The notes beneath the pieces are model-generated. The model was not told the DNA's origin. It was given only the letters and a program-made list of their open reading frames with translations, and ran no database searches. A stretch of DNA of 64,000 nt, taken from NCBI GenBank assembly GCA_049322875.1, contig JBMOQM010000056.1, forward strand, positions 5,997-69,996. The letters are read 5' to 3'. Positions 1 to 64,000 of this stretch are shown piece after piece. The position numbers and the translations under genes were made by a program. Position 1 is the stretch's first letter. Each line of letters starts with the position of its first letter. Source of the stretch: Pseudomonadota bacterium (GTDB lineage Bacteria; Pseudomonadota; Gammaproteobacteria; Burkholderiales; Burkholderiaceae_C).

Positions 1-16
1 GACGCAGGACAAGGCC

Positions 17-994
17 ATGTCGCTGTTCGGGAAGGTGAAGATGGGCTACCTGGTGGCCGAATCCAGCAGGCTCACCGAATGGCAGCGCTTCATGGGGGAC
101 GGGCTGGGCATGCACGTCGATGCCGTCGGGCAGGACCTGCTCGCCGGGCGGATCGATGCGCGCGAGCGCCGCTTCATCGTTCAGAAGGGGGCGCGGGAAG
201 ACGTGGCCGCCATCGGCTGGCAGCTCGCGGATGAGCCCGCGCTTGAACTGGCCTTGAGGCGCCTGCGTGAACGCGCCATTGATTTCCAGGAGGTTGGCGG
301 CCTGGAGGCAGGCGCGAGGGGCGTGGACCGTCTGTGGCGCATCAAGGGCCCCAAGGGCTTGGCCACCGAGCTGTTCATCCATGCTCGCTCGACCGCACAG
401 CCGCTGTCGATGAAGGCATCCGGTTTCATGACAGGCGAGGGCGGCATGGGCCATGTGGCTATCACCACCCGCCAGCCTGCGGCCATGCAGTCGTTCTGGA
501 AGGAGATCTTCGATGCGCGCCTGTCCGACCACATCGAGCAGCGCATCGACGGTGTCCAGCTGGAGCTGACTTTCCTTCGGCTCAATGAGCGCCACCACTC
601 GATCGCCACGGCGGCGACACGCGGCATCCGCCTGAACCCGCTGCGTACGCAGATCCACCACGTCAACCTGCAGACCGCTTCGCTGGACGATGTGATCCAT
701 GGCTACCTGCGTTGCCGTGCCATGGGCTACGACATCGCCAACGCCATCGGGCAGCACCCCAATGACCGTGAGCTGTCGTTCTACGTGGTGTCGCCCTCGG
801 GCTTCGAGGTCGAGCTGGGCTGGGATCCCATCGTGGTCGATGAGGCCCATTGGGTGCCCACCACTTACCAGGGCATGAGCCTGTGGGGGCACCGGCCCGA
901 GAACCTGACCCTGGCTTACAGGCTGGGTCGATTGAAGCAAGGCGTCACGTCGCTGATGCGTGATGAGTTCATGCCCGAAGGAGTTCAGCGATGA
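17..994 (+). CDS. Extradiol ring-cleavage dioxygenase (VOC family, BphC/HsaC-like)
   Basis: Two-domain VOC pattern; candidate Fe(II) ligands in GHVAI, HHVNL and EVELG; motifs NERHHSIA and IGQHPNDRELSFYVVSPSGFEVELG; stop overlaps the next start (ATGA at 991-994). Confidence 0.88.
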   Translation: MSLFGKVKMGYLVAESSRLTEWQRFMGDGLGMHVDAVGQDLLAGRIDARERRFIVQKGAREDVAAIGWQLADEPALELALRRLRERAIDFQEVGGLEAGARGVDRLWRIKGPKGLATELFIHARSTAQPLSMKASGFMTGEGGMGHVAITTRQPAAMQSFWKEIFDARLSDHIEQRIDGVQLELTFLRLNERHHSIATAATRGIRLNPLRTQIHHVNLQTASLDDVIHGYLRCRAMGYDIANAIGQHPNDRELSFYVVSPSGFEVELGWDPIVVDEAHWVPTTYQGMSLWGHRPENLTLAYRLGRLKQGVTSLMRDEFMPEGVQR

Positions 995-2754
995 CCGCCT
1001 GCATTGATCACCCACTGCCCAAGGGCAGTCAGGACACATCGGTCTATGACGTCGCGATCGTCGGGATGGGGCCGACCGGCCTGGTGCTGGCCCATGCGCT
1101 GGGCATGAACGGGCACCGCGTGGTGGTGCTCGAGAAGGAGCCTGTGTTCTACGGCAATGCGCGGGCCGTCTATACCGATGACGAGTGCATGCGCATCTTC
1201 CAGTCGCTGGGCATCGCCAAGGAGGTTCAGGCGCAGATGATGATGGACACGCCGGTGCAATTTGTGCGCCCTGATGGATCCCTCATGGCGCAGTACATGC
1301 CGCTCTCGCGCTACTTCGGCTGGCCGGTGGTGAACTTCTTTTACCAACCCTACCTGGAGACCACGCTGTCCAGCCAACTGGCGCGCTACCCCCATGTCGA
1401 GGTGCGCCGTGGCCGTGAGGTGGTCGATTTCAGCCAGGATGAGGCGGCCGTGACTGTCACACACCAGGCGACGCAGGAGGTGCGCTTCACGGAGTTCGGC
1501 GATTCGCGCAAACTCACGCGCGGCGACCTCGATGCGCAGACGCTTCGCGCCCGCTACCTGGTGGGCTGCGACGGCGGCCGCAGCGTGGTGCGCACGAAGC
1601 TGGGCATCGACATGACGGGCAAGAACTTCCCGGAACCCTGGCTGGTGGTGGATCTGCAGCGCAAGCCCGGTGTCGATGGCCTGCGCCACCTGCCGTATTT
1701 CAACTTCGTGGTCGACCCGGCCTTGCCGGTGGTCAGCTGTGTGCAGCCCGATGGTTTCCACCGCTTCGAGTTCATGCTGATGCCCGGCGAGACGAAGGAG
1801 AACATGGAGCGGCCCGAGACCGTGCGCCATTACCTCTCCAGGTTCATCGACCCGGATCAGTTCGAGATCAAGCGGCGCCTCGTCTATACCTTCAACGCCT
1901 TGATGGCGAAGGCGTGGCGACGCGACCGAGTCCTGCTGGCCGGTGATGCCGCGCACATGACGCCGCAGTTCATGGGCCAGGGCGCCAGCTCGGGCATCCG
2001 CGATGCCTACAACCTGGGCTGGAAGCTGGACCTGATCCTGAAGGGGCAGGTCAGTGAGCGGGTCCTCGACAGCTACGAGAAGGAACGCAAGGCCCACGCC
2101 CAGGCCATGATCGACGTGTCGGTGCTGCTCAAGGACATCGTGTCGATGACGCACCCCGTCGGCACGCTGGTCCGCGATGCTTTCATCGCTGTGTCCCAGT
2201 CGATCGGACCGCTCAAGCGCTTCTTCCGTGATGGGGGCTTCAAGCCGCTGCCCGTCTACAAGCGCGGCAGCTACCTGGGCATGCCGCGCAGTGGCTTGCG
2301 TGGCCCCGAGGGCGTGCTCTCTCCCCAGCCCGAGGTGCGCCTGTTCGACAGCACGCGTGTATTGCTGGACGACGTGATGGGGCCGGGCTTCTCGCTGATA
2401 GGCCTGAATGTCGATCCGCGCGAGTACCTGGATGGCACCAGCACGAGGATGCTCGAATCGCTCGGGGCCAGCTTCGTGACGCTGTACGCCTATGGCGAGC
2501 GCCCCCAGGGACTGCAAGGGGTTGAGCGCGATGTGCGGCTGGGCACGCTGGAAGTCGAGGACATCGGCGGCGTCATGGTCGAGTGGTTTCGCAAGGCCGG
2601 CTTCAAGGATCGTGCCGTGGCCGTGCTGCGCCCGGACAAATTCACGTTCGGTGTGGTGCAGCCCGAAGCTTTACCCAAGGTTCTGAGCGAGCTGGCCCAC
2701 CAGTTCGATGTGGCGGCGAGCAACGTCGTCCACCTGCCCAGAGAGGCGGCCTGA
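991..2754 (+). CDS. FAD-dependent aromatic hydroxylase, MhpA-like (paralog 1)
   Basis: GxGxxG (VGMGPTG), DG motif (GCDGGRS), GD motif (LAGDAAH..PQFMGQG), C-terminal VLRPD thioredoxin-like domain. Confidence 0.88.
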   Translation: MTACIDHPLPKGSQDTSVYDVAIVGMGPTGLVLAHALGMNGHRVVVLEKEPVFYGNARAVYTDDECMRIFQSLGIAKEVQAQMMMDTPVQFVRPDGSLMAQYMPLSRYFGWPVVNFFYQPYLETTLSSQLARYPHVEVRRGREVVDFSQDEAAVTVTHQATQEVRFTEFGDSRKLTRGDLDAQTLRARYLVGCDGGRSVVRTKLGIDMTGKNFPEPWLVVDLQRKPGVDGLRHLPYFNFVVDPALPVVSCVQPDGFHRFEFMLMPGETKENMERPETVRHYLSRFIDPDQFEIKRRLVYTFNALMAKAWRRDRVLLAGDAAHMTPQFMGQGASSGIRDAYNLGWKLDLILKGQVSERVLDSYEKERKAHAQAMIDVSVLLKDIVSMTHPVGTLVRDAFIAVSQSIGPLKRFFRDGGFKPLPVYKRGSYLGMPRSGLRGPEGVLSPQPEVRLFDSTRVLLDDVMGPGFSLIGLNVDPREYLDGTSTRMLESLGASFVTLYAYGERPQGLQGVERDVRLGTLEVEDIGGVMVEWFRKAGFKDRAVAVLRPDKFTFGVVQPEALPKVLSELAHQFDVAASNVVHLPREAA

Positions 2755-2786
2755 GCTCGCCATCCACCACCACTGAGGAGAACGAC

Positions 2787-3926
2787 ATGACAGGATCCGA
2801 ATTCCAAGATGCGAATGCCACGCGGGCCACCGGGCGCCGCCGCTTTCTGCAGGAAGCCGCCGGCCTGGCTGCCGCATCGGCGGCGGCCCTGGGCGGGGGC
2901 AGCCTGCCCGGTGTGGCCATGGCAGGCCTGGGTGGGGCTGGAGGCACACCGTTTCGCATCGACGTTCATTGCCACCACATCCCGGACTTCTACCGGCTGT
3001 CGATGGCCGCGCACGGCATCCTCACGGCGGGCGGCATTCCACTGCCCTTGTGGTCACCGACCATGGCTGTTAACTTCATGGACAAGTTCGGCATCCAGAC
3101 GCAGGTGGTGTCCATCTCGGAGCCAGGTGTCACCTACCTCAAGACCCTGGGCGATCGCAAGGCCATGGCGCAGCGCATCAACGACTACACGCGCGACGAG
3201 CTGGTCACCACCTCGGCCGCAGGGCTGGCCGGGCGCTTCGGCGGCTTCGGTGTGATGCCGATCCGCGATCCGCGCAACCCGCTGGATGTGCTTGCGGCCA
3301 GCGCAGAAGCGGTGCGGGTCGTCCAGCGTCTGCGGCTCGATGGCATCGGCTTGTTCAGCAACTATCAGGGCGTCTACCTGGGGCATCCATCGTTCGAGCC
3401 GTTGATGGCCACGCTCGATGCGCTGGGCGCCATGGTGTTCATCCATCCGGTCACGCCAACCGATCCGCCAGACCTGGGGCTGCCGTCCTTCCTGTACGAG
3501 TTCCCTTTCGACACGACCCGTGCGGCCGTGAACCTGCTCTACAAGGGCGTTCTCAACCGGTATCCCAACATCCGCTGGCTGCTGGCGCATGCGGGCGGCA
3601 CGATCCCTTACCTGTCGTACCGCACAGGGTTGCTGCGGCTGAACCTCGATCCCACCAGCAGTGTCTACAAGAACCTGTTCTTCGACACGGCCCTGTCCGC
3701 CGCGCCGCCGGCGATGAAGGCCGTGCGCGAGATCACGCCTGTCAGCCACGTGATGTTTGCCACCGACTGGCCTTTCGCTGGGCCGGTGTTCCTGACCAAG
3801 CCCGCGGGCGATCCGGCTGCGGAACTCGACCTGTCCTTCAACACCGAAGAGCGCCTGCTGGTGGACCGTCGCAACGCGCTGACGCAGCTGCCGACGCTCG
3901 CTGCGCGGCTTGGCGTAGCGCCCTGA
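2787..3926 (+). CDS. Amidohydrolase-2 family metalloenzyme (decarboxylase/hydrolase) with Tat signal peptide
   Basis: ATG at 2787 follows a GAGGAG RBS; GRRRFLQ + hydrophobic stretch + AMA; HxH (DVHCHH), FIHP, LAHAGG, FDTALS, FATDWPF. Confidence 0.85.
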   Translation: MTGSEFQDANATRATGRRRFLQEAAGLAAASAAALGGGSLPGVAMAGLGGAGGTPFRIDVHCHHIPDFYRLSMAAHGILTAGGIPLPLWSPTMAVNFMDKFGIQTQVVSISEPGVTYLKTLGDRKAMAQRINDYTRDELVTTSAAGLAGRFGGFGVMPIRDPRNPLDVLAASAEAVRVVQRLRLDGIGLFSNYQGVYLGHPSFEPLMATLDALGAMVFIHPVTPTDPPDLGLPSFLYEFPFDTTRAAVNLLYKGVLNRYPNIRWLLAHAGGTIPYLSYRTGLLRLNLDPTSSVYKNLFFDTALSAAPPAMKAVREITPVSHVMFATDWPFAGPVFLTKPAGDPAAELDLSFNTEERLLVDRRNALTQLPTLAARLGVAP

Positions 3927-3932
3927 AGCGGA

Positions 3933-4559
3933 TCAGCGCTTTGATGACGAGGGCAGGGGAGGCAGGTCCATGGTGGCCAGCGCGCGGGCTTCCGCGCGTG
4001 ACAAACCCAGCGCCACCAAGGTGAACTCGGCGGCATCCGCACCGGCCTCGCGCCAGGTCTTGATGCCTTCTAGAACGCTGAAGATGCTGCTGAGTACGGC
4101 ACCGGCCTGCAGCCCGATCACCGATGGCAACTGCTCCTGGCGGAAGTGGTAACGCCCGCTCTGCAGGCCTGCCATCAGATCTGTCACGGGCTGCCCTTCC
4201 CACACCTTGCGCAATGACTCGGCGTTGAAGGCATAGCGGCATATGAAGCGGCCCCAGTGCGGCTCTTCATGGGCGCGCCGGATGTACAGGCGGATGCCGT
4301 TGGCCAGGCGATGCGCGGGATCGGTGATGCCTTCGAAGCTGGCGGTGATGCGCCAGTTCATGTCGTCGGCGAGCTGCGCGGCCACCTCCTCGAACAGGTG
4401 GTCGGGGTCGTGCAGGTTGTTGTAGATGGTGCCGCGCGCCACGCCGGCCGCCTGTGCCAGCTCGCTGACGTTGACCTGGTTGATGCCACGTTCGGCGAAC
4501 AGCTTCAGCGCGGCGGCATGGATGCGTTGTTGAGCAGGTGTCAGGGCCGCCACGGGCAT
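3933..4559 (-). CDS. TetR-family transcriptional regulator
   Basis: N-terminal HTH (IHAAALKLFAERGINQVNVSELAQAAGVARGTIYNN). The start could instead be GTG at 4553, which has better GAGGA spacing. Confidence 0.88.
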   Translation of the reverse strand: MPVAALTPAQQRIHAAALKLFAERGINQVNVSELAQAAGVARGTIYNNLHDPDHLFEEVAAQLADDMNWRITASFEGITDPAHRLANGIRLYIRRAHEEPHWGRFICRYAFNAESLRKVWEGQPVTDLMAGLQSGRYHFRQEQLPSVIGLQAGAVLSSIFSVLEGIKTWREAGADAAEFTLVALGLSRAEARALATMDLPPLPSSSKR

Positions 4560-4613
4560 TCCTCGGTCATGGGGGAATCACAGGAGGCCCTATTGTCTCT
4601 TGAACGCCGGTGT

Positions 4614-5708
4614 TCAAAACACCTTGATCACCCGGATCTGATGGAAACTGCCCTGCTTGGCGTAGCGCGAGTCCGTGCTCTTCATGGTCTGCAGTGTCAC
4701 CACGGCATCGGCCACCGGCAGCTTGGTGGTGAAGAAGACGCCGGCGTTCGTCAGGCGCAGGCGGGCGTCGCCGTAAGGATTGCCGCTGTCGTCCTGTGTC
4801 TGCTGGATGTGGATGGCGTGCAGCCCGATGGGGCCCAACGGGGTCTTGTAGGCCACGGCACCTTCGAGCCCGAGCCAGTTGCCGCTGCGCAGGTCGTTGT
4901 CGCTGTTGCGTGTGTTGAAGCCCAGGGTCAGCTTGCCCGCCACGGCTACATTGGACTGCGGCATCCATGCCACCTGCACCGCCGGGCGGAAGGTGTAGAA
5001 GTTGCCGGTGCCCACGTCGGGGCCGGCTGCCGAGTCATAGCTGCCGGTGGGCAGCACGACGGATGCACCGGCCAGCACGCGCCAGCGCTCGTTGGCGTAC
5101 AACCAGCCGGCCTGCAGTTCGGTGTCGCCCATACCGGTGTCCTCGCCGGTCTCGCCGCTGGCCATGGCCTGGATCCTGGTGAGGTAGCTGCTCTCGAACT
5201 GCTGTGTCACGGCACCCTTGGTGGCCGGATTGGGGATGCTGCCGCTGGGCCAGTTCAGCGCCGGGGCGGTGGTGCGGGCGTTGAACGATTGGCTCTTGGC
5301 GCCGTACTGCAGGTTGAGCAGCATGGCGAGCCGCCCGCCGCCGTACTGCGCGGTCGTGATGTAGCCCAGGGCCAGGTTGTAGATGCGGAATCCGCCTCCG
5401 GCGTCCACTTCGATCTCCTTGGCACCATACGATGGGTCGTAAGGGGTGGGCGATGCGCCCAGTGCCACGGTGCCACCCGGCACGGCGACCTTGAGCCTGT
5501 GGCCGTCGCCGCCCGTCACCTTGTCGACATTGATGTAGGTGGCCGCGGCGCCGACACCCCAGCCCGTCTGGTCTGGGGGCGCGAACATTTCGCCGCCGAG
5601 CGAGCCGGCCACGTTGTAGCGCACCTGAAAGCCTTCGGCGGACAGCGCAGGCAGGGCGGCTGTCAGCAAGGCGGCGGCGCAAGCGCCATGGAATGGAACG
5701 GATTTCAT
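4614..5708 (-). CDS. Outer-membrane beta-barrel, SphA / MetA-pathway phenol-degradation family
   Basis: Signal peptide (..LPALSA); alternating beta strands; family-like DTELQAGWLY..ASVVLPTGSYD..GTGNFYTFRP; C-terminal Phe; ATG at 5708 follows CAGGAG. Confidence 0.75.
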   Translation of the reverse strand: MKSVPFHGACAAALLTAALPALSAEGFQVRYNVAGSLGGEMFAPPDQTGWGVGAAATYINVDKVTGGDGHRLKVAVPGGTVALGASPTPYDPSYGAKEIEVDAGGGFRIYNLALGYITTAQYGGGRLAMLLNLQYGAKSQSFNARTTAPALNWPSGSIPNPATKGAVTQQFESSYLTRIQAMASGETGEDTGMGDTELQAGWLYANERWRVLAGASVVLPTGSYDSAAGPDVGTGNFYTFRPAVQVAWMPQSNVAVAGKLTLGFNTRNSDNDLRSGNWLGLEGAVAYKTPLGPIGLHAIHIQQTQDDSGNPYGDARLRLTNAGVFFTTKLPVADAVVTLQTMKSTDSRYAKQGSFHQIRVIKVF

Positions 5709-5831
5709 CTCTCGTGTCTCCTGGTGGGTAGATGGGGGCAAGTGGTCGTTGCGGATGCACGTGCGTGTTCATCCGTGCCCTTCGTCTTGTCGACGGGGCT
5801 GGGTCGCAAAGGGAACAGGGAAGGCGGTGCG

Positions 5832-6908
5832 TTAGCGGTTGCGTGCGCGATCGGCCATCGCGATCACGGGCCGGATGGCCAGGTGCTTGAGGCGATCGCG
5901 CCAGCCCATGCCGCCGGCATGCGGCAGGGATCGCACCGTGTCGCCGCTGCCGGCGAGGTGGGGGAACAGGGCCAGAGCATTGGCGCGGTCGATGCCTGCT
6001 CGCTGCTCCGTGGTGAAGAACGGCAGTTCATCCAGCTGCCTGGTCTGCAGGCCGGTGACGGGCTCCGGTGCGAAGGGGAAGTCACTGCCGAAGAGGATCT
6101 TCGATGGATCGACCAGCTCCTTGAGCGCTGCCATGGCAAATGGCGAGGGCGACAGGGCCGTGTCGAACCAGAAGCGCTTGAGGTAGGCCAGGACGCCCTG
6201 GGGCGCCTTTTCGTAAGTTTCGGGCAGCATGTTGGCCAGCGACAGACGCCAGGCCACGTAAGGGGTGAACCCACCTGCATGCGCCAGGATCCAGCGGATC
6301 CGGGGATGGCGCTCCATCGTGCCCGACAGGATCAGGTTGGTCGCGGCCCGCGTGGTGTCACACAGGAACTCGATCAGGAAGCCCGGCATGTCCAGGCGCA
6401 GTTGCGTGCTGGTGGCGTGCAGGTTGGGATGCACGAACACGGTCGCTTCGCGCCGGTCCAGCTCGGCCATCAACTCATCGAACCGGGGATCGCCCAGGAA
6501 ATAGCCTTCGGTGCTGCCCAGCAGCACGATGCCGTCTGCGCGCAGTTCATCGAGGGCGCGTACGGCTTCCCGACAGGCTTGCGCCGTGAGGGGCATTGGC
6601 AACACGGCGAAGAAGCCGAAGCGTCCGGGATGTGCCTGCACGGTCTGCGCGCAGAAGTCGTTGCACGACTGGGCGAGCGACACCGCCTTGCGTTCGTCTC
6701 CAAAAAAGACGCCCGGCGCGGACAGCGAGAGCAAAGCCGTCTCGATACCCTGCATGTTCATCAGATCAAGCGAGCGTTGCGGCGTCCATTGGGGCAAAGG
6801 GGCACCAGCCACCAGGGACAGCCCCTGATCCTTCATGGTCTGAGCGAAGGTGGGGGGAATCACATGGTGGTGAACGTCGATGCGTCGGTGTTGGGGGCGG
6901 GCGGTCAT
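5832..6908 (-). CDS. Amidohydrolase-2 family enzyme (aromatic-acid decarboxylase/hydrolase-like), cytoplasmic
   Basis: RIDVHHHVIPP, VFVHP, LAHAGG, FDTALS, FGSDFPF; no signal peptide. Confidence 0.87.
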   Translation of the reverse strand: MTARPQHRRIDVHHHVIPPTFAQTMKDQGLSLVAGAPLPQWTPQRSLDLMNMQGIETALLSLSAPGVFFGDERKAVSLAQSCNDFCAQTVQAHPGRFGFFAVLPMPLTAQACREAVRALDELRADGIVLLGSTEGYFLGDPRFDELMAELDRREATVFVHPNLHATSTQLRLDMPGFLIEFLCDTTRAATNLILSGTMERHPRIRWILAHAGGFTPYVAWRLSLANMLPETYEKAPQGVLAYLKRFWFDTALSPSPFAMAALKELVDPSKILFGSDFPFAPEPVTGLQTRQLDELPFFTTEQRAGIDRANALALFPHLAGSGDTVRSLPHAGGMGWRDRLKHLAIRPVIAMADRARNR

Positions 6909-6960
6909 GATGGTGGTCGGCTTGTTGATGCCGCGATTCTGGAAACCGCGCTGCCAGCCC

Positions 6961-7008
6961 GCCTGTCATTTGTTGACAGGCTGCACATGGCCTTACCCTG
7001 TGAACAGG
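6961..7008. promoter_or_regulatory. Palindromic operator candidates between the divergent amidohydrolase and AraC genes
   Basis: Perfect inverted repeats GCCTGTCA-N5-TGACAGGC (6961-6981) and CCTGT-GA-ACAGG (6997-7008). Confidence 0.45.
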
Positions 7009-7027
7009 CCAATCAAGGGCAATCCCT

Positions 7028-8053
7028 ATGAGTACGTACCAAGAATCGGTACCGGCGCGGTACATCGCCGGGTTGGTGCAGGCGCTGACACGGCAAGGCC
7101 ATGACTGCAATCCCGTCTTGAAGGCGGCGAAGCTGTCATCGGCTGCCCTGTCATTGCCTGATGCGCGCATCCCGCGTGAACGCATGGCCGCGCTGCTCAT
7201 CGGCCTCAGCCTGGCGACCGGGCGCAGCGACCTGGGGTTCGAGATGGGCCGTCAGATCGATGTGACGGCCTACCCGTTGCTGGGCCAGTTGCTGCGCACG
7301 GCCAGGGACCTGGGCGAGGGCCTGCAGCGACTGGTCCCTTACATCCCCTTGATCACACCGTCCTTCCGCGTGCACTGCGAGATCGTCGATGGCGAACTGC
7401 ACATGCGCTGGCAGCTACTCAGGCCCATGCCTTACGACATGATGAAGATGGCCTGCGAGTGCATCCTGGTGGCCTCTTGCATGGGCCTCAGGCAGCTCTT
7501 TCCATCGAAGGCGGTGACGCTGACCGCATGCGTGCCCTGGTCACCCCCTCAGCATGCACGGCGCTACAGCGAGCTGCCTGGGCTGACGATGCGTTACCAG
7601 GCCGAGGCCATGCAGATCGGCGTGTGTCTGATCGTGCCTGAGGCCCTCGTGCGATGGGCCATGCCACGATCGAACAGCAGGGTATGGCGCAGCGCACACG
7701 CCGCCTGCGCGGAGGAACTGCGCCACCTGCAGTCCATGCACCGCTGGGCAGACTGGGTGGCCCATGTGCTCGACGTCGTCGAGGACCACCAGCCCAGCCA
7801 GGCCGAGCTGGCCAGCCTGATGGGCATCGCCCCTCGCACGCTGGCCCGTCACCTGGAGACCGAAAGCGTCAGCTACAAGTCGCTGGTGCTGGACATCCGG
7901 CACCGACGTGCGTGCCGTCTGCTGGGCACCAGCGACATCACCGTGTCGGAGCTGGCGCGCCTGCTGGGCTACAACGACAGCGCCAACTTCGCCCGTGCGT
8001 TCAAGGCGCGGGAAGGGCGCACGCCCACGCAGTACCGGCAGTCGCTGGGGTGA
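7028..8053 (+). CDS. AraC-family transcriptional regulator (OruR/ArgR-type N-terminal domain)
   Basis: C-terminal double HTH: MGIAPRTLARHL..ITVSELARLLGYNDSANFARAFK..GRTPTQYR. Confidence 0.9.
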   Translation: MSTYQESVPARYIAGLVQALTRQGHDCNPVLKAAKLSSAALSLPDARIPRERMAALLIGLSLATGRSDLGFEMGRQIDVTAYPLLGQLLRTARDLGEGLQRLVPYIPLITPSFRVHCEIVDGELHMRWQLLRPMPYDMMKMACECILVASCMGLRQLFPSKAVTLTACVPWSPPQHARRYSELPGLTMRYQAEAMQIGVCLIVPEALVRWAMPRSNSRVWRSAHAACAEELRHLQSMHRWADWVAHVLDVVEDHQPSQAELASLMGIAPRTLARHLETESVSYKSLVLDIRHRRACRLLGTSDITVSELARLLGYNDSANFARAFKAREGRTPTQYRQSLG

Positions 8054-8080
8054 GTGGGCGCGGAGGGTGTTGATGGGCGC

Positions 8081-8869
8081 TCAGTTGTCCGGGCCGAAAG
8101 GATTGGCCGGCAGCGCGATGTCGGGCAACGGGCGCCGTGCCACCTCGTGTGCATCGGCAGCCGGCAGGCCCAGCAGCTGCAGCACCAGCACTGTGATGCG
8201 CTCGCCAATGTTCTTGGTGTCCTGCAGCATCGGGAAAGGCAAGCTGCGCCCGGCCTTCAGCTCCACTTCCGTGGCCAGCGCGCCCAGCACGATGCTGCCC
8301 ACGGCAACGAAGGTGGCGGCCGGGTCGTCGATCCGGAAGCGCTTGCGCGCGATGCCATCGGCCAGATCCTGCAGAAAGTAGCGGCCCATGCCTGCGCTCA
8401 CGCCATCGGCCGTGAAGCCCGAGCGCACCACGAAACGTCCCCACAGCGGATCCTGCTGGCCGCGCTTAATGACATAGCGGATGCAGCCCGCGATCTTCTC
8501 GGCGGGATCCTGGATCTGCTCGCTCAGGTGGTCGAGCGCGCCGGCGAACTGCCCTACCACTTCCGTGATCAGGGCCTCGTAGACCGCTTCTTTCGATGGG
8601 AAGTGGTTGTAGAAGGAGCCGAAGCCCACATCGGCGGCCTCGGTGATCTCGTTGATCGCCACGCCGTCCACCCCCTTGTCCGCCATCAGGCGCAGGGCCG
8701 CGCCAAGCAGGCGCGCGCGGGTGTCCCGCTTGCGGCGAGCACCGCGGGGCTCGCGTGCGGGCGCTTCTGCTTCTTCGGCGATGGGGGCTGCCGCCGCCTT
8801 GGCAGGGGCGGTCCTGGCTGTCTTGCGGGGCGTGGTCTTCGGGGCGGTCTTGGCGGCGGCCGGGGGCAT
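8081..8869 (-). CDS. TetR-family transcriptional regulator with a low-complexity N-terminus
   Basis: RARLLGAALRLMADKGVDGVAINEITEAADVGFGSFYNHF HTH. Confidence 0.9.
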   Translation of the reverse strand: MPPAAAKTAPKTTPRKTARTAPAKAAAAPIAEEAEAPAREPRGARRKRDTRARLLGAALRLMADKGVDGVAINEITEAADVGFGSFYNHFPSKEAVYEALITEVVGQFAGALDHLSEQIQDPAEKIAGCIRYVIKRGQQDPLWGRFVVRSGFTADGVSAGMGRYFLQDLADGIARKRFRIDDPAATFVAVGSIVLGALATEVELKAGRSLPFPMLQDTKNIGERITVLVLQLLGLPAADAHEVARRPLPDIALPANPFGPDN

Positions 8870-8921
8870 GGGGACGCGTCTCCTTCACAACAGAGGGCTT
8901 TGCTCAAGTATAGGGTATTCC

Positions 8922-8950
8922 ATAATCTTCATCAAAACTGATGAAATTAT
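8922..8950. promoter_or_regulatory. Probable TetR operator in an AT-rich divergent promoter
   Basis: ATAAT-c-TTCATCA-AAAC-TGATGAA-ATTAT inverted repeat between tetR (8869) and mhpA-like 2. Confidence 0.55.
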
Positions 8951-9016
8951 CATTCATGAGGAATTTATACAAATGTGCAGGTCGGCATGACGACCGCACG
9001 CTTTCTTCGGTTTGAG

Positions 9017-10636
9017 ATGTCCATGCCATCTGCTGTTCCACATCCCCAGGTGCTCGTCGTCGGGCTGGGCCCGGTCGGGGCCACCATCTGCAACCTGCTC
9101 GGACGCCAGGGCATCCGCACCCTGGCCATCGACCGGGCCACCGAGGTGTTTGCCGCGCCACGCGCCATCGCGCTGGACAACGAGGCGCTGCGCATCCTGC
9201 AGATGTGCGGCCTGCAAGAGGGGGATTTCGACACCATCGCCATCCCTCATGTGCGCATGCATTCGCCCTTCTTCGGGCAGTTCGCCATGGCCAATGCCTT
9301 CGGGCCGCAAGACGGGCATCCCAAGCTGGTGACCTTCTTCCAGCCCGAGCTCGAAGCCGTGCTGCGGCAGCGCCTGCAGGATCACGCCAGCGTGCAGGTG
9401 CGGCTGGGCACGACGCTGACGGGCCTGCGGCAGGATGCCGATGGCGCCTGGGCCGAACTGGGTATCGGGGGCGTGGCCTGCACCGTGCGGGCCGACTACG
9501 TGATCGCGGCCGATGGTGCCAACTCCACCGTGCGCCAACTGCTGGGCCAGCGCTTCGAGGGGCAGACCTTTCCTGAGGATTGGCTGGTCGTGGACGCGAA
9601 GAAGGTGCCCAAGCCCATCGACCACGTCGAGTTTCTGTGCAGCCACCAGAGGCCCGTGCCGCACATGGTGGCGCCCGGTGACCGGCAACGCTGGGAGTTC
9701 AAGCTGCGGCGCGGCGAGACGCGCGAACAGATGGAGCGGCCGGACACCATCCGCGAATTGCTGGCCCCCTGGGGCACGCCGGAAGAGATCGACATCGAGC
9801 GCGTGGCGGTCTACCGCTTCCATGCGCGCATCACCGAATCCTTCTCATCGGGGCGCGTTTTCCTGGCGGGCGATGCGGCCCATATCACGCCGCCCTTTGT
9901 GGGGCAGGGATTGGTGGCCGGTCTGCGCGACGCGGGCAATCTGTGCTGGAAGCTGGCCTGGGTGCTCAAGGGCCATGCGGCGCCGGGCATCCTGTCGACC
10001 TACAACCAGGAGCGCCGCCCGCACGTGGTGGCCATGGTGCGCCTGGCCACCTTCATGGGGCGGCTGGTGATGCCGGGCACGGCGTTGGGCGCGTGGGTCA
10101 CGCACGGGTTGATGTCGATGCTGCGCCTGGTGCCGCGCCTGCGCCGCCTGCTGGAGGAGTTGGAGATCAAGCCTGTGCACTGCTTCAAGCACGGGTTGTT
10201 CGCGACAGGCGGTGCGTCACGCCTTCGCCGTGGTGGGCTGTTCGCGCAGGGCTGGGTGCGAAAGGGGTTGGGCGATGCGCCCGTGCTCAGCGATGCCGTG
10301 CTGGGCGAGCACATGACGGTGATCGGCTTCGGCGTGGACCCGACGCGCCATCTGGATGCAGGCCTCGCTGACCAATGGCTGCGCGCGGGTGGTCGGTTCG
10401 TGCAGATCGATCCACGGGGCCGCGCGTGTACGCCTTCGTCCTGCGAGCGCTGGGAGGATGTCAGCGGCGACCTGATGCCGCGCTATGCCCCCATGGACTG
10501 GCTCGCCATCGTGCGGCCGGACCGCGCGGTGATCCACGACGGCCCGGCGCCCTGCGCGGCGCGCCTGATCCGCGAAACGCTGGACCTGTTGACCCCCTCG
10601 CGCAGCCGTCCCCAATGGCAGTTGCTGCGCAACTGA
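9017..10636 (+). CDS. FAD-dependent aromatic hydroxylase, MhpA-like (paralog 2)
   Basis: VVGLGPVG, AADGANS, LAGDAAHITPPFVGQG, IVRPD. Start is 9017 or 9023; the upstream ATGs lie in the promoter region. Confidence 0.88.
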   Translation: MSMPSAVPHPQVLVVGLGPVGATICNLLGRQGIRTLAIDRATEVFAAPRAIALDNEALRILQMCGLQEGDFDTIAIPHVRMHSPFFGQFAMANAFGPQDGHPKLVTFFQPELEAVLRQRLQDHASVQVRLGTTLTGLRQDADGAWAELGIGGVACTVRADYVIAADGANSTVRQLLGQRFEGQTFPEDWLVVDAKKVPKPIDHVEFLCSHQRPVPHMVAPGDRQRWEFKLRRGETREQMERPDTIRELLAPWGTPEEIDIERVAVYRFHARITESFSSGRVFLAGDAAHITPPFVGQGLVAGLRDAGNLCWKLAWVLKGHAAPGILSTYNQERRPHVVAMVRLATFMGRLVMPGTALGAWVTHGLMSMLRLVPRLRRLLEELEIKPVHCFKHGLFATGGASRLRRGGLFAQGWVRKGLGDAPVLSDAVLGEHMTVIGFGVDPTRHLDAGLADQWLRAGGRFVQIDPRGRACTPSSCERWEDVSGDLMPRYAPMDWLAIVRPDRAVIHDGPAPCAARLIRETLDLLTPSRSRPQWQLLRN

Positions 10637-10665
10637 TTCGATCACCCGATCCCGCAGGCTTTCCC

Positions 10666-11742
10666 ATGACTTTGCTCACCACCCCACAACCCGCGCGCCA
10701 CGCCAGCCCCACCGTCAAGGCGCGGCGCCTGGCCTACCTGATGTTCGAGCGCCCCGATCTGGACCGGGCGGAAACCTTCCTGCAGGATTTCGGCCTGCGC
10801 ACGGCGCACAAGAGCGCATCGACGCTGTTCATGCGCGCGGCCGATGCCTCGCCGTTCTGCTACCGTATCGAGCGAGGGCGCAAGGCCGCCTTCATGGGCT
10901 TCGGCCTGGAGGTGGGCAGCAGAGAAGACCTGTTGCGCCTGTCCACATTGCAACCCGGTGCGAGCCTCCAGAAGGCCCAAGGCCCAGGTGGTGGTGAACT
11001 GCTGCGCCTGGCCGATCCATCGGGCTTCGCCGTCGAAGCCGTGCATGGCCAGGCACGCGGCGCGCCATTGACACCTCACCGCGGGCTGTTGCCCTGGAAC
11101 CTGGGTGACCAGCACCCACGCGTCAACGACACGCAGCGCCCGCCCGCTGTGCCGCCCGATGTGCTCAAGCTTGGCCATGTGGTGCTGGAGGTGGCCGATT
11201 TCCAGGCCACCTGCGCCTGGTACACGCGGCACTTCGGCTTCATTCCCAGCGATGTGCAGGTGCTGCCCGATGGCTCGCCCGCCGTGACCTTCCTGCGGCT
11301 GGACCTGGGCGACACGCCGGCCGACCACCACACGCTGGCACTGGCCCAGGGCTTCATGCCCACCTACAGCCACAGCGCCTTCGAGGTGCTGGACACCGAC
11401 GCCGTGGGCATGGGCCAGCGCGTGCTGCGCGAGCGCGGCTGGCGACATGCCTGGGGCATGGGGCGGCACATCCTGGGCAGCCAGGTGTTCGACTACTGGC
11501 AGGACCCCTGGGGCGACAAGCACGAGCACTACTGCGATGGTGACCTGTTCACGGCCGACCTGCGCACCGGTGTCTTCCCGGTCAGCCGCGAAGCCATGTC
11601 GCAATGGGGGCCGCCCATGCCGGCCAGCTTCACCAAGCCCAGCCTGTCGCCCGCCAACCTCAAGGCGATGTGGCGCAGTCTGCGACGCAGCCCGGATGTC
11701 ACCGTGGCCAAGCTGGTGCAACTGGCCCGGCTGTTCGCCTGA
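10666..11742 (+). CDS. VOC-family ring-cleavage dioxygenase (trihydroxy-aromatic oxygenase, DntD/HcdB-like)
   Basis: LAYLMFERPDL, KLGHVVLEV, DHHTLAL, SHSAFEV, WGMGRHILGSQVFDYWQDPWGDKHEHYCDGD. Confidence 0.8.
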   Translation: MTLLTTPQPARHASPTVKARRLAYLMFERPDLDRAETFLQDFGLRTAHKSASTLFMRAADASPFCYRIERGRKAAFMGFGLEVGSREDLLRLSTLQPGASLQKAQGPGGGELLRLADPSGFAVEAVHGQARGAPLTPHRGLLPWNLGDQHPRVNDTQRPPAVPPDVLKLGHVVLEVADFQATCAWYTRHFGFIPSDVQVLPDGSPAVTFLRLDLGDTPADHHTLALAQGFMPTYSHSAFEVLDTDAVGMGQRVLRERGWRHAWGMGRHILGSQVFDYWQDPWGDKHEHYCDGDLFTADLRTGVFPVSREAMSQWGPPMPASFTKPSLSPANLKAMWRSLRRSPDVTVAKLVQLARLFA

Positions 11743-11783
11743 TCCGCCTTCTTTCATCTTCCACCGTATACAAGGCACATGCC

Positions 11784-12740
11784 ATGGCCATTCACGTCGT
11801 TCGTTATTCGCACCAGGGGCAGACCCGCTGGGGCGTGCTCGATCAGGGACGCATCGCACCCATCGATGGCGATTACGCCACCACCGCCGATCTGGTGCGC
11901 GCGCACAGCGCCACCTCGCTGGCCGGCCACCTCGGGCACGGCGGTATCGATCTGGCCGCGGTGCGCGTGCTCTCACCGGTCACCAGCAACCAGCAGTTCG
12001 TCTGCCAGGGCGCCAACTACCGCCAGCACATGATCGAGTCGGGCATGGACCCCGATGCCAAGCACTTCAACATGATCTTCACCAAGGCTTCGAGTTGCAT
12101 CGTGCCAGCCGACAGCCCCGTGGTACGGCCTGCCCATGTGCGTTTCCTGGACTACGAGATCGAGCTGGGCCTGGTGATCAAGCGCGACATCACCACACCG
12201 GTGAAGGTGACGGACGTGAACCTGCACGAGTTCATCGCCGGCGTGGTCATCGTCAACGACTACTCCGCGCGCGATGTGCAGATCCCGCAGATGCAGTTCT
12301 ACAAGGGCAAGAGCTACCGCACCTTCGGGCCGGTGGGCCCCGTGCTGTGTCTGCTCGCGCCTCAGGAGATGCACTACCTGTCCAAGCTGAACCTCACGCT
12401 CAAGGTCAATGGTGGCGTGCGCCAGCAAGACAGCACCGCGAACCTGGTGCACCGCCCGCCCGAGACGTTGACCGAGTTGTCCGGCGTGCACGACCTGTTC
12501 GGCGGCGACTTGATTGCCACAGGCACGCCCTCGGGCTGCGCACTGTCGATTCCCTCGCCATTCAAGCAGCGCATCGGCGCGCTGTTGCCCGAGAAAAAGA
12601 AGTGGGAGATCTTCATGAAGGTGCAGGCCCAGCGTGCGCAATACCTCAAGCCGGGCGATGTCGTCGAGGCCGAGATCCGCAGCGCCGATGGCGTGGTGCA
12701 ACTGGGCGTGCAGCGCAACGTCGTGCAGGAGCAGGCATGA
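11784..12740 (+). CDS. Fumarylacetoacetate-hydrolase family protein
   Basis: CQGANY, IFTKASS, LDYEIELGLVI, VNDYSARD, KGKSYRTFGPVGP, GDLIATGTPSG. Confidence 0.9.
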   Translation: MAIHVVRYSHQGQTRWGVLDQGRIAPIDGDYATTADLVRAHSATSLAGHLGHGGIDLAAVRVLSPVTSNQQFVCQGANYRQHMIESGMDPDAKHFNMIFTKASSCIVPADSPVVRPAHVRFLDYEIELGLVIKRDITTPVKVTDVNLHEFIAGVVIVNDYSARDVQIPQMQFYKGKSYRTFGPVGPVLCLLAPQEMHYLSKLNLTLKVNGGVRQQDSTANLVHRPPETLTELSGVHDLFGGDLIATGTPSGCALSIPSPFKQRIGALLPEKKKWEIFMKVQAQRAQYLKPGDVVEAEIRSADGVVQLGVQRNVVQEQA

Positions 12741-14752
12741 GCCGCGGCATTGCCTCCATGGCCGATGTGCTGGCGTTGGAAGCCGCTGGCATGCCTGATC
12801 TGCCCGCCAGCACCTACGAGATGATCGGGCGCAGCGCGAAGGCGCATCCGGAACGGCCTGCGCTTTCGTTCTTCCTGCGCACGCAGGACCATGCCCGGCC
12901 CGAAGTGTGGTCCTACCGTCGCTTCTTCGAGCGCATCACCCAGGCCGCGAACCTCTTCCATGGTCTGGGCATCGGGCCGAACGATGTGGTGGCCTTCGTG
13001 CTGCCCAGCCTGCCTGAAACGCACTTCACGATCTGGGGCGGGCAGGCCGCCGGCATCGCTTACGCCGTCAACCCCTTGCTGGAGCCGCAGGCCATCGCCG
13101 ATCTGCTGGTGGCTGGTGGCGCGACGGTGCTGGTCACGCTGGCACCGTTTCCCGGTACCGATCTGTGGTGCAGGCTGCAGGGCGTCCTGCACCAGGTGCC
13201 CGCGCTTCGGCACGTGGTGCTGGTCAACCTGGCCGACCGGGTGCGGGGCCCGAAGAAACTGGCCGCGCGCTGGCTGCAGCGGCGTGAAACACGACGCCTG
13301 CATGGCCGATCGGGGCTGGCCGGTGCCGTGCCGGACTGGGTGCATTTGCACGACTTCAACAAGGCGCTGAGGCGGCAACCCGCCGACAGACTCGTCAGCG
13401 GCCGCGTCATCCAGCCCGACGATCTTTCGTCCTACTTCTGTACGGGTGGCACCACCGGCCTGCCCAAGATCGCGATGCGACGGCACCGCAACGAAGTGGC
13501 CAATGCGTGGAGCGCCGCGCAGTTCCTGGGCGATGGCATCAGCACAGACAAGAACATTTTCTGTGGCCTGCCGCTGTTCCACGTCAACGCCGCGATGGTG
13601 ACTGGCCTCACGCCGTTCTCACGCGGCGCGCACGTGATCCTGGGCACGCCCCAGGGCTACCGGGGCGAAGGGGTGGTGCCCAGGTTCTGGGAGCTGGTGC
13701 ATCGCCACCACATCCATTTCTTCAGCGGCGTGCCTACGCTCTACGCCACGCTGATGCAATACCCCACCGAGGGGCACGACATCAGCAGCCTGGAGTACGG
13801 CCTGTGCGGTGCCGCGCCCATGCCGGTGGAGCTGATGAACACCTTCCAGGAGCGCACCGGGCTCAAGATTCTGGAGGGTTACGGCCTTACCGAAGGCACC
13901 TGCGTGAGCTCCACCAATCCACCGTTGGGTGATCGCAGGCTGGGCTCCATCGGCATTCGTCTGCCCTTGCAGCGCATGAAGACCGTGCTGCTGGACGACC
14001 AGGGCGCCTATGTGCGTGACTGCGATCCTGGCGAGGTCGGGACCATCCTGATCGAAGGCGCCAACGTATTCGCTGGCTACAAGGAGGCCGCGCACAACCA
14101 GGGCCTGTGGGTGGGGCTGCCGGATGGGCAATGCTGGCTCAACACCGGCGATCTGGGGCGCATGGACGAGCAGGGCTACTTCTACCTCACGGGCCGCAAG
14201 AAGGAGTTGATCATCCGGGGCGGTCACAACATCGACCCGGCCAGCATCGAAGAGCCCTTGCACAAGCATCCGGCGGTGCAACTGGCCGCGGCCATCGGTT
14301 GGCCGGACGAGCATGCGGGTGAGTTGCCCGTGGCCTATGTGCAGCTCAAGCCCGGGGCATCAGCCACCGAGGCCGAACTGCTGGACTTCGCCCAACGCCA
14401 CATCACCGAACGCGCGGCGCTGCCCAAGGCCATTCGCGTGATCGAGCAGATGCCGCTCACGGGCGTCGGCAAGATCTTCAAGCCGGCGCTCAAGGAGCAG
14501 GCGTGCCATGAGGCGCTTAGCCAGGCGTTGAGAAGGGCGGGCATTGACGCGCCAATGCTGTCCGTGAGCCAGCACCCGAAGTTTGGCCTCTTTGTGCAGC
14601 TCACCGTGCACGATGCCTCTGTGGAGGAGGCGCGGGCTGTTCTTGGGCGCTTTCCGTTTCAGTTCGCGATCGAACCGCTTGGTGTTCTGGTGGACCGAAG
14701 GAGGATCGAACTCCCGACCTCTGCATTGCGAACGCAGCGCTCTCCCAACTGA
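12737..14752 (+). CDS. Acyl-CoA synthetase (AMP-forming); the last ~21 codons are antisense to tRNA-Ala
   Basis: FCTGGTTGLPK AMP-binding loop, EGYGLTE, NTGDLG, GRKKELIIRGG, GVGKIFK; ATG 12737 overlaps the FAH stop (ATGA). Confidence 0.9.
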   Translation: MSRGIASMADVLALEAAGMPDLPASTYEMIGRSAKAHPERPALSFFLRTQDHARPEVWSYRRFFERITQAANLFHGLGIGPNDVVAFVLPSLPETHFTIWGGQAAGIAYAVNPLLEPQAIADLLVAGGATVLVTLAPFPGTDLWCRLQGVLHQVPALRHVVLVNLADRVRGPKKLAARWLQRRETRRLHGRSGLAGAVPDWVHLHDFNKALRRQPADRLVSGRVIQPDDLSSYFCTGGTTGLPKIAMRRHRNEVANAWSAAQFLGDGISTDKNIFCGLPLFHVNAAMVTGLTPFSRGAHVILGTPQGYRGEGVVPRFWELVHRHHIHFFSGVPTLYATLMQYPTEGHDISSLEYGLCGAAPMPVELMNTFQERTGLKILEGYGLTEGTCVSSTNPPLGDRRLGSIGIRLPLQRMKTVLLDDQGAYVRDCDPGEVGTILIEGANVFAGYKEAAHNQGLWVGLPDGQCWLNTGDLGRMDEQGYFYLTGRKKELIIRGGHNIDPASIEEPLHKHPAVQLAAAIGWPDEHAGELPVAYVQLKPGASATEAELLDFAQRHITERAALPKAIRVIEQMPLTGVGKIFKPALKEQACHEALSQALRRAGIDAPMLSVSQHPKFGLFVQLTVHDASVEEARAVLGRFPFQFAIEPLGVLVDRRRIELPTSALRTQRSPN

Positions 14753-14763
14753 GCTATCGGCCC
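14688..14763 (-). tRNA. tRNA-Ala (anticodon CGC)
   Basis: 76 nt GGGCCGATAGCTCAGTTGGGAGAGCGCTGCGTTCGCAATGCAGAGGTCGGGAGTTCGATCCTCCTTCGGTCCACCA; full cloverleaf, G3-U70 alanine determinant, encoded CCA. Confidence 0.97.
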
Positions 14764-14772
14764 GTTCGCACC

Positions 14773-14781
14773 AGTCTAGCA
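14773..14781 (-). promoter_or_regulatory. Extended -10 element for tRNA-Ala
   Basis: TGC-TAGACT on the minus strand, 9 nt upstream of the mature tRNA 5' end. Confidence 0.5.
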
Positions 14782-14821
14782 AAAACAGCAGGCCTGCCAG
14801 GGCGCCTGTTCTTGGCGTGGA

Positions 14822-15715
14822 TCAAGCCTTGCCCTGGCGGTGCTGCAGTTCCTTGAACAGCGCCGCCTGGTCCAGCTCGGCAAACCCGTGATCGGCCGCA
14901 GATGCGTACAGCGCCGTCAGTGCATCGGTGATGGGCGCGTCGAAGTCCATGCCTTGCGCGGTGTGCAGCGCATTGCGCATGTCCTTGAGCTGGATGGCCA
15001 GGGCCCCGCGTTTGGCGAAATCGCCTTGCACCATGCGCTGCCCGTGCACTTCCAGGATCCGGCTTTCGGCGAAGCCGCCACGCAGGGCTTCACGCACCTT
15101 GGCTGGGTCGGCACCGCCGCGCTCTGCCAGCAACAAGGCCTCGGCCACTGCACCGATGGTGATGCCCACGATCATCTGGTTGGCCAGCTTGGCCAGTTGC
15201 CCGCTGCCGGCCGGGCCCACGTGCACGGGCCGGCCCATGACCTGCAAGGTCTCACGGGCGCGTTCCACATCGGCGGCCTCACCGCCAGCCATGATGGCCA
15301 GGGTGCCGGCCTCCGCCCCCAGGGTGCCTCCGGACACCGGTGCGTCCAGCGCGGCGCAGCCCATGGTCGCCAGGCGCTGGGCATGGTCACGCGCCTGCTC
15401 CGGCAGGATGGAGCTCATGTCGACCACCAGGGTGCCGGGCTGCAGGCCGGCCGCGGCCGCCTCCTGCGCGGGCAGGCCAGGGCCGCCGAACAGCACCTCG
15501 GCCACCACGCCGCCGTGCTCCAGCATGGTGATGACGATGTCCGCATCGGCCACGGCCTGGGCCGGGGTGTTGGCGATCCGGGCGCCGGTGTCGGCCAGCG
15601 CTTCGGCCTTGGCCCGTGTCCGGTTCCACAAAGTCAAGGGAAAACCCGCTGTCGCCAGGCGCCGCGCCATGGGCGCACCCATCAAGCCGCAGCCCAGCAG
15701 GCTGATTCGTCGCAT
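14822..15715 (-). CDS. NAD(P)-dependent beta-hydroxyacid dehydrogenase (GlxR/GarR/3-hydroxyisobutyrate dehydrogenase family)
   Basis: LLGCGLMG Rossmann motif, DAPVSGG, GSGQLAKLANQ. Confidence 0.9.
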   Translation of the reverse strand: MRRISLLGCGLMGAPMARRLATAGFPLTLWNRTRAKAEALADTGARIANTPAQAVADADIVITMLEHGGVVAEVLFGGPGLPAQEAAAAGLQPGTLVVDMSSILPEQARDHAQRLATMGCAALDAPVSGGTLGAEAGTLAIMAGGEAADVERARETLQVMGRPVHVGPAGSGQLAKLANQMIVGITIGAVAEALLLAERGGADPAKVREALRGGFAESRILEVHGQRMVQGDFAKRGALAIQLKDMRNALHTAQGMDFDAPITDALTALYASAADHGFAELDQAALFKELQHRQGKA

Positions 15716-15875
15716 CTTGAAACTCGCTAATCCGCTCATTGATGAGCAAAATGTCCGTCAAACGAGGCAAAGGCCATGTTGATCCCTTGTTTGAAGGACA
15801 GCCGCTGCCTTGAATTTGCGCCAACATAGCGCATGTTCGGGATTTTCGCTCCCCCCGGTTGAGACAACGACAGCA

Positions 15876-16880
15876 ATGAACGACATGGCCGATTCTCTCG
15901 CGACGGTGGCCCCGCGACTGAACGGGCTGGAGGACGCCTTGGTCCACAGCCTGGAGCAGTTGGGCGCGGGCGTGCTGATCAAGCACCTGGGCACCGGCCG
16001 CTATGAATACGCCAGTGCTGCCGCTCGCGCCCTGTGGGTCGGGGCACGTGATCCCCTGGGCGCAACGGATGCCGAGCTGTTCGATGCCGTGCAGGCCGTG
16101 GCCCTGCGCGCCGCCGATCAGCAGGCCGTGGCCCTGACCAATGGTTTTGCCGCCGAGCACCGCCTGGAGCGCCAGGGCGAGCGCCGTGAATACCTGGTGT
16201 GGCGTCAGGCCCTGCGTGATGAATCAGGTCAGCCCTCTCGCGTGCTGAGCAGCTGGCAGGACATCACCGAGCAGCGCAAGCGCGAGCAGCAGTTGCAGGC
16301 GGCGTTCAAGCAGCTCGAGCAGCAGCAACTGGCCAACGCCGAACTGCGCCGCGAGATGCAGGACAACCAGGTCCGCGACAACGTGTCGGGCCTGTACCAC
16401 CGCGCCCACTTCGAAGAGCAACTGCGCCGCGAGGCTGATCTGTCCAGCCGCGAGCAGCGCGAGTTTGCCATCGTGTCCGTGTCGGTTGATGGCATGGACG
16501 AGATCCGCCAGACCTACGGGGCAGACAGCTGCGAGCGCGTGGTCGAGGCCCTGGGCCGCCTGCTGCGCGCCAATACCCGCGCGATGGATTCCCCCTGCCG
16601 CCTGGGTGGTGACCGCTTCGTGGTGCTCTTGTCGGGCGTGGGCCTGGCCACGGCGCACTCGCGCATGGAGCACCTGCGCAAGCAGTGCTCGCAGCACATC
16701 GTGGCCGACAACGGCCAGCAGATCCCCTTCACCGTCAGCATGGGCATCGCCAGCTTCCCGCACACGGCCGGCTCGGTCGAAGAGCTGATGCGCAGCGCCG
16801 ACCGCGCCATGGGCATCTCGCGCGAGAAGGGCGGCAACCACCTCACGCTGGCCAGCATCCAGTTCGTGCCCGCGGGCTGA
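15876..16880 (+). CDS. PAS-like + coiled-coil + degenerate GGDEF protein
   Basis: DNVSGLYHR, RAMD I-site, GGDRF in place of GG(D/E)EF, FTVSMGIA, ADRAM..S.EKGGN. Confidence 0.85.
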   Translation: MNDMADSLATVAPRLNGLEDALVHSLEQLGAGVLIKHLGTGRYEYASAAARALWVGARDPLGATDAELFDAVQAVALRAADQQAVALTNGFAAEHRLERQGERREYLVWRQALRDESGQPSRVLSSWQDITEQRKREQQLQAAFKQLEQQQLANAELRREMQDNQVRDNVSGLYHRAHFEEQLRREADLSSREQREFAIVSVSVDGMDEIRQTYGADSCERVVEALGRLLRANTRAMDSPCRLGGDRFVVLLSGVGLATAHSRMEHLRKQCSQHIVADNGQQIPFTVSMGIASFPHTAGSVEELMRSADRAMGISREKGGNHLTLASIQFVPAG

Positions 16881-16924
16881 ACTGAATCACCTGGCTGCTG
16901 CCGCTTCAGCGCGCGGCGCCCAAG

Positions 16925-16964
16925 AAAAAACCGGCACGGGCTTCAAAGCACCGGCCGGTTTTTT
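16925..16964. terminator. Bidirectional intrinsic terminator between the GGDEF gene and 6S RNA
   Basis: AAAAAACCGGC...GCCGGTTTTTT hairpin with T tracts on both strands. Confidence 0.75.
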
Positions 16965-16972
16965 GTGGAATA

Positions 16973-17152
16973 GGTGTCCGCCGCGAACCAGTCACCGCAC
17001 TCCTGAACCCAGGGGATTCAGGTGGGCGAGGTCAGCTTGACTTCGGGTTCATCTGACGCGAGACGATCGCACCAGCCAAGCAATGTTCCAGGCCCTGGCT
17101 CAATGAGCATCGGTTCAAGGAAATATTGGCTTCCGCGAACGCGACGAACACC
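16973..17152 (-). ncRNA. ssrS: 6S RNA
   Basis: ~180 nt downstream of zapA; terminal stem GGTGTTCGTCGCG/CGCGGCGGACACC; internal ATTTCCTTGAACC...GGTTCAGGA pairing; TACAAT -10 at 17156-17161. Confidence 0.88.
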
Positions 17153-17244
17153 TTCATTGTAGGCCCGAGCCCTGAACCGCAAACCCTAAGCTGCGTGTGG
17201 CTTGCGGGTTTAGTTGACAGATCGACAACAGAAGCGCTGCGGGT

Positions 17245-17577
17245 TTACAGCAGGTGTCCGTCGTCGTTGAGCGTGGCGTCCAGCCGTGTGATCAGGGTGT
17301 CCAGATATTCCTTGGACACGGCGTTGTCGCCGGATTGGGCGGGCGCTTCTGCGGAGGGCGTGGCGGCGCTGGGGGCCGGCATCGAGGCCAGCTCGTAGGC
17401 CAGGTTCAGGGCGGCCAGCACGGCGATGCGCTCGCGCGCTTTGAGCTTGCCGGCGTCGCGAATGGCACACATCTCGCGGTCCACGTGGCTGACGGCCTGG
17501 CGCAGTTGCGGCTCGCCGCCGTCGGGACAGCCCAGCAGGTAGCTCTGCCCCATGATGGAGACTTCGATCTGTTTCAT
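17245..17577 (-). CDS. zapA: Cell division protein ZapA
   Basis: IEVSIMGQSYLLGCP..L..AV..VD.EM..I..ERIAVLAALNLA; followed by 6S RNA. Confidence 0.92.
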   Translation of the reverse strand: MKQIEVSIMGQSYLLGCPDGGEPQLRQAVSHVDREMCAIRDAGKLKARERIAVLAALNLAYELASMPAPSAATPSAEAPAQSGDNAVSKEYLDTLITRLDATLNDDGHLL

Positions 17578-17816
17578 GCGCGGTCGTCAGGCGGGAGCTC
17601 GTCGTCCTCGCCGGCAGTGGCCGAGGCGGGGGCGGGCAGTTTGTCGATCAGGGTGTCGATGCGGGCACGAGCGGCCGACAGGCGCGCGCGCAGCGAATCA
17701 CGCTCTTGCGTGGTCACCTGCAGTTGCTGCTGCAGCAGGGCGTTGGTGCGCTGCAGTTCCTCGTGGCGCAGCAGCAGGCGCTCGACGCGGTCGGTCAGGT
17801 CTTCGATCCTGGACAT
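17574..17816 (-). CDS. ZapB-like / DUF904 coiled-coil protein
   Basis: 80 aa heptad-rich sequence; stop overlaps the zapA start. Confidence 0.75.
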   Translation of the reverse strand: MSRIEDLTDRVERLLLRHEELQRTNALLQQQLQVTTQERDSLRARLSAARARIDTLIDKLPAPASATAGEDDELPPDDRA

Positions 17817-17865
17817 GAGGGTGGGCCCTCGCTCCCATGGTGGCCTCTGCGGAGGCGGAACCCGG

Positions 17866-17935
17866 ATTGTAGGCGGCGAAACCGGCGCGCAGGCTGGGGC
17901 ACGCCCTTACCGCCCTTGGGCACTCGCCTTACAAT
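17866..17935. promoter_or_regulatory. Back-to-back sigma70 -10 elements (zapB-like leftward, riboswitch/btuB rightward)
   Basis: TACAAT on the minus strand at 17866-17871 and on the plus strand at 17930-17935. Confidence 0.5.
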
Positions 17936-17941
17936 GCCGCC

Positions 17942-18153
17942 CGTTGGTGCTCGCGCCGGGGTTCGCTCGGCGCAGTTAAACGGGAAGCAAGAGGGCTTGA
18001 GGCACCACCGGTGCCAGCTCGACTTGCGCTGCCCCCGCAACGGTCGGCGGTCAAGCCCTGCAAGGGGCTTCGCTCGTGTTCTACAGCCACTGGGTACACA
18101 CAACACCTGGGAAGGCTTCACGGGTCGAACCGCCCAGCCCGGATACCGGCCAG
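17942..18153 (+). promoter_or_regulatory. Cobalamin (AdoCbl) riboswitch
   Basis: GGTGC..AGTTAAACGGGAA, CTGCCCCCGCAACGGT, GCCACTG..GGGAAGGC, AGCCCGGATACCGGCC; lies upstream of btuB and cob genes. Confidence 0.93.
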
Positions 18154-18257
18154 CAGGGGGTGTGGTGGCACAGAGCCTGGGGCCGTGTTGCCGTGCCATG
18201 TCGCCTCATGCCTGGCGGGGATGCCGGCGGGGCTTTTGTCCTGTGTGTTTTTCAATC

Positions 18258-20129
18258 ATGTTGCTCTTGAACTCGGTGCGTACGGTGCCTGGGGTGCGTT
18301 CGGTCGTGGCCGTCGCGGTGTTGGGTCTGATGGCTGCTGAAGCCAGTTTCGCCGCGACGTCGGATGTCCTCGAGCCGGTGATCGTGACGGCCAACCGGGT
18401 GCCTCAACCCCTCGGGGAAGCACTGGCCGATGTCACCGTCATCACCCGCGAGGACATCGAGCGCCAGGCCCATGGCGATATCGCCACGCTGCTGTCGCGC
18501 CAAGCCGGGTTTGAACTGGCGCGCAACGGTGGCCCGGGCACCGCTACCAGCCTGTTCCTGCGCGGTGCTGATTCCCGGTTCACGGCCGTGCTGGTGGATG
18601 GTGTCCGCGTGGATTCGCAGAACCTGCAGGGCGGGGTCTCGTGGGCGGGCATCCCGCTGTCCACCATCGAGCGCATCGAAATCGTTCGCGGCCCGGCCGG
18701 CGCGCTGTATGGCTCCGACGCGGTGTCCGGTGTGGTGCAGATCTTCACTCGCAAGGGGCGCCAGGGCGCCCCGAGGCTGGACGTGGGGTCTACCCTGGGC
18801 AGCCACGGCACCGTCAAGTGGGACACCAATGTGTCGGGCGGGGAAGGCATCGTGGACTACTCTCTGACGGTCGCCCGTGAGCGTGCCTCGGGCGGGCGCT
18901 CGGCGATCACCAATCCGGCCAACTTCAACTACAACGCCGACGACGACGGCTACAAGCAGGAGCACCTGGCGGCCCGCTTCGGCCTGCAGGCCACGAAGAA
19001 CCACCGCATCGAGCTGTCGTCGACGCGCACCAAGGTCGATGCTCAGTTCGATGAAGGCACGGCACCCGGCCCCGATGCGGTGTCGCAGACGATCAGCAGC
19101 ACCTTGCAGACACGCTGGCTGGCGCAGTGGACGCCGGATCTGAGCGCGGTCTACAGCATCGGCGAATCGACGGATGCCGTGAACACGGGCGGTACCTACC
19201 CGTTCGAAACCCAGACCCGCATCTTCACGGCGACGGCGCAGCATGACCTGCGCCTGGGCGACCATTCCCTGCAGGCCATTCTCGAGCGTCGCGCGGACCG
19301 TCTGACGGATGACGGCAGCTTCGGATCGTCGTTCGACACGCCGGTCAAGCGCCGTGACCAGAAGGCGGTGTCGCTGGGCTACGGGTGGCAGAACGAAGGG
19401 CGCGCCATCCAGTTCAAGGTGCGTCAGGACGACGACAGCGAGTTTGGCAGCCACACGACCGGTAGCGTGGCCGGGGGCTGGCCGCTGACCCAGAACCTGC
19501 GGCTGCGTTCGTCGTTTGCGAAGGGCTTCCGTGCGCCGACGCTGTACGAGCGCTTCGCGACCTACGGCGGCTCGCCCGATCTGAAGCCTGAGACGGCCAA
19601 CAATGCGGAAGTCGGTTTGCAGTGGGTGCAGGGTGCCTCTCAGTTGTCCGTCAGCGCCTACCAAAATCGCATCAAGAACCTGATCAACTACGACCTGGCG
19701 ACGTCGACCTACACCAATGTGGGCAAAGCCGAGTTGCGTGGCCTGGAGTTCAGCGGTTCCTGGGCGGCTGGTGACTGGCGTGTTGCCGCGACCCTGGACG
19801 TGCAGGATCCTCGCAATGAAACCCTGGACAAGCTGCTGGTGCGCCGCGCCCGCACGCATGGCAATCTGGACATCGAATACCAGCTGGCCGGATGGTCGCT
19901 GGGCACCCAGATCAAGGCCTCGGGCGCACGTTACGACGATGCCCAGAACACGCGCCGTCTGGGCGGGTATGCTCTGTTGAACCTGTTCGCGCAGCGTCAG
20001 CTCACCAAGCAATGGAATCTGCTGGTCAAGGTGGACAACGTGTTCGACAAGAACTACGCCACCGCCCGTGACTACAGCATGCCCGGCATTGGCGGATACG
20101 TGGCTGTGCGCTTCACCCCGTCCAACTGA
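18258..20129 (+). CDS. btuB: TonB-dependent cobalamin receptor
   Basis: Signal peptide, TonB box (EPVIVTANR), plug (LRGA..VLVDGV..IERIEIVRGPAGALYGSDAVSGVVQIFT), barrel; riboswitch context. Confidence 0.9.
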   Translation: MLLLNSVRTVPGVRSVVAVAVLGLMAAEASFAATSDVLEPVIVTANRVPQPLGEALADVTVITREDIERQAHGDIATLLSRQAGFELARNGGPGTATSLFLRGADSRFTAVLVDGVRVDSQNLQGGVSWAGIPLSTIERIEIVRGPAGALYGSDAVSGVVQIFTRKGRQGAPRLDVGSTLGSHGTVKWDTNVSGGEGIVDYSLTVARERASGGRSAITNPANFNYNADDDGYKQEHLAARFGLQATKNHRIELSSTRTKVDAQFDEGTAPGPDAVSQTISSTLQTRWLAQWTPDLSAVYSIGESTDAVNTGGTYPFETQTRIFTATAQHDLRLGDHSLQAILERRADRLTDDGSFGSSFDTPVKRRDQKAVSLGYGWQNEGRAIQFKVRQDDDSEFGSHTTGSVAGGWPLTQNLRLRSSFAKGFRAPTLYERFATYGGSPDLKPETANNAEVGLQWVQGASQLSVSAYQNRIKNLINYDLATSTYTNVGKAELRGLEFSGSWAAGDWRVAATLDVQDPRNETLDKLLVRRARTHGNLDIEYQLAGWSLGTQIKASGARYDDAQNTRRLGGYALLNLFAQRQLTKQWNLLVKVDNVFDKNYATARDYSMPGIGGYVAVRFTPSN

Positions 20130-20138
20130 ACGATTGCG

Positions 20139-20702
20139 ATGCATCACCTCATCCTCGGCGGCCAGCGCAGTGGCAAGTCTCGTCAGGCCGAACGTCTGGC
20201 GCAGGCCTGGCTGAACGGTGCCGCGGAGCGTGAGGTGGCCGTGCTGGCCACGGCTTTGCCGTCGGATGACGAGATGCAATCGCGCATCGAACGTCATCGG
20301 CAGGACCGGCCAGCCGGCTTCATCACGATCGAGGAGCCCCATGAACTGGGGCGCGCGCTGCGGGAGGCGTCTTTGCCCGAGCGCCTGGTTGTGGTCGATT
20401 GCCTGACCCTGTGGCTGACCAATGTGCTGATGCCCGCCGTGCACGGCGATGGGGGCCATGCGCCGGGCAGATCCTGGGATGCATTGCGGTCGGAGTTGCT
20501 GTCTGTGCTGCCTGGCCTGCCTGGTCCCGTCGTGCTGGTGTCCAACGAAATCGGCTGGGGTGTGATCCCGATGGGCGCCGTGGTGCGTCAGTTCGTTGAT
20601 GAGCTGGGGCGTCTGAACCAGGATGTGGCGCAGTGCTGTGGTCACATTACCCTGATGGCTGCTGGTCAGCCCTGGACACGTGCCGTGGAGCGCTGGGCGT
20701 GA
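20139..20702 (+). CDS. cobU: Adenosylcobinamide kinase / cobinamide-phosphate guanylyltransferase
   Basis: LILGGQRSGKS, RIERHRQDRP, VDCLTLWLTN, VSNEIGWG, FVDELGRLNQ. Confidence 0.93.
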   Translation: MHHLILGGQRSGKSRQAERLAQAWLNGAAEREVAVLATALPSDDEMQSRIERHRQDRPAGFITIEEPHELGRALREASLPERLVVVDCLTLWLTNVLMPAVHGDGGHAPGRSWDALRSELLSVLPGLPGPVVLVSNEIGWGVIPMGAVVRQFVDELGRLNQDVAQCCGHITLMAAGQPWTRAVERWA

Positions 20703-21583
20703 CCGTTTGTCTGCGAGGCTTGCTGGCCGCAGCCCTGTTGTGGGCCGCTTACGCATCGGCTGAGCCCATCCGCATCACCGATCAGCGCGGCACGCTGGTC
20801 ACGCTGGCTGCACCGCCCCAACGCATCGTCAGCCTGCTGCCCTCGCTGACCGAGGCCGTGTGTGTGCTGGGCGCGTGCGACAAGTTGGTGGCGACGGATC
20901 GATGGTCCAACTGGCCCGCGTCGGTTCAACGCCTGCCCAAGGCGGGTGGGCTGGACGATGCCAATGTGGAGATGGTGGTGGCGCAGCGGCCCGATCTGGT
21001 GCTGTTGTCTGCGTCGTCGCGCCTGGCCCAGCGGCTGCGCGGGCTGGGCTTGACCGTGGCCGAGCTGGACGCGCAGAACCTGGCCCAACTGCATCAACTG
21101 CTCAACACCGTGGCTGCGCTGCTTGGGCAGCCGTCTCTGGGTGAGCGGCACTGGCAGGCCTTGCAGGCCGAGGTTCGCCAGGCCCATGCGCTGGTGCCGC
21201 CTGCAGCGCAGGGCTCGCGTGTGTATTTCGAGATCAGCAACACGCTGTACGCGGCGGGCGAGTCGTCGTACATCGGTGAGTTGCTGGCACGCTTGGGTGC
21301 CCGCAATGTGGTGCCCGCGGCACTGGGGCCTTTTCCCCGACTGGGGCCGGAGTTCATCGTGCGTGTGGACCCCGATGTGATCATCCTGGCGGCAGAGGAT
21401 GCCCCAGGGCTGCCCCGGCGCCCTGGCTGGAACCGGCTGCAGGCCATTCAGGCCGGGCGCGTGTGTGCCGTGCCTGCCGAGGCCTACGATGTGCTGTCGC
21501 GGCCTGGCCCGCGGCTGGGGCAGGCGGCCCGTTTTCTGGCGCAGTGCCTCAAGGACACGGCCCCCAGGGGCCCTCGCTCATGA
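20699..21583 (+). CDS. btuF: Cobalamin ABC transporter periplasmic binding protein
   Basis: GTG start overlaps the cobU stop; signal peptide; PQRIVSLLPSLTEAVC.LG, RPGPRL. Confidence 0.82.
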   Translation: MTVCLRGLLAAALLWAAYASAEPIRITDQRGTLVTLAAPPQRIVSLLPSLTEAVCVLGACDKLVATDRWSNWPASVQRLPKAGGLDDANVEMVVAQRPDLVLLSASSRLAQRLRGLGLTVAELDAQNLAQLHQLLNTVAALLGQPSLGERHWQALQAEVRQAHALVPPAAQGSRVYFEISNTLYAAGESSYIGELLARLGARNVVPAALGPFPRLGPEFIVRVDPDVIILAAEDAPGLPRRPGWNRLQAIQAGRVCAVPAEAYDVLSRPGPRLGQAARFLAQCLKDTAPRGPRS

Positions 21584-22575
21584 GTTCCAGGCATGCAACA
21601 GCACGCTGGGGTGGTCTGTCGATCATCCTGGCGCTGACCATCTCCATGGCCGTGCTGGGCCTGGGGACGGGCAGCATCGGCTGGCAGGCGCCCTGGGCGC
21701 CGGATCCTGACGGCACGCTGGCCCGCATCCTCTGGGACATTCGTGCACCGCGCACCCTGGGGGCCTGGTTGGTGGGGGCGCTGCTGGGCCTGGCGGGCGC
21801 CATAGCCCAGGGCCTGTTTCGCAATCCGCTGGCCGAGCCCTACCTGCTGGGCAGTGCGGCCGGCGCGGCCTTGTGCATGGCCGTGGTGTTGACGCTGGGT
21901 GTGCCCTGGCTGGCCAGCCAGGATTGGTGGGCGCGCGTGGGCCTGACGGGCGCCGCCTTCGTCGGATCGGTCGGTGGGGTGATGCTGACCTTGCTGATGT
22001 CTCGCGGAGCCGCCCACACCATGCGCCTGCTGCTGGCCGGTGTGGTGGTGGGCGTGGTGCTGGGCGCGATGACGCAGTTGCTGATGGTGTGGTCTGCCGA
22101 GGCGTGGCGCGTGATGCAGGCCTTCATGCTGGGCAGCACGGCGCTTTTGGGATGGCAGGCCTGCGGTGTGATGGCGGCCGTGTTGCTGTTGGCGTGGCCC
22201 GTGGCGCAGGGTCTTGCCAAGGTGCTTGATGCGCTCAGCCTGGGCGAGGACACGGCCCGTACGCTGGGCATTCCGCTGGGTTTGACCCGCGCGGTGCTGG
22301 TGGGGGTGCTGGCGCTGGCCACCGCCGCAGCTGTGGCCCAGGCGGGCTTGATCGCCTTTGTGGGATTGGTTGCACCGCACTTGGTGCGGCCCTGGGCGGG
22401 GGCCCGGCATGCGCACATGCTGGTGGCCGCCACGGCGATGGGCGGCGGGCTGATGATGGCGGCGGATGTATTGGCACGTTGGCTGATCGCCCCGCAAGAG
22501 CTGCCGGTGGGGGTGTTAACGGCGGTGCTCGGCGGTGTCTATTTGCTGGTGCTGCTGCACCGGAGGCGCGCATGA
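21580..22575 (+). CDS. btuC: Cobalamin ABC transporter permease (FecCD family)
   Basis: IRAPR..GALLGLAGA..QGLFRNPLAEP, LSLGED.A.TLG, IAFVGLVAPH, ELPVG. Confidence 0.87.
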   Translation: MSSRHATARWGGLSIILALTISMAVLGLGTGSIGWQAPWAPDPDGTLARILWDIRAPRTLGAWLVGALLGLAGAIAQGLFRNPLAEPYLLGSAAGAALCMAVVLTLGVPWLASQDWWARVGLTGAAFVGSVGGVMLTLLMSRGAAHTMRLLLAGVVVGVVLGAMTQLLMVWSAEAWRVMQAFMLGSTALLGWQACGVMAAVLLLAWPVAQGLAKVLDALSLGEDTARTLGIPLGLTRAVLVGVLALATAAAVAQAGLIAFVGLVAPHLVRPWAGARHAHMLVAATAMGGGLMMAADVLARWLIAPQELPVGVLTAVLGGVYLLVLLHRRRA

Positions 22576-23363
22576 GCATCGCTGCCGCCCCTGTCATCGC
22601 GCTGCAGGCCAAAGGCCTGGGTGCCGCCCATGGCCGCCAGCCCGTGCTGCACGACGTGAATCTGTCTGCCCACGCCGGCCAGTGGCTGGCCATCGTGGGG
22701 CCCAATGGCGCAGGCAAATCGACCTTGCTGCGATGCCTGGCAGGGCTGATGCCGCTGACGGCTGGCCAGGCGCAGCTGCAAGGCCGCCCTTGGTTCGACA
22801 TGCCTGCCGCCGAGCGCGCACGCCAGCTGGCGTGGCTGGGGCAGGAGGTGGCGGGAGATCCAGCCATGGCGGTGGCCGATGTGGTGGCGCTGGGCCGTCT
22901 GCCCTACCAAGGCTGGCTGGGCTGGCAAGGGGCTGATGCGCGGGATCGCGCGGCCGTGGGCCAGGCCCTGGCCGACACCGACATGGCCTGGGCACGCAGC
23001 CGCCCGCTGGGCGCCCTGTCCGGTGGTGAGCGCCAGCGGGTGATGCTGGCGCGCGCACTGGCTGTGCAGGCCCCGGTGTTGCTGCTGGACGAACCGGTGT
23101 CCCACCTGGATGTGCCTCATCAGCGTCTGGTGGCCCAGGTGCTGCGCCGCGAGGCCGCGCAAGGCCGGTGCATCATCAGCGTGCTGCACGAGCTGCCACT
23201 GGCCCTGGCCGCAGATCGCCTGGCGGTGATGAAGCAGGGGCGCCTGCTGGCCGAAGGGCGCACCGATGATCCTGCCGTGCACCGCGTGTTGGAGGACGTG
23301 TTCGACCAGGCTGTCGCCGTGACACAGCACGATGGCCGCTGGACCGCCTTGCCACGGCTGTAG
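22572..23363 (+). CDS. btuD: Cobalamin ABC transporter ATPase
   Basis: [24 protein letters not shown]-loop VLHE. Confidence 0.87.
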
Positions 23364-23404
23364 GCCTGGTCGGTGCTCATCTCACTCATACTTTCGAGAC
23401 CCTC

Positions 23405-23974
23405 ATGGACCTGCAATCCCCGCCCACCGAAGCCCCGCAACAGCCCGAGCGCACCGAGCGGCGTGGCCTGCTCATCGTCAACACAGGTGATGGCAAAGGC
23501 AAGAGCACGGCCGCCTTCGGCCTGGCGCTGCGCGCACATGGCCGGGGCAAGGCCGTCAAGGTCTACCAGTTCATGAAGGTGCCCAGTGCCCGCTTTGGCG
23601 AGCACCGTGCCTTCGAGGCACTGGGCGTGCCGGTCGAAGGGCTGGGCGATGGCTTCAGCTGGAAGAGCAAGGATCTGGAGCACTCGGCCGAACTGGCCCG
23701 TCAGGGCTGGGCGCGTGCCGCTGCGCTCATCAATGCCGGCGAACACTTCCTGGTCGTGCTGGATGAAATCACCTACCCCTTGATCTACGGCTGGCTGTCG
23801 CTGGACGAAGTGGTGCAGACGCTGAGCCAGCGGCCACGCGATGTGCACGTGGTCTTGACCGGCCGTGATTGCCCGCCGGAGATCGTGGCCATCGCGGACA
23901 CCGTCACGGAGATGCGCAAGGTCAAGCACGCCTATGAGGCGGGCATCCCCGCGCAGCGAGGCATCGAGGACTGA
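23405..23974 (+). CDS. cobO: Cob(I)yrinic acid a,c-diamide adenosyltransferase (CobO/BtuR)
   Basis: [40 protein letters not shown]. Confidence 0.93.
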
Positions 23975-23989
23975 GGGGCGGACGCGCTC

Positions 23990-25522
23990 ATGACCGCCCG
24001 TGCGGTGATGGTGCTGGGCACCACCAGTGGTGCTGGCAAGAGCTGGCTGGCCACGGCCCTGTGTCGCTGGTATGCGCGGCGGGGCCTGCGCGTGGCGCCC
24101 TTCAAGGCGCAGAACATGAGCAACAACGCGCGTGTCGTGCCTGGCCTGGATGGCCAGTTGGGCGAGATCGGCAGCGCGCAGTACTTTCAGGCCCTGGCTG
24201 CCCGTGTGCGGCCCGACGTGCGCATGAACCCCGTGCTGCTCAAGCCCGAGCAGGACACGGCCAGCCAGGTCATCGTGATGGGGCAGGTGCACGACGAACT
24301 GCGCCGCGTGCCCTGGCGCGAGCGCAGCAACCACGTATGGCCGCATGCTCGCCAAGCGCTCGATGAACTGATGGCCACCCACGATGTCGTCGTGATCGAA
24401 GGCGCCGGCTCACCCGCCGAGATCAACCTGCATGCCAGCGACTACGTCAACATGCGCACGGCGCTGCATGCGCAGGCTCAATGCCTTCTGGTCACCGACA
24501 TCGACCGGGGCGGCGCCTTCGCCCATCTCTACGGCACGCACCAGTTGCTGCCTGAGCATGAGCGTGCCTTGATCAAGGGCTTCGTGCTCAACCGCTTCCG
24601 GGGCGATGCCAGCCTGCTCGCGCCCGGGCCCGAGCAATTGCAGGCCATGACCGGCGTGCCCACGCTGGCCGTGCTGCCCATGTGGCGCGGCCACGGCCTG
24701 CCCGAGGAAGACGGCGTGTTCGATGACCGTGCCACTGGTCCCGTCGGGCGCGATGCGGGTGTGCGCCGCATCGCCGTGCTGGCCTGCCCGCGCATCAGCA
24801 ACCTCGACGAGTTCCAGCCACTGCGCAGCGCGCCTGGCGTGCGCCTGGTGTGGGCCAGACATCCGCGTGACCTGGATGGCGCCGACTGGGTGATCCTGCC
24901 TGGCTCCAAGCACACCACGGCTGATCTGGCCTGGCTGCGTGCCCAGGGGCTGGACCGCGCCGTGACCGACCATGCGCGGCAGGGTGGGGCGGTGCTTGGC
25001 ATCTGCGGCGGCCTGCAGATGCTGGGCCACAGTCTGAGCGATCCCGATGGCGTGGAGGGCCATGCCGGCGCCGTGGTGGAAGGCCTGGGCCTGCTGGACC
25101 TGCACACCCGTTTCGACGCGCACAAGCTGCTGCGCGACACCGAAGCCGTCTTCAGCACCGCAGAGGCGTTCGCCGCGCTCGATGCGTCTGCCGGCCCCTG
25201 GCAGACACTGGCGGGTGTGCATGCGCTCGGCTACGAGATCCACCATGGCCGTACCGATGCCCGGCCCGTGGCTACGCAGGCTGCTCCCTCTGCCAACCGC
25301 ACCCAGGCTGTCCTGCACGATGGCGAAGGGCATCCGCTCGGCTGGTGCAAGGGCCAGGTGCTGGGTCTGTACCTGCACGGCCTGTTCGAAGACGATGCCG
25401 TGATGAGAGCCCTGTTCGGCGCGCAGGCACCCTCGCTCGACCGTGTCATGGATGGCCTGGCCGACTACATCGATCAGCATTTCACCCCCGGCGCTCTGGC
25501 CAGTCTGATCGACAGGGCCTGA
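23990..25522 (+). CDS. cobQ: Cobyric acid synthase (CobQ/CbiP)
   Basis: GTTSGAGKS, PFKAQNMSNN, MNPVLLKP, EGAGSPAEINL, DIDRGG, glutamine amidotransferase GICGGLQMLG, YEIHHG. Confidence 0.94.
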   Translation: MTARAVMVLGTTSGAGKSWLATALCRWYARRGLRVAPFKAQNMSNNARVVPGLDGQLGEIGSAQYFQALAARVRPDVRMNPVLLKPEQDTASQVIVMGQVHDELRRVPWRERSNHVWPHARQALDELMATHDVVVIEGAGSPAEINLHASDYVNMRTALHAQAQCLLVTDIDRGGAFAHLYGTHQLLPEHERALIKGFVLNRFRGDASLLAPGPEQLQAMTGVPTLAVLPMWRGHGLPEEDGVFDDRATGPVGRDAGVRRIAVLACPRISNLDEFQPLRSAPGVRLVWARHPRDLDGADWVILPGSKHTTADLAWLRAQGLDRAVTDHARQGGAVLGICGGLQMLGHSLSDPDGVEGHAGAVVEGLGLLDLHTRFDAHKLLRDTEAVFSTAEAFAALDASAGPWQTLAGVHALGYEIHHGRTDARPVATQAAPSANRTQAVLHDGEGHPLGWCKGQVLGLYLHGLFEDDAVMRALFGAQAPSLDRVMDGLADYIDQHFTPGALASLIDRA

Positions 25523-25557
25523 GCCCCTTCCTACCTTTTCTCCCCCGCTTTCCTGTC

Positions 25558-26610
25558 ATGTCCGAGCCTCCTGCCTTTTCCCTGCCTTCCGTCAACGATC
25601 TGCGCGATGCTGATCTGGCGCAGCGCCTGCGCCATCGCATCGACACCAAGACCAAGCCCCTGGGCTCGCTGGGGCGGCTGGAATCCCTGGCGCTGCAGCT
25701 CGGTTTGATCCTGGGCAGCGAGACACCCACCTTGTCGCGTGCCCAGGCGGTGGTGTTCGCGGGCGATCACGGCCTGGCGGCGCGCGGCGTATCGGCCTTC
25801 CCCAGTGATGTGACCTGGCAGATGGTTGAGAACTTCCTGGCTGGTGGCGCGGCCATCAGTGTGCTGGCGCGCCAGCATGGCCTGGCGCTCACCGTGGTCG
25901 ATGCCGGTGTGGCGCGCGACATCGTCCCGCGTGAAAGCCTGCAGATCCGCAAGATCGCCCCCGGTACGGCGGACGCATCCCAAGGGCCGGCCATGACGCT
26001 GGCGCAGTGCCACGCGGCATTGGCTGCGGGTGCAGACGTGGTCAGGCAATTGCCCGGCAATGCCTTGCTGCTGGGCGAGATGGGCATTGGCAACACCTCT
26101 GCGGCAGCTTTGCTGATGAGCCGTTTGACTGGCACACCGCTGGCCCAATGCGTGGGCCGCGGCACGGGCCTGGGCGATGCCGGCGTGAAACGCAAGTTGG
26201 CTGTGCTGCGCCAGGCGCTGCAAGCCAATGCCGGCGCCACCCAGCCCCTGCAGGCCCTGGCCGCCCTGGGCGGCTTCGAGGTGGCGATGATGTGCGGCGC
26301 CGTGCTCGAAGCCGCTGCGCAGAACCGCGTGATCGTGGTCGATGGCTTCATCACCACCAGCGCGGTGCTGGTGGCCCAGTCCCTGCAGCCGCTGGTGCTG
26401 CAGCGCTGCGTATTCGCCCACCAGTCCGATGAGTCCGGCCATGCGCGCCTGCTGGCCTGGCTGGGCGCCGAACCGCTGCTGCACCTGGGTTTGCGCCTGG
26501 GCGAAGGCTCTGGCGCGGCCCTGGCCTGGCCCCTGCTGGAGTCAGCGTGCCGTATCCTGCGCGAGATGGCCAGCTTCGCCGACGCCGGGGTGAGCGAGCG
26601 GCAGGCCTGA
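25558..26610 (+). CDS. cobT: Nicotinate-nucleotide--dimethylbenzimidazole phosphoribosyltransferase
   Basis: KTKPLGSLGRLE, FAGDHG, GEMGIGNT, GGFE, VDGFI, RLGEGSGA. Confidence 0.95.
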   Translation: MSEPPAFSLPSVNDLRDADLAQRLRHRIDTKTKPLGSLGRLESLALQLGLILGSETPTLSRAQAVVFAGDHGLAARGVSAFPSDVTWQMVENFLAGGAAISVLARQHGLALTVVDAGVARDIVPRESLQIRKIAPGTADASQGPAMTLAQCHAALAAGADVVRQLPGNALLLGEMGIGNTSAAALLMSRLTGTPLAQCVGRGTGLGDAGVKRKLAVLRQALQANAGATQPLQALAALGGFEVAMMCGAVLEAAAQNRVIVVDGFITTSAVLVAQSLQPLVLQRCVFAHQSDESGHARLLAWLGAEPLLHLGLRLGEGSGAALAWPLLESACRILREMASFADAGVSERQA

Positions 26611-26632
26611 GCCCTGCCTACCTCACACAGCC

Positions 26633-27529
26633 ATGCGCCGCTCGATCGTGTCACGCCTGCTCCTGGAACTGCGCCTGTTCTTCATCGCGCTGCAGTTCTT
26701 CACGCGCGTGCCGGTTCCGGGCTGGGTGGGCTTCAAGCCTGAATGGCTGCAGGCCTGCGCGCGCTACTTCCCGCTGGTAGGGGCCTGCGTGGGCGTGCTC
26801 GGGGCCCTGGTGCTGGCCGCCGCCAGCCTGGCTTGGCCGCCCCTGGTGGCCGTGCTGCTGAGCATGGCGGCCACGGTGTGGATGACTGGCGGCTTCCATG
26901 AAGACGGTTGGGCCGATACCTGTGACGGCCTGGGCGGTGCCGTGAGCCGTGAGCGGGCGCTGGCCATCATGAAGGATTCGCGCCTGGGCAGTTACGGCGC
27001 CTTGGGCCTTGGGTTGATGCTGGGGCTCAAGGCCGCCGTGTTGACCAGCCTGCTGGCCCCGGTGCTGGGTGAGCTCAACGAGGCCCAGAGCAGCCATGTG
27101 CACCAGGTGCTGCTGGGCTGGACGCTGATGGCCCTGGTCTGGAGCCACACCACCTCGCGCCTGGCGCCGGTGCTGCTGATCCGCTTGCTGCCCTATGCGG
27201 GCGATGTCGAGCACGCCAAAGCCAAGCCGCTGGCCACGGGTGTCTCCTGGGGCGGCGTGCTGGGGGCCGTGGCGGCTTGGGCGGTGGTCAGCCTGGCCCT
27301 GGCGGCCTGGGTGGGGCACATCGGCTGGCCGGTGCCCACCTTGTGGCAGGCCATGGGTTGGGCCACGCTGGCGGTGCTGCTGGGCACCTGGTCGCTGTTG
27401 CGCTGGCTGCGCAAGCGCCTGGGTGGCTACACGGGTGACACCTTGGGCGCGGCCCAGCAGGTCACCGAGGTGCTGAGCCTGCTGGCCTGGCTGGCGGTGG
27501 TGCACCCGGTCACGTGGGTGCGCTGGTGA
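26633..27529 (+). CDS. cobS: Adenosylcobinamide-GDP ribazoletransferase (cobalamin synthase)
   Basis: FFTRVP, TGGFHEDG..DTCDG, IMKDSRLGSYG, GGYTGDTLGA. Confidence 0.94.
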   Translation: MRRSIVSRLLLELRLFFIALQFFTRVPVPGWVGFKPEWLQACARYFPLVGACVGVLGALVLAAASLAWPPLVAVLLSMAATVWMTGGFHEDGWADTCDGLGGAVSRERALAIMKDSRLGSYGALGLGLMLGLKAAVLTSLLAPVLGELNEAQSSHVHQVLLGWTLMALVWSHTTSRLAPVLLIRLLPYAGDVEHAKAKPLATGVSWGGVLGAVAAWAVVSLALAAWVGHIGWPVPTLWQAMGWATLAVLLGTWSLLRWLRKRLGGYTGDTLGAAQQVTEVLSLLAWLAVVHPVTWVRW

Positions 27530-28098
27530 GTGCCTTTACAGAAGAGGCCGGTAACTGGTGGGCCTGGCGCCACCCCAGGGCCCAAGGTGCGGAAGGCCGC
27601 TGCATTGGCCATACCGATCTCGCCCTGGATCCGCGCAAGGCCCGCAGACTGGCAAGGCGCATTCGCCATGAGGCCACACGCCATGGCATACCCAAGGTGG
27701 TGTGCACCTCGGATCTGCGTCGCTGCCGTGATGTCGGCCGCCTTCTGCGCCGCTGGGGCTGGCGCCATGTGGTGATGCCTGAACTGCGCGAGGCTGACTT
27801 CGGTGATTGGGATGGACGCCTGTGGGCCGCCATTGGCCAGGCGCCAGTGGACGCCTGGTGCATGGACTTCGCCGATCACGCGCCGGGCGGCGGGGAAAGC
27901 CTGCGCCAGGTGCTGGGGCGTGCCGCAGCATGGGGGCCGCCGGCGTCAGCCGGGGTGCTGGTGGCCCATGGGGGCTGGATGCTGGCACGCCGATGGGGGG
28001 CGCAGCACGGCGCAGGACAATGCCCCGCCTCCGCCGCGCAATGGCCGGCGCCGCCTCGCCACGGGCAGTGCTGGCGGCTCCGAGTGGCGGGCCGATGA
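27526..28098 (+). CDS. Histidine phosphatase family protein (probable CobC-type alpha-ribazole phosphatase)
   Basis: WRHP..GRCIGHTD, SDLRRC, LREADFGDWDG, PGGGES, VAHGG; GTGA overlap with the cobS stop. Confidence 0.72.
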   Translation: MSAFTEEAGNWWAWRHPRAQGAEGRCIGHTDLALDPRKARRLARRIRHEATRHGIPKVVCTSDLRRCRDVGRLLRRWGWRHVVMPELREADFGDWDGRLWAAIGQAPVDAWCMDFADHAPGGGESLRQVLGRAAAWGPPASAGVLVAHGGWMLARRWGAQHGAGQCPASAAQWPAPPRHGQCWRLRVAGR

Positions 28099-28149
28099 CC
28101 TGATGTCGAGCGCCTGAATCCGCTGGCCTGTCGGGGGCGATCTCGCACC

Positions 28150-29484
28150 TCAGTCGCGCCAATCCCGCCGTCGCACACCCGCCAGCCGCAGGTACAGCTT
28201 CGCCACCCAGTTCAGCGCCCCTCGCATCCAGCGTGTCGATCGAGGCTGCGTCACATCGCTCGCCCGTGGCACCTCCGCGCTGTCGGCAAAGTCGCGCGCC
28301 AGCGCGGCGCCCAGCGTCTTGGCGAAACCCCGGTCACGCACGATCAGGTTGCCTTCCAGGTTGACCAGCATCGACAGCGGATCCAGGTTGGAAGACCCCA
28401 CCGTGGCCCACTCGTCGTCCACGCACAGCACCTTGGCATGCAGCCATGAGGGCTGGTATTCGAAGATGCACACGCCATGGGCCTGTAGCTCGTCGTACAG
28501 GGCGCGCGCGGCGATGGCGGCGATCTTGTAATCCACCTTGCCCTGCAGCAGCAGCCGCACACGCACGCCCCGATCGGCGGCATGCTTGAGCGCGCGGCGC
28601 AGCGCCCGGCCCGGGTAGAAGTAGGGCGTCACGATGTCCACGTTTGAGCGCGCCTGCTGGATGGCCTGCAGCGAAGCCCGCTCGATGGTGCGGCGCTGGC
28701 GCAGGTTGTCGCGCAGCACGAAGGCGGCCCGCATCGGCAGGCGGATGCCCGCGCTGGCACTGATCTGGCCTTGCTCTACCGGTGGCAGGCGCAGGCGAGC
28801 CTGTTGCCACACCTGTCGCAGCCGCTTCATGCGGCCGGGCACCTTCATCCACTCGATCAGGTCATCGCGCCAGTCGCGGCCCAGTGTGGCGCGTGTCCAC
28901 ATGGCCCGGATGGTGTGCTGCACGGGCAGGGCGGTGGGGCCCTGCACCTGCACGGCGTAGTCCAGGCGTGGCTGGCTGGTCCAGCCGTGTACCAGGTCAT
29001 GGCGGTCGTCGATCAGGTTGATGCCGCCCACGAAGCCCAAGTCCTCGTCGACCACGCACAGCTTGAGGTGCATGCGCCGCCAGTTGCGGCTGTTGAGCGC
29101 CGACAGCAGCCCGGCCACCGGGCGGTAGATGGCCAGCTGGATGCCCTGGTTGCGCAGGCTTTGCCAGAAGGCCTCGGGCACCTCGCGCGAGCCCACGCCG
29201 TCCATCACCACCTGCACGGCCACACCTCGGCGCACTGCGCGCGCCAGCGCTTCAAACACCAGATCGGCCTGACCACCGGTGCCCGTCAGGTAGTTGGCCA
29301 GCCAGACACTCTCTTGCGCGGCGTCGATGGCCTGCACCATCGCGGGGAACAGCTCGTCGCCGCCACGCAGCAAGGCCACGCGGTTGCCGCCGGTGAACAC
29401 CGGCCTGCGCTGGGCGTACCAGGCCAGCGAGAGGGACTGCGTGGCACCGTCGCCGAAGCTCAGATGCCTTGGGGGGGCTTGCAT
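28150..29484 (-). CDS. clsB: Cardiolipin synthase B (PLD superfamily)
   Basis: Two HKD motifs (MHLKLCVVD, LHAKVLCVD..VGSSNLD); ATG at 29484 overlaps the upstream stop. Confidence 0.88.
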   Translation of the reverse strand: MQAPPRHLSFGDGATQSLSLAWYAQRRPVFTGGNRVALLRGGDELFPAMVQAIDAAQESVWLANYLTGTGGQADLVFEALARAVRRGVAVQVVMDGVGSREVPEAFWQSLRNQGIQLAIYRPVAGLLSALNSRNWRRMHLKLCVVDEDLGFVGGINLIDDRHDLVHGWTSQPRLDYAVQVQGPTALPVQHTIRAMWTRATLGRDWRDDLIEWMKVPGRMKRLRQVWQQARLRLPPVEQGQISASAGIRLPMRAAFVLRDNLRQRRTIERASLQAIQQARSNVDIVTPYFYPGRALRRALKHAADRGVRVRLLLQGKVDYKIAAIAARALYDELQAHGVCIFEYQPSWLHAKVLCVDDEWATVGSSNLDPLSMLVNLEGNLIVRDRGFAKTLGAALARDFADSAEVPRASDVTQPRSTRWMRGALNWVAKLYLRLAGVRRRDWRD

Positions 29485-30299
29485 CACGCCAGCTCGAACT
29501 CCGCTACCAGGGGCAGGTGGTCCGACAGCCGGGCCCAGGCCGTGCCGCGCGGCACCAGGATCGATTGGCACTGCAGCCCGCGCGTGTAGACGCGGTCCAG
29601 TGCCAGCACCGGCACGCGGGAGGGGTAGGTGGGCACGCGCTCGGCCATCAGCGTGCGCGCGCGCGTCAGGCCTGCATCGATCAGGATGTGGTCCAGCGCC
29701 TCGTTCCAGTCGTTGAAATCGCCGGCGACCACGATGGGGGCGTCGGGCGGCAGGTGCTCGGCCACCAGCTTGGCCACGCGTGTGGTCTGGCGCACGCGGC
29801 TGGAATGGATCAGGCCCAGGTGCACCACGACCACGTGCACCTCGATGCCGTTCCACTGCACCGGCACATGCAGCAGGCCGCGCTGCTCGAAGCGGTGGTC
29901 GGACACATCATGGTGGCCGATGCTGCCGAGGGGCCAGCGCGAGAGCAGGGCGTTGCCATGCTCGCCGTGCTTGGTGGTGGCGTTGGTGCGGTAGGCCACG
30001 TCGTAGCCTTCGGGCGCCAGGTAGTCGGCCTGGGGCTTGTCGGGCCAGCAGCCATGCCCGAACTGCGTCACGGAGAACTTGCGCGCCTCCTGGTGGTTGA
30101 AGCTGCGCACCTCCTGCAGGCAGACGATGTCGGCGTCCAGCGCCTCCACGGCCAGGCCCAGGTTGTGGATCTCCAGGCGTTTGGTGGGCCCCATGCCGCG
30201 CACACCCTTGTGGATGTTGTAGGTGGCCACCCGCAGCCCCTTGGCGGACAGGGTGGTGGCCGCCGGCGGCAGCAGGGTCGATTGAAACGGGTTCAGCAC
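29484..30299 (-). CDS. Endonuclease/exonuclease/phosphatase family protein (YbhP-like)
   Basis: ATYNIHKG, LQEV, GNALLSR, HLGL, GDFNDW, LDRVY, SDHLP. Confidence 0.9.
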   Translation of the reverse strand: MLNPFQSTLLPPAATTLSAKGLRVATYNIHKGVRGMGPTKRLEIHNLGLAVEALDADIVCLQEVRSFNHQEARKFSVTQFGHGCWPDKPQADYLAPEGYDVAYRTNATTKHGEHGNALLSRWPLGSIGHHDVSDHRFEQRGLLHVPVQWNGIEVHVVVVHLGLIHSSRVRQTTRVAKLVAEHLPPDAPIVVAGDFNDWNEALDHILIDAGLTRARTLMAERVPTYPSRVPVLALDRVYTRGLQCQSILVPRGTAWARLSDHLPLVAEFELA

Positions 30300-30406
30300 G
30301 TCGGTGTCTCGGTGGTCATGCTGATCGCTACCTTAGCGCGTTTGGGATCTCCCCTGTGGCGCGTCAACCCGTGGAACGTGGCCCATTATTGGCCTTCATC
30401 GGGGTG

Positions 30407-30898
30407 TCATTGGCTACCGATTGTCGGCAACTGCAGGATCGCCTCGGCGTTGGAGGGCGAGAAGCAGCGGTCGGCCGCCTCGCGCAATGGCAGCCAGGCA
30501 TAGGCCGTGTGCTCGCGCGGGGCCAGCGTGACGGGCGTACCCGCCGGCACGCACAACCCGAAGACCCGTTCGAGGTTGTGGGTGACGCCCGGCGCGTAGC
30601 GGTAGCGCCACACGGGGTAGATCTCGTAGACGTTCTCGATGGCCCAGTCGGTGAGCGCCGTTTCAGGGATGCCCGGGCTGCCCACCACGATGCCGGTTTC
30701 CTCGTGCACTTCGCGGATGGCGGTGTTGCGCCAATCCTCGTCTTGCGTGTCCTTCGAGCCGGTCACGCTCTGCCAGAAACCGGGCTGTTTGGCGCGCTCG
30801 ATCAGCAGCACGTCCAGTGCGGGTGTGTGGATCACGACCAGCACGGATTGCGGGATCTTGTGGGGCGGGGCGGTGGACACTGTCTGGGGCGTCGTCAT
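30407..30898 (-). CDS. nudB: Dihydroneopterin triphosphate diphosphatase (Nudix)
   Basis: KIPQSVLVVIH, WQSVTGS, AIREVHEETG, WRYRYAPGVTHN.E, EHTAY.W; sits next to aspS. Confidence 0.9.
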   Translation of the reverse strand: MTTPQTVSTAPPHKIPQSVLVVIHTPALDVLLIERAKQPGFWQSVTGSKDTQDEDWRNTAIREVHEETGIVVGSPGIPETALTDWAIENVYEIYPVWRYRYAPGVTHNLERVFGLCVPAGTPVTLAPREHTAYAWLPLREAADRCFSPSNAEAILQLPTIGSQ

Positions 30899-30938
30899 GG
30901 AATCAAGAGTGTCGCATGGGCGAAAACACGCGCCCACA

Positions 30939-30968
30939 AACAAAAACCGCCCCCAGGGGAGCGGTTTT
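30939..30968 (-). terminator. Intrinsic terminator after aspS
   Basis: Minus strand AAAACCGCTCCCCTGGGGGCGGTTTTTGTT. Confidence 0.7.
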
Positions 30969-31011
30969 CAGAAGGCAGCCCCGCAGGGGCCACGCAGGCA
31001 TCACACAGGTG

Positions 31012-32817
31012 TCAGGCCTGTGTGTTGCCCGCCGCCACCTGTGCATTGCGCAGGCGAATGTGCAGCTCGCGCAACTGCTTTTCGTCCACGTTCGACGGGG
31101 CGCCGGTCAGCAGGCACTGGGCGCGCTGCGTCTTCGGGAAGGCGATCACGTCGCGGATGGACTCGGCCTTGGTCATCAGCGTCACCAGGCGGTCCAGACC
31201 GAAGGCCAGGCCACCGTGCGGGGGCGCGCCGTATTGCAGCGCGTCCAGCAGGAAGCCGAACTTCACCTTGGCATCTTCGGCGCTGATGTTCAGGGCCGTG
31301 AAGACCTTGCTCTGCACCTCGGCGCGGTGGATACGGATCGAGCCGCCACCCAGTTCCCAGCCGTTGAGCACCATGTCGTAGGCCTTGGCAATGCACTTGC
31401 CCGGGTCCGTGTCCATGTAGTCCTCGTGACCGTCCTTCGGGGCAGTGAACGGGTGGTGCACGGCGTTCCAGCGGTCGGCTTCGTCGTCGTACTCGAACAT
31501 CGGGAAGTCGACCACCCACAGCGGGGCCCAGCGGTCTTCGAACAGGCCGCTCTTCTTGCCGAAATCGCTGTGGCCGACCTTCAGGCGCAGCGCGCCGATC
31601 GCGTCGTTGACGACCTTTTCCTTGTCGGCACCGAAGAAGATCAGGTCGCCATCCTTGGCGCCTGTGCGCTTGAGGATCTCGGCAATCGCTGCGTCATGCA
31701 GGTTCTTGACGATGGGCGATTGCAGGCCGTCACGGCCCTTGGCCACTTCGTTGACCTTGATCCAGGCCAGGCCCTTGGCACCATAGATCTTGACGAACTC
31801 GGTGTAGGCATCGATCTCGCCGCGCGACATCGAACCGCCGCCGGGCACATTCAGGGCCACCACGCGGCCGCCCTTGGTCGTGGCGGGGGTGGAAAACACC
31901 TTGAAATCGACGTCGGCCATCACCTCGGTCAGCTCGGTGAACTGCAGCTTCACGCGCAGGTCGGGCTTGTCCGAGCCGTACAGGAACATGGCATCGGCGT
32001 ACGTCATGACCGGGTACACACCCAGGTCCACGTTCAGCGCCTTCATGAACACGTGGCGGATCATCCCTTCGAACATGTCGCGGATTTCCTGCTCGGTCAG
32101 GAAGCTCGTTTCAATATCGATCTGGGTGAATTCGGGCTGGCGGTCGGCGCGCAGGTCCTCGTCACGGAAGCACTTGGTGATCTGGTAGTAGCGGTCGAAG
32201 CCGGCCACCATCAGCAGCTGCTTGAACAGCTGGGGCGACTGGGGCAGCGCGAAGAACTGGCCGTCGTGCACACGCGAAGGCACCAGGTAGTCGCGCGCGC
32301 CTTCGGGCGTGCTCTTGGTCAGCATCGGGGTTTCGATGTCGACGAAGCCGTGCTCGTCCAGGAACTTGCGAGCTTCCATGGCCACGCGGTAGCGCAGCAT
32401 CAGGTTGCGCTGCATGTAGGGGCGGCGCAGGTCCAGCACGCGGTGCGTCAGGCGCGTGGTTTCCGACAGGTTCTCGTCGTCGAGCGGGAAGGGCGGCGTC
32501 ACGGAGGCGTTGAGCACCTCCAGCGTGTGCGCCAGCACTTCGATCTTGCCGCTGGTCAGGGCGGCGTTCTCGGTGCCGGCCGGGCGGGCGCGCACCACGC
32601 CGGTGATCTTCACGCAGAACTCGTTGCGCACGTCTTCGGCGGTCTTGAAGGTGTCGGCACGGTCGGGGTCGAACACCACCTGCACCAGGCCTTCGCGGTC
32701 ACGCAGGTCGATGAAGATCACGCCGCCGTGGTCGCGGCGACGGTGGGCCCAGCCCATCAGCGTCACGGTCTGGCCCATCAGCGCTTCGCTGACCAGACCA
32801 CAGTAAGTGGTGCGCAT
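31012..32817 (-). CDS. aspS: Aspartate--tRNA ligase
   Basis: [79 protein letters not shown]. Confidence 0.98.
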
Positions 32818-32913
32818 TGTTGTTCTCTCCAGAGGGAGGGGAATTTAAGAAGAATCAGGCGGCCAGGCGCGGCAACTGAACACGCCGCCTGGCTCGGAAC
32901 CCTCGATTGTCCG

Positions 32914-33558
32914 TCAGGAATGGGCCTTTGGCGCGGAGGGCGGCGACACGACCCCCATCGAGATCACATATTTCAGGGCCTCGTCCACCGACATGGACAG
33001 CTCCACCACCTCGGCACGCGGCACGATCAGCATGAAGCCGGAGGTCGGGTTGGGGGTGGTGGGCACGTACACCGTCAGCATGTCGCCGGGCAGGTGCTCG
33101 GCCACCTCGCCGCCGGGCTTGCCGGTCACGAAGGCGATCGTCCAGGCCCCCTGGCGCGGGTACTGCACCAATACCGCATGGCGGAAAGCCTGGCCGCTGG
33201 ACGAGAACAGCGTGTCCGAGACCTGCTTGACCGAGTTGTAGATGCTCTTGACGATCGGGATGTTGGAGAACACCCGGTTGGACTGCGTCACCAGCCACTG
33301 GCCGGCGATGTTGGTCACGGCCAAGCCCGTCAGCAGCAGGGCCAGCACCATCACGATCACGCTCAGGCCCTGGATCTCGCGCAGCTTGGTCAGGGCCGGC
33401 GCCAGGCTGGCGGGCAGCACGGTCTGGGCGGCCACGATCAGCCAGGCGAAGATGCCGTCGAGCAGGCCGACCACGCTGGTCAGCACCCACACGGTGACGG
33501 CCAGCGGCAGCCACACCAGCAGGCCGGTGAGGATGTATCTGCGGAAAGCGGCGGACAT
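32914..33558 (-). CDS. DUF502 family membrane protein
   Basis: YILTGLL..LPL.VT, IPIVKSIY..VKQVSDT, VYVPTTPNPTSGF, EALKYVISMG. Confidence 0.88.
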   Translation of the reverse strand: MSAAFRRYILTGLLVWLPLAVTVWVLTSVVGLLDGIFAWLIVAAQTVLPASLAPALTKLREIQGLSVIVMVLALLLTGLAVTNIAGQWLVTQSNRVFSNIPIVKSIYNSVKQVSDTLFSSSGQAFRHAVLVQYPRQGAWTIAFVTGKPGGEVAEHLPGDMLTVYVPTTPNPTSGFMLIVPRAEVVELSMSVDEALKYVISMGVVSPPSAPKAHS

Positions 33559-33932
33559 CAATGACAGGCGCAGGAGCCGGCGCAACCGGCGGCGCCCGAC
33601 GAACCGCCGGAATCCGAAGATGAAGAGGATGACGACGCGGAGGTGGACGACGAGCCGGTGTCGCTGCCACCGGACGAGGCGGCAGCCTCACCCGAGGTGG
33701 ACGCCGCTGCGGCGCCACCCGTGGCGGCCGCGCTTGCGCCGCCGCCCGAGCCACCCCGGAAATCGGTCACGTACCAGCCCGAGCCCTTGAGCTGGAAGCC
33801 CGCGGCGGTCAGTTGTTTCTTGAAGCTCTCCGCACCGCAGCTAGGGCAGGTGGTGAGCACGGGATCGGACATCTTCTGCAAGACATCCTTGGCATGACCG
33901 CAGGTTTCACAGCGGTAGGCGTAGATCGGCAT
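33558..33932 (-). CDS. FmdB-family zinc-ribbon protein
   Basis: MPIYAYRCETCG..CPSCG..GFQLKGSGWYVTDF, then a Ser/Gly/Ala-rich tail. Confidence 0.9.
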   Translation of the reverse strand: MPIYAYRCETCGHAKDVLQKMSDPVLTTCPSCGAESFKKQLTAAGFQLKGSGWYVTDFRGGSGGGASAAATGGAAAASTSGEAAASSGGSDTGSSSTSASSSSSSSDSGGSSGAAGCAGSCACH

Positions 33933-34082
33933 GGGTACCCTCGGGTTTTCCCGTCATTTCGGCAAAGACGCCATTCTAATTGGGGGCATCGCCCGGCCAA
34001 CTCAAGAGATGAACGGCCGGCGCCCCCTCAGGCGCGGGAAAACCGTGCGAAAGGCGCAGGCCCAGGGGCTGCGCGCGCCTGT

Positions 34083-35555
34083 TCAGGCCTTGGCGGCCGA
34101 GCCGCCGGCCAGCACCGTGTCGCGGTGCTTGTGGTGGTGATCGCCGATCAGCTGCGGGCCCAGCGAGCCGGCCACCATGCCGACGATCGCCGTCAGCAGC
34201 CCGGCCAACTGGCCCGGAAAGGCCTCGCCCCAGGGGGTGTGGAAGGTGAAGGCGGCCAGGGTGCCGATGCCCAGCAGGATGGACAGCACCGCGCCCTGGG
34301 TGGTGGCGCGCTTCCAGTACAGGCCGGCTACCAGGGGCACGAAGGCGCCCACCAGCGGCACCTGGTAGGCGGCCGACACCATCTCGTAGATCGAGGTGCC
34401 CTGCATCTGGATGGAGTAGCCCAGCACCAGGGCCGTGAACACGAAGATGGTGATGCGCAGCGACAGCAGCACTTGGCGATCAGTCATGCCCGGCTTGATG
34501 TTGCGCAGGATGTTCTCGACGAAGCTTGTCGACGGGGCCAGCAGCGTGGCCGACGAGGTGGATTTGATGGCCGACACCAGCGCGCCGAAGAAGATCTGCG
34601 CGATGAAGGGCATGTGCGTCAGGATCAGCGTGGGCAGCACCTTCTGGGCATCGTTGGCCAGCAGGTCCTTGGTCTCGGCGGGCATGATGATCAGCGACGA
34701 GGCCACGATGAACATGGGCACGAAGGCGAACAGCAGGTAGCTGAAGCCGCCGATGATGGCGCCTTTGCGGGCCGTGTCGGCATCCTTGGCCGACATCACG
34801 CGCTGGAACACGTCCTGCTGCGGGATCGAGCCGAACATCATCGTGATGCCGGCGGCGATGAACCAGATCCAGCCATTGGCGGTGTGCTCGGGCAGGATCT
34901 TGAACCAGTTCTGCTCGCTGGCCAGGGCCAGCACGTTGCCTGCGCCGCCCGCCTGATCGGCCGCGAGCACGGCGATCAGCGACAGGCCCACCACCAGCAC
35001 GATCATCTGGATGAAGTCCGTCCAGGCCACGGCCAGCATGCCGCCGATCAGCACGTACACCAGCACCAGCACTGTGCCGATCGTCATGCCCCAGGCCGGC
35101 GTGAGTTCGCCCCCCGACAGGATGGTGAAGACCAGGCCCAGCGCGGTGATCTGCGCGGCCACCCAGCCCAGGTAGCTCAGGATGATGGCGATGGAGCAGA
35201 AGATCTCCACACCCTTGCCGAAACGCTCGCGGTAGTAGTCACCGATCGTCAGCAGATTCATCTTGTACAGGCGGGCCGCGAAGAAGGCGCCCACCAGCAC
35301 CAGGCACATCGAGGCGCCGAACGGGTCCTCGATCACGGCGTTCAGGCCGCCTTCCACGAACTTGGCCGGGATGCCCATCACCGTCTCGGCGCCGAACCAG
35401 GTCGCGAAGGTGGTGGTGATCACCATGACCAGCGGCAGGCTGCGGCCGGCCACGGCGAAATCGGCCGTGTTCTTGATGCGGGTGCCGGCATACATGCCGA
35501 CGCCCATCGTCACGAGCAGGTACAGAACCACGAAGGCGAGCAGGGTGGTGTTCAT
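34083..35555 (-). CDS. Sodium:solute symporter family transporter
   Basis: About 13 hydrophobic segments; DFAVAGRSL, ATWFGAETVMG, AWTDFIQM, QDVFQRV.SAK. Confidence 0.9.
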   Translation of the reverse strand: MNTTLLAFVVLYLLVTMGVGMYAGTRIKNTADFAVAGRSLPLVMVITTTFATWFGAETVMGIPAKFVEGGLNAVIEDPFGASMCLVLVGAFFAARLYKMNLLTIGDYYRERFGKGVEIFCSIAIILSYLGWVAAQITALGLVFTILSGGELTPAWGMTIGTVLVLVYVLIGGMLAVAWTDFIQMIVLVVGLSLIAVLAADQAGGAGNVLALASEQNWFKILPEHTANGWIWFIAAGITMMFGSIPQQDVFQRVMSAKDADTARKGAIIGGFSYLLFAFVPMFIVASSLIIMPAETKDLLANDAQKVLPTLILTHMPFIAQIFFGALVSAIKSTSSATLLAPSTSFVENILRNIKPGMTDRQVLLSLRITIFVFTALVLGYSIQMQGTSIYEMVSAAYQVPLVGAFVPLVAGLYWKRATTQGAVLSILLGIGTLAAFTFHTPWGEAFPGQLAGLLTAIVGMVAGSLGPQLIGDHHHKHRDTVLAGGSAAKA

Positions 35556-35646
35556 CTCAAGGACATCCGGAACAACGAAGGACACAAGGGAAGGCGAACC
35601 GGCGCGCAGTGTATGCGATCCGATACGCCTGCCCGGCGCAGGCGGC

Positions 35647-37221
35647 TCAGAAAATGCCGAGCACGTGCAGGCGCATCAGCACCTGGGCGGACACCAGTCC
35701 GAGCACGAAGCCCAGCGCGACCCACACCACGGCCGACAGCAGCCGGTTCGTCTTGCGCTGCTCACGCAAGATCGCGGCCAGGTCGTGGCGCAGTTCGTCG
35801 TTGCCCGTCTCCAGGCGGTGGTGGATCAGGCGGGGCAGCTCGGGCAGCAGCTTGGCGTAGCGGGGCGCTTCCTTCTTGAGGCGCTGCAGCAGGCCGCGCA
35901 CGCCCACCTGCTCGTGCATCCAGCGCTCCAGGAAGGGCTTGGCCGTGGTCCACAGGTCCAGATCCGGGTCGAGCTGGCGGCCCAGGCCTTCCACGTTGAG
36001 CAGCGTCTTTTGCAGCAGCACCAGTTGGGGCTGCACCTCCACATTGAAGCGGCGCGAGATCTGGAACAGGCGCATCAGCACCTGGCCCAGGGAGATCTCC
36101 TTGAGCGGGCGGTCGAAGTAAGGCTCGCACACGGTGCGCACGGCGCCTTCCAGCTCGTCCACCCGAGTGTCGGGCGGCACCCAGCCGCTTTCGATGTGCA
36201 GTTCCGCCACGCGCTTGTAGTCGCGGTGCAGGAAGGCCATGAAGTTCTGCGCCAGGTAGTCCTTGTCGACCTCGGTGAGCGTGCCGATGATGCCGAAATC
36301 CAGTGCGATGTAGCGCCCGAAGCTCTCGGGGGCCAGGCTCACCTGGATGTTGCCCGGGTGCATGTCGGCATGGAAGAATCCGTCGCGGAACACCTGGGTG
36401 AAGAAGATGGTCACGCCGTCGCGCGCCAGCTTCTTGATGTCGACACCAGCCTCGCGCAGGCGCTGCATGTGGCTGATGGGCACGCCCTTCATGCGCTCCA
36501 TCACCATCACGGTGGTGGTGCAGTAGTCCCAGAACATCTCTGGCACCAGCACCAGATCCAGCCCCTGCATGTTGCGGCGCAACTGGGCGGCGTTGGCGGC
36601 TTCGCGCACCAGGTCCAGCTCGTCGTGCAGGTACTTGTCGAACTCGGCGACCACCTCGCGGGGCTTGAGGCGACGGCCGTCGTCGGACATGCGCTCGACC
36701 CAGCGGGCCAGCTTGCGCATCAGGGCCAGGTCATCGTCGATGACGGACAGCATGCCCGGGCGCAGCACCTTCACCGCCACCTCGCGGCCATCGTGCAGCA
36801 CGGCGAAGTGCACCTGGGCGATGGAGGCGCTGGCCACCGGCGTCGGGTCGAACTCGCGGAACACCTCGGCCAGCGGTCGGCGGAAGGCCTTCTCGACCAG
36901 CCGGATCGATTCTTCGCTGGGAAAGGGGGGCACCCGGTCCTGCAGCTTGGCCAGCTCATCAGCCACATCGGGCGGCAGCAGGTCACGCCGCGTGGACAGC
37001 ATCTGCCCGAACTTGACGAAGATGGGGCCCAGGCGCTCCAGCGCGATGCGCAGGCGCTCGCCACGCGGGGCGTCCAGATTGCGGCCGATGGACAGCACCC
37101 GGCCCAGCAGCGTGAGCACGGGGTGGCGCAGGCTGCCCAGCAGCAGGGTGTCCAGCCCGTAGCGCAGACCGATCAGCCCGATGTAGAGCGGGCGCAGCGA
37201 CGTACGCAGCTTGCGGCGCAT
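35647..37221 (-). CDS. ubiB: Ubiquinone biosynthesis protein kinase-like UbiB
   Basis: [65 protein letters not shown]. Confidence 0.96.
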
Positions 37222-37232
37222 GCGGGGCCCGG

Positions 37233-37796
37233 TCAGTGGCCCGAGCCGCGAGGGGCGTCGGCGGCGCTGCCGGGGCGCAGGCGGCCGAGGGCCTGCTTCA
37301 CGCCATCGGCCACCGTCTTGAGCAGTTGGGTGGGGGCCACGCCCAGCCAGCGGGCCAGGTCGTCCTCGATGTCCCAGCGCAGGTTCTTCATCAGCCAGGA
37401 CACGGCCTCGGCCAGGGCGGCATCACCTTCGATGGTGACGGGCGGGCGCTCGCGCTTGAAGGCCAGGCGCACGGCCTGCAGCGGATCGGGCAGGTCCACT
37501 GTGACGCTCAGGCCACCGCTGGGCGGTACCGGGGTGTCGGCAGCAATGCTCGGTTCAGCCCACTCCAGCAGGCCGGCGGGGGTGATCAGCAGGCCCACGT
37601 GGCGGGGCAGCGGCTCGGCCAGCTTGGTGGCCCAGGCGGCACTGTCCGGCAGGCGCAGGTGCAGGTCGATGCGGCGCCCGGCGTGGGGCTTGAGCTTGTG
37701 CACCGCGGCAGGTTCGCTGGCGATGACATGGTTGGCCAGCAGCACCAGACGGGCCGTGGCGGCGTTGCTCAGGGTTTGAAGCAGGGGAGGCAGCAT
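37233..37796 (-). CDS. UbiJ-like (divergent SCP2) ubiquinone accessory factor
   Basis: [36 protein letters not shown]; immediately upstream of ubiB. Confidence 0.7.
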
Positions 37797-37858
37797 GGGC
37801 CCATTGTAGGTGCCGCCATACCCCTTGCTTGGGGGTGCGGACAAGGCCGTGTCGGCAG

Positions 37859-37875
37859 GCGGCACAAGATATGCT
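37859..37875 (+). promoter_or_regulatory. Candidate sigma54 (-24/-12) promoter for wcaJ/EPS genes
   Basis: GCGGCACAAGATATGCT: GG-N10-GC with GGCAC and TGCT context. Confidence 0.5.
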
Positions 37876-37995
37876 GCGGCGCAACAGACTGATTTGTAGC
37901 AGGGTGAATCATGTCTCTTCTGTCATTTTTTTTGATCCACAATCGCCCATTCAGATCTTACGGCTGGCAGAGCCGGGGGGCAGCCAGCGGTTCTC

Positions 37996-39390
37996 ATGTT
38001 CAATAACCGAAACTACAACCGGACATTCTTCAACGCGCCGCAGTCGGTCACCTCCTTCGTTGCGGCCTTCCTGGAGCCGACGATCACCGTGGTGACCTTT
38101 CTGGTCGTCATGGCCTGGCATGGCGAGCCGGTGTTCCGCGCTTCCATGGCCCTGTGTCTGCTGGTGTTTGCGCTGACTTTCCCCGGCCGCAACCGCTTCT
38201 ACGACAACCGCCTGGAGGCGGCGGTGGACATCACCACCTCCTGGGTGTCCATGCTGGCCATCCTGTGGTTGTGCGGCTATGCCACCAACAGCCTGCATTT
38301 CTTCGATTCCGATGTGATGCTGACCTGGGGCGTGCTCACGCCCCTGCTGCAGTGGGCCGCCGTGCTGATCGGCAAATGGGTGCTGTCGCACCGTGCGGCG
38401 CAGCCGTTCGCACGCCGCCGCGCCATCGTGGTGGGCGCAGGGCCGCTGGGCGGCAAGGTGGCGCGTGCCCTGCAGGGCAACAGTGAGCGCGGCACCGAGT
38501 TCGTGGGCTACTTCGATGACCGCACCGACGGCCGTGTGCTGCCCGAGGCGGTCAGCATGCGCCTGGGGGGGCTGAGGGATGTCGCCAACTACGTCTACAC
38601 CCACGGCATCCACGAGGTCTACATCACGCTGCCGCTGGGATCGCAACCCCGCATCGTCGAACTGCTCGAGGCCGTGCAGGGCACGACCGCATCCCTCTAC
38701 TTCGTGCCGGATGTCTTCGGCATCAGCATCATCCAGGGGCGCCTGCAGGACATGAACGGCGTGCCGGTGGTGGGCATCTGCGAAACCCCGTTCACCGGCA
38801 CGAACGCGCTGGTCAAGCGGGTGTCCGACATCATCCTGGCCGCCATCATCCTGGTGATGATCTCGCCCATCCTGGCGGCGCTGGCCATCGGCGTGAAGCT
38901 CAGTTCACCCGGCCCGATCATCTTCAAGCAGCGCCGCAACGGGCTGGATGGCGAAGAGATCATGGTCTACAAGTTCCGCTCGATGCGGGTGATGGACAAC
39001 GGGGCCGTGGTCAAGCAGGCCACCAAGGGCGATCCGCGCATCACGCCTTTCGGCGCCTTCATCCGCAGGACCTCGCTGGACGAACTGCCGCAGTTCGTCA
39101 ACGTGCTGCAGGGCCGCATGAGCATCGTGGGGCCCCGTCCGCACGCCGTGGCCCACAACGAGGAATACCGCCGTCTGATCAAGGCCTACATGGTGCGCCA
39201 CAAGGTCAAGCCGGGCATCACTGGATGGGCCCAGGTTAACGGCTGCCGTGGGGAAACCGAGACCATCGAGAAGATGCAGGCTCGGGTTGAATACGACCTG
39301 GAGTACCTGCGCAACTGGACGTTGGCGCTGGACCTGCAGATCATCATCCGCACGGTGCGCTTGATGGTGTTTGATCGTAATGCTTACTGA
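37996..39390 (+). CDS. wcaJ: Undecaprenyl-phosphate glucose phosphotransferase
   Basis: Four N-terminal TM segments, IVVGAG, KRVSDI, GPIIFKQRRNG, YKFRSM, DPRIT, RRTSLDELPQF.NVL.G.MSIVGPRP, KPGITGWAQVNG. Confidence 0.92.
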   Translation: MFNNRNYNRTFFNAPQSVTSFVAAFLEPTITVVTFLVVMAWHGEPVFRASMALCLLVFALTFPGRNRFYDNRLEAAVDITTSWVSMLAILWLCGYATNSLHFFDSDVMLTWGVLTPLLQWAAVLIGKWVLSHRAAQPFARRRAIVVGAGPLGGKVARALQGNSERGTEFVGYFDDRTDGRVLPEAVSMRLGGLRDVANYVYTHGIHEVYITLPLGSQPRIVELLEAVQGTTASLYFVPDVFGISIIQGRLQDMNGVPVVGICETPFTGTNALVKRVSDIILAAIILVMISPILAALAIGVKLSSPGPIIFKQRRNGLDGEEIMVYKFRSMRVMDNGAVVKQATKGDPRITPFGAFIRRTSLDELPQFVNVLQGRMSIVGPRPHAVAHNEEYRRLIKAYMVRHKVKPGITGWAQVNGCRGETETIEKMQARVEYDLEYLRNWTLALDLQIIIRTVRLMVFDRNAY

Positions 39391-39406
39391 GATCAGGGGT
39401 TGAGCA

Positions 39407-40669
39407 ATGAAGATGATGTGTCAAAAAAATTTCTTCATGCCTGGTGCAGTGGCTGTGGCCTGTACATTGTTGGGTAGTGCGGCATGGGCTGATACCCCCC
39501 TCAGCTTGGTTGTCAGTGAGAATTTGACTTATGACAGCAACATCCTGCGGAACAATAGCAACAAGTACCGCGATGTGATCTCTGCCACAGGCGTGCAGTT
39601 GGGCTTCAATAAGCAATACGGACGTCAGACTTATCGGGCATCTGGTACGGCGGTGGCCACCCGGTACAAGAATTCGAATTTTTACGACAACGATGGCTAT
39701 AACTTGGTCCTGGGTTTTACGAGCCAAGTTGCGTCAAATTGGTTTTTGAATTTTGATCATAACAGCATCAGCCGATTGCAGAGCTTTCAAGATCAAGGGC
39801 TCAATCGATATAAAGAGCCCATCAAATCTCAGGATACTGGTCTTTTTGTTCAATATGGGCTTTATGGTAGGTGGTCGCTCAATGCCGACCTCGGTGTAAC
39901 CAAGATTGATTATGAGGTTTTGCGCGCCAACAACCGCTCTTCCAAGAGTGCCAAGCTGGGGGTGCGATACAGTCCCACTGATCTTCTTTATTTTGATTTT
40001 GGATATCGACGCTCAAACGCTCAGTTGCCAAACTACAGGTCTGCGCTCATTTCGGATGATGGGGAGAAGATCAAGCAACAAAGTTTGGATTTCTCGACGC
40101 GTTGGGTTGTGACTGGGTATAGTAATTTTGATGGTCGGGTGAGTTGGAATCAAGAGCGATATGCCGTGGATGAGCAGCGCGACTTCAATGGGTTGACGGG
40201 TCGTATTGGCTGGAATTACACCCCTTCCGGTAAAATTGCCTACACTGTGGCATTGGATAGGGATACCAATAATTCTGGCGGGACGACCACCATTGATGGT
40301 TTCTCTTTTGCTGATCAGACTTTTGTCTTGGGTTTTAATAGCCAGAGGCGAGTCAGCACCGGTTTGTTGCTGCGGGCAACATACACGGCCACCGCCAAGA
40401 TATCTCTGACTGCAAGTGGAAACTATCGGCGCATTGAAGAAGAGCGTCGCTCCGTGAGTCAAACCGTTGGTGGTGCTGGTGGCGGCTCTGTCAGTGGGGC
40501 TCAGTCAACGGGTACTTATACGGCTTTGAGTATTGGCGCTAATTATCAATTGTTTAGAAGCACCCGATTGGGTTGCAGTTTGGAGAAGTATGATCGGTCT
40601 GCATCGTTGTTCAGTCGTGATTTTAGTGGTGATAGCGTGAATTGCAATGCCGTTTTCACGCTTGATTGA
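39407..40669 (+). CDS. Outer-membrane beta-barrel of polysaccharide export (EpsL-like, PEP-CTERM/XrtB-type EPS loci)
   Basis: Signal peptide (..SAAWA), TYDSNILR start motif, amphipathic strands, location after wcaJ; markedly lower GC. Confidence 0.65.
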   Translation: MKMMCQKNFFMPGAVAVACTLLGSAAWADTPLSLVVSENLTYDSNILRNNSNKYRDVISATGVQLGFNKQYGRQTYRASGTAVATRYKNSNFYDNDGYNLVLGFTSQVASNWFLNFDHNSISRLQSFQDQGLNRYKEPIKSQDTGLFVQYGLYGRWSLNADLGVTKIDYEVLRANNRSSKSAKLGVRYSPTDLLYFDFGYRRSNAQLPNYRSALISDDGEKIKQQSLDFSTRWVVTGYSNFDGRVSWNQERYAVDEQRDFNGLTGRIGWNYTPSGKIAYTVALDRDTNNSGGTTTIDGFSFADQTFVLGFNSQRRVSTGLLLRATYTATAKISLTASGNYRRIEEERRSVSQTVGGAGGGSVSGAQSTGTYTALSIGANYQLFRSTRLGCSLEKYDRSASLFSRDFSGDSVNCNAVFTLD

Positions 40670-40693
40670 GAAGCTTCGAGGGTGATTTCAGCG

Positions 40694-41725
40694 ATGAAGT
40701 ATGTTTTGCTCACTGGTGCCACTGGTTACATAGGCTCGCACACATGGTTGGCTTTGCTGAAGGCTGGGTTCAACGTCATCGGCATTGACAATTTCGCCAA
40801 CAGTTCTGAGGTCGTTCTGGGGCGGTTGAGCGCGTTGTCAGGCGCCCCTCCCTTGTTTGTTCGTGGTGATGTGCGTGATCCAGCGGCATTGGATTCATGC
40901 TTTGCACTGGCCAGCCAGCATGGTGGAGTTATCACGGCAGTAGTCCACTTTGCTGCCCTCAAAGCAGTCGGCGAATCCGTCGAGAAGCCACTCGAGTACT
41001 TCAACAACAACATGGGTGGCCTGATCTCGGTGTGCCAGGCCATGGAGTGTCATGGCGCCGCGCACCTGGTGTTCAGTTCGTCCGCCACCGTCTACGGCCA
41101 GCCCAAGCAACTGCCCATCACAGAAAGCGCCGATCTGCAGGCCACCAACCCCTACGGCCAGACCAAGCTGATGGGTGAAGAACTCCTGCGCGAGCTGGAG
41201 CGCTGCAACCCAGCCTGGAAGATCGCCTACCTGCGCTACTTCAACCCGGTCGGTGCCCACCCCAGCGGTCAGATCGGTGAAGACCCCCGCGGCATCCCCA
41301 ACAACCTCATGCCCTATGTGGCCCAGGTGGCCGTGGGCAAGCGTGCCCATCTCAATGTCTTCGGCAACGACTACGACACGCCCGATGGCACTGGCGTGCG
41401 TGACTACATCCACGTGTGCGATCTGGCTGAAGGCCATGTGGCGGCACTGCGTTACCTGGATGAGCAGCAGCAATCGCTCACTGTCAATCTGGGCACGGGG
41501 CAAGGCTACAGCGTGGTCGAGGTGGCCAAGGCTTATGAACGTGCCAGTGGCAAAGCCATTTCCCTCGTTTATGCGCCCCGTCGCGCGGGCGATGTCGCTG
41601 CCTGCTATGCTGACCCGACACTCGCGCAAACCCTGATGGGCTGGATGGCCCAGCGAGGGCTGGACGACATGTGCGCCGACTCTTGGCGCTGGCAATCACT
41701 CAACCCGCAGGGTTTCGAGGGCTGA
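40694..41725 (+). CDS. galE: UDP-glucose 4-epimerase
   Basis: LTGATGYIGSH, HFAALKAVGES, FSSSATVYG, YGQTK, LRYFNPVGAH, GEDP.GIPNNL, RDYIHV.DLA. Alternative GTG start at 40682. Confidence 0.95.
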   Translation: MKYVLLTGATGYIGSHTWLALLKAGFNVIGIDNFANSSEVVLGRLSALSGAPPLFVRGDVRDPAALDSCFALASQHGGVITAVVHFAALKAVGESVEKPLEYFNNNMGGLISVCQAMECHGAAHLVFSSSATVYGQPKQLPITESADLQATNPYGQTKLMGEELLRELERCNPAWKIAYLRYFNPVGAHPSGQIGEDPRGIPNNLMPYVAQVAVGKRAHLNVFGNDYDTPDGTGVRDYIHVCDLAEGHVAALRYLDEQQQSLTVNLGTGQGYSVVEVAKAYERASGKAISLVYAPRRAGDVAACYADPTLAQTLMGWMAQRGLDDMCADSWRWQSLNPQGFEG

Positions 41726-41750
41726 GCGGCTCTCTTAAAGCATCACTGTC

Positions 41751-43208
41751 ATGGCGACCTTCGACGTTCTCCCCGTGATCATGGCTGGTGGCTCCGGCAC
41801 CCGCCTGTGGCCCCTGTCGCGCGCGCTGTATCCCAAGCAGTTCCTGGCGCTCAACGGTCCGCAGACGCTGTTCCAGCAAGCGCACCTTCGCCTGAAGGGG
41901 CTGGGCGCCGCAGACATCGCGGTGGCCACACCGTGCATCGTCGGCAACGAGGAACACCGCTTCCTGGTGCTTGATCAACTCCGCGAGGTCAAAGCCGATC
42001 CTTCCAGCCTGCTGCTCGAGCCCGTGGGCCGCAATACCGCGCCGGCGGTGGCACTGGCCGCCCTGCAGGCCACGGCCGATGGGAAGGATCCAATCCTGGT
42101 CGTGACGCCGGCTGATCAAACCGTGGTCGATGTGCCGGCCTACACCGCTGCGCTGCAGACCGCCGTCCGTGCGGCCGCCGGTGGCGACATCGTCATCCTG
42201 GGCATCACGCCTGATCGCCCTGAAACCGGCTTCGGCTATATCCATGCGGGCGATGCCGCGGCCGATGGCGCTCACCTCGTGCAGGCCTTCGTCGAAAAGC
42301 CCGACCGCCAGACGGCCGAAGGCTACCTGGCCAAGGGCGGCTACTACTGGAACAGCGGCATGTTCGTGATGCGTGCCTCGCGCTGGCTGGCGGCGCTGGC
42401 GCACTTTCGCCCGGACATCGCCCAGGCCACGGAGGCCTCCTTCAAGGCGCGCACCATCGACGCGGCTTTTGTCCGCCCTGACAAGGCCGCTTTCAGCGCC
42501 GTGCCTTCCGAATCTGTCGACTATGCCGTGATGGAGCAATGTCCCCGCCAGGCTCATGCCGGCTTCACGGTGCGCATGGTGCCGCTGGATGCGGGCTGGT
42601 CCGATCTGGGGGCCTGGGATGCCGTCTGGCAGGTCAGCCCGCAGGATGGCGCTGGCAATGCCAGCGAGGGCGACGCCCTGATCCACGACAGCCGCAGCAC
42701 CCTGGTGCACGCCACTTCGCGCCTGGTGGCCACCGTGGGCCTAGACAACGTGGTCGTGGTGGAAACGCCCGATGCCGTGCTGGTGGCTGATCGCAGCCGC
42801 AGCCAGGACGTCAAGAGCATCGTGACGGCCTTGAGCCAGCAGGATCGCCCTGAGGGCAGCCTGCACCGCCGCGTGCACCGCCCCTGGGGCTGGTACGACA
42901 GCATCGACCACGGCCCGCGCTTTCAGGTCAAGCGCATCATGGTCAAGCCCAAGGCCAAGCTCAGCCTGCAGATGCACCACCACCGCGCCGAGCACTGGAT
43001 CGTGGTCAGCGGCACGGCCGAGGTCACCTGCGGCGACAAAGTGATCATGCTGGGCGAGAACCAGTCCACCTACATCCCGCTGGGCTCCACGCACCGCCTG
43101 GCCAACCCCGGCACCATCCCGCTGGAGATCATCGAGGTGCAGTCCGGCAGCTACCTGGGTGAGGACGACATCGTCCGCTTCGAGGACAACTACGGGCGTT
43201 CGAGCTGA
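41751..43208 (+). CDS. manC: Mannose-1-phosphate guanylyltransferase / mannose-6-phosphate isomerase
   Basis: MAGGSGTRLWPLSR..YPKQF, EPVGRNTAPA, FVEKP, WNSGMF, WSDLGAW, C-terminal cupin RPWG..LSLQMHHHRAEHW. Confidence 0.95.
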   Translation: MATFDVLPVIMAGGSGTRLWPLSRALYPKQFLALNGPQTLFQQAHLRLKGLGAADIAVATPCIVGNEEHRFLVLDQLREVKADPSSLLLEPVGRNTAPAVALAALQATADGKDPILVVTPADQTVVDVPAYTAALQTAVRAAAGGDIVILGITPDRPETGFGYIHAGDAAADGAHLVQAFVEKPDRQTAEGYLAKGGYYWNSGMFVMRASRWLAALAHFRPDIAQATEASFKARTIDAAFVRPDKAAFSAVPSESVDYAVMEQCPRQAHAGFTVRMVPLDAGWSDLGAWDAVWQVSPQDGAGNASEGDALIHDSRSTLVHATSRLVATVGLDNVVVVETPDAVLVADRSRSQDVKSIVTALSQQDRPEGSLHRRVHRPWGWYDSIDHGPRFQVKRIMVKPKAKLSLQMHHHRAEHWIVVSGTAEVTCGDKVIMLGENQSTYIPLGSTHRLANPGTIPLEIIEVQSGSYLGEDDIVRFEDNYGRSS

Positions 43209-43219
43209 GCACTGTACGC

Positions 43220-43663
43220 ATGACGGTTGATCTGCCAGTGCATTTCCGGTGGCCCGTGCGGGTCTACTGGGAGGACACGGATGCCGGTGGCGTGGTGTTC
43301 TACGCCAACTACCTGAAGTTCTTCGAGCGTGCCCGCACCGAGTGGCTGCGCAGCCTGGGCCCGGCCCAGGAGGCCATGCGCAGCGCGGGGCAGGGCATGT
43401 TCGTGGTCAGCGAGACCCGCATGCGCTATCTTCGTCCGGCGCGCCTGGATGACGAACTGACCGTCACCGTGCGCCTGACCGACACCGGGCGCGCCAGCCT
43501 GGCCGTGGCCCAGCAATGCTGGCGCGGCGAGCAATTGCTGGTCGAAGGCGAGATCCGCATCGGCTGGGTCGTGCCGCAGTCGGACGGGCTGCTCAAACCC
43601 GCGCGCATGCCGGCCGAGGTGCTGGCCGCGCTGCCCGTTTACACGGATACCGCACAATCCTGA
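43220..43663 (+). CDS. ybgC: Tol-pal-associated acyl-CoA thioesterase
   Basis: RVYWEDTDAGGVVFYANYLKFFERARTEWLR. Confidence 0.93.
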   Translation: MTVDLPVHFRWPVRVYWEDTDAGGVVFYANYLKFFERARTEWLRSLGPAQEAMRSAGQGMFVVSETRMRYLRPARLDDELTVTVRLTDTGRASLAVAQQCWRGEQLLVEGEIRIGWVVPQSDGLLKPARMPAEVLAALPVYTDTAQS

Positions 43664-43725
43664 TCATCCGTGGTCATTTCGGCTCTGTGCCAAGATGACG
43701 CCCTTGCATCCGGAGGCATTTCTAC

Positions 43726-44448
43726 ATGAACCAAGACCTGTCCATCCTCGAGCTGGTGCTCAACGCCAGCCTGGTGGTCAAGATCGTGATGGTGCTGCTG
43801 CTGAGCGTGTCGCTCGTGAGCTGGACCATCATCTTCACCAAGGTGATCTGCCTGCGCCGCGTCAAGGCCGACAACGACGAGTTCGACCGCGAGTTCTGGG
43901 CTGGCCGCACGCTGCAGGAGCTCTACCAGGACGCCAGCCGTGGCGATGGCCCGGTCGCGCCCCAGGAGCGCATGTTCGCCGCGGGCATGCGCGAGTTCCT
44001 CAAGCTGCGCGAGAAGAAGGTGCAGGATGTGCCGGCATTGCTCGATGGTGCCCGCCGCGCGATGCGCGCCAGCTACCAGCGTGAGATGGACCTGCTCGAA
44101 TCACGCCTGGAGTTCCTGGGCTCGGTCGGATCCGTGTCGCCCTATGTGGGCCTGTTCGGCACGATCTGGGGGATCATGCATGCCTTCACCGGCCTGTCCA
44201 ACCTGCAGCAGGTGACGCTGGCCACGGTGGCCCCCGGCATCGCCGAAGCCCTGGTGGCCACGGCCATCGGCCTGTTCGCCGCCATCCCGGCCGTGCTGGC
44301 CTACAACCGCTTCGCCCGCGACATCGACCGCATCGCCACGCAGCTGGAGTCCTTCATGGAAGAGTTCTCCAACATCCTGGCGCGCAATGCGATGCTGACG
44401 GCGCCGGCCCCGGCGGCCGATGTGGGCCGCGCCTCCACCTTCCGCTGA
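43726..44448 (+). CDS. tolQ: TolQ
   Basis: LGSVGSVSPYVGLFGTIWGIM..F, VAPGIAEALVATAIGLFAAIPAV..YN. Confidence 0.95.
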   Translation: MNQDLSILELVLNASLVVKIVMVLLLSVSLVSWTIIFTKVICLRRVKADNDEFDREFWAGRTLQELYQDASRGDGPVAPQERMFAAGMREFLKLREKKVQDVPALLDGARRAMRASYQREMDLLESRLEFLGSVGSVSPYVGLFGTIWGIMHAFTGLSNLQQVTLATVAPGIAEALVATAIGLFAAIPAVLAYNRFARDIDRIATQLESFMEEFSNILARNAMLTAPAPAADVGRASTFR

Positions 44449-44469
44449 GCGACGCACGAAAGGCAAGCC

Positions 44470-44907
<438 letters not shown>

Positions 44908-44910
44908 CGG

Positions 44911-45789
44911 GTGGCCATTGGTGTGATCGATCCCTCCGGACCGGTGCTGCGCCCGCGCGGCACGGAAGACTGGCGCCCGGGCCTGGCGATGGCCCTGGCC
45001 GCCCACGGCCTGCTGCTGCTGGCGCTGCTGTTCAGCGTGAACTGGCGCACCACGCAGACCGAGGCGGTCGAAGCCGAGATGTGGTCCGAGATCCCGAGGG
45101 CGGCCGTTCGCGCGGCCCCGCCGCCAGAGCCCGCACCCGAACCTGCGCCGGAACCGGCCCCCCCGCCACCGCCGCCTCCCGCTCCGGCCCCCGAGCCCGC
45201 ACCGCCGCCTGAGCCTATTCCTGCCGAGGTGCAGGTACGCAAGGAGCCGCCCAAGCCGGCCAAGACCAAGCCACCGAGGGAGGTGTTCGACTCCACGCCG
45301 CCGAAACCGGTCAAGAAACCTGAGCCGAAACTCGAGCCCAAGCCGGAACCCAAACCCGCGCCCAAGCCGGCACCGGCCGAGCCCAAGCCCGCGGCCAAAC
45401 CGACACCCGCCCCGCCCCCGGGTGCCACCGCGGCTGAACGCGAGAAGGCGCGCAAGGACGCCCTGGCACGCATGATGGCCGATCTGGGCGGCCCCGCACT
45501 CAGTTCGGCCGGGCCCAGTGGCGGCAACTACGCCGGGCGGATCATTGCCCGCGTCAAGCCCAACATCCTCTTCACGGACACCGTGTCCGGCAACCCCGTG
45601 GCCGAGGTCGAGGTACGCGCCGCCGCCGACGGGCGGATCATCGGCCGCAAGTTGATCAAGTCCAGCGGCTTGCCCGCCTGGGACGACGCCGTGCTGCGGG
45701 CCATCGACAAGACCGAGGTGCTGCCCGCCGATGAGCGCGGCAAGGTGCCGTCGTCGATCCAGATCGAGTTCAAATACCGCGATCTCTGA
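44911..45789 (+). CDS. tolA: TolA (Pro/Glu/Lys-rich linker + TonB-like C domain)
   Basis: GGAGG RBS + GTG; ALAAHG TM motif; PE/PK repeats; SSGLPAWDDAVLRAI. Confidence 0.88.
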   Translation: MAIGVIDPSGPVLRPRGTEDWRPGLAMALAAHGLLLLALLFSVNWRTTQTEAVEAEMWSEIPRAAVRAAPPPEPAPEPAPEPAPPPPPPPAPAPEPAPPPEPIPAEVQVRKEPPKPAKTKPPREVFDSTPPKPVKKPEPKLEPKPEPKPAPKPAPAEPKPAAKPTPAPPPGATAAEREKARKDALARMMADLGGPALSSAGPSGGNYAGRIIARVKPNILFTDTVSGNPVAEVEVRAAADGRIIGRKLIKSSGLPAWDDAVLRAIDKTEVLPADERGKVPSSIQIEFKYRDL

Positions 45790-45920
45790 GCCGCCAGCAG
45801 GGCTTCAAGGGCGATAAGCGCGTGATAAGTCACGTATTTGGCAGCATTCCCTCGCCATTGTTTTCATAGCATGGCATCTGTGAATGCGAGGCTTGCGCAG
45901 GCCTTGCCTGAAGGAGATCC

Positions 45921-48509
45921 ATGTCTGAGCCCTCGCTGCCGCCGCTGTCCTGGTCGGTCGATCCCGACGCCCCGGGCGACCTGTCCCCCCTCTCTATGGA
46001 GGGAGAGTCCGCCACGTCGATGGCGGTCGAGGAGGACGATGCCGGTGACGCGTTCCGCTGGCCCACCCCCCCGTTTGCCACCTACCCTGCGCCCACGCCA
46101 CAGCGCGAGCACGAGGCCTGCGAGTTCGAAGGGCTCAATGGCAAGCTGATGAAGGGCCGGCTGGTCTTCTTCGAGCCCGAGGAAAACCTGGCCCAGGTGC
46201 AGGTGCCTCCCGCACGCACCACGATGCCGCTGCGCTTCAGCCAGTTCCGCACGCTGTTGCTCACGCGCCCCTGCAAGCCCACCGTGCATTCGGACGATGC
46301 GGATCCGCACGCGCCCATGCTCGAGCAGCGCCCCATCTCCGATTTCGTGGTGCACCTCAAGGCCGGTGGCGAGATGGAAGGCACCACCATCGGCCATGTC
46401 GAGAAGGATTTCGGCCTGTTCCTGTTCCCGCCCATGGACGGCCAGGGCTCGGTCAGCCGCCTGTTTGTGCCGCGCGAGGCCTACAGCGGCTTCGAAGTCG
46501 GCCCCCGCATCGGCGAGGTGCTGGTGTCCAGTCAGGCGATCACGCCAGCGCAGGTGGAGCAGGCCGTCGAGGTGCAGCAGCAGATGCGCAACCAGAAGCT
46601 GGGTGACATCCTGCTGACCAAGCACGTGGTGTCGGCTGACCAGTTGCTGATGGCCATCGAGCAGCAAAGCCGCATGCCCATGGTGCGCATCGGCGAGGCG
46701 CTCACGGCACTGGGCCTGATCACCGATGCGCAACTGTCCGAGGCGCTGGAAGAACAGAAGCGTGACCGCAGCGTACCCCTGGGTGAACTGCTGGTGCGCC
46801 TGCAGATGGTGTCCCGGCAGGATCTGCTCACGGCCTTGGCCCGCAAGATGGGCTATCCGCTGGTCGACGTGCAGAAGTTCCCCATCGAGCCCGAGGCGCT
46901 GCGCAAGGTGCCTTACAACGTCGCCTCCCGCCTGGAGGCGCTGCCGCTGTTGCTGCGCGAATCCAGCCTGATCGTGGCCGTGGAGGATCCCAGCCGCCGC
47001 CTGACGCTGTCGGAGCTGGAGTTCATCGCCCAGTGCAAGATCGTGCCGGTGCTGGGCCAGCCCGCCCACATCCAGTGGGCCCTTCAGGATGCCTACGGCA
47101 AGATCGGCGCGGACATGTCCACGGGCATGTTCACCAAGATGTCGGGCAGCGCGTCGATGCCGCTGGAGCTGGACCCTGAAGATTCCAACTCCCTGGTCGC
47201 CAACCTCGAGAAGGAGGGCATCGATGCCGTCAACCTCGAGGAAGACAAGTCCATCGAGCAGAGCGACAACTCGTTGGTGCGCCTGATCAACACCATGATC
47301 GTCGAGGCCCACCAGCAGGGCGTGTCCGACATCCACATCGAGAGCTATCCGGGCCGCGAGAAGATCAAGATCCGCTTTCGCAAGGACGGCGCGCTGGTGC
47401 CCTACCTGGAGCTGCCGCACAACTACCGCAGCGCCGTGATCGCCCGCATCAAGATCATGTGCGATCTGGACATCTCCGAGCGCCGCAAGCCGCAGGACGG
47501 CAAGATCAACTTCGCGCGCTTTGTGCCGCAGTACAAGATCGAGCTGCGCGTGGCCACCATCCCCACCAACAACGGGATGGAGGATGTGGTGATGCGGATC
47601 CTGGCCTCGGCCAAGCCGCTGCCGCTGGACAAGATCGGCCTGAGCCCCTGGAATCTGGCCAAGCTCAAGGAGGCCATGGAGCGCCCCTATGGCCTGGTGC
47701 TGTGCGTGGGCCCGACCGGTTCCGGCAAGACCACCACGCTGCACTCGGCGCTGAGCTTCATCAACGTGCCCGAGCGCAAGATCTGGACGGCCGAAGACCC
47801 GGTCGAAATCACCCAGCCTGGGCTGCGCCAGGTGCAGATCAACCCCAAGATCGAGTGGACCTTCGCCAAGGCGCTGCGGGCCTTCCTGCGGGCCGACCCC
47901 GACGTCATCATGGTCGGCGAAATGCGCGATGGCGAGACCGCCAGCATGGGTGTCGAAGCCTCGCTCACGGGCCACTTGGTGCTCTCCACCCTGCACACGA
48001 ACAGTGCACCGGAGACGGTCACCCGTCTGCTCGACATGGGCATGGACCCGTTCAACTTCGCCGATTCACTGCTGGTGGTGCTGGCCCAGCGCCTGGTGCG
48101 CCGCCTGTGCACCCAGTGCCGCGTGAGCGAGCCGGCCACCGAAGAGCAGGTCGAGGAGCTGCTGGCCGATTACCTGCACGTTTGCCCCAAGGACGACGCG
48201 AGATTCACGCCCGATGTCATCCGAAACGACTGGTTGACGCGTTTCGGTAGAGAAGGGCGCCTGCTTCGCCACACCAACACGGGCTGCGCGCACTGCAACC
48301 AGACCGGTTACAAAGGCCGTGCGGGCATCCACGAACTGATGGCGGTGAGCCGCGATCTGCGTCGTTTGGTGCAGACCGGCGCACGGGCGGAGGAGTTGCA
48401 GCGCCAGGCTTTGGCCGATGGCATGCGCACACTTCGGCAAGACGGCATCGAAAAGGTGCTGGCGGGCCTGACGAGCATGGAAGAGGTGCGTTCGACCAGC
48501 AATGCCTGA
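45921..48509 (+). CDS. GspE/PilB/MshE-family secretion ATPase with an extended N-terminus and four MshEN-like repeats
   Basis: LDISERRKPQDG, Walker A GPTGSGKTT, AEDPVE, Walker B DPDVIMVGEMRD, His box GHLVLSTLHTN, CxxC..CxxC zinc motif; AAGGAG RBS. Confidence 0.92.
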   Translation: MSEPSLPPLSWSVDPDAPGDLSPLSMEGESATSMAVEEDDAGDAFRWPTPPFATYPAPTPQREHEACEFEGLNGKLMKGRLVFFEPEENLAQVQVPPARTTMPLRFSQFRTLLLTRPCKPTVHSDDADPHAPMLEQRPISDFVVHLKAGGEMEGTTIGHVEKDFGLFLFPPMDGQGSVSRLFVPREAYSGFEVGPRIGEVLVSSQAITPAQVEQAVEVQQQMRNQKLGDILLTKHVVSADQLLMAIEQQSRMPMVRIGEALTALGLITDAQLSEALEEQKRDRSVPLGELLVRLQMVSRQDLLTALARKMGYPLVDVQKFPIEPEALRKVPYNVASRLEALPLLLRESSLIVAVEDPSRRLTLSELEFIAQCKIVPVLGQPAHIQWALQDAYGKIGADMSTGMFTKMSGSASMPLELDPEDSNSLVANLEKEGIDAVNLEEDKSIEQSDNSLVRLINTMIVEAHQQGVSDIHIESYPGREKIKIRFRKDGALVPYLELPHNYRSAVIARIKIMCDLDISERRKPQDGKINFARFVPQYKIELRVATIPTNNGMEDVVMRILASAKPLPLDKIGLSPWNLAKLKEAMERPYGLVLCVGPTGSGKTTTLHSALSFINVPERKIWTAEDPVEITQPGLRQVQINPKIEWTFAKALRAFLRADPDVIMVGEMRDGETASMGVEASLTGHLVLSTLHTNSAPETVTRLLDMGMDPFNFADSLLVVLAQRLVRRLCTQCRVSEPATEEQVEELLADYLHVCPKDDARFTPDVIRNDWLTRFGREGRLLRHTNTGCAHCNQTGYKGRAGIHELMAVSRDLRRLVQTGARAEELQRQALADGMRTLRQDGIEKVLAGLTSMEEVRSTSNA

Positions 48510-48684
48510 GGCTGGTGCGCGGCAGGTGATTTCGGCAACATTGCGCTCTGGAAGGGTTTGTTGCGCGGGCACAGCACCCGCAAGGCGAAAAAGGTGCAAG
48601 ATAGGCACCAACAAGTCACGGATCAAAAGGTGGAAACCCAGGTTTCTCCCCGATTGAACCAACCGCGATTTGATCGATCTTTGA

Positions 48685-48700
48685 TGGACATGACGATGCA
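48685..48700 (+). promoter_or_regulatory. Weak candidate sigma54 promoter for prkA-yeaH-spoVR
   Basis: TGGACATGACGATGCA fits GG-N10-GC, but the -24 element deviates from TGGCAC. Confidence 0.3.
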
Positions 48701-48783
48701 CGGTTTGTGCGTCTCACCAGCGCGGATCTGGCGGGGGCATCCCAGTGCATCGACTCTCTCGTGACGATGGACCGGAGGTATGC

Positions 48784-50706
48784 ATGGACGTGATCAGCAA
48801 CTTCGCCGCCCGCTATGAGCGCACACGCGAAGAAGAGTACTCCCTCGAGGAATACCTCGAGATCTGCAAGCGCGACAAGACGGCCTTTGCCAGCGCCGCC
48901 GAGCGCATGCTGCAGGCCATCGGTGAGCCGCAGATGGTCGACACGCGCAACGATCCGCGCCTGTCGCGCATCTTCACCAACAAGGTCATCAAGATCTACC
49001 CGGCCTTCGAAGAGTTCTTCGGCATGGAAGACGCCATCGAGCAGGTGGTGAGCTACTTCCGGCATGCCGCGCAGGGCCTGGAAGAAAAGAAACAGATCCT
49101 GTACCTGCTGGGCCCGGTGGGCGGCGGCAAGTCGTCCATCGCCGAGCGCCTGAAGCTGCTGGCCGAGAAAGTGCCGTTCTACGCGATCAAGGGATCGCCC
49201 GTGAACGAATCACCGCTGGGCCTGTTCGACCCGACAGAAGACGGTCCGATCCTGGAGAAGGAATACGGGATCCCGCGCCGTTACCTGCAGCGCATCCTGA
49301 GCCCCTGGGCTGTCAAGCGCCTCGAAGAGTTCGGTGGCGACATCCGCCAGTTCCGCGTCGTCAAGCGCTACCCCAGCATCCTCAAGCAGGTCGGCATCGC
49401 CAAGACCGAGCCGGGTGACGAGAACAACCAGGACATCTCCAGCCTGGTCGGCAAGGTCGACATCCGCAAGCTCGAGACCTACGCGCAGGACGACCCGGAT
49501 GCGTACAGCTACTCCGGCGGCCTGTGCCTGGCCAACCAGGGCCTGCTCGAGTTCGTGGAAATGTTCAAGGCGCCGATCAAGGTGCTGCACCCGCTGCTCA
49601 CGGCCACCCAGGAAGGCAACTTCAAGGGTACCGAAGGCTTTGGTGCGATCCCCTTTGATGGCGTCGTGCTGGCCCACTCGAACGAGAGCGAGTGGAAGGC
49701 CTTCCGCAACAACAAGAACAACGAGGCCTTCCTCGACCGGATCTACATCGTCAAGGTGCCGTACTGCCTGCGCGCGAGTGAAGAGATCAAGATTTACGAG
49801 AAGCTGGTGCGCGGCTCGTCGCTGAGCCAGGCGCCGTGCGCCCCGGGCACGCTCAAGATGATGAGCCAGTTCGCCATCCTCACGCGCCTGAAGGAGCCCG
49901 AGAACTCCAGCATCTTCAGCAAGATGCAGGTCTACGACGGCGAGAACCTGAAGGACACGGATCCCAAGGCCAAGTCCATCCAGGAGTACCGTGATTACGC
50001 GGGCGTGGATGAAGGCATGAGCGGCATCTCCACCCGCTTCGCCTTCAAGATCATCTCCAAGGTGTTCAACTTTGACAGCGCAGAGGTGGCGGCCAACCCC
50101 GTGCACCTGATGTACGTGCTGGAGCAGCAGATCGAGCGCGAGCAGTTCCCGGCCGAGCTGGAGCAGAAGTACATCGCTTACATCAAGGAGATGCTGGCGC
50201 CGCGCTATGCCGAGTTCATCGGCAAGGAGATCCAGACGGCCTACCTGGAAAGCTATTCCGAGTACGGCCAGAACATCTTCGACCGCTACGTGACCTACGC
50301 CGACTACTGGATCCAGGACCAGGAGTACCGCGACACGGACACCGGCGAGATCTTCGACCGCAGCTCGCTCAACGCCGAGCTCGAGAAGATCGAGAAGCCG
50401 GCCGGCATCGCCAACCCGAAGGATTTCCGCAACGAGATCGTCAACTTCGTGCTGCGCGCCCGGGCCAACAACGGCGGCAAGAACCCGCTGTGGACCAGCT
50501 ACGAAAAGCTGCGCACGGTGATCGAAAAGAAGATGTTCAGCAACACCGAAGAGCTGTTGCCGGTCATCAGCTTCAACGCCAAGGCCAGCGCCGACGAGGT
50601 CAAGAAGCACGAGGACTTCGTCAACCGCATGGTCCAGAAGGGCTACACGGCCAAGCAGGTGCGCCTGCTGTGCGAGTGGTACCTGCGTGTGCGGAAATCG
50701 TCATGA
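48784..50706 (+). CDS. prkA: PrkA/YeaG AAA+ serine protein kinase
   Basis: GGAGG RBS; YLLGPVGGGKSS, TEPGDENNQDISSLVGKVDIR, ANQGLLEFVEMFKAPIK, EAFLDR. Confidence 0.95.
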   Translation: MDVISNFAARYERTREEEYSLEEYLEICKRDKTAFASAAERMLQAIGEPQMVDTRNDPRLSRIFTNKVIKIYPAFEEFFGMEDAIEQVVSYFRHAAQGLEEKKQILYLLGPVGGGKSSIAERLKLLAEKVPFYAIKGSPVNESPLGLFDPTEDGPILEKEYGIPRRYLQRILSPWAVKRLEEFGGDIRQFRVVKRYPSILKQVGIAKTEPGDENNQDISSLVGKVDIRKLETYAQDDPDAYSYSGGLCLANQGLLEFVEMFKAPIKVLHPLLTATQEGNFKGTEGFGAIPFDGVVLAHSNESEWKAFRNNKNNEAFLDRIYIVKVPYCLRASEEIKIYEKLVRGSSLSQAPCAPGTLKMMSQFAILTRLKEPENSSIFSKMQVYDGENLKDTDPKAKSIQEYRDYAGVDEGMSGISTRFAFKIISKVFNFDSAEVAANPVHLMYVLEQQIEREQFPAELEQKYIAYIKEMLAPRYAEFIGKEIQTAYLESYSEYGQNIFDRYVTYADYWIQDQEYRDTDTGEIFDRSSLNAELEKIEKPAGIANPKDFRNEIVNFVLRARANNGGKNPLWTSYEKLRTVIEKKMFSNTEELLPVISFNAKASADEVKKHEDFVNRMVQKGYTAKQVRLLCEWYLRVRKSS

Positions 50707-50841
50707 CCTAGATCGGAGACCTATGCGGCAAGCTGCAGCAGAGCAGACGACAAGCCCCTTCGGGGGCCGTCCCCAGCGAGGCCGGCACTGTGGTGTGATG
50801 CACGTGCCAGGCCCCGGGTTTGTCACGGGGAGGACGCGCAC

Positions 50842-52143
50842 ATGACCATGCAGCACATCATCGACCGGCGGCTGGCGGGCAAGAACAAGTCCATCGGCAA
50901 CCGCGAGCGCTTCCTGCGCCGCTACAAGGTGCAGGTGCGCGAGGCGGTGCAGCGCGCCATCAACGGCCGCAGCATCCGCGACATCGAGAAGGGCGAGGAC
51001 ATCACCATCCCCAAGCGGGACTTGTCCGAGCCGGTCTTTGGCCACGGCCAGGGCGGTATCCGCGACATGGTGCACCCCGGCAACCGCGAGTACGTGCGCG
51101 GCGACCGCATCGAGCGGCCGCAAGGCGGCGGCGGGCAGGGCGGTGGTGGCAGCCAGGCCAGCGACGATGGCGAAGGCGAGGACGATTTCGTCTTCTCGCT
51201 GAGCAAGGAAGAGTTCATGCAGGTCTTCTTCGAGGACCTGGCCTTGCCCAACCTGGTGCGCACCGCGCTGGCCGAGGTGCCGGAGTGGAAGAGCCAGCGC
51301 GCCGGCTTCTCCAGCGACGGCACGCCCAACAACCTGCACGTGGTGCGCTCGATGCGCGGTGCCCTGGGCCGCCGGATCGCGCTGGGTGCTTCCTCACGCC
51401 ATGAGATCCGCGAGCTGGAAGAGCGGCTGGCCGAGCTGCGTGGCATCACCGAATCCGGTGACGCGGCGCTGCTGCGCAAGCATGCCGAGGAGATGGAGCA
51501 GATCGAGGCCCGCCTGCAGCACCTGCGCGGCCGCATGCTGGGCATCCCCTTCCTGGACCCGATCGACCTGCGTTTCCGCAGCCGCATCAAGGTGCCGGTG
51601 CCCACCACCAAGGCCGTGATGTTCTGCGTGATGGACGTGTCCGGCTCGATGGACGAGCAGCGCAAGGAGCTGTCCAAGCGCTTCTTCATCCTGCTGTATT
51701 TGTTCCTGACGCGGCACTACGACCACATCGAGCTGGTCTTCATCCGCCACCATACGCAGGCCCAGGAGGTGACGGAAGACGAGTTCTTCCACGCCACCGA
51801 AACCGGCGGCACCGTGGTGTCCAGCGCGCTGGTGCTGCTCGATGAAGTGATCCAGGCCCGCTACCCGACCAGCGAGTGGAACCTGTACGTGGCCCAGGCC
51901 AGCGATGGCGACAACTGGCACCACGATTCCAGCCGCTGCAGCCAGATCCTGGAAGACAAGATCCTGCCGCTGGTGCGCTACTACGCCTACGTGCAGGTGG
52001 CGCAGACCGAGCAGAACCTGTGGGACGAGTACCTGGCCCTGGGTGAGCGCCACAAGCACTTCGCGATGCGCAAGGTGCTCGATGCTGCCCAGATCTACCC
52101 GGTGTTCCGCGAGCTGTTCAAGAAGGAAGGGGTGGAAGCATGA
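50842..52143 (+). CDS. yeaH: YeaH/YhbH (DUF444) vWA-domain protein
   Basis: IIDRR..KNKS..NRERFLRR, HPGNREY, MIDAS-like DVSGSM, FIRHHT, TGGT.VSSAL, ASDGDNW. Confidence 0.93.
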   Translation: MTMQHIIDRRLAGKNKSIGNRERFLRRYKVQVREAVQRAINGRSIRDIEKGEDITIPKRDLSEPVFGHGQGGIRDMVHPGNREYVRGDRIERPQGGGGQGGGGSQASDDGEGEDDFVFSLSKEEFMQVFFEDLALPNLVRTALAEVPEWKSQRAGFSSDGTPNNLHVVRSMRGALGRRIALGASSRHEIRELEERLAELRGITESGDAALLRKHAEEMEQIEARLQHLRGRMLGIPFLDPIDLRFRSRIKVPVPTTKAVMFCVMDVSGSMDEQRKELSKRFFILLYLFLTRHYDHIELVFIRHHTQAQEVTEDEFFHATETGGTVVSSALVLLDEVIQARYPTSEWNLYVAQASDGDNWHHDSSRCSQILEDKILPLVRYYAYVQVAQTEQNLWDEYLALGERHKHFAMRKVLDAAQIYPVFRELFKKEGVEA

Positions 52144-53687
52144 ATGCCGAAACCAAGCAAAGCCACCAGTTGCCCGGCCCCTCCGACTGGACCTTCGAGC
52201 TGATCCATGACTACCACACGGTGATCCGCCAGACGGCCGAGAGCTTCAAGCTGGACACCTACCCGAACCAGCTCGAGATCATCACCGCCGAGCAGATGAT
52301 GGACGCCTACGCCAGCGTGGGCATGCCGGTGAACTACCGGCACTGGTCCTACGGCAAGGAATTCATCGCCACGGAGAAGAACTACCGCCGTGGCTACATG
52401 GGCCTGGCCTACGAGATCGTCATCAACTCCAATCCCTGCATCAGCTACCTGATGGAGGAGAACACCATGGCCATGCAGGCCCTGGTGATCGCGCATGCGG
52501 CTTACGGCCACAACAGCTTCTTCAAGGGCAATTACCTGTTCCGCATGTGGACGGACGCGGGCTCCATCATCGACTACCTGGTCTACGCCAAGAACTACGT
52601 GGCCCAGTGCGAGGAGCGCTATGGCATCGACTTGGTCGAAGAAACGCTCGATTCCTGTCACGCGCTGATGAACCATGGCGTGGACCGCTACCGCCGCCCC
52701 AGCAAGCTCTCGCTTGACAAGGAACTGGCCCGCCGCGAAGAGCGCGAGGCCTACCTGCAGCAGCAGGTCAATGACCTGTGGCGTACCTTGCCGCGTCGGG
52801 TGGACCGGCCTGAAGAGGAAGCCGTGCGTCGCTTCCCCGCCGAGCCACAAGAGAACCTGCTGTACTTCATCGAGAAGCACGCGCCCTTGCTGGAGCCCTG
52901 GCAGCGCGAGATCGTGCGCATCGTGCGCAAGGTGGCGCAGTACTTCTACCCGCAGCGCCAGACGCAGGTAATGAACGAGGGGTGGGCCACCTTCTGGCAC
53001 TACACCCTGCTCAACACCATGTACGAGCAAGGTCACCTGGCCGACGGGATCATGCTGGAGTGGCTGCAGTCGCACACCAACGTGGTGTTCCAGCCGCCGG
53101 TGGGGCACCGGGCGTACAGCGGCCTCAACCCGTATGCGCTGGGCTTCGCGATGTACACGGACCTCAAGCGCATCTGCGAGAAACCCACGGACGAAGACCG
53201 CCACTGGTTCCCCGACTTCGCCGGCTCCGCCGAAGGCGCGGCCCCGGGCGATCACGCGTGGCTCAAGACCCTGGATTACGCCATGCGCAATTTCAAGGAC
53301 GAGAGCTTCGTGGGGCAGTTCCTGTCGCCCAAGGTGATGCGTGATTTCCGCCTCTTCGCCATCCACGATGACGAGGACGATTCCGAGCTGGAGGTCTCTG
53401 CCATCCATGACGAGGCCGGCTACCGCAACCTGCGCGAGGCCCTGTCACGCCAGTACGACCTGGGATCGCGCGAGCCCAACATCCAGGTGTGGAGCGTGAA
53501 CCTGCGCGGCGACCGCTCACTCACGCTGAGGCACACCCAGCACAACAACCGCCCCCTGGCCGATGGCACCCGCGAGGTGCTCAAGCATGTGGCGCGGCTG
53601 TGGGGCTTCCCGGTGCACATGGAAAGCGTGGATCCGCAGGGCCACGTGCGCCAGCAGTGGACGGTGGTGCCCTCGACGATGGACTGA
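52140..53687 (+). CDS. spoVR: SpoVR/YcgB family protein
   Basis: GMPVNY.HWSYGK, LAYEIVINSNPCI, HAAYGHNSFFK, QTQVMNEGWATFWHY, NPYALGF, NFKDESF. Confidence 0.94.
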   Translation: MNAETKQSHQLPGPSDWTFELIHDYHTVIRQTAESFKLDTYPNQLEIITAEQMMDAYASVGMPVNYRHWSYGKEFIATEKNYRRGYMGLAYEIVINSNPCISYLMEENTMAMQALVIAHAAYGHNSFFKGNYLFRMWTDAGSIIDYLVYAKNYVAQCEERYGIDLVEETLDSCHALMNHGVDRYRRPSKLSLDKELARREEREAYLQQQVNDLWRTLPRRVDRPEEEAVRRFPAEPQENLLYFIEKHAPLLEPWQREIVRIVRKVAQYFYPQRQTQVMNEGWATFWHYTLLNTMYEQGHLADGIMLEWLQSHTNVVFQPPVGHRAYSGLNPYALGFAMYTDLKRICEKPTDEDRHWFPDFAGSAEGAAPGDHAWLKTLDYAMRNFKDESFVGQFLSPKVMRDFRLFAIHDDEDDSELEVSAIHDEAGYRNLREALSRQYDLGSREPNIQVWSVNLRGDRSLTLRHTQHNNRPLADGTREVLKHVARLWGFPVHMESVDPQGHVRQQWTVVPSTMD

Positions 53688-53715
53688 GCCGCGCCCAGGC
53701 CCTTCATCCACCGCC

Positions 53716-53745
53716 AAAGCGACCTTCGGGTCGCTTTTTCTTTTC
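53716..53745 (+). terminator. Intrinsic terminator after spoVR
   Basis: AAAGCGACC-TTCG-GGTCGCTTT followed by TTCTTTTC. Confidence 0.85.
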
Positions 53746-53842
53746 AAACACGCGTGATGTGGGTTTGTCCGTGCGTTTTAAACATGGAATACCGCTGTGG
53801 GTACGTGGTCTTTTCACCAGATGGACGTTACAACCGAAATCC

Positions 53843-53869
53843 TAAAGTCTCCATCAGATGTGACGAAGA
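53843..53869 (+). promoter_or_regulatory. Candidate sigma28 (FliA) promoter for the porin/mini-PBP pair
   Basis: TAAAGTCT-N11-GACGAAGA versus consensus TAAAGTTT-N11-GCCGATAA (7/8 and 5/8 matches, exact spacing). Confidence 0.42.
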
Positions 53870-53981
53870 GTGAGCGCGCTGCGCAATTTTCGCTTTTTCA
53901 CAGCGTTGGCAATTCTGCTGCCGGGATGTTGTCCTGCCCGCGGGGTTGCACTTTCATGGTTTAACAAGGAGAAACCCCTCA

Positions 53982-55274
53982 ATGGTGCTGAGCAGACTCA
54001 CAAAGGTCGGCATGGCGGTGTCCACGCTGATCCTGGCCTGTGCACAGGCCCATGCCGACAGTTCGGCGTTCCGCTTCTCGGGCTTCGGCACGGTTGGTGG
54101 CGTGGTCACCGACAACGGCGACGTCGAGTTCGCCACCCCGGGGCAGCCCTCCGGTGCCAAGAAGTCACTGGACCTGGGCGTGGATTCGCGCATCGGTGTG
54201 CAGGCTTCCTACCAGCTCAACGACATGTTCTCGGGCACCGTGCAGGTGATCTCGAAGCACAACGGCAAGGGCAACTACAACCCGAACGTGGAATGGGCCT
54301 TCGTGAAGGCGCAGATCACCCCGTCGGTGGGCCTGCGTGCCGGCCGCATCGGCGCCCCGTATTTCATGATCTCGGACTACCGTGACGTGAACTACGCCAA
54401 CCTGTGGGTGCGTCCGCCCCTGGAAACCTATGGCCAGGTGCCCGTGAGCAACGTCACCGGCGCGGACCTGATTGTGACCCACGCCATGGGGCCGGCCAAT
54501 GTGTCGGCGCAACTGTGGGGTGGCCTGTCGCGCGCCACGCTGGAGCGCAATACGGACGTCACCATTCGCAATCAAGTGGGCCTGAGCCTGTCGGCGGAGT
54601 TCGACAACGGTCTGACGCTGCGAGCCGGCCACTCCGCCGGCAAGGTGTCGATCAGCAGCCCCAGCCTGCGCACGCTTCAGGCTGGCAGCAGCGCCGTGGC
54701 GACGGCGGTCAACGGTGGCGCATTCGGCGGTGGTGCCGCGGCCGCCTACGGCCCGTCGATGAGCGCGACCGTGGATGAGCTGGACCTCAGCGGCCGCAGC
54801 GCCACGTTCTCCGGCATCGGCGCGAGCTGGGAACTGGGCAACTGGCAGTTGAACGGCGAGTACACCCGCCGTCACATCGATGGCTACCTGGGCTCCTCGA
54901 CCGGCTGGTATGCCTCTGCAGGCTACCGCCTGGGCAAGGTGACGCCTTTCGCCTACGTCTCGGGTCTGAAGGTGTCCGGGGTGGCGTCGAACGGCTTTGC
55001 ATCGGGTGCCGCCGCGCTGGGTGGCTTCAGCCCGCAGCTGACGGCTGTTTCCAATGGCGTGAACACGGTGTTCAGCGATGCACGAACCGGTGGCCAGCGT
55101 TCGGTGGCCCTGGGTGCTCGCTGGGATGCCTGGAAGAGCGCGTCGCTCAAGGCCCAGCTGGAGCACATCACGCCCAAGGATGGCGGCGTGGGCCTGTTCG
55201 TGGCCAATCCCGGCTCATCCCTCAATGGCGACAGCGTGAACGTGCTGAGCGTCAGTGTCGACTTCGTGTTCTAA
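53982..55274 (+). CDS. Uncharacterised outer-membrane porin-like beta-barrel
   Basis: AAGGAG RBS; signal peptide ending AHA; FSGFGT, DSRIGVQ, VEWAFV, RAGRI..P.FMISDY..VNYA..WVRPP.E.Y; terminal DFVF. Confidence 0.8.
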   Translation: MVLSRLTKVGMAVSTLILACAQAHADSSAFRFSGFGTVGGVVTDNGDVEFATPGQPSGAKKSLDLGVDSRIGVQASYQLNDMFSGTVQVISKHNGKGNYNPNVEWAFVKAQITPSVGLRAGRIGAPYFMISDYRDVNYANLWVRPPLETYGQVPVSNVTGADLIVTHAMGPANVSAQLWGGLSRATLERNTDVTIRNQVGLSLSAEFDNGLTLRAGHSAGKVSISSPSLRTLQAGSSAVATAVNGGAFGGGAAAAYGPSMSATVDELDLSGRSATFSGIGASWELGNWQLNGEYTRRHIDGYLGSSTGWYASAGYRLGKVTPFAYVSGLKVSGVASNGFASGAAALGGFSPQLTAVSNGVNTVFSDARTGGQRSVALGARWDAWKSASLKAQLEHITPKDGGVGLFVANPGSSLNGDSVNVLSVSVDFVF

Positions 55275-55292
55275 CAAGGGGAGATCGACACC

Positions 55293-55727
55293 ATGATGTA
55301 CGGCAAATTTGCCCTGTCTTCGATCGTGGCCGGCGTGCTGGCCGTGGCCTCCCAGTTCGCTGCCGCCCAGGTGGCGGTGGTCGTCGGTGCCAAGAGCCCG
55401 GTGGGCAACCTCACCGATGAGCAGGTGGCCAGCGTCTACCTCGGCAAGACCAACACGCTGCCTGGCGGCGGCGCGGTGGCCCTGGCCGACCTGCCCGAGT
55501 CCAACCCGGCCCGGGATCACTTCTACACCAAGGCCACGGGCAAGAACGGTGCGCAGATCAAGGCCACCTGGGCCCGCCTGACCTTCTCCGGCAAGGGCGT
55601 GCCCCCCAAGGAGATGGCCACCTCGGCCGATGTGAAGAAGTTCGTGGCAGGCAACCCCAACGCCATTGGCTACATCGAGAAGTCCGCCGTGGACGCCTCG
55701 GTGAAGGTGGTGCTCTCGCTCGACTGA
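55293..55727 (+). CDS. Small secreted single-lobe periplasmic-binding-protein-like protein (PstS-like half domain)
   Basis: GGGAG RBS; signal peptide ending AAA; VVV..SPV..LT..QV..VYLGK, W....FSGKG.PP, V..NPNAIGYI. Confidence 0.78.
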   Translation: MMYGKFALSSIVAGVLAVASQFAAAQVAVVVGAKSPVGNLTDEQVASVYLGKTNTLPGGGAVALADLPESNPARDHFYTKATGKNGAQIKATWARLTFSGKGVPPKEMATSADVKKFVAGNPNAIGYIEKSAVDASVKVVLSLD

Positions 55728-55751
55728 GCCTGGGCTTTGACCGCCCAAGAG

Positions 55752-55779
55752 GCGCTTGCCGGCAGGCAAGCGCTTTTTT
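55752..55779 (+). terminator. Intrinsic terminator after the porin/mini-PBP pair
   Basis: GCGCTTGCC-GGCA-GGCAAGCGC-TTTTTT. Confidence 0.85.
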
Positions 55780-55794
55780 CATGGTGCGTCGCTT

Positions 55795-56913
55795 TTAGCG
55801 CCCCAGGCCGTACAGCCCTGCGCGGTCCAGGCGGACCAGCACGTTGCTGCGCGCCACGGTGGCCGCGACCTTGAACTCCGGCCGGGCGGTGTCCCGTGGG
55901 ATAGGGTGCACGTAGACGCGCCCGTCGCTGCTGACCAGGCTGCACACATGCGGCGTGTTGGCGGCCTCGCCTGAGCGCACCACCACGGCGGTCTCTCCGT
56001 TGCCGAGCTTGACGAAGCTGCCCGGGGGGTAGATGCCCATCTCCTTGACGATGGCGGCCGCGTACAGATTGTTCGCGCCGCCGGCCGACAGGAACATCTC
56101 GCGGGCGGCCGCGTTGGGCGCCATGGCCGAGCGTGACACGCGGGAGCTCAGCTTGGCGAGGTAGACATCCACGTAATGGATCAGGCAGGCCAATTCACCG
56201 GCCTTGCGGACATCAGCGGGCAGGGGCTTGCCGCCATCGGTCACATGATGGAACTCCACGGCCCGCAGCCAGGTGTCATCCGTGACGCCTGCCTTTTCCA
56301 GCATCTCGCGGCTCCGCCTGGCGTGCTGCCGGATCTCCTGGCGCTGGCCGGGGCTGAGCGGCGTGGCCTGCACCGCCAGGGCGTTCTGCAGCTCGATCAT
56401 GGCCACGTTCATGGTCAGTGAGGCGTTGATCAGCGCGGCGCGGTCGCCCTCGCTCCAGCCCAGCCTGGCCGCCACCAGCGTGGCGATGCAGGCCGTCTGG
56501 AGGGAATGCGTGACGGCGTAGTTGGGCGAATCGTTGTGGACCATCTCGAATTTGCCGATGTCCACGTTGTGCCCGATGGCCCCGACGATGTCGTGGCCGA
56601 TGCCTGCCACCTCGGTGGCGAATTCGCCGCCCTCCGTGCAATGGCGCAAAACAGCACCCACCCGACGCTGAATACCTGCCCACACGCTGAAGGGGTCGAA
56701 CACGGCTGCCTGATCCTGCATTTGCCGGCGGTTTTCTCTTTCATATTCTTCAGCATCCACATAGACGCCGCGTTCGAGCAGGGTCTCGATCTGGCTCTGC
56801 TCCGTGGGGACAAAACCCTTGTTCAGCAGCAACTGGCCGGGCTCGTTGCGGACCCCCCAGGGAAGAGGGTGGTTCAGGCGAATCTCATGGGCACACAGCC
56901 GAAGCAACTTCAT
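55795..56913 (-). CDS. Degenerate HD-GYP-like protein
   Basis: HD-GYP architecture (HSLQTA, HH.TDG, D.Y.A..S.R, GIYPPGS.VKL.NGE.AVV), but LHD is replaced by TMN and GYP by KPL. Confidence 0.78.
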   Translation of the reverse strand: MKLLRLCAHEIRLNHPLPWGVRNEPGQLLLNKGFVPTEQSQIETLLERGVYVDAEEYERENRRQMQDQAAVFDPFSVWAGIQRRVGAVLRHCTEGGEFATEVAGIGHDIVGAIGHNVDIGKFEMVHNDSPNYAVTHSLQTACIATLVAARLGWSEGDRAALINASLTMNVAMIELQNALAVQATPLSPGQRQEIRQHARRSREMLEKAGVTDDTWLRAVEFHHVTDGGKPLPADVRKAGELACLIHYVDVYLAKLSSRVSRSAMAPNAAAREMFLSAGGANNLYAAAIVKEMGIYPPGSFVKLGNGETAVVVRSGEAANTPHVCSLVSSDGRVYVHPIPRDTARPEFKVAATVARSNVLVRLDRAGLYGLGR

Positions 56914-57033
56914 GAGGCCCTTCAGAAAATGAATGGAATATGAGTAATTAAGGCATGCTTAAACGAATGTTTACGGACGGGATAACCCCTCAAAATGATC
57001 AAAGTGATATGACGGGGTGTGAGAAAAGCACGT

Positions 57034-57056
57034 AATTCAAGTGCAGTACTTGAATT
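57034..57056. promoter_or_regulatory. Perfect AT-rich palindrome (operator candidate)
   Basis: AATTCAAGT-GCAGT-ACTTGAATT. Confidence 0.5.
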
Positions 57057-57140
57057 GTTCTGAAGGGGCCTTTAATTTATTTAATGCATGTGATATTTAA
57101 TGTTTTTCGGGAAAGCGAAAACAAATGCCATTCGTAAATT

Positions 57141-57158
57141 CCGTGATGTGATTCACGG
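57141..57158. promoter_or_regulatory. CRP/FNR-superfamily-like site
   Basis: CCGTGA-TGTGAT-TCACGG, i.e. GTGA-N6-TCAC. Confidence 0.45.
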
Positions 57159-57231
57159 ATGCCGTGCGAGAGGGCCGGCAACGGGGGCTGGTGGGGCGCG
57201 AAATGAAGGGCGGAGGCCCGGTTTATCGGGC

Positions 57232-57258
57232 TAAAGAATTTCCGGCCGTGGCCAAGAA
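57232..57258 (+). promoter_or_regulatory. Candidate sigma28-like promoter upstream of flhB
   Basis: TAAAGAAT-N11-GCCAAGAA (5/8 and 6/8 matches to consensus, exact spacing). Confidence 0.35.
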
Positions 57259-57293
57259 TCCGAGCCTAGGACGCAGTACTACGCTCGCACGCC

Positions 57294-58478
57294 ATGGCCG
57301 ATCAGGACAATCAGGACAAGCAGTTACCCGCCTCGGAGCGGAAGCTGAAGAAAGCCCGGGAAGAGGGCCAGATCGTCCGTTCCCGTGACTTGGGCCATTT
57401 CCTGGTGATCTTGTCGGCCACCATGGTGCTGGTGTTCCTGACCCCCTGGTGGATGGACCGCCTGAGCGCGCTGATGAGCGCGGGCTTTCGCTTCGACGCC
57501 CGCACCGTGGCCACGCCGGGCCTGATGCTCGAACGCCTGAGCGTGTGGAGCAGCACCGCGATGTTGCTGGTGGTGCCCCTGGGCCTGGGCATCGCCCTGG
57601 CGGCCGCCGCCTCCAGCGTGATCGCCGGCGGCTGGGTGATGAGCTTCCAGATCATCGCGCCCAAGTTCTCCAAGCTGAGCCCGCTCACAGGCATCGGCAA
57701 TGTGTTCTCCAAGCAGCAGATGGTCGATGCGCTCAAGGCCTGCACCCTGGCGCTGATCCTGGGTGCGGTGGGCGGCATGCTGCTGTGGAAGAACTGGCCC
57801 GATCTGGTCCACCTGCTGGCCCAGCCCCTGCCCACCGCCCTGAGCGACATGGGCTCGACCTTCCGCCACGTGCTGATGACGATGCTGATCGTGCTGGCGG
57901 GCTTCGCCCTCATCGACTGGCCGCTGCAGCGTTTCATGTTCATGAACCGCATGAAGATGAGCCATCAGGAAATGAAGGACGAGTTCAAGCAGCAGGAAGG
58001 CAACATGGAGGTCAAGGGTCGCATCAAGCAGCGCATGCGCGAGATGGCCAAGAAGCGCATGCTCGCGGCCGTGCCCCAGGCCGACCTGGTCGTGATGAAC
58101 CCGACCCACTACGCCGTGGCCCTGAAGTACGACGACGCCACCATGAACGCCCCGCGCGTGATCGCCAAGGGCCTGGACGTGCTGGCCATGAAGATCCGTG
58201 ACGTGGCCACCGAGAGCAAGGTGCCCGTGCTGGAGGCTCCTCCGCTGGCCCGTGCGCTGTATGCGCACTGTGAAGTCGATCACGAAGTGCCCATGGCCCT
58301 GTACAGCGCCGTGGCACAGGTGCTGGCCTATGTGTACCAGCTCAAGGCCGCGCTGGCCGGTCACGCTCCCCTGCCGGGCATGCCCGACCTGGAAGTGCCG
58401 CGCGACATGGATCCCAAGGAAAACCCGATGGCTGGACGCCGCCGCCCCGCGGCCGCCGCCGAGGAGTCTGACGAATGA
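57294..58478 (+). CDS. flhB: Flagellar export apparatus FlhB
   Basis: ASERKLKKAREEGQI.RSRDL, MKMSHQEMKDEFKQQEG, autocleavage NPTH, APPLARALY. Confidence 0.97.
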   Translation: MADQDNQDKQLPASERKLKKAREEGQIVRSRDLGHFLVILSATMVLVFLTPWWMDRLSALMSAGFRFDARTVATPGLMLERLSVWSSTAMLLVVPLGLGIALAAAASSVIAGGWVMSFQIIAPKFSKLSPLTGIGNVFSKQQMVDALKACTLALILGAVGGMLLWKNWPDLVHLLAQPLPTALSDMGSTFRHVLMTMLIVLAGFALIDWPLQRFMFMNRMKMSHQEMKDEFKQQEGNMEVKGRIKQRMREMAKKRMLAAVPQADLVVMNPTHYAVALKYDDATMNAPRVIAKGLDVLAMKIRDVATESKVPVLEAPPLARALYAHCEVDHEVPMALYSAVAQVLAYVYQLKAALAGHAPLPGMPDLEVPRDMDPKENPMAGRRRPAAAAEESDE

Positions 58479-60583
58479 ACGAGTGGCTGAACCGGCTGCG
58501 CGCCATGTCCGGGCGCGATGCGAAGGTGATCCAGGGCCTGGCGGCACCCATCGTGGTGCTGATGATCCTGGTGATGATGGTGCTGCCGCTGCCCCCGCTG
58601 GTGCTGGACATCTTCTTCACCTTCAACATCGCCATGGCCCTGATGGTGATGATGGTGGCGGCCACCATGCTGCGCCCCCTGGATTTCGCGGCTTTCCCGG
58701 CAGTGCTGCTGCTGACCACGCTGCTGCGCCTGTCGCTGAACGTGGCCTCCACCCGCGTGGTGCTGATGCACGGCCACACCGGCACGGGCGCCGCCGGCCA
58801 GGTGATCGAATCCTTCGGCCACGTGCTGATCGGCGGCAACTTCGCCGTCGGCCTGATCGTGTTCGCCATCCTGGTGATCATCAACTTCGTGGTGATCACG
58901 AAGGGCGCCGAGCGGATCGCCGAAGTCAGTGCCCGCTTCACTCTTGACGCCATGCCCGGCAAGCAGATGGCGATCGACGCCGACCTGAGCGCCGGCCTGA
59001 TCGACGAGAAGGAGGCCAAGAAGCGCCGCCGCGAAGTGGGCGAAGAGGCCGAGTTCCACGGCTCCATGGACGGTGCCTCCAAGTTTGTGCGCGGCGATGC
59101 CATCGCCGGCATCCTGATCCTGTTCATCAACATCATCGGCGGCTTTATCATCGGCGTGGCCCAGCACGGCCTGTCGGCGGGCGACGCGGCCAGCACCTAC
59201 ATCCTGCTGGCCGTCGGTGACGCGCTGGTGGCCCAGATCCCCTCGCTGCTGATCTCGGTGGCCTCGGCCATGGTGGTGTCGCGCGTCGGCAAGGACGAGG
59301 ACGTCGGCGCCATGATCGCCGGCCAGATGTTCAAGAACCCCAAGGTCATGGGCGTGGCGGCCGGCGTGGTCGGCCTGCTGGGCATCATCCCGGGCATGCC
59401 CCTGCTGATCTTCGGCCCGATCGCGGGCGGCATGGGCTGGTGGGCCTGGAAGATGAACGAGAAGCAGAAGGCGGCGCTCAATGCCCCGAAGCCGGTGGAG
59501 AAACCCGCCGACGCGGTCGCCAACCCGAACGGCGAAGCCACCTGGGACGACCTGCAGCCCGTGGACACCCTGGGCCTGGAAGTGGGCTACCGCCTGATTC
59601 AGCTGGTCGACAAGGACCGTGGCGGCGACTTGCTCAACCGGATCAAGGGCGTTCGGCGCAAGTTCGCGCAGGAAGTGGGCTTTTTGCCGCCGTCCGTGCA
59701 CATCAAGGACAACCTGGAGCTGCGCCCCAGCGTCTACCGCATCACGCTGCGCGGCGCCGTGGTGGGCGAGGGCGAGGTCTTCCCCGGCATGCTGATGGCC
59801 ATCAACCCCGGGCATGTGACAAATGCACTGCCTGGCACGGCGGCCACCGATCCGGCCTTCGGGCTGCCGGCGGTGTGGGTCGAAGACCGCCAGCGGGAAG
59901 CGGCGCAAATGGCGGGGTACACGGTCGTTGATCCCTCGACCGTCGTGGCCACGCATCTCTCACACTTGATGCAAATGCAAGCGGCCAAGCTGCTGGGTCG
60001 AGTCGAGACCCAACAACTGGTCGAACATGTGACGAAACTGGCTCCCAAACTGATCGAAGACGTGGTTCCCAAAATGGTTGGCATCGCAACGCTCCAGAAA
60101 GTGCTCCAGCTCCTGCTGGACGAGGGCGTGCACATCCGCGACATGCGCTCGATCATCGAGACGCTGGCGGAGCAGGTGTCCCTGTCGCCGGGCATCGGCA
60201 ACGACGCCATCGAGCTGGGCCGTCGCATCCGTGTCGGCCTGGCCCCGGCCATCGTTCAGCAGATCTACGGCCCCGTCCGCGAACTGGACGTCATCGCCAT
60301 CGAACCCGATCTGGAGCGCCTGCTGACCCAGGCACTCACTTCCCCGAATGGTCCCATGCTCGATCCGGGCGTGGCCGATCACCTGACACGGCAGGCCGCG
60401 GATGCCTCGCAGCGTCAGGAGAACCTGGGCCACCCGGCCTGCCTGCTCGTCCCGGACGTGATCCGTCCGTCGGTGGCCCGCTTGCTCAAGCGTGCCGCTC
60501 CGCGCCTGAAGGTGCTGGGGCACAGCGAGATTCCTGAAACCCACTCCATCCGCATCGGCACCTTGATTGGAGGCCACGCATGA
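58475..60583 (+). CDS. flhA: Flagellar export apparatus FlhA
   Basis: FPAVLLLTTLLRLSLNVASTR, ITKGAERIAEVSARFTLDAMPGKQMAIDADL, GSMDGASKFVRGDAIAG, LEVGYRLI. Confidence 0.98.
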   Translation: MNEWLNRLRAMSGRDAKVIQGLAAPIVVLMILVMMVLPLPPLVLDIFFTFNIAMALMVMMVAATMLRPLDFAAFPAVLLLTTLLRLSLNVASTRVVLMHGHTGTGAAGQVIESFGHVLIGGNFAVGLIVFAILVIINFVVITKGAERIAEVSARFTLDAMPGKQMAIDADLSAGLIDEKEAKKRRREVGEEAEFHGSMDGASKFVRGDAIAGILILFINIIGGFIIGVAQHGLSAGDAASTYILLAVGDALVAQIPSLLISVASAMVVSRVGKDEDVGAMIAGQMFKNPKVMGVAAGVVGLLGIIPGMPLLIFGPIAGGMGWWAWKMNEKQKAALNAPKPVEKPADAVANPNGEATWDDLQPVDTLGLEVGYRLIQLVDKDRGGDLLNRIKGVRRKFAQEVGFLPPSVHIKDNLELRPSVYRITLRGAVVGEGEVFPGMLMAINPGHVTNALPGTAATDPAFGLPAVWVEDRQREAAQMAGYTVVDPSTVVATHLSHLMQMQAAKLLGRVETQQLVEHVTKLAPKLIEDVVPKMVGIATLQKVLQLLLDEGVHIRDMRSIIETLAEQVSLSPGIGNDAIELGRRIRVGLAPAIVQQIYGPVRELDVIAIEPDLERLLTQALTSPNGPMLDPGVADHLTRQAADASQRQENLGHPACLLVPDVIRPSVARLLKRAAPRLKVLGHSEIPETHSIRIGTLIGGHA

Positions 60584-62355
60584 ACGTCAAACGCTTTACT
60601 GGACGCACCTCACGCGAGGCCATGCAGAAGGTTCGCCAGGTCTTTGGCGATGAAGCCGTGGTGCTGTCGACCAAGCCGGCGGCCGAGGGTGGCGTGGAGA
60701 TCATGGCGATGGGCGCTGACGGCATGGCCGCCATCGACCGTCTGGAAGCCGAGCACCACGAGCCGCAACAGCAGCCCGTGGCACAACAGGCCCCGAAGGC
60801 CGCTGCCGCCAAGCCGGCCGCAGCCCGTGGTCTGGCCGCCCGTGCCGAGCCGGAAGCCGCCGAGAAGGGCGCCCGTGGCTCGATGGCCTCGCTGGCCAGC
60901 TCCGTGCAGGATGACGTGCGTCAGTTGGCCATGAGCACCCTGTCGTTCCAGGAATATGTGCGTGAGCGCATGCTCAAGCGCCGCCAGGCCGCCCTGAAGG
61001 CCCGCATGGAGCCGGAACTGGCCCAGTCGCCCGAAGAGCAACTGGCCCAGCGCGTGGCCCCGGCCATGCCCCGCGCCGCCGACATCCTGCCGGCCATCAA
61101 CCTGCCCGAATCCGACCTGGACTTGTCCGGCCCCTCGCTGCGTCTGGTGAAGAACCAGCGCGAAGAGCAGGCCCTGCAGGCCGCCCGCGAATCCCTGGTG
61201 GCCACGCGCCCCGCTGCGCCCGTGGCCCAGCCCCAGCCCCAGCCGCGCGCCACCGCCAAGGCCGCTGCCGCCTCGGCCGGCTGGACGGACGACGACCTGC
61301 GCATGGACAACATGGTCAAGCGCGGCACGCCCGCCAAGGCCGCTGCCCCCGTGGTGGACGAAACCACCCGCGAAGCCCTGGTCGCCGCGCAGAATGCCAA
61401 CGCCTCCATGCTCACCGAGATCCGTGCGATGCGCGCCCTGATGAAGGAGCGCTTCGAGACCATGGCCTTCGTGGACAAGCTGCAGCGCACGCCCAGCCAG
61501 GCCCTGATGGCCCAGCGTCTGCTGGACGGCGGCTTCTCGCCCGTGCTGATCCGCAAGATGCTCGACGGCATGCCCCGCGATGTGGTGGCCGGCAAGGTCG
61601 ACGAGATGAGCTGGACCACGCAAGTGCTGCAGCGCAACCTGAACACCGCCGACCACGAGCCCAACATCGAGGACCAGGGCGGCATCTTCGCCATGATCGG
61701 TTCCACCGGCGTCGGCAAGACCACCTCCACCGCCAAGCTGGCCGCGCTGTTCGCCGCCAAGCACGGCGCGCAGAACCTGGGCCTGATCACCCTGGACGCC
61801 TACCGGATGGGCGCCCACGAACAGCTGCGCGCCTATGGCCGCATCCTGGGTGTGCCCGTGCACATCGCCCATGACCGCGCCGCGCTGGAAGACCTGCTCG
61901 AGCTGCTGTCGGGCAAGAAGCTGATCCTGATCGACACCGCCGGCATGCCCCAGCGCGATGCCCGCACCCGCGAGCTGCTCGAGATGATTTCGCATCCCAG
62001 CATCAAGAAGCTGCTGGTGATCAACGCCGCCGCCCAGGGCGACGCCATCGAAGATGTCATGGTTTCTTATCAGGCGGCATCCTGCGCAGGTATCGTCTTG
62101 TCCAAGCTGGACGAAGCCGTGAAGCTCGGCCCGGCTCTGGATGCGTTAATTCGTCACAAACTGAAAGTGCTGGGCGTCGCCAACGGGCAACGCGTGCCGG
62201 AAGATTGGCACCGTCTGTCATCGGCTTCCCTGGTGCACCGCGCGCTGCGGGCCAGCCTCAACCCGGCATTCCGCCTGGATGCCAGCGAGGTGAGCCTGGT
62301 GTTCGCTGCGCCGGCCACCTTCGACGCCCAGTCGTCTTCGCAACCCATGGCGTGA
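60580..62355 (+). CDS. flhF: Flagellar biosynthesis SRP-type GTPase FlhF
   Basis: MNVKRFTG..SREAM..VR..FG.EAV.LS, G1 GSTGVGKTT, DAYRMGA.EQL, DTAG, SKLDE, NGQRVPED. Confidence 0.95.
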   Translation: MNVKRFTGRTSREAMQKVRQVFGDEAVVLSTKPAAEGGVEIMAMGADGMAAIDRLEAEHHEPQQQPVAQQAPKAAAAKPAAARGLAARAEPEAAEKGARGSMASLASSVQDDVRQLAMSTLSFQEYVRERMLKRRQAALKARMEPELAQSPEEQLAQRVAPAMPRAADILPAINLPESDLDLSGPSLRLVKNQREEQALQAARESLVATRPAAPVAQPQPQPRATAKAAAASAGWTDDDLRMDNMVKRGTPAKAAAPVVDETTREALVAAQNANASMLTEIRAMRALMKERFETMAFVDKLQRTPSQALMAQRLLDGGFSPVLIRKMLDGMPRDVVAGKVDEMSWTTQVLQRNLNTADHEPNIEDQGGIFAMIGSTGVGKTTSTAKLAALFAAKHGAQNLGLITLDAYRMGAHEQLRAYGRILGVPVHIAHDRAALEDLLELLSGKKLILIDTAGMPQRDARTRELLEMISHPSIKKLLVINAAAQGDAIEDVMVSYQAASCAGIVLSKLDEAVKLGPALDALIRHKLKVLGVANGQRVPEDWHRLSSASLVHRALRASLNPAFRLDASEVSLVFAAPATFDAQSSSQPMA

Positions 62356-62368
62356 TCGAGCCTGCCAC

Positions 62369-63199
62369 ATGACCAGTTCTGCGCGCTCATCGTCCAGCAG
62401 CACCAGCCGGCCCGTCGACCAGGCCCATGGCCTGCGCCAGATGTTCCCCAGCCGTGTGGTTCGTTTCATTCCCGTCGTTTCCAACCCGCAGGTCATGTTC
62501 GGCGGCGTGGTGCTGGAGCGCCTGTGTGCCGCCTTCGCCGGCTTCGGCCTCAAGACCCTGGTCGTCGATGCGGGTGAGCGCGCCCGCACGCCGTCCGAGC
62601 TGGCCGGTTTCGACCTGGCCGAAGGCATCGAACAGCTGACCGACGACGTGCACTACATGCCCGCCCGCGGCCTGCCATTGCGCCATGTGGATGCGCAGGG
62701 CAGCAGTGCCTCGCTGGTGTGCGCCCTGGCCGATGCGGCTCCGCAGATGGACGTGATCCTGCTGCATGCCTCGGCCAGCGAGCTGGTGCGCGTGCTGGGC
62801 CAGCGCAGCGTGGGTCTGAACGTGCGCCCGCTGGTGTTCACCGATGAAAACGCGGCCGGTTTGACCCACGCCTACGCGGCCGTGAAAACTTTCGTGCAGC
62901 GCGCGCGCTGGATGTCTTACGATCTGCTGGTGTGTGCCGGCCCTGGCTCCCGGGCAGGCGCGCAGATTGCCCAGCGTCTGGGTCAGTGCGCCGACAGCTT
63001 CCTCGGTGCCGCCCAGCGTGACTGGCTGCAGATGAACCCGATGGAGCCTGCCGCCCGGGATCCCAGCGCCGCGTTCCTGGACATGGCCGCCGACCTGCTG
63101 CGCTGCGCACTGCCACATACACTCGGAGATTCCGCTTTTGACCACCTGATGTCCCCCGGGGCTGCCTTGCCTTCCAGGTCCACACCGGTGTTCAATTGA
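62369..63199 (+). CDS. flhG: FlhG/FleN-like protein with a degenerate ATPase motif
   Basis: Lies between flhF and fliA; DQAHGLR activator motif; MinD-like TLVVDA and MPARG, but no KGGxGKT. Confidence 0.65.
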   Translation: MTSSARSSSSSTSRPVDQAHGLRQMFPSRVVRFIPVVSNPQVMFGGVVLERLCAAFAGFGLKTLVVDAGERARTPSELAGFDLAEGIEQLTDDVHYMPARGLPLRHVDAQGSSASLVCALADAAPQMDVILLHASASELVRVLGQRSVGLNVRPLVFTDENAAGLTHAYAAVKTFVQRARWMSYDLLVCAGPGSRAGAQIAQRLGQCADSFLGAAQRDWLQMNPMEPAARDPSAAFLDMAADLLRCALPHTLGDSAFDHLMSPGAALPSRSTPVFN

Positions 63200-63209
63200 C
63201 AAGACGTTC

Positions 63210-63935
63210 ATGGAGCAGAACATGTATACCGCCAAAGGCCGACTCGACATCGATGCCATGCTCCACCAGTACAGCCCGCTGGTGAGACGCCTGGCGCATC
63301 AGATGATCGCCAAGCTGCCGGCCAATGTGGAAATCGATGACCTGATCCAGGTCGGCATGATCGGCCTGACCGACGCCCTCAGCCGCTTCGACGCCGGCCA
63401 GGGTGTGCAGTTCGAAACCTTCGCCACCCAGCGCATCCGCGGCGCCATGCTCGACGAGCTGCGCGGCGCCGACTGGATGAGCCGCGGCACCCGCAAGCAG
63501 CAACGCGACATCGAATCGGCCGTGCACCGCCTGGAGCAGAAGCTCGGCCGCCCGCCGGTCGAGAGCGAGATCGCCAAGGAAATGGGCATCAACCTGTCTG
63601 ATTATCAGGATATGCTGGGCAAGGTGCGGGGCACCCAGCTGATCTACCTGGAGGACATGAGCGGCGACGACGGCGACAGCGATTATCTTGACCGCCACGT
63701 GGCCGACGAGGGCAACGACCCCTTGAGCCTGCTGCAGGACCACCGCATGCGCGAGGCCCTGGTCGAGGCCATCAAGAACCTGCCCGAGCGCGAGCAGTAC
63801 GTGATGAGCATGTACTACGAGCAGGACATGAACCTCAAGGAAATCGCCGCCGTGCTCGGCGTGACCGAATCTCGTGTGTGTCAGCTTCACAGCCAGTCCA
63901 TCGCCCGGCTGCGTGTGAAGCTCAGGGCTTTCTGA
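63210..63935 (+). CDS. fliA: RNA polymerase sigma-28 factor
   Basis: PLVRRLAHQM..KLP.NVE.DDLIQ.GMIGL, FETFATQRIRGAMLDELR..DW, LPERE..V..MYYEQDMNLKEI..VLGVTESRVCQ. Start could be 63222. Confidence 0.97.
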   Translation: MEQNMYTAKGRLDIDAMLHQYSPLVRRLAHQMIAKLPANVEIDDLIQVGMIGLTDALSRFDAGQGVQFETFATQRIRGAMLDELRGADWMSRGTRKQQRDIESAVHRLEQKLGRPPVESEIAKEMGINLSDYQDMLGKVRGTQLIYLEDMSGDDGDSDYLDRHVADEGNDPLSLLQDHRMREALVEAIKNLPEREQYVMSMYYEQDMNLKEIAAVLGVTESRVCQLHSQSIARLRVKLRAF

Positions 63936-64000
63936 CCGGCATCGGTCACCCCATCGAACCGTTCCGGGCGAGGTCTGGCGGGAGGGGCGCTGCGGCCTGC

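Follow-up and report, generated by a model that had tools for sequence, protein, structure and literature searches.

A composite catabolic locus for phenolic compounds beside a tRNA-Ala gene

A 14.7-kb block of aromatic-catabolism genes at the left end of a stretch of Pseudomonadota DNA (64,000 nucleotides; hereafter, the window) raises the question of how its ring-cleavage products would be processed. A preliminary description of this DNA proposed a non-canonical route for a hydrophobic phenolic acid, in which amidohydrolases and an FAH-family protein take the place of the standard lower pathway. We find that the block is an ordinary composite catabolic locus for phenolic compounds, and that the route is conventional. 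It would belong to a ~19.4-kb chromosomal locus for aromatic catabolism, making up its right-hand three quarters, and that locus is apparently assembled from separable cassettes that we designate A, E, and B. The account we favor, with moderate confidence, combines a canonical module A with an entry cassette and module B in a lineage-specific arrangement beside a tRNA gene.

A lower pathway upstream of the window

Genes were called by GC3 and assigned to families with Pfam and NCBIfam. This confirmed the inventory first described: two MhpA-like hydroxylases, two unrelated VOC extradiol dioxygenases (VOC1 and VOC2), two Amidohydro_2 proteins (AH1 and AH2), a PF13557 channel, an FAH-family protein, an acyl-CoA synthetase, two TetR-family regulators and one AraC-family regulator, and tRNA-Ala(CGC). 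The paired genes had been viewed as duplicated modules, but they are distant (23%–40% identity) and hence not duplicates; the two hydroxylases share 31% identity, AH1 and AH2 40%, TetR1 and TetR2 28%, and VOC1 and VOC2 23% (E = 0.003). Profile assignment and gene tables revealed no inner-membrane transporter encoded in the locus. We found no characterized enzyme among the locus proteins or their close homologs, and no studied orthologous cluster in the literature; throughout, we infer every reaction and substrate class from gene content and order, homology, an export signal, and recurrence of the cassettes elsewhere.

VOC1 (1..994, + strand) is a type I extradiol dioxygenase with BphC_D1 and Glyoxalase domains (Pfam). 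It resembles BphC and HsaC, with BphC-type PDB matches (E = 1e-40) and NCBIfam scores of 203 bits for TIGR03213 (BphC) and 159 bits for HsaC, both under the equivalog cut-offs. The gene starts 2 nt beyond the left edge of the window and is called as 331 aa in metagenome contigs that match the window at 100% identity (L030, L033, L034, and L037) or 99.99% (L032, where it lies at 9009-10004). The start of hydroxylase 1 (991..2754, +; FAD_binding_3; 587 aa), an MhpA-like FAD aromatic hydroxylase scoring 432.8 bits against the NF004829 cut-off of 390, has a 4-nt overlap with the stop codon of VOC1.

Gene tables of the identical contigs place five lower-pathway genes directly upstream of VOC1 in the same orientation, starting 19 nt left of window position 1. 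They encode a 2-keto-4-pentenoate hydratase (NF008461, 302 bits, under the cut-off of 350), an acylating acetaldehyde dehydrogenase (TIGR03215, 466 bits versus a cut-off of 282), a 4-hydroxy-2-oxovalerate aldolase (TIGR03217, 596 bits versus 286), an SDR, and an HsaD/BphD-like α/β hydrolase whose best matches (HsaD, 230 bits; BphD, 188 bits) are under the equivalog cut-off. Gene junctions in this series, which shares the orientation of VOC1 and hydroxylase 1, are overlapping or short. As first noted, the cluster continues past the left edge. The reported lack of a classical meta-cleavage hydrolase, hydratase, and aldolase is accurate within the 64-kb window, where tblastn detected none of the three, but it is an artifact of that edge.

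Module A would thus be a complete canonical meta-cleavage operon beginning ~4.6 kb left of the window, in the order hydratase, dehydrogenase, aldolase, SDR, α/β hydrolase, VOC1, hydroxylase 1, and AH1. In the pathway we propose, a phenol would be hydroxylated to a 3-substituted catechol, which would be cleaved by VOC1 and hydrolyzed by the HsaD/BphD-like enzyme; the 2-hydroxypentadienoate released would then be converted to pyruvate and acetyl-CoA. With the mhp/hpp/bph pathways (MhpABCDFE of E. coli and Comamonas; Bph and Hsa), module A shares a flavin hydroxylase, extradiol dioxygenase, α/β hydrolase, hydratase, aldolase, and acetaldehyde dehydrogenase, all apparently transcribed as one unit. 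However, its dioxygenase is a BphC-like type I VOC enzyme, whereas that of mhp is the LigB-type MhpB, and its hydrolase is nearest HsaD/BphD rather than MhpC. Unlike mhp and bph, it also embeds an SDR and a Tat-exported amidohydrolase, and neither its hydroxylase, its dioxygenase, nor its hydrolase reaches an equivalog threshold of NCBIfam.

Module B and its analogs

Module B appears to be a self-contained operon of hydroxylase 2, VOC2, an FAH-family protein, and an acyl-CoA synthetase, with the divergent regulator TetR2 (8081..8869, −; Pfam), which shares 48% identity with the TetR that B. multivorans has at this position. Hydroxylase 2 (8987..10636, +; Pfam and NCBIfam) is an MhpA-like FAD aromatic hydroxylase, called as 549 aa in the identical contigs and scoring 388 bits against the NF004829 cut-off of 390. 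VOC2 (10666..11742, +; Pfam Glyoxalase), a two-domain extradiol dioxygenase, belongs to a different subfamily from VOC1 and has only weak PDB matches (3b59, E = 4e-11); its homologs at 65%–72% identity are widespread, and one at 70% is annotated by its source as a 2,4,5-trihydroxytoluene oxygenase. The FAH-family protein (11784..12740, +), with an Rv2993c-like N-terminal domain and an FAA_hydrolase domain, is a candidate acylpyruvate-type enzyme and the only candidate C-C hydrolase in the VOC2-FAH-ligase series. The last gene (12737..14752, +) encodes a 671-aa PRK07529-type acyl-CoA synthetase (905 bits); its open reading frame runs 65 nt into the antisense of tRNA-Ala, which supplies the last ~22 codons. 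The module probably handles a hydroxyquinol- or trihydroxytoluene-type ring. Ring fission would give an acylpyruvate-like product for the FAH-family enzyme to cleave, with the ligase activating the acid set free.

The 2,4-dinitrotoluene pathway (DntD and DntG) and the orcinol/resorcinol meta route likewise have an FAH-family enzyme directly after a VOC extradiol dioxygenase, and no α/β hydrolase. DntG is an FAH-family protein. The likeness of module B to DntD/DntG is drawn from descriptions of that pathway and one source annotation. Module B differs in adding a dedicated PRK07529-type synthetase and an MhpA-like hydroxylase, and in being widespread in non-xenobiotic contexts. The 7-hydroxycoumarin pathway of Pseudomonas mandelii 7HK4 (hcdABC) is a plausible chemical analog, likened by description: hydroxylation by a flavin enzyme to a 1,2,4-triol precedes extradiol cleavage and then a C-C hydrolysis that yields a product of the acylpyruvate type (PMC6222606). 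Yet HcdA is described as UbiH-like, whereas the module B hydroxylase is MhpA-like; HcdC, at ~31 kDa, is a putative hydroxymuconic-semialdehyde hydrolase, where module B has an FAH-family protein; and an amidohydrolase is not mentioned in that report.

Two amidohydrolases and a putative entry cassette

AH1 (2787..3926, +; PF04909) is an Amidohydro_2 protein predicted to be periplasmic, with an N-terminal twin-arginine signal (GRRRFLQ...AMA↓G). The RRxF/L motif is kept in orthologs from 8 loci and in 10 of 11 database homologs, which marks a predicted family of unstudied Tat-exported enzymes with a conserved signal; inspection shows the HxH, His, His, and Asp motifs. Because it carries this Tat signal, AH1 cannot be a cytoplasmic ring-fission hydrolase. 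A role at substrate entry is more likely, and salicylate-type acids may be what it decarboxylates. AH2 (5832..6908, −; PF04909, 122.6 bits) is cytoplasmic and retains intact metal and catalytic residues: its HxH and β5-His motifs align with ACMSD, and its β6-His and β8-Asp motifs with both ACMSD and LigW. Its PDB matches include 2f6k (E = 1e-43), LigW (2.5e-27), and ACMSD (3e-23), with LigY only at 9e-8.

Homology places both amidohydrolases in the ACMSD/LigW decarboxylase branch. Members of this family (LigW; the γ-resorcylate, salicylate, and 2,3-DHB decarboxylases; PatG) share their PF04909 fold and HxH/His/His/Asp motifs and are their nearest characterized PDB relatives. The characterized members are all cytoplasmic, whereas AH1 and its family are predicted to be exported, and the structure closest to AH2 (2f6k) has no assigned function. 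Several amidohydrolase homologs at 55%–61% identity are named 6-methylsalicylate decarboxylase by JGI, although these labels are automatic; PatG, a fungal enzyme characterized as a 6-MSA decarboxylase, belongs to the amidohydrolase family (PMC12749516). Sequence alone cannot decide between decarboxylase, hydratase, and hydrolase within PF04909, and we found no precedent for a periplasmic non-oxidative decarboxylase.

AH2 lies beside TetR1 (3933..4559, −; TetR_N and TetR_C_40), which accompanies the AH2/AH1 pair in Pseudomonas loci, and an outer-membrane channel (4614..5708, −; PF13557, Phenol_MetA_deg, SphA family) with a signal peptide and a C-terminal Phe; SphA is a predicted porin, described as meta-pathway-phenol-degradation-like (PMC3900636). 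An AraC-family regulator (7028..8053, +; Arabinose_bd and HTH_18) follows. We propose that TetR1, the channel, AH2, and the exported paralog AH1 make up entry cassette E, which would most likely bring in a hydrophobic 2-hydroxybenzoate-type acid, its carboxyl group being removed non-oxidatively by AH1 in the periplasm and AH2 in the cytoplasm. The hydrophobic phenolic acid and decarboxylation step first suggested are therefore reasonable guesses, given the branch to which the amidohydrolases belong and the hydrophobic-solute outer-membrane channels that accompany every homologous locus.

Substitution of MhpC/MhpD/MhpE-type enzymes by the amidohydrolases and the FAH-family protein now seems very improbable. 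The window-wide lack of the classical enzymes and the position of the FAH-family protein in module B spoke for it, as did LigY, the meta-cleavage hydrolase of the DDVA pathway, a member of the same amidohydrolase superfamily and, to our knowledge, the sole precedent for an amidohydrolase working as a ring-fission hydrolase. The alignment of LigY with AH2 is partial, however, and LigW and ACMSD are much nearer to AH2; LigY is absent from the PDB matches of AH1, which is itself exported, and the module A operon holds a bona fide α/β hydrolase. For module A the proposal is contradicted outright by the upstream hydratase, dehydrogenase, aldolase, and hydrolase, and Pseudomonas has these amidohydrolases alongside a full classical lower pathway. 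It is somewhat easier to entertain, though still doubtful, that AH1 and AH2 are lactonases or esterases (compare LigI and the PF04909 sugar-lactonases) that act in the periplasm and cytoplasm to open a lactone, a depside, or a substrate of the coumarin type. PF04909 includes lactonases, and periplasmic export is more usual for hydrolases. OYE-type ene-reductases, which can reduce the coumarin double bond ahead of lactone opening, occur in Pseudomonas versions of the locus. The 7-hydroxycoumarin pathway itself proceeds by hydroxylase, extradiol dioxygenase, and hydrolase steps (PMC6222606). Against this, no lactonase structure appears among the PDB matches at E ≤ 1e-3, which include the LigW, ACMSD, γ-resorcylate, 2,3-DHB, salicylate, and IDCase decarboxylases, and the source annotations name decarboxylases.

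Cassette recurrence and the tRNA-Ala junction

The cassettes are separable, and they also turn up singly, in Pseudomonas and in Burkholderia. In Pseudomonas loci, TetR1 and AH2 (in most cases with the Tat-exported paralog) are joined either to hydroxylase 1, VOC1, hydrolase, hydratase, dehydrogenase, and aldolase or to hydroxylase 2, VOC2, FAH, and ligase; outer-membrane genes of the FadL/TodX or DUF1302/DUF1329 kind are present in each locus. B. multivorans has module B by itself, with OmpW (59%–71% identity), and in a Rubrivivax MAG the module adjoins genes for a thiolase, an acyl-CoA dehydrogenase, and an SDR. Functionally, the cassettes may be independent neighbors. That module A, the cassette with the amidohydrolases and channel, and module B are unrelated and act on different substrates has some, if limited, probability. 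Every unit comes with a regulator of its own, module B is found without the others in Burkholderia and module A without module B in several Pseudomonas, and the closest MAG (L001) arranges the units differently. Yet TetR1 and AH2, usually with the Tat-exported amidohydrolase, are joined to a module in at least 11 independent loci, and AH1 is the apparent last gene of the module A operon both here and in L001.

The block abuts, without spacer, the 3' end of an intact tRNA-Ala(CGC) with an encoded CCA (14688..14763, −). Synteny with relatives breaks exactly there, similarity ending at the CCA. The pairing of an HIBADH-like gene with this tRNA is kept in many relatives, and rather than being syntenic core genome, the cluster beyond it is absent from all relatives sampled. 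This supports the anchoring first described, but only in part: the window and 9 kb upstream contain no integrase and no second copy of any tRNA 18-mer (≤2 mismatches), no boundary repeats of the block were seen, and GC is flat at 64%–68%. We consider a lineage-specific insertion or rearrangement the probable origin, rather than a recognizable integrative island. That the block is a classical tRNA-targeted island, or the decayed remnant of one, is unlikely despite its spacer-free junction, its absence at this site from relatives, and a P. aeruginosa module B homolog in an accessory region ~3.3 kb from a phage-type integrase. The gene adjoining the tRNA here is catabolic, and other lineages likewise have unrelated ordinary genes at the junction.

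Module A across the left edge of the window

Because raw ORF lists at the window's GC content of 65–70% consist mostly of spurious frames, we set the coding frames of positions 1–14752 by third-position GC and assigned families with Pfam and NCBIfam. This gave one coding frame throughout the block and upheld the gene inventory of the preliminary description. The block opens on the plus strand with VOC1, a BphC/HsaC-like extradiol dioxygenase with BphC_D1 and Glyoxalase domains (1–994); the adjacent MhpA-like hydroxylase, MhpA1 (g02; 991–2754; NF004829, 432.8 bits against a cut-off of 390), overlaps it by 4 nt, and the Amidohydro_2 protein AH1 (2787–3926; Pfam) follows. The minus strand then encodes a TetR regulator (TetR1, 3933–4559), a PF13557 outer-membrane channel (4614–5708), and a second Amidohydro_2 protein, AH2 (5832–6908; Pfam). 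Beyond an AraC regulator (7028–8053, plus) lies module B, which comprises a second TetR regulator (TetR2, 8081–8869, minus) and, on the plus strand, a second MhpA-like hydroxylase (MhpA2, 8987–10636), the dioxygenase VOC2 (10666–11742), FAH (11784–12740), and a PRK07529-type acyl-CoA synthetase, hereafter the ligase (12737–14752). The channel bears a Phenol_MetA_deg domain (69.2 bits against a cut-off of 22), a signal peptide, and the C-terminal Phe of a beta-barrel, and is likened to SphA only through the published description of that protein (PMC3900636).

These modules had been described as duplicated, a term that their sequences do not bear out: the paired hydroxylases share 31% identity, the dioxygenases 23% (E = 0.003), the amidohydrolases 40%, and the TetR regulators 28%, values low enough to rule out a recent tandem duplication. 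PDB matches of both hydroxylases, VOC2, and FAH were confined to distant or function-unknown relatives. A promoter and terminator scan returned sites no more numerous than in shuffled controls.

Exact-protein look-ups with AH2 and MhpA1 yielded contigs from at least 10 metagenome or assembly samples, some of them reaching into the left flank. Over 5.7–13.6 kb, four of these contigs (L030, L033, L034, and L037) show 100% identity to the window; a fifth, L032, shows 99.99%. VOC1 is 331 aa long in these contigs, its start codon beginning 2 nt before window position 1; a look-up from the ATG at position 17, a candidate start that we rejected, matched nothing because the true start lies outside. 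In every one of these contigs reaching far enough left, VOC1 is preceded by five genes on its own strand with short or overlapping junctions. They encode a 2-keto-4-pentenoate hydratase (264 aa; NF008461 is its best match, at a sub-threshold 302 bits against a cut-off of 350), an acylating acetaldehyde dehydrogenase (317 aa; TIGR03215, 466 bits, cut-off 282), a 4-hydroxy-2-oxovalerate aldolase (345 aa; TIGR03217, 596 bits, cut-off 286), an SDR (262 aa), and, 17 nt upstream of VOC1, an Abhydrolase_1 alpha/beta hydrolase (297 aa; best models HsaD at 230 bits and BphD at 188 bits, neither reaching its equivalog cut-off).

The preliminary description had found no classical hydrolase, hydratase, or aldolase, which is literally true of the window, as none of its 64 kb encodes a homologue of the five flank genes; it is not true of the locus, where they lie directly upstream. 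The non-canonical lower pathway that had been built on this gap, with amidohydrolases and FAH as substitutes, falls with it. A meta-cleavage route lacking alpha/beta hydrolase, hydratase, and aldolase would be a notable exception; the apparent lack here is instead an artefact of where the window begins. Module A is a canonical pathway of hydroxylase, extradiol dioxygenase, hydrolase, hydratase, aldolase, and dehydrogenase, and with the flank counted it holds the gene set that defines mhp/bph-type meta-cleavage pathways. It is not an mhp cluster in the strict Escherichia coli sense: its dioxygenase is of the VOC type, whereas E. coli MhpB is LigB-type; MhpA equivalog models all score below cut-off for the block hydroxylase (for example, 458 against 546 bits); and its hydrolase is nearest HsaD/BphD, with no MhpC model among its listed NCBIfam matches. 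The combination of a BphC-like dioxygenase with an HsaD/BphD-like hydrolase suggests that the ring cleaved by module A is a catechol carrying a bulky 3-substituent.

Cassettes shared with other genomes

We scanned species-representative genomes with AH2 and examined the hits by tblastn and gene calling. The best match, at 76%, came from a Burkholderiales MAG. In Pseudomonas spp. loci (53–62% identity), TetR1 and AH2, in most cases with a second signal-bearing amidohydrolase beside them, are joined to either of two gene sets: one reading hydrolase-VOC1-MhpA1-hydratase-dehydrogenase-aldolase, the other comprising MhpA2 and VOC2-FAH-ligase. Each of these loci also encodes an outer-membrane system, either FadL/TodX or DUF1302/DUF1329. 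The second arrangement occurs in a P. aeruginosa accessory region, approximately 3.3 kb from a phage-type integrase. A Burkholderia multivorans replicon carries TetR and the hydroxylase-VOC-FAH-ligase operon alone, followed by OmpW (59–71% identity), and a Rubrivivax MAG carries a hydroxylase-TetR-VOC-FAH core beside SDRs, a thiolase, and an acyl-CoA dehydrogenase. The locus is thus a mosaic of portable cassettes, and it illustrates how catabolic clusters are assembled, with one TetR/amidohydrolase-pair cassette attached to two ring-cleavage modules across genera. That such loci repeatedly include hydrophobic-solute channels and CoA/beta-oxidation enzymes speaks for a substrate whose side chain is hydrophobic.

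The region in P. aeruginosa GCA_019688055.1 (L118, 1–18781) encodes DUF1302, TetR, two amidohydrolases, PhyH, a hydroxylase, OYE, VOC, FAH, and a ligase; such an accessory region with a module B homologue is carried by some strains of the species.

Module B is similar in logic to DntD-DntG of the dinitrotoluene pathway, as judged from gene adjacency and one annotated VOC2 homologue at 70%, and it resembles the triol routes for orcinol and 7-hydroxycoumarin (PMC6222606). A tblastn search of plasmids with VOC2 brought up no dnt plasmid; its matches were all annotated simply as "VOC family protein". We found no characterised orthologous cluster in the literature on trihydroxytoluene/resorcinol, alkylresorcinol, orcinol/acetylpyruvate, periplasmic amidohydrolase decarboxylases, or DUF1302/DUF1329. 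Taken as a whole, this is an ordinary composite aromatic-catabolic locus.

The amidohydrolases and a candidate entry route

The closest structure to both amidohydrolases in a PDB search was 2f6k (AH2, E = 1e-43; AH1, E = 2e-24), a structural-genomics protein from Lactobacillus plantarum without assigned function. The next matches were LigW, ACMSD, the gamma-resorcylate, 2,3-DHB, and salicylate decarboxylases, and IDCase. Both proteins bear the hallmarks of the ACMSD family, PF04909 together with the HxH/His/His/Asp set. When AH2 is aligned to ACMSD, the HxH (beta1), beta5-His, beta6-His, and beta8-Asp positions are kept, and the beta6-His and beta8-Asp motifs align with LigW as well; in AH1 the set reads as HCH, FIHP, AHAGG, and TDWPF. 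AH1 additionally begins with a textbook twin-arginine signal (MTGSEFQDANATRATGRRRFLQEAAGLAAASAAALGGGSLPGVAMA, followed after the signal by G; window 2787–2930), and AH2 has no signal. The RR-x-[FLV] motif recurs in AH1 orthologues of all eight related loci examined (L001, L004, L006–L011); of 11 database homologues (among P0127–P0233), which come from Proteobacteria, Nocardioides, and Streptomyces, 10 carry it. AH1 and its homologues therefore appear, from these motifs, to form an exported Amidohydro_2 family without a characterised member, with export predicted to proceed by the Tat system. Several homologues at 55–61% carry the automatic JGI name "6-methylsalicylate decarboxylase"; PatG, a characterised enzyme of that activity, is an amidohydrolase-family protein (PMC12749516).

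LigY provides a precedent for an amidohydrolase serving as a meta-cleavage hydrolase, and the preliminary description had offered either decarboxylation or such ring-fission hydrolysis as the role of AH1 and AH2. Neither protein suits the latter. LigY gave AH2 a marginal, partial match (E = 9e-8, versus 2.5e-27 for LigW) and was absent from the list of PDB matches of AH1. The Tat signal of AH1, moreover, would place it out of reach of cytoplasmic ring-fission products, so that it would act on an incoming compound. The main alternative to decarboxylation is that AH1 and AH2 are lactonases or esterases; their PDB matches include decarboxylases and no lactonase structure.

If the two are decarboxylases, a hydrophobic 2-hydroxybenzoate-type acid would be admitted by the outer-membrane channel and decarboxylated by AH1 in the periplasm and AH2 in the cytoplasm. 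The phenol or resorcinol released would be hydroxylated and cleaved by module A, as a catechol-type ring, or by module B, as a hydroxyquinol-type ring; in module B, FAH could act as an acylpyruvate hydrolase, with the ligase then activating the freed acid. The locus encodes no inner-membrane transporter, as would be expected if the intermediate were neutral and membrane-permeant. A more specific version, to which we attach a low probability, is that a Tat-exported non-oxidative aromatic-acid decarboxylase, a cytoplasmic AH2-like paralogue, TetR, and a hydrophobic-solute channel make up a portable entry cassette for polyketide phenolic acids. Those acids would be 6-alkylsalicylic or alkylresorcylic (6-methylsalicylate, orsellinate, or anacardic-type lipids), and the neutral phenol would need no transporter to pass the inner membrane and feed module A or B. 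Were this true, the AH1 family, with members in Pseudomonadota and also in Streptomyces, would provide the first case of non-oxidative aromatic-acid decarboxylation outside the cytoplasm. What remains of use from the locus is modest: its picture of cassette assembly, and this widespread family of Tat-exported ACMSD-like enzymes, which is its only element with real potential for novelty and whose substrates may be salicylate-type polyketide acids.

The tRNA-Ala junction and the surrounding chromosome

The block abuts an intact tRNA-Ala(CGC) gene (14688–14763, minus; Rfam, 62 bits), which a single base sets apart from its counterpart in the nearest relatives. The pairing of this tRNA with a HIBADH-like gene is kept in dozens of metagenome relatives (61–85% protein identity). 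None of the relatives with this pair carries the catabolic block beyond the tRNA; the genes found there differ from lineage to lineage. The block ends at CCA, exactly where similarity to the relatives stops. Its absence from them and this abrupt limit together mark the block as lineage-specific, at a synteny breakpoint.

Location at a tRNA 3' end and variable presence among relatives are features of a genomic island, and to that extent the tRNA anchoring claimed earlier stands. The integrase and attR copy of the tRNA 3' end for which the preliminary description had proposed to search the upstream flank did not turn up. Neither a tyrosine nor a serine integrase is encoded in the window or the 9 kb to its left; the genes in that flank are for HSP20, a topoisomerase IB, a DUF4142 protein, and small hypotheticals. 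No second copy of any tRNA 18-mer (at most two mismatches) occurs in the window or in the contigs L032, L033, and L026, the block boundaries share no k-mers of 12 nt or longer, and there is no GC shift, with values of 0.64–0.69 across flank, block, and neighbouring core genes. The topoisomerase, near HSP20 and DUF4142, is a eukaryotic-type Topoisom_I protein of 287 aa (L032, 727–1590; approximately 7.4–8.3 kb left of the window).

The ligase ORF reaches into this junction. Its conserved domain ends in ...FAIEPLG at approximately position 14683, about 5 nt before the tRNA 3' end. Without its own stop before the tRNA, the ORF reads through 65 nt of tRNA antisense, adding approximately 22 residues (VDRRRIELPTSALRTQRSPN, then a stop). 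That this is a long tail typical of the family was partly rejected: homologue tails do vary, but the tail here is exactly tRNA antisense. As the tails of homologues are short or unrelated, the extension is, on sequence comparison, probably tolerated junk made by the junction. In more distant relatives, tRNA-Ala(CGC) is followed by a terminator hairpin; none is present here.

Further along the window, a cobalamin riboswitch (17928–18168; Rfam, 76.5 bits) precedes a TonB-dependent receptor (approximately 18306–20129), followed to about 27.5 kb by genes apparently for cobalamin salvage or biosynthesis, as judged by sequence. A low-GC patch (39407–40669; approximately 0.52 versus 0.66) encodes a 420-aa signal-peptide protein with no Pfam match, a beta-barrel-like look, and a C-terminus of ...FTLD, positioned between a Bac_transf sugar transferase (37996–39390) and putative sugar-nucleotide genes. 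EPS genes are also present, as is the conserved triad PrkA/DUF444 (YeaH)/SpoVR (YcgB) (48745–53687). Segment 57294–63935 is devoted to flagellar export and regulation, with genes for FlhB, FlhA, an FlhF-like SRP54 GTPase, a probably FleN-like protein of 276 aa, and a FliA-type sigma factor; its presence identifies the window as ordinary chromosome. Matching sequencing runs came from metagenomes of biofilm, water, plant, and wastewater, and the host chromosome, probably betaproteobacterial, is aquatic or biofilm-associated.

Follow-up and report, generated by a model that had tools for sequence, protein, structure and literature searches.

The question raised by this locus is why a member of an enzyme family known from the cytoplasm should begin with an apparent twin-arginine (Tat) signal peptide, and what such an enzyme would do beyond the inner membrane. 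The gene lies at 2787–3926 on the forward strand of the 64,000-nucleotide stretch of DNA that was analysed (the window), and by its translation and its Pfam match it encodes an Amidohydro_2 protein of 379 residues including the signal, referred to here as P0001. The ACMSD/LigW family is one of textbook cytoplasmic enzymes, with uses in the valorisation of lignin and aromatics and a place in NAD metabolism, and to our knowledge its characterised members are all cytoplasmic and devoid of a signal peptide. The explanation that we favour, and to which as a whole we give a probability of roughly one half, is that P0001 would perform an exported, cofactor-independent step before uptake, the likeliest being one that converts an aromatic acid to a phenol by non-oxidative decarboxylation.

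The start of P0001 was placed at the ATG at 2787 because a Shine-Dalgarno sequence (GAGGAG, 2775–2780, forward strand) is found 6 nt 5′ of it, the preceding gene stops at 2754, and the only in-frame starts further downstream, GTG 2913 and ATG 2919 (codons 43 and 45), are without a Shine-Dalgarno sequence. The frame is open in the 5′ direction as far as GTG 2583, and a start there would create a 170-nt overlap with the monooxygenase gene. As database homologs annotated by other pipelines have equally long N-termini, a start upstream of the twin-arginine motif, on which the preliminary description of this DNA had depended, was upheld. The GRRRFLQ motif, hydrophobic core and AMA site that it had named were likewise all present in the translation.

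Tat substrates share the consensus (S/T)-R-R-x-F-L-K after a polar n-region, followed by an uncharged h-region of at least 12–13 residues and a c-region with an AxA site or a lipobox. The predicted signal peptide of P0001 spans residues 1–46 (2787–2924, forward strand), with the n-region at 1–16, RRRFLQ at 17–22, the h-region at 24–43 and AMA at 44–46. Residues 15–22 read T-G-R-R-R-F-L-Q, and the motif R17-R18-R19-F20-L21-Q22 (2835–2852, forward strand) fits the RRxFLK consensus. Residues 24–43 form an Ala/Gly/Leu stretch free of charge, as is the sequence up to residue 56, and cleavage is predicted after A46 of A44-M45-A46. The h-region is Ala/Gly-rich and weakly hydrophobic, and residues 1–55 have low pLDDT in the AF2 model. 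Codon statistics add no support for the signal, since its GC3 (0.70) is below that of the barrel (0.85); GC1 and GC2 are raised in the signal region by Ala, Gly and Arg. With TatC encoded in the same genome (E 1.4e-68, contig C15), the sequence features expected of a Tat substrate were all found, namely the RR motif, h-region, AxA site, conservation among orthologs and the Tat machinery.

The conservation of the signal was evaluated with a strict rule combining RR with an h-region, which took the place of a crude RR rule with a background of ~10% in this GC-rich genome. The strict rule was passed by 112 of the 115 homologs with an N-terminal extension, against 2.9% of this genome's ORFs of at least 300 aa, which argues that the signal of P0001 is not due to chance. 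Cleavage sites among the extension-bearing homologs were AxA-like in 81 cases and lipoboxes in 31, and the family consensus motif is (S/G)RRxLLK. In an alignment of 31 sequences (55–94% identity) R17 and R18 are invariant while other signal residues drift, and ~95% of homologs, low-GC lineages included, retain the three-part architecture. The signal is also in frame in ~77 of the 80 genomic loci that were compared, which come from Proteobacteria and Actinobacteria and include Burkholderiales, Alcanivorax, Nevskia, Streptomyces, Nocardia, Gordonia, Rhodococcus and Amycolatopsis. Hundreds of relatives in the two phyla share the conserved export signal with P0001. Signal-less paralogs start 3–10 residues ahead of the barrel, and the extension of 45–60 residues is thus a character of the clade.

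Whether the Tat-bearing members group together had been raised in the preliminary description as a matter for phylogeny, and they do form a major clade: P0001 falls in a group with an SH-aLRT support of 98, in which 25 of 26 rows carry the signal, nested within a clade with a support of 95 (50 of 57). At least 10 changes of Tat state are forced on the tree of the wider subfamily, and repeated gain of the signal suggests varied extracytoplasmic uses. Representative sequences matching at E 1e-10 or better number ~2,660. The longer Tat-bearing relatives (P0130, P0132 and P0078) lack a second Pfam domain from which a substrate could be guessed. Judged from sequence, P0001 is very probably exported via Tat, and its clade appears to be a large exported group of Amidohydro_2 proteins without earlier description, whose members elsewhere would be either soluble or lipoproteins.

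Downstream of the signal, a (β/α)8 Amidohydro_2 barrel is predicted at 2955–3923 (forward strand) from the Pfam match (E 4e-23), the invariant columns, the alignment with ACMSD and 2f6k, and the AF2 model, whose pLDDT is 82 overall and above 90 in the barrel. The match to PF04909 covers residues 58–332 and scores 82.9 bits (cut-off 26.4), and the barrel begins at R57-I-D-V-H-C-H. The predicted metal and catalytic residues H61 (2967–2969), H63 (2973–2975), H220 (3444–3446), H268 (3588–3590) and D327 (3765–3767), all encoded on the forward strand, are invariant in the 31-sequence alignment. Their positions, with HxH on strand 1, His on strand 5, the catalytic His on strand 6 and Asp on strand 8, correspond to the ACMSD-type set, and they align with IDIHSH, FVHP, AHGGG and GTDYPF of human ACMSD. 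Neither P0001 nor its paralog in the window is covered by an NCBIfam model. By these features P0001 is assigned to the ACMSD/LigW branch of Amidohydro_2 as a predicted metal-dependent enzyme.

When the fold neighbours of P0001 were ranked by Z-score via structure comparison, 2f6k came first (36.7), followed by LigW (32.6), IDCase (32.6), ACMSD (31.7) and DHBD (31.1), with LigY (28.2), LigJ (27.1), dinuclear oxygenases (26–27) and LigI-type lactonases (16–19.6) lower down. The structure 2f6k, a structural-genomics entry for the 'amidohydrolase II' LpR24 of Lactobacillus plantarum, is the best structural match (rmsd 2.4 over 299 residues, with the same HxH barrel start), the best sequence match (profile E 4e-33) and, at ~25% identity, the closest characterised or solved relative, but it is signal-less and without assigned function, so that no function can be transferred from it. 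The ACMSD-family decarboxylases (LigW, gamma-resorcylate decarboxylase, 2,3-DHB decarboxylase, IDCase and ACMSD; PF04909, COG2159) have the same fold (Z 31–33) and the same HxH/His/His/Asp set, and act without a cofactor on aromatic or unsaturated acids, with a role in aromatic catabolism. They are, however, only 17–26% identical to P0001, and none of their characterised members has the Tat signal, in some cases joined by a lipobox, that is found in P0001 and its clade. The dinuclear oxygenases PtmU3, TruffO and AibH are more distant (PtmU3 has a sequence E of 0.0036), and the ligand set of P0001 fits the mononuclear ACMSD type. For the metal-independent LigI/COG3618 lactonases the Z-scores stand against 31–37 for the decarboxylase branch, a distance compatible with lactonase chemistry, and none of these lactonases was among the sequence matches of P0001 at E 0.01 or better.

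Thus, by both structure and sequence, the nearest neighbours of known function are all decarboxylases. Decarboxylation is the most likely chemistry ahead of hydrolysis or hydration, judging by this ranking of distant relatives and by automatic names such as '6-methylsalicylate decarboxylase'; for P0001 itself we give non-oxidative decarboxylation slightly less than an even chance. The name just cited, which by automatic transfer only is attached to several homologs and to the nearest ESM-Atlas cluster, refers to the fungal enzyme PatG (EC 4.1.1.52). Its reaction, which turns a 6-substituted salicylate into a 3-substituted phenol, would suit a pathway with an MhpA-like hydroxylase and BphC/HsaD-type enzymes, although PatG itself works inside the cell, in biosynthesis and not in catabolism.

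An mhp-like meta-cleavage operon of nine genes, which starts upstream of the window, ends with the P0001 gene; its order is hydratase, acetaldehyde dehydrogenase, aldolase, SDR, HsaD/BphD-like hydrolase, BphC-like dioxygenase, MhpA-like hydroxylase and Tat enzyme. Within the window, a BphC/HsaC-like two-domain extradiol dioxygenase is encoded at 17–994 (forward strand), and its stop is overlapped by the gene of an MhpA-subfamily FAD phenol hydroxylase of 587 aa (991–2754, forward strand), which ends 33 nt 5′ of the Tat gene. The hydroxylase matches NF004829 with 432.8 bits (cut-off 390); an HbpA-type hydroxylase was rejected, as no HbpA structure was found among its PDB matches at E 1e-20 or better. 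An orcinol/orsellinate pathway was also discarded, because its products (acetylpyruvate) need no MhpD/E/F enzymes, which are present here. A second module, with an MhpA-like hydroxylase, a dioxygenase and FAH, is located 5 kb downstream.

The operon also bears on a comparison with LigY, the OH-DDVA meta-cleavage product hydrolase, which like P0001 is an Amidohydro_2 protein and works in a meta-cleavage pathway but has no signal peptide. A role for P0001 in place of the meta-cleavage hydrolase was ruled out by the HsaD/BphD-like alpha/beta hydrolase gene just upstream of the window. A LigY-type C–C hydrolase role was rejected on account of that same hydrolase, the export signal and a Z-score below those of the decarboxylases; an exported P0001 could not serve the cytoplasmic lower pathway.

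On the other side of the Tat gene, a convergent TetR regulator gene (3933–4559), the gene of a Phenol_MetA_deg (SphA/MetA-type) outer-membrane channel (4614–5741) and that of a signal-less Amidohydro_2 paralog of 358 aa, P0002 (5832–6908), are all on the reverse strand, in a run that starts with the paralog; an AraC-family regulator gene (7028–8053, forward strand) is divergent from P0002. The two amidohydrolases, both recognised by Pfam, share 40% identity over 330 aa (E 6e-68), and the four sequence blocks that they had been said to share (RIDVHxH, DTTRAAxNL, IRWxLAHAGG and FDTALS) were all found. P0002 begins 9 residues ahead of the barrel and has no signal. The channel is co-oriented with P0002 and TetR and not with the exported enzyme, which lends no support to the idea that P0001 acts first on substrate entering through it. 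P0001 and P0002 fall in separate well-supported clades, which likewise lends no support to a chemistry common to both. The pairing itself recurs, as 30 of the 80 loci of the exported enzyme have a second amidohydrolase gene, the product of which, where extracted, is signal-less and starts right at the barrel.

Neighbouring families were counted without prior choice across the 80 loci, and those of aromatic breakdown recurred: an MhpA-subfamily hydroxylase is a neighbour at 63 of them, an alpha/beta hydrolase at 57, an extradiol dioxygenase at 56 and a hydratase at 43, and aldolase and acetaldehyde dehydrogenase are each found at 30. The same meta-cleavage module adjoins the exported enzyme in ~56 of the loci, in Proteobacteria and Actinobacteria alike, and in the window and the Nocardia and Nevskia loci the Tat gene is directly 3′ of the pathway genes on the same strand.

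As the gene closes an mhp-like operon, the likely role of P0001 can be narrowed to funnelling before the phenol hydroxylase, and since neither NAD(P)H nor ATP is available in the periplasm and all the other enzymes of the operon need the cytoplasm, its step would most likely be one before uptake and independent of cofactors. P0001 would fold and take up its metal in the cytoplasm, be carried folded across the inner membrane by Tat and, once cleaved behind A-M-A46, be set free in the periplasm. There it would decarboxylate a hydroxy-aromatic acid, for instance a substituted salicylate, before uptake, and the product, a neutral ortho- or meta-substituted phenol, would diffuse inward and be hydroxylated by the MhpA-like enzyme.

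The alternative that survives best, although we consider it unlikely, is that P0001 is exported but acts as a hydrolase or hydratase, opening an ester, lactone or amide of a conjugated phenolic (such as a dihydrocoumarin-type lactone or a phenolic ester), and that the freed phenolic acid is imported and then hydroxylated by the MhpA-like enzyme. MhpA-type hydroxylases use hydroxyphenylpropionates, which are formed by lactone opening in coumarin catabolism. This would agree with the presence of the C–C hydrolase LigY and the hydratase LigJ in the ACMSD family, with the second module downstream, and with SSF or MFS transporter genes in some loci, which could serve anionic products. Against it are the decarboxylases that make up all the closest neighbours of known function and the distance of the LigI/COG3618 lactonases (Z 16–19). 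Moreover, LigY and LigJ carry Glu at the strand-8 position, where P0001 has the decarboxylase-like Asp (D327).

Less probable again is an exported P0001 that is not catabolic and instead detoxifies uncoupling phenolic acids or leaked reactive intermediates, or acts on a compound that has nothing to do with the operon. Meta-cleavage genes are missing within 8 kb at about a quarter of the loci (for example the Aquabacterium-type L020–L024, among which L021 has no informative neighbours), some of those lacking the module have only LysR, NmrA-like and TetR genes beside the Tat gene, and the several Tat gains in the wider subfamily point the same way. These observations have to be set against the position of the gene in line after the pathway genes in the window, Nocardia and Nevskia, and against its association with MhpA, dioxygenase and hydrolase genes in 56 of 80 loci from two phyla.

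Finally, that the N-terminal peptide fails as an export signal, and a later start or retention makes P0001 a second cytoplasmic paralog, is very improbable: the ~10% false positives of the crude RR rule, the weakly hydrophobic h-region, the GC3 of the signal region, which is not gene-like, and the cytoplasmic location of all characterised family members would favour it, but the Shine-Dalgarno sequence at the upstream ATG with none ahead of codons 43 or 45, the invariance of RR and the persistence of the architecture despite drift, the co-occurrence of RR motif and lipobox cysteine in 31 homologs, and the extension itself as a clade character all speak against it.

The export of a folded metalloenzyme of this general type would have parallels. 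OPH/PTE of Brevundimonas is a Tat-dependent lipoprotein. In Pseudomonas aeruginosa, the Amidohydro_3 enzyme PA2699 is a Tat-dependent exoprotein (PMC4899797). Both are TIM-barrel hydrolases that depend on a metal and cross the membrane in the folded state via Tat, the route proposed for P0001, but they belong to other Pfam families (PF07969 for PA2699, PF02126 for OPH/PTE), with binuclear or other active sites and no link to a meta-cleavage operon. In the literature that was searched, PA2699 is the one case that comes near a Tat-exported Amidohydro_2 enzyme; no report of such an enzyme, or of a periplasmic non-oxidative decarboxylase, was found in the open-access literature, including a 2026 Tat review and a metallostasis review, an absence that is not proof.

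Tentatively, the decarboxylation of an aromatic acid before uptake may be extended to a wider picture, in which Proteobacteria and Actinobacteria would decarboxylate or unmask aromatic acids outside the membrane by a Tat-exported ACMSD-family metalloenzyme. The neutral phenol would enter without a dedicated transporter and feed an MhpA/BphC/HsaD-type pathway, while the fraction of substrate imported intact would be left to the recurrent signal-less paralog. The use of Tat would follow from a need to acquire Mn2+ or Zn2+ during cytoplasmic folding, for which MncA is a precedent. The operon context predicts the class of the product, ortho- or meta-substituted phenols, which makes the hypothesis testable by ordinary genetics and enzymology. 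One step of aromatic breakdown probably takes place outside the cell membrane. If true, aromatic catabolism would gain a compartment through the large exported clade, with funnelling partly periplasmic or extracellular; the clade would also lend itself naturally to tests of Tat-dependent metal selection, and would offer secreted, cofactor-free (de)carboxylases that are attractive as biocatalysts.

The predicted Tat-signal Amidohydro_2 gene lies at 2787–3926 (+) and translates to 379 residues. Its ATG (2787) is downstream of the stop of the preceding gene (2754) and has the ribosome-binding site GAGGAG (2775–2780, +) six bases to its 5' side. The only internal in-frame starts, GTG 2913 and ATG 2919, both lack a ribosome-binding site. 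The frame is open upstream as far as GTG 2583, but with that start there would be a 170-nt overlap with the preceding gene. The N-termini of database homologs, which come from other gene-calling pipelines, match that of the window protein in length. Judged by its residues, this N-terminus is built in three parts, like a Tat signal. Residues 1–16 form a polar n-region, the twin-arginine motif R17-R18-R19-F20-L21-Q22 fits RRxFLK, and an uncharged Ala/Gly/Leu h-region (residues 24–43) lies ahead of the AxA site A44-M45-A46. The motif, hydrophobic core, and AMA site of the preliminary description were thus borne out. A Gly-rich linker follows A46, and the barrel begins at R57-I-D-V-H61-C-H63. In the AlphaFold model, residues 1–55 are of low confidence and the barrel scores above 90.

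Because GC-rich genomes yield N-termini rich in Arg and Ala, the background rate was measured. A crude rule (RR plus h-region) matched 9.7% of the ORFs of at least 300 aa in this genome, and a stricter regular expression 2.9%. Among the 120 best homologs (52–94% identity to the window protein), 115 have an N-terminal extension of at least 25 residues, and 112 of these 115 pass the strict rule, with the signal consensus (S/G)-R-R-x-L-L-K. The signal ends in an AxA-like site in 81 homologs and in a lipobox cysteine instead in 31, the latter being a second, independent export feature. In an alignment of 31 sequences (55–94% identity), R17 and R18 are invariant and the remaining signal residues drift, as would be expected if the signal is functional. 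The signal is also encoded in frame upstream of the barrel in about 77 of 80 homologous loci, fetched independently from species-representative genomes and covering Burkholderiales, Alcanivorax, Nevskia, Streptomyces, Kitasatospora, Nocardioides, Nocardia, Gordonia, Rhodococcus, Amycolatopsis, Tsukamurella, Williamsia, and Dietzia. Among these 80, L032 and L046 have no signal in the upstream in-frame sequence, and L045 was not parsed. The regular expression gave five false negatives (L027, L031, L037, L043, and L062, with Asp/Glu within a short h-region) and one likely false positive, the 8830 region of L075, in non-coding upstream sequence. A TatC gene is present in this genome. Export of the window protein via Tat is considered highly probable (about 0.85).

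A search over 1.84 billion cluster representatives returned 387 relatives at E ≤1e-30. All full-length representatives down to about E 1e-55 carry the signal, and beyond that point signal-less and Tat-bearing representatives are interleaved. In a maximum-likelihood tree built from 166 barrel domains (signal left out, quick search, LG+G4), 25 of the 26 members of the window protein's clade (SH-aLRT 98) are Tat-bearing, as are 50 of 57 in the enclosing clade (support 95). In the remainder of the tree the signal occurs in 20 of 108 rows, which are scattered and include the probable false positive L075_p8830; the starred branches require the signal to have been gained or lost at least 10 times. 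The clade support and the scattered rows point to a single large exported clade and to several further acquisitions of the signal that arose independently.

The Pfam Amidohydro_2 model matches residues 58–332 (82.9 bits, cut-off 26.4). H61, H63, H220, H268, and D327 are invariant in the 31-sequence alignment and, in a profile alignment, coincide with the human ACMSD motifs IDIHSH, FVHP, AHGGG, and GTDYPF; by this correspondence they are the ACMSD-family metal-ligand and catalytic set. Every defining feature tested was found, and the protein belongs to the ACMSD-related branch of Amidohydro_2. By sequence, the solved structures most closely related to it are 2f6k (no assigned function), ACMSD, LigW, IDCase, and gamma-resorcylate decarboxylase. 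Exhaustive structural comparison ranked 2f6k first (Z 36.7), then LigW and IDCase (both 32.6), ACMSD (31.7), and 2,3-DHB decarboxylase (31.1), followed by the hydrolase LigY (28.2), the hydratase LigJ (27.1), the dinuclear oxygenases TruffO, AibH, and PtmU3 (26–27), and LigI-type lactonases (16–19). The window protein's closest relatives of known function are thus without exception non-oxidative decarboxylases, at about 20–25% identity, from which decarboxylation is tentatively proposed as the reaction. A hydrolytic reaction is the less likely alternative. The ESM Atlas neighbours include a 57-protein cluster, mostly Bacteroidota, with an ABM (antibiotic biosynthesis monooxygenase) domain fused to an Amidohydro_2 barrel that resembles the present one (TM 0.85), possibly a hint of coupled oxygenase and decarboxylase chemistry.

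The window begins mid-operon, the operon start lying about 4.6 kb ahead of position 1. The 6 kb upstream (L081, G000:C56:1-6100) were fetched and hold five closely spaced genes on the strand of the Tat gene, for a 2-keto-4-pentenoate hydratase (L081 1368–2162), an acetaldehyde dehydrogenase (2252–3205), a 4-hydroxy-2-oxovalerate aldolase (3225–4262), an SDR (4259–5047), and an HsaD/BphD-like alpha/beta hydrolase (5084–5977). In the window the operon continues with a BphC/HsaC-like extradiol dioxygenase (17–994), an MhpA-subfamily FAD hydroxylase (991–2754; NF004829, 432.8 bits against 390), and the Tat enzyme gene. On the opposite strand, genes for the paralog (5832–6908, −), a Phenol_MetA_deg outer-membrane channel, and a TetR regulator head towards it, with an AraC gene divergent from the paralog. 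A second TetR gene (8081–8869, −) is found near a second module (8975–14752), in which another MhpA-subfamily hydroxylase (8975–10636) precedes a VOC dioxygenase, an FAH-family hydrolase (11604–12740), and an AMP-binding ligase, so that the region has two parallel phenol-hydroxylase/ring-cleavage modules.

By tblastn, dioxygenase and hydroxylase both lie within 8 kb in 56 of the 80 loci. When all ORFs were clustered with no families preselected, the recurrent neighbours were FAD monooxygenase (63/80), alpha/beta hydrolase (57/80), extradiol dioxygenase (56/80), hydratase (43/80), acetaldehyde dehydrogenase and aldolase (30/80 each), MFS transporter (14/80), and TetR regulators. In Nocardia (L061) and Nevskia (L035) the aldolase gene directly precedes the exported gene on the same strand, and in Streptomyces the latter adjoins an SSF transporter and a hydroxylase–hydrolase–dioxygenase set; the hydroxylases of both arrangements are of the MhpA subfamily. 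In an Alcanivorax sp. MAG (L004, 6276–9005) the exported amidohydrolase occurs in two tandem copies, 58–59% identical to the window protein, beside wax-ester synthase and acyltransferase genes and a hydrolase–dioxygenase–hydroxylase set; the second copy (7749–9005) has an RR motif, the lipobox LAVAGCG, and a long Ser/Thr/Asn/Gly-rich linker ahead of the barrel. About a quarter of the 80 loci, especially those of Aquabacterium type, have none of these catabolic neighbours; a protective role, or one unrelated to the operon, is nevertheless improbable. The closest genomic relative, a Burkholderiales MAG (L001, 71%), has an identical gene order. Within the window's own genus a homolog (E ≤1e-40; 52–59% identity) was found in only 4 of the 24 genomes searched, so the operon is accessory there, and in this genome it looks horizontally acquired.

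A LigY-type replacement of the meta-cleavage hydrolase was rejected, as the operon encodes a classical HsaD/BphD-like enzyme and the step can proceed without either amidohydrolase. The other operon enzymes need NAD(P)H, FAD, O2/Fe2+, or CoA and must act in the cytoplasm; the exported enzyme would be limited to chemistry needing its metal alone. If it is a decarboxylase, the simplest scheme would have a hydroxy-aromatic acid decarboxylated outside the inner membrane, an impermeant anion becoming a neutral phenol that diffuses inward. MhpA-type hydroxylases act on ortho- or meta-substituted phenols, and the BphC/HsaC and HsaD/BphD-like pair with MhpD/E/F points to a 3-substituted catechol yielding 2-hydroxypentadienoate. 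The substrate may be a substituted salicylate, to which the automatic name "6-methylsalicylate decarboxylase" points too. The use of Tat over Sec would fit an enzyme that binds Mn2+ or Zn2+ during cytoplasmic folding, by analogy with MncA and with the Mn-dependent LigW and gamma-resorcylate decarboxylase.

The paralog and the window protein share 40% identity across 330 residues (E 6e-68), and all four sequence blocks said to be common to the two are present in both. The paralog starts nine residues ahead of its barrel, and so has no signal, and falls in a different clade (support 99). At least two amidohydrolase genes occur in 30 of the 80 loci (tblastn), the second, where extracted, starting directly at the barrel without a signal. 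The signal-less enzyme may process a related acid, or substrate that is taken up unaltered.

Elsewhere in the amidohydrolase superfamily, OPH is exported by Tat. So is Pseudomonas aeruginosa PA2699 (PMC4899797), which shares Tat export with the window protein (predicted for the latter) but belongs to Amidohydro_3 rather than Amidohydro_2. No report of a Tat-exported Amidohydro_2 enzyme was found in the searchable literature, including a 2026 Tat review. A family thought of as cytoplasmic thereby gains a broad, conserved clade with predicted export, tied to a defined catabolic module.

Follow-up and report, generated by a model that had tools for sequence, protein, structure and literature searches.

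Four tandem MshEN-type motifs in an orphan PilB/GspE-class ATPase family of Burkholderiales

In Vibrio cholerae MshE, two 24-aa motifs of the form RLGxx(L/V/I)(L/V/I)xxG(L/V/I)(L/V/I)xxxxLxxxLxxQ make up a four-helix bundle (PDB 5HTL; PMC5013675), which is followed by the alpha/beta MshEN_C subdomain and a PilB/GspE-type ATPase. MshE contains a single such module, whose motifs are separated by 5 aa, and its gene belongs to the msh pilus operon. Thermus thermophilus PilF (6F8L, 8PDK), an assembly ATPase known to function in T4P and DNA uptake, carries a long N-terminus of repeated MshEN motifs in which the whole MshEN (N and C subdomains) occurs three times (PMC11731258, PMC12002112), and binds two c-di-GMP per monomer (PMC11731258). 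Multi-MshEN T2SSE ATPases, tandem (MshEN_N)2, three motifs per domain and a 2:1 ratio of c-di-GMP per monomer have already been published (PMC5013675 Suppl. Table 4; PMC11731258). The (MshEN_N)2 arrays of Cyanothece cce_1044, Geobacter Glov_2742 (-CheX) and Myxococcus MXAN_7396 (-REC-ACyc) (PMC5013675 Suppl. Table 4) place two MshEN_N directly in tandem, so that four motifs stand in a row, but their fusion partner is a signalling output (CheX or adenylate cyclase), not a T2SSE ATPase. In Xanthomonas PilB (7LKM) and XpsE (2D27), MshEN_N no longer binds directly and c-di-GMP enters via the adaptor FimX, control of the motor in PilB–PilZ–FimX again running through the N-terminal domain. As a rule, an assembly ATPase is dedicated to one machine and its gene lies with the genes of that machine (PMC11656802). 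Acinetobacter baylyi TfpB, an accessory T4P extension ATPase that works beside PilB on one pilus machine (PMC11656802), provides the precedent for an additional PilB-class motor.

Architecture of the ATPase

The gene described here occupies positions 45921–48509 (+ strand, as are all features below) of a 64,000-nt stretch of a Burkholderiaceae_C genome, hereafter the window. Its ORF is preceded by a Shine–Dalgarno sequence (AAGGAG, 45911–45916) and encodes an 862-aa PilB/GspE-class ATPase with an extended N-terminus (Pfam T2SSE, E 8.7e-123; MshEN, E 5.6e-17). The protein consists, in this order, of a disordered tail, a WPxPPF motif with a tandem beta-barrel, two modules that we call A and B, a linker and the ATPase. 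Comparison with one closely related strain showed that 10 of the 11 differences within the gene are synonymous; purifying selection thus acts on it. Contigs from the runs labelled 'RNA?' served solely for this synonymous/non-synonymous tally; at 7–20 kb and with flat depth they are evidently genomic DNA, and they were rejected as evidence of expression or of an operon. A search near the gene for a c-di-GMP riboswitch or other RNA element found none.

The T2SSE ATPase, comprising the N2 and C-terminal domains, spans aa 447–856 (47259–48488) and matches PF00437 with 410.1 bits against a cut-off of 24.9. The initial annotation had placed the protein in the GspE/PilB class with intact catalytic motifs, and on both points it was borne out. 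Walker A (GPTGSGKT, aa 597–604, 47709–47732), Walker B with the catalytic Glu (DPDVIMVGEMRD, aa 659–670, 47895–47930) and the His box (TGHLVLSTLH, aa 683–692, 47967–47996) are invariant in the family, and the four Cys of the tetracysteine zinc motif typical of PilB/GspE assembly ATPases (C730-x2-C733 ... C789-x2-C792, that is CTQC and CAHC, 48108–48296) are invariant in 40 relatives. The best PDB matches of the core are PilB (345 bits), GspE/EpsE (336) and PilF (335), with PilT at about 105. Both equivalog models were missed, the PilB model TIGR02538 scoring 546.8 bits (cut-off 675.65) and the GspE model TIGR02533 scoring 469.3 bits (cut-off 630.25). For the ATPase core, identity is 42.5% with PilB and 43.4% with GspE examples, against 52% with its own divergent clade; the family forms a clade of about 52% internal identity, with only 41–43% to PilB, GspE and MshE.

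A full-length AlphaFold2 model built with 40 close homologues was poor (pLDDT 63, pTM 0.31), so that it gives no information on how the N-terminal region meets the ATPase. In this model the N-terminal tail (aa 1–42, 45921–46046), whose alignment consensus is mostly 'x', has pLDDT 29–32 and is probably disordered; the acidic linker (aa 396–446, 47106–47258), likewise of low conservation and variable in the alignment, has low pLDDT over much of its length (aa 403–419 and 438–448) with a helix at aa 422–436. A better model was obtained for aa 40–400 only, with a more diverse alignment (pLDDT 94.4, pTM 0.84); it shows eight helices followed by the MshEN_C alpha/beta fold.

Between the tail and the helices lies an all-beta domain (aa 43–195, 46047–46505), introduced by the WPxPPF motif and predicted to form two small DUF6982-like barrels of Tudor/SH3/Sm-like appearance. 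Its strands fall at aa 65–118 and aa 140–193, with pLDDT of about 92–98 overall and 74–85 in the inter-barrel loop, and W47, P48, P50 and P51 are invariant in the 40 relatives aligned. Pfam DUF6982 (PF22478) matches this domain with 16–18 bits, below its gathering cut-off of 24.5 and over profile positions 79–132 only, and matches 16 of 57 relatives (best E 2.8e-8); a literature search found no papers on DUF6982. Foldseek gave weak matches only, to the 53BP1 tandem Tudor (E 5e-3), the PHF1 Tudor and Hfq. PilZ was considered as the identity of the domain and rejected, as neither PilZ families at E up to 1 nor Foldseek gave a match.

Two successive MshEN_N-type modules

The four tandem units of the initial annotation, 24 aa each at a 30-aa period, were found exactly as described: the translation of 46506–46847 (aa 196–309) is identical, the units start at aa 196, 226, 256 and 286, and the period is 24 aa plus a 6-aa spacer. 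They are unit 1 (RIGEVLVSSQAITPAQVEQAVEVQ, aa 196–219, 46506–46577), unit 2 (KLGDILLTKHVVSADQLLMAIEQQ, aa 226–249, 46596–46667), unit 3 (RIGEALTALGLITDAQLSEALEEQ, aa 256–279, 46686–46757) and unit 4 (PLGELLVRLQMVSRQDLLTALARK, aa 286–309, 46776–46847). Unit 3 is fully canonical, and unit 4 has Pro1 and Lys24 in place of Arg and Gln. Each unit is a helix-turn-helix. The repeat was further borne out by two HMM passes and by unit-versus-unit BLOSUM62 scores 3.3–5.8 SD above random 24-mer pairs of the same protein. The units share only 31–42 of 72 nucleotides with one another, which rules out a recent DNA duplication as their origin and indicates an old repeat at the protein level.

We scored each pair of units alone against the 53-aa NCBIfam model NF053729 ('c-di-GMP_motif', cut-off 38 bits). 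Units 1+2 (54.0 bits, E 1e-14) and units 3+4 (56.8 bits, E 1.4e-15) both exceed the cut-off, and units 2+3 score 50.1 bits. Pfam PF05157 (MshEN_C/T2SSE_N1) occurs in one copy only, after unit 4 (aa 310–394, 61.9 bits). The position of MshEN_C and the HMM registers suggest that the units pair as 1+2 and 3+4. Module A (46506–46667) would then be an extra MshEN_N-type four-helix module without its own MshEN_C, with helices at aa 197–203, 209–223, 227–233 and 239–251 (AlphaFold2, pLDDT > 90), and module B (46686–47105) would be a complete MshEN, consisting of units 3+4 and the MshEN_C/T2SSE_N1 alpha/beta subdomain (aa 310–395).

That the units are MshEN-type, as first annotated, agrees with the curated HMM, the predicted fold and the Foldseek matches to the N-domains of MshE, PilF and XpsE. 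The top 20 Foldseek matches were all MshE, PilB-N, PilF GSPII or XpsE-N, headed by MshE 5htl (E 4e-8, TM to target 0.62–0.70); X. citri PilB-N 7lkm (E 5.6e-8), PilF GSPII-A/B and XpsE-N (2D27, E 2.4e-6) were further matches to module B. The best PDB sequence match aligns units 2–4 with residues 301–396 of 6f8l, that is, with GSPII-C of PilF, which has three consecutive motifs, one of them starting with Pro. A unit HMM that we built found three units in myxobacterial cyclases of the (MshEN_N)2 type.

Unlike MshE, the window protein has two modules, with spacers of 6 aa, and a further beta-barrel domain of 150 aa, and its gene lacks operon partners; its pairs score 54–57 bits on the motif model versus 86 bits for MshE. 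Compared with PilF, it places a bare MshEN_N before one complete MshEN, so that four motifs follow one another without an intervening MshEN_C; PilF, in turn, has no beta-barrel N-domain. The order UNK-MshEN_N-MshEN-T2SSE is absent from the catalogue in PMC5013675 Suppl. Table 4. Apart from the beta-barrel domain, the sole ingredient without an earlier description, every part of the window protein has been described before, and the protein is a variation on a catalogued theme.

Conservation of ligand-contact positions

Conservation was counted in 57 diverse relatives, down to about 28% identity, and the contact set checked comprised position 1 (R/K/L), Leu2, Gly3, Leu17, Leu21 and Gln24 in both motifs of a pair. 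In pair A the contacts read R-I-G..V..V..Q and K-L-G..L..I..Q, each either present or conservatively substituted; in pair B they read R-I-G..L..L..Q and P-L-G..L..L..K, with two departures, both in unit 4. The pattern extends across the relatives. Unit 1 keeps Gly3 and Gln24 (52/56 each) with a variable position 1 (R28, P13, L5) and no Gly10; unit 2 keeps Lys/Arg1 (48/57), Gly3 (55/57), Leu17 (56/57) and Gln24 (54/57); unit 3 keeps Arg/Lys1 (55/57), Gly3 (57/57), Gly10 (41/57), Leu17 (54/57), Leu21 (53/57) and Gln24 (55/57). Unit 4 has Pro1 in 48/56, Gly3 and Lys24 in all 57 and Gly10 in 40/57, with Gln at position 10 in the window sequence. Leu17 and Leu21, or conservative replacements, occur in all four units.

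The initial annotation had noted that only unit 3 keeps the second Gly, which is true of the window's own sequence (units 1, 2 and 4 lack Gly10, and units 1 and 2 lack it family-wide), and had on that ground called binding by the first pair uncertain. This reason is weak: Gly10 is a turn residue that makes no ligand contact (PMC5013675), Geobacter PilB has Asn at the same position, and the window protein, lacking most of its Gly10s, is still modelled as helix-turn-helix with pLDDT > 90. As the contacts are intact in units 1–3 and deviate family-wide in unit 4, any doubt falls on the second pair instead. Proven binders tolerate Lys or Leu at position 1 and also Pro1, the last in motif II of PilF GSPII-C (PMC11731258). 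Lys24 of unit 4 is comparable to Arg62 of PilF GSPII-A, a proven non-binder.

The same domain calibrates the motif model. GSPII-A scores 55.2 bits on NF053729, within the 50–57 bit range of the window pairs, and the score was dropped as a predictor of binding; P. aeruginosa PilB (PaPilB) gives no match at all. Because a non-binder scores like the window pairs, c-di-GMP binding is not decidable by sequence. The repeats might be degenerate, keeping the MshEN_N fold as a helical spacer or protein-interaction surface after loss of c-di-GMP binding, as in GSPII-A, Xanthomonas XpsE and P. aeruginosa PilB. Besides the 55.2 bits of GSPII-A against 54.0 and 56.8 for the window pairs, this is favoured by Lys24 and Pro1 of unit 4 in nearly all relatives, by the family-wide lack of Gly10 in units 1 and 2, and by the finding that GSPII-A with its consensus restored still did not bind, consensus-level sequence being insufficient for binding (PMC12002112). 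However, among relatives as distant as about 28% identity, at least 90% retain Gly3 in every unit and Gln24 in the first three, whereas GSPII-A has lost both Gln24 and the second Gly3, and degeneration has gone much further in XpsE and PaPilB. In MshE and PilF, Gln24 makes a polar contact with the ligand (PMC12002112), and structural demands alone hardly account for its conservation; GGDEF genes, moreover, adjoin the ATPase gene in one lineage (below). We regard wholesale loss of binding as unlikely. At least one module probably binds c-di-GMP; that both do, by analogy with the 2:1 stoichiometry in Thermus PilF, is possible but rather doubtful.

Genomic setting and family distribution

Pfam scanning of the gene-like ORFs in the 64-kb window, several of which matched no Pfam family at all, detected no pilin, PilC/GspF or secretin family. 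Platform, pilin/pseudopilin, prepilin peptidase and secretin genes were also absent from the recurrent neighbours at about 80 related loci, and no pilus or secretion machine genes lay beside three divergent relatives. The orphan status noted in the initial annotation is thus supported as a trait of the whole family and not of this genome alone. No partner machine was found, an observation that counts against a motor acting on a remote platform, and a gene that stands alone in divergent members too is just as compatible with a non-motor role.

Among GTDB species genomes, at least 412 gave a match of some kind, and the 80 with the best matches, every one from Burkholderiales, carry the N-terminal architecture. 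Of sequences clustered at 50% identity, at least 132 cluster representatives match at E 1e-30 or better. Hosts include Aquabacterium, Leptothrix, Methylibium, Piscinibacter, Rhizobacter and Caldimonas. The family is common in Burkholderiales and no member has a known role. The objection foreseen in the initial annotation, that four-repeat architectures might prove routine among PilB paralogs with known roles, holds by half: multi-MshEN arrays are published and the N-terminal order seen here is routine in many Burkholderiales, but not in proteins of known role.

In the window, ybgC-tolQRA lies upstream and a PrkA-YeaH-YcgB stress module downstream, all on the same strand as the ATPase gene, and the 131-bp gap that follows tolA showed neither a terminator nor a promoter consensus. 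Upstream, TolQ recurs at 34 of 66 loci; downstream, PrkA recurs at 21 of 60. Taken together, this could suggest that the ATPase is co-transcribed with ybgC-tolQRA or acts with the stress module. However, these neighbours are kept in half or fewer of the loci, unrelated genes (including TRAP transporter and GGDEF genes) often intervene, and in Methylibium, the SBD11-9 strain and divergent members the neighbours are entirely different. Such variable synteny is what inheritance of a chromosomal backbone, rather than an operon, would give, and we consider a functional unit with the neighbours very improbable. In Schlegelella, two GGDEF genes lie just upstream of the ATPase gene on the opposite strand, and at 7 loci a homologous ORF cluster lies directly upstream.

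The ATPase might also stand alone as a signalling protein that senses c-di-GMP and powers no filament or secretion machine, its ATP-dependent conformations and beta-barrel regulating, for example, exopolysaccharide or flagella. The gene is an orphan at every locus examined, including members at 30–35% identity with unrelated neighbours; the clade is set apart from PilB, GspE and MshE by identity and by both equivalog cut-offs; the extra N-domain is missing from canonical motors; and Myxococcus xanthus PilB signals comparably to the EPS pathway (PMC5544727). Yet the motor features are fully conserved, namely the MshEN_C/N1 subdomain that contacts platform/stator proteins, the zinc motif and the catalytic Glu. 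Orphan accessory motors acting on a pilus are known, as with TfpB, and positive evidence for an alternative target is lacking. We give a purely signalling role a small chance.

Discussion

We favour, with some reserve, a composite reading in which the units form two successive four-helix modules of MshEN_N type, the protein belongs to a conserved and consistently stand-alone clade of hexameric PilB/GspE-class assembly ATPases, c-di-GMP is bound and the motor acts on a machine encoded elsewhere. As in V. cholerae MshE, each module would accommodate a single c-di-GMP, with each unit contacting one half of it. Binding may alter the N-terminal assembly, and the change would be relayed to the ATPase ring, to partner binding or to both, comparable to Chloracidobacterium PilB, for which MshEN-to-ATPase domain allostery has been described (PMC6957770). 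The motor would serve a T4P-like or T2SS platform as an extension motor, accessory or alternative, that depends on c-di-GMP, for which TfpB is the precedent, and the beta-barrel domain may supply docking or localisation. The window protein is not an orthologue of TfpB, scoring 414.7 bits on NF053534 against a cut-off of 850, and its 862 aa compare with the 584 positions of the TfpB model. In contrast to Xanthomonas PilB and XpsE, it keeps the contact residues.

A further variant is improbable: the protein would be no pilus or secretion motor at all but the founder of a new class of stand-alone ATPases with two c-di-GMP sites, its barrels and WPxPPF motif docking elsewhere, and different affinities of the two modules would give a two-threshold response to c-di-GMP.

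The ATPase family overturns nothing established. If both modules bind, it would offer a compact, genetically isolated case of two unequal c-di-GMP sites tuning one hexameric motor, a question raised by Thermus PilF and hard to study in that system. The hosts are environmental Burkholderiales, typical biofilm formers of water systems, and finding the partner machine, or showing its absence, would add one more c-di-GMP effector for these bacteria and bear on why bacteria retain extra PilB homologues.

A four-unit MshEN repeat in a distinct assembly ATPase

The open reading frame at window positions 45921–48509 (+), with its AAGGAG ribosome-binding site at 45911–45916, encodes an 862-aa ATPase of the PilB/GspE class. 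The initial annotation had reported tandem MshEN-like repeats in this protein, and the reported string proved to be an exact translation of window 46506–46847 (+), which corresponds to aa 196–309. The four 24-aa units start at aa 196, 226, 256 and 286, giving an exact 30-aa period (24 aa plus a 6-aa spacer), and resemble one another 3.3–5.8 SD above random 24-mers taken from the ATPase itself. Because their nucleotide identity is only 31–42 of 72 positions, the repeat is ancient and maintained at the protein level. Against NF053729, the curated NCBI model 'c-di-GMP_motif, MshE-related' (53 residues, cut-off 38 bits), units 1 and 2 alone scored 54.0 bits (E = 1e-14) and units 3 and 4 alone 56.8 bits (E = 1.4e-15). 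The four-unit repeat is confirmed, far beyond chance.

Comparison of the ATPase core with solved structures placed it about equally close to PilB (345 bits), GspE/EpsE (336 bits) and PilF (335 bits) and far from PilT (about 105 bits). The protein scored under the equivalog cut-offs of PilB, GspE and TfpB; its core shares 52% identity with divergent proteins carrying the same N-terminus and only 41–43% with labelled PilB, GspE and MshE sequences. Judged by sequence, the ATPase forms its own clade within the assembly-ATPase class.

Domain architecture and predicted fold

Pfam searches located the T2SSE ATPase domain at aa 447–856 (E = 8.7e-123) and an MshEN/T2SSE_N match at aa 310–394. The catalytic core is intact, as the initial annotation had also read it: Walker A, Walker B, the His box and four zinc-binding cysteines are all present and invariant among relatives, and 10 of the 11 differences between the gene and that of a closely related strain are synonymous. 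A full-length AlphaFold2 model built from close homologues was of poor quality, at pLDDT 63; modelling of aa 40–400 from a 57-sequence alignment, with identities as low as 28%, yielded pLDDT 94.4 and pTM 0.84. This model predicts an all-beta N-domain of two small barrels (strands in aa 65–118 and 140–193), followed by eight helices (aa 197–203, 209–223, 227–233, 239–251, 257–263, 269–283, 287–293 and 299–310), one short and one long per unit, and then by an alpha/beta MshEN_C subdomain. The top 20 Foldseek matches in the PDB were all MshE (5htl, E = 4e-8), X. citri PilB-N, PilF GSPII-A/B or XpsE-N. In the same Foldseek search of the PDB, the beta-domain matched barrels of the Tudor, SH3 and Sm-like types only weakly (for 53BP1 tandem Tudor, E = 5e-3) and PilZ not at all. 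Pfam DUF6982, of which a literature search found no mention, falls under its cut-off in this ATPase and matches 16 of 57 diverse relatives (best E = 2.8e-8). The order of the protein is therefore a tail, a W-P-x-P-P-F motif with the tandem barrels, MshEN_N (module A, units 1 and 2), MshEN (module B, units 3 and 4 plus MshEN_C), a linker and the ATPase.

The W-P-x-P-P-F motif lies at window 46059–46076 (aa 47–52), directly before the first barrel. W47, P48, P50 and P51 are invariant in a closer set of 40 relatives, and the Trp and three Pro are retained in at least 90% of the 57 diverse relatives. Speculatively, the motif could be a proline-rich ligand, intramolecular or partner, for SH3/Tudor-like barrels.

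Conservation of c-di-GMP contacts

Each motif of MshE contacts half of a single c-di-GMP molecule, through position 1 (stacking), Leu2, the Gly3 backbone, Leu17, Leu21 and Gln24, and Gly10 is turn-forming only (PMC5013675). PilF tolerates Lys or Leu at position 1, and its binding GSPII-C domain has Pro there (PMC11731258). Across the 57 diverse relatives, unit 1 keeps Gly3 and Gln24 (52/56 each) with a variable position 1 (Arg 28, Pro 13, Leu 5), and unit 2 keeps Gly3 (55/57), Gln24 (54/57) and Lys/Arg at position 1 (48/57). Unit 3 has Gly3 in all 57, Gln24 in 55 and Arg/Lys at position 1 in 55; unit 4 has Gly3 and Lys24 in all 57 and Pro at position 1 in 48 of 56. The initial annotation had doubted binding by the first pair. 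However, module A retains all contacts and lacks only turn glycines, whereas in module B unit 3 is canonical and unit 4 is off at two contact positions, so that the doubtful pair is reversed.

To calibrate these units, we scored known domains with NF053729. Binders comprised V. cholerae MshE (86.3 bits), P. aeruginosa PA3740 (83.4) and PA2677 (54.7), PilF GSPII-B (63.5) and motifs I and II of PilF GSPII-C, which binds as a domain (54.3); the non-binder PilF GSPII-A reached 55.2 bits and the non-binder P. aeruginosa PilB gave no hit. The ATPase, in three registers, scored 50.1–56.8 bits, a range shared by binders and by GSPII-A, and restoring the consensus in GSPII-A left binding absent (PMC12002112); sequence cannot settle binding by the units. 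The GSPII-A precedent would fit repeats that are purely structural and bind no c-di-GMP, a reading that we consider unlikely given the Gly3 kept in all four units and the Gln24 kept in units 1–3. We favour binding: at least one of the two modules quite probably binds c-di-GMP, and binding by both is less likely than not.

Gene neighbourhood and orphan status

Aromatic-catabolism and cobalamin genes lie in the first 29 kb of the window. A cobalamin riboswitch at 17928–18168 (+; 76.5 bits, E = 4e-17) precedes a TonB-dependent receptor, followed by CobU, a periplasmic binding protein, CobQ and CobS; given the riboswitch, the stop-to-stop ORF 17556–20129 reaches further 5′ than the receptor gene itself.

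The ATPase gene is preceded by genes for a WbaP-like transferase, an epimerase and ManC and by ybgC-tolQ-tolR-tolA (43163–45789, +), after which it stands in place of tolB-pal. It is followed by a complete PrkA-YeaH(DUF444)-YcgB(SpoVR) module (48745–53687, +), two genes without a Pfam match (442 and about 150 aa; 53946–55727, +), an HD-type protein and flhB-flhA-flhF-fliA. Conservation of the two unmatched genes beside the PrkA module is limited to 6 related loci, and the tol-ATPase-PrkA backbone is retained in about half of related genomes. Some relatives carry inserts between tolA and the ATPase (ORF clusters c5 and c17; for example, L027 5816–6772 and L023 9337–9639) encoding a protein of roughly 320 aa and a secreted, Cys-containing peptide of 100 aa; read by eye, without an HMM, the two look like a DUF692/DUF2282 (bufferin-type) pair. 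Sequencing runs X13–X15 and X17, labelled as possible RNA, were rejected as expression data: with 7–20 kb contigs and flat depth over window 43000–51000, they act like genomic DNA of a closely related strain and carry no expression information.

In the set of about 80 related loci, 34/66 have TolQ upstream of the ATPase gene and 21/60 have PrkA downstream, and a functional unit of the ATPase with tolQRA or prkA, which such adjacency might suggest, seems highly improbable. Further recurrent neighbours resemble TRAP transporter genes, ppk, polA and oxoprolinase (representative sequences read by eye, no HMM), and no pilus or secretion component was recognised among the recurrent neighbours of these loci. 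Three divergent members adjoin an RND efflux pump, an acyl-CoA dehydrogenase with an AsmA-like gene and hydrogenase, and mutL. The orphan status first claimed for the window thus extends to the related loci and divergent members and, as the gene is alone at every locus examined, is a family trait. This isolation would also suit a signalling ATPase that works alone and takes no part in a filament, a reading that shares the binding step with our main model and that we consider unlikely.

In Schlegelella aquatica, two tandem, Pfam-confirmed GGDEF genes occupy the tolA-ATPase gap on the opposite strand, immediately upstream of the ATPase (L001 5300–7755, −), and a homologous ORF cluster lies directly upstream in 7 loci. 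This provides a modest association of the ATPase with c-di-GMP, and the genes may signal to it locally. The representative of the 7-locus cluster has a GGEEF motif. About 30 kb from the ATPase, a PAS-GGDEF protein (15795–16880, +; GGDEF E = 7e-27, PAS_4 E = 1e-8) is a candidate diguanylate cyclase. The 372-aa protein just upstream of flhB (55795–56913, −) has a weak, sub-threshold match (22.1 bits, cut-off 27.2) to Pfam HD_5, an HD-GYP-type family; beside the flagellar cluster, it may act as a divergent phosphodiesterase or receptor for c-di-GMP.

Distribution and relation to known systems

The nearest homologues, of about 850 aa, occur in Aquabacterium (91% identity to that of A. soli), Rubrivivax, Methylibium, Caldimonas/Schlegelella and Rhizobacter. 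When one genome per GTDB species was scanned, relatives of aa 1–320 turned up in at least 412 species, a count that may take in hits confined to the MshEN part; the best 80 are all Burkholderiales, matched over aa 1–320 or 44–320 with at least 52% identity. Among 1.84 billion cluster representatives, searched exhaustively, at least 132 matched at E = 1e-30 or better. Four units were detectable in 112 of 120 close homologues, and the N-domain with the four-unit layout persists at about 28–35% identity. Two longer relatives, P0240 (1158 aa; five detectable units over aa 256–863) and P0114 (1057 aa, an unusual length; Aquabacterium; three detectable units), may be additional architectural variants.

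Wang et al. (2016) catalogued (MshEN)2-, (MshEN)3- and (MshEN)4-T2SSE, GAF- and REC-MshEN-T2SSE, (MshEN_N)2 alone, (MshEN_N)2-CheX and (MshEN_N)2-REC-ACyc. PilF, each monomer of which takes two c-di-GMP, contains a three-motif domain, and it is with this domain that units 2–4 align in the best sequence match from the PDB. Uncatalogued is the combination of a tandem-barrel domain of unknown kind, a bare MshEN_N, a full MshEN and the ATPase with strict orphan status, and literature searches found no study of this ATPase family.

Proposed mechanism

Our analysis establishes domain identities, conservation, an intact motor and orphan status. In the model that we favour, c-di-GMP would sit in one or both four-helix modules, and its occupancy would shift the N-terminal assembly, an effect passed on to how the ring handles nucleotides, to partner binding or to both; Chloracidobacterium PilB is a measured precedent for such N-terminal coupling (PMC6957770). 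The hexamer could then power a T4P-like or T2SS platform whose genes lie elsewhere, either as an accessory motor or as an alternative one, much as TfpB works with PilB in Acinetobacter (PMC11656802). The beta-barrel domain may serve docking or localization. The family, although unsurprising to a specialist, is a solid candidate c-di-GMP effector family that merits a bench test.
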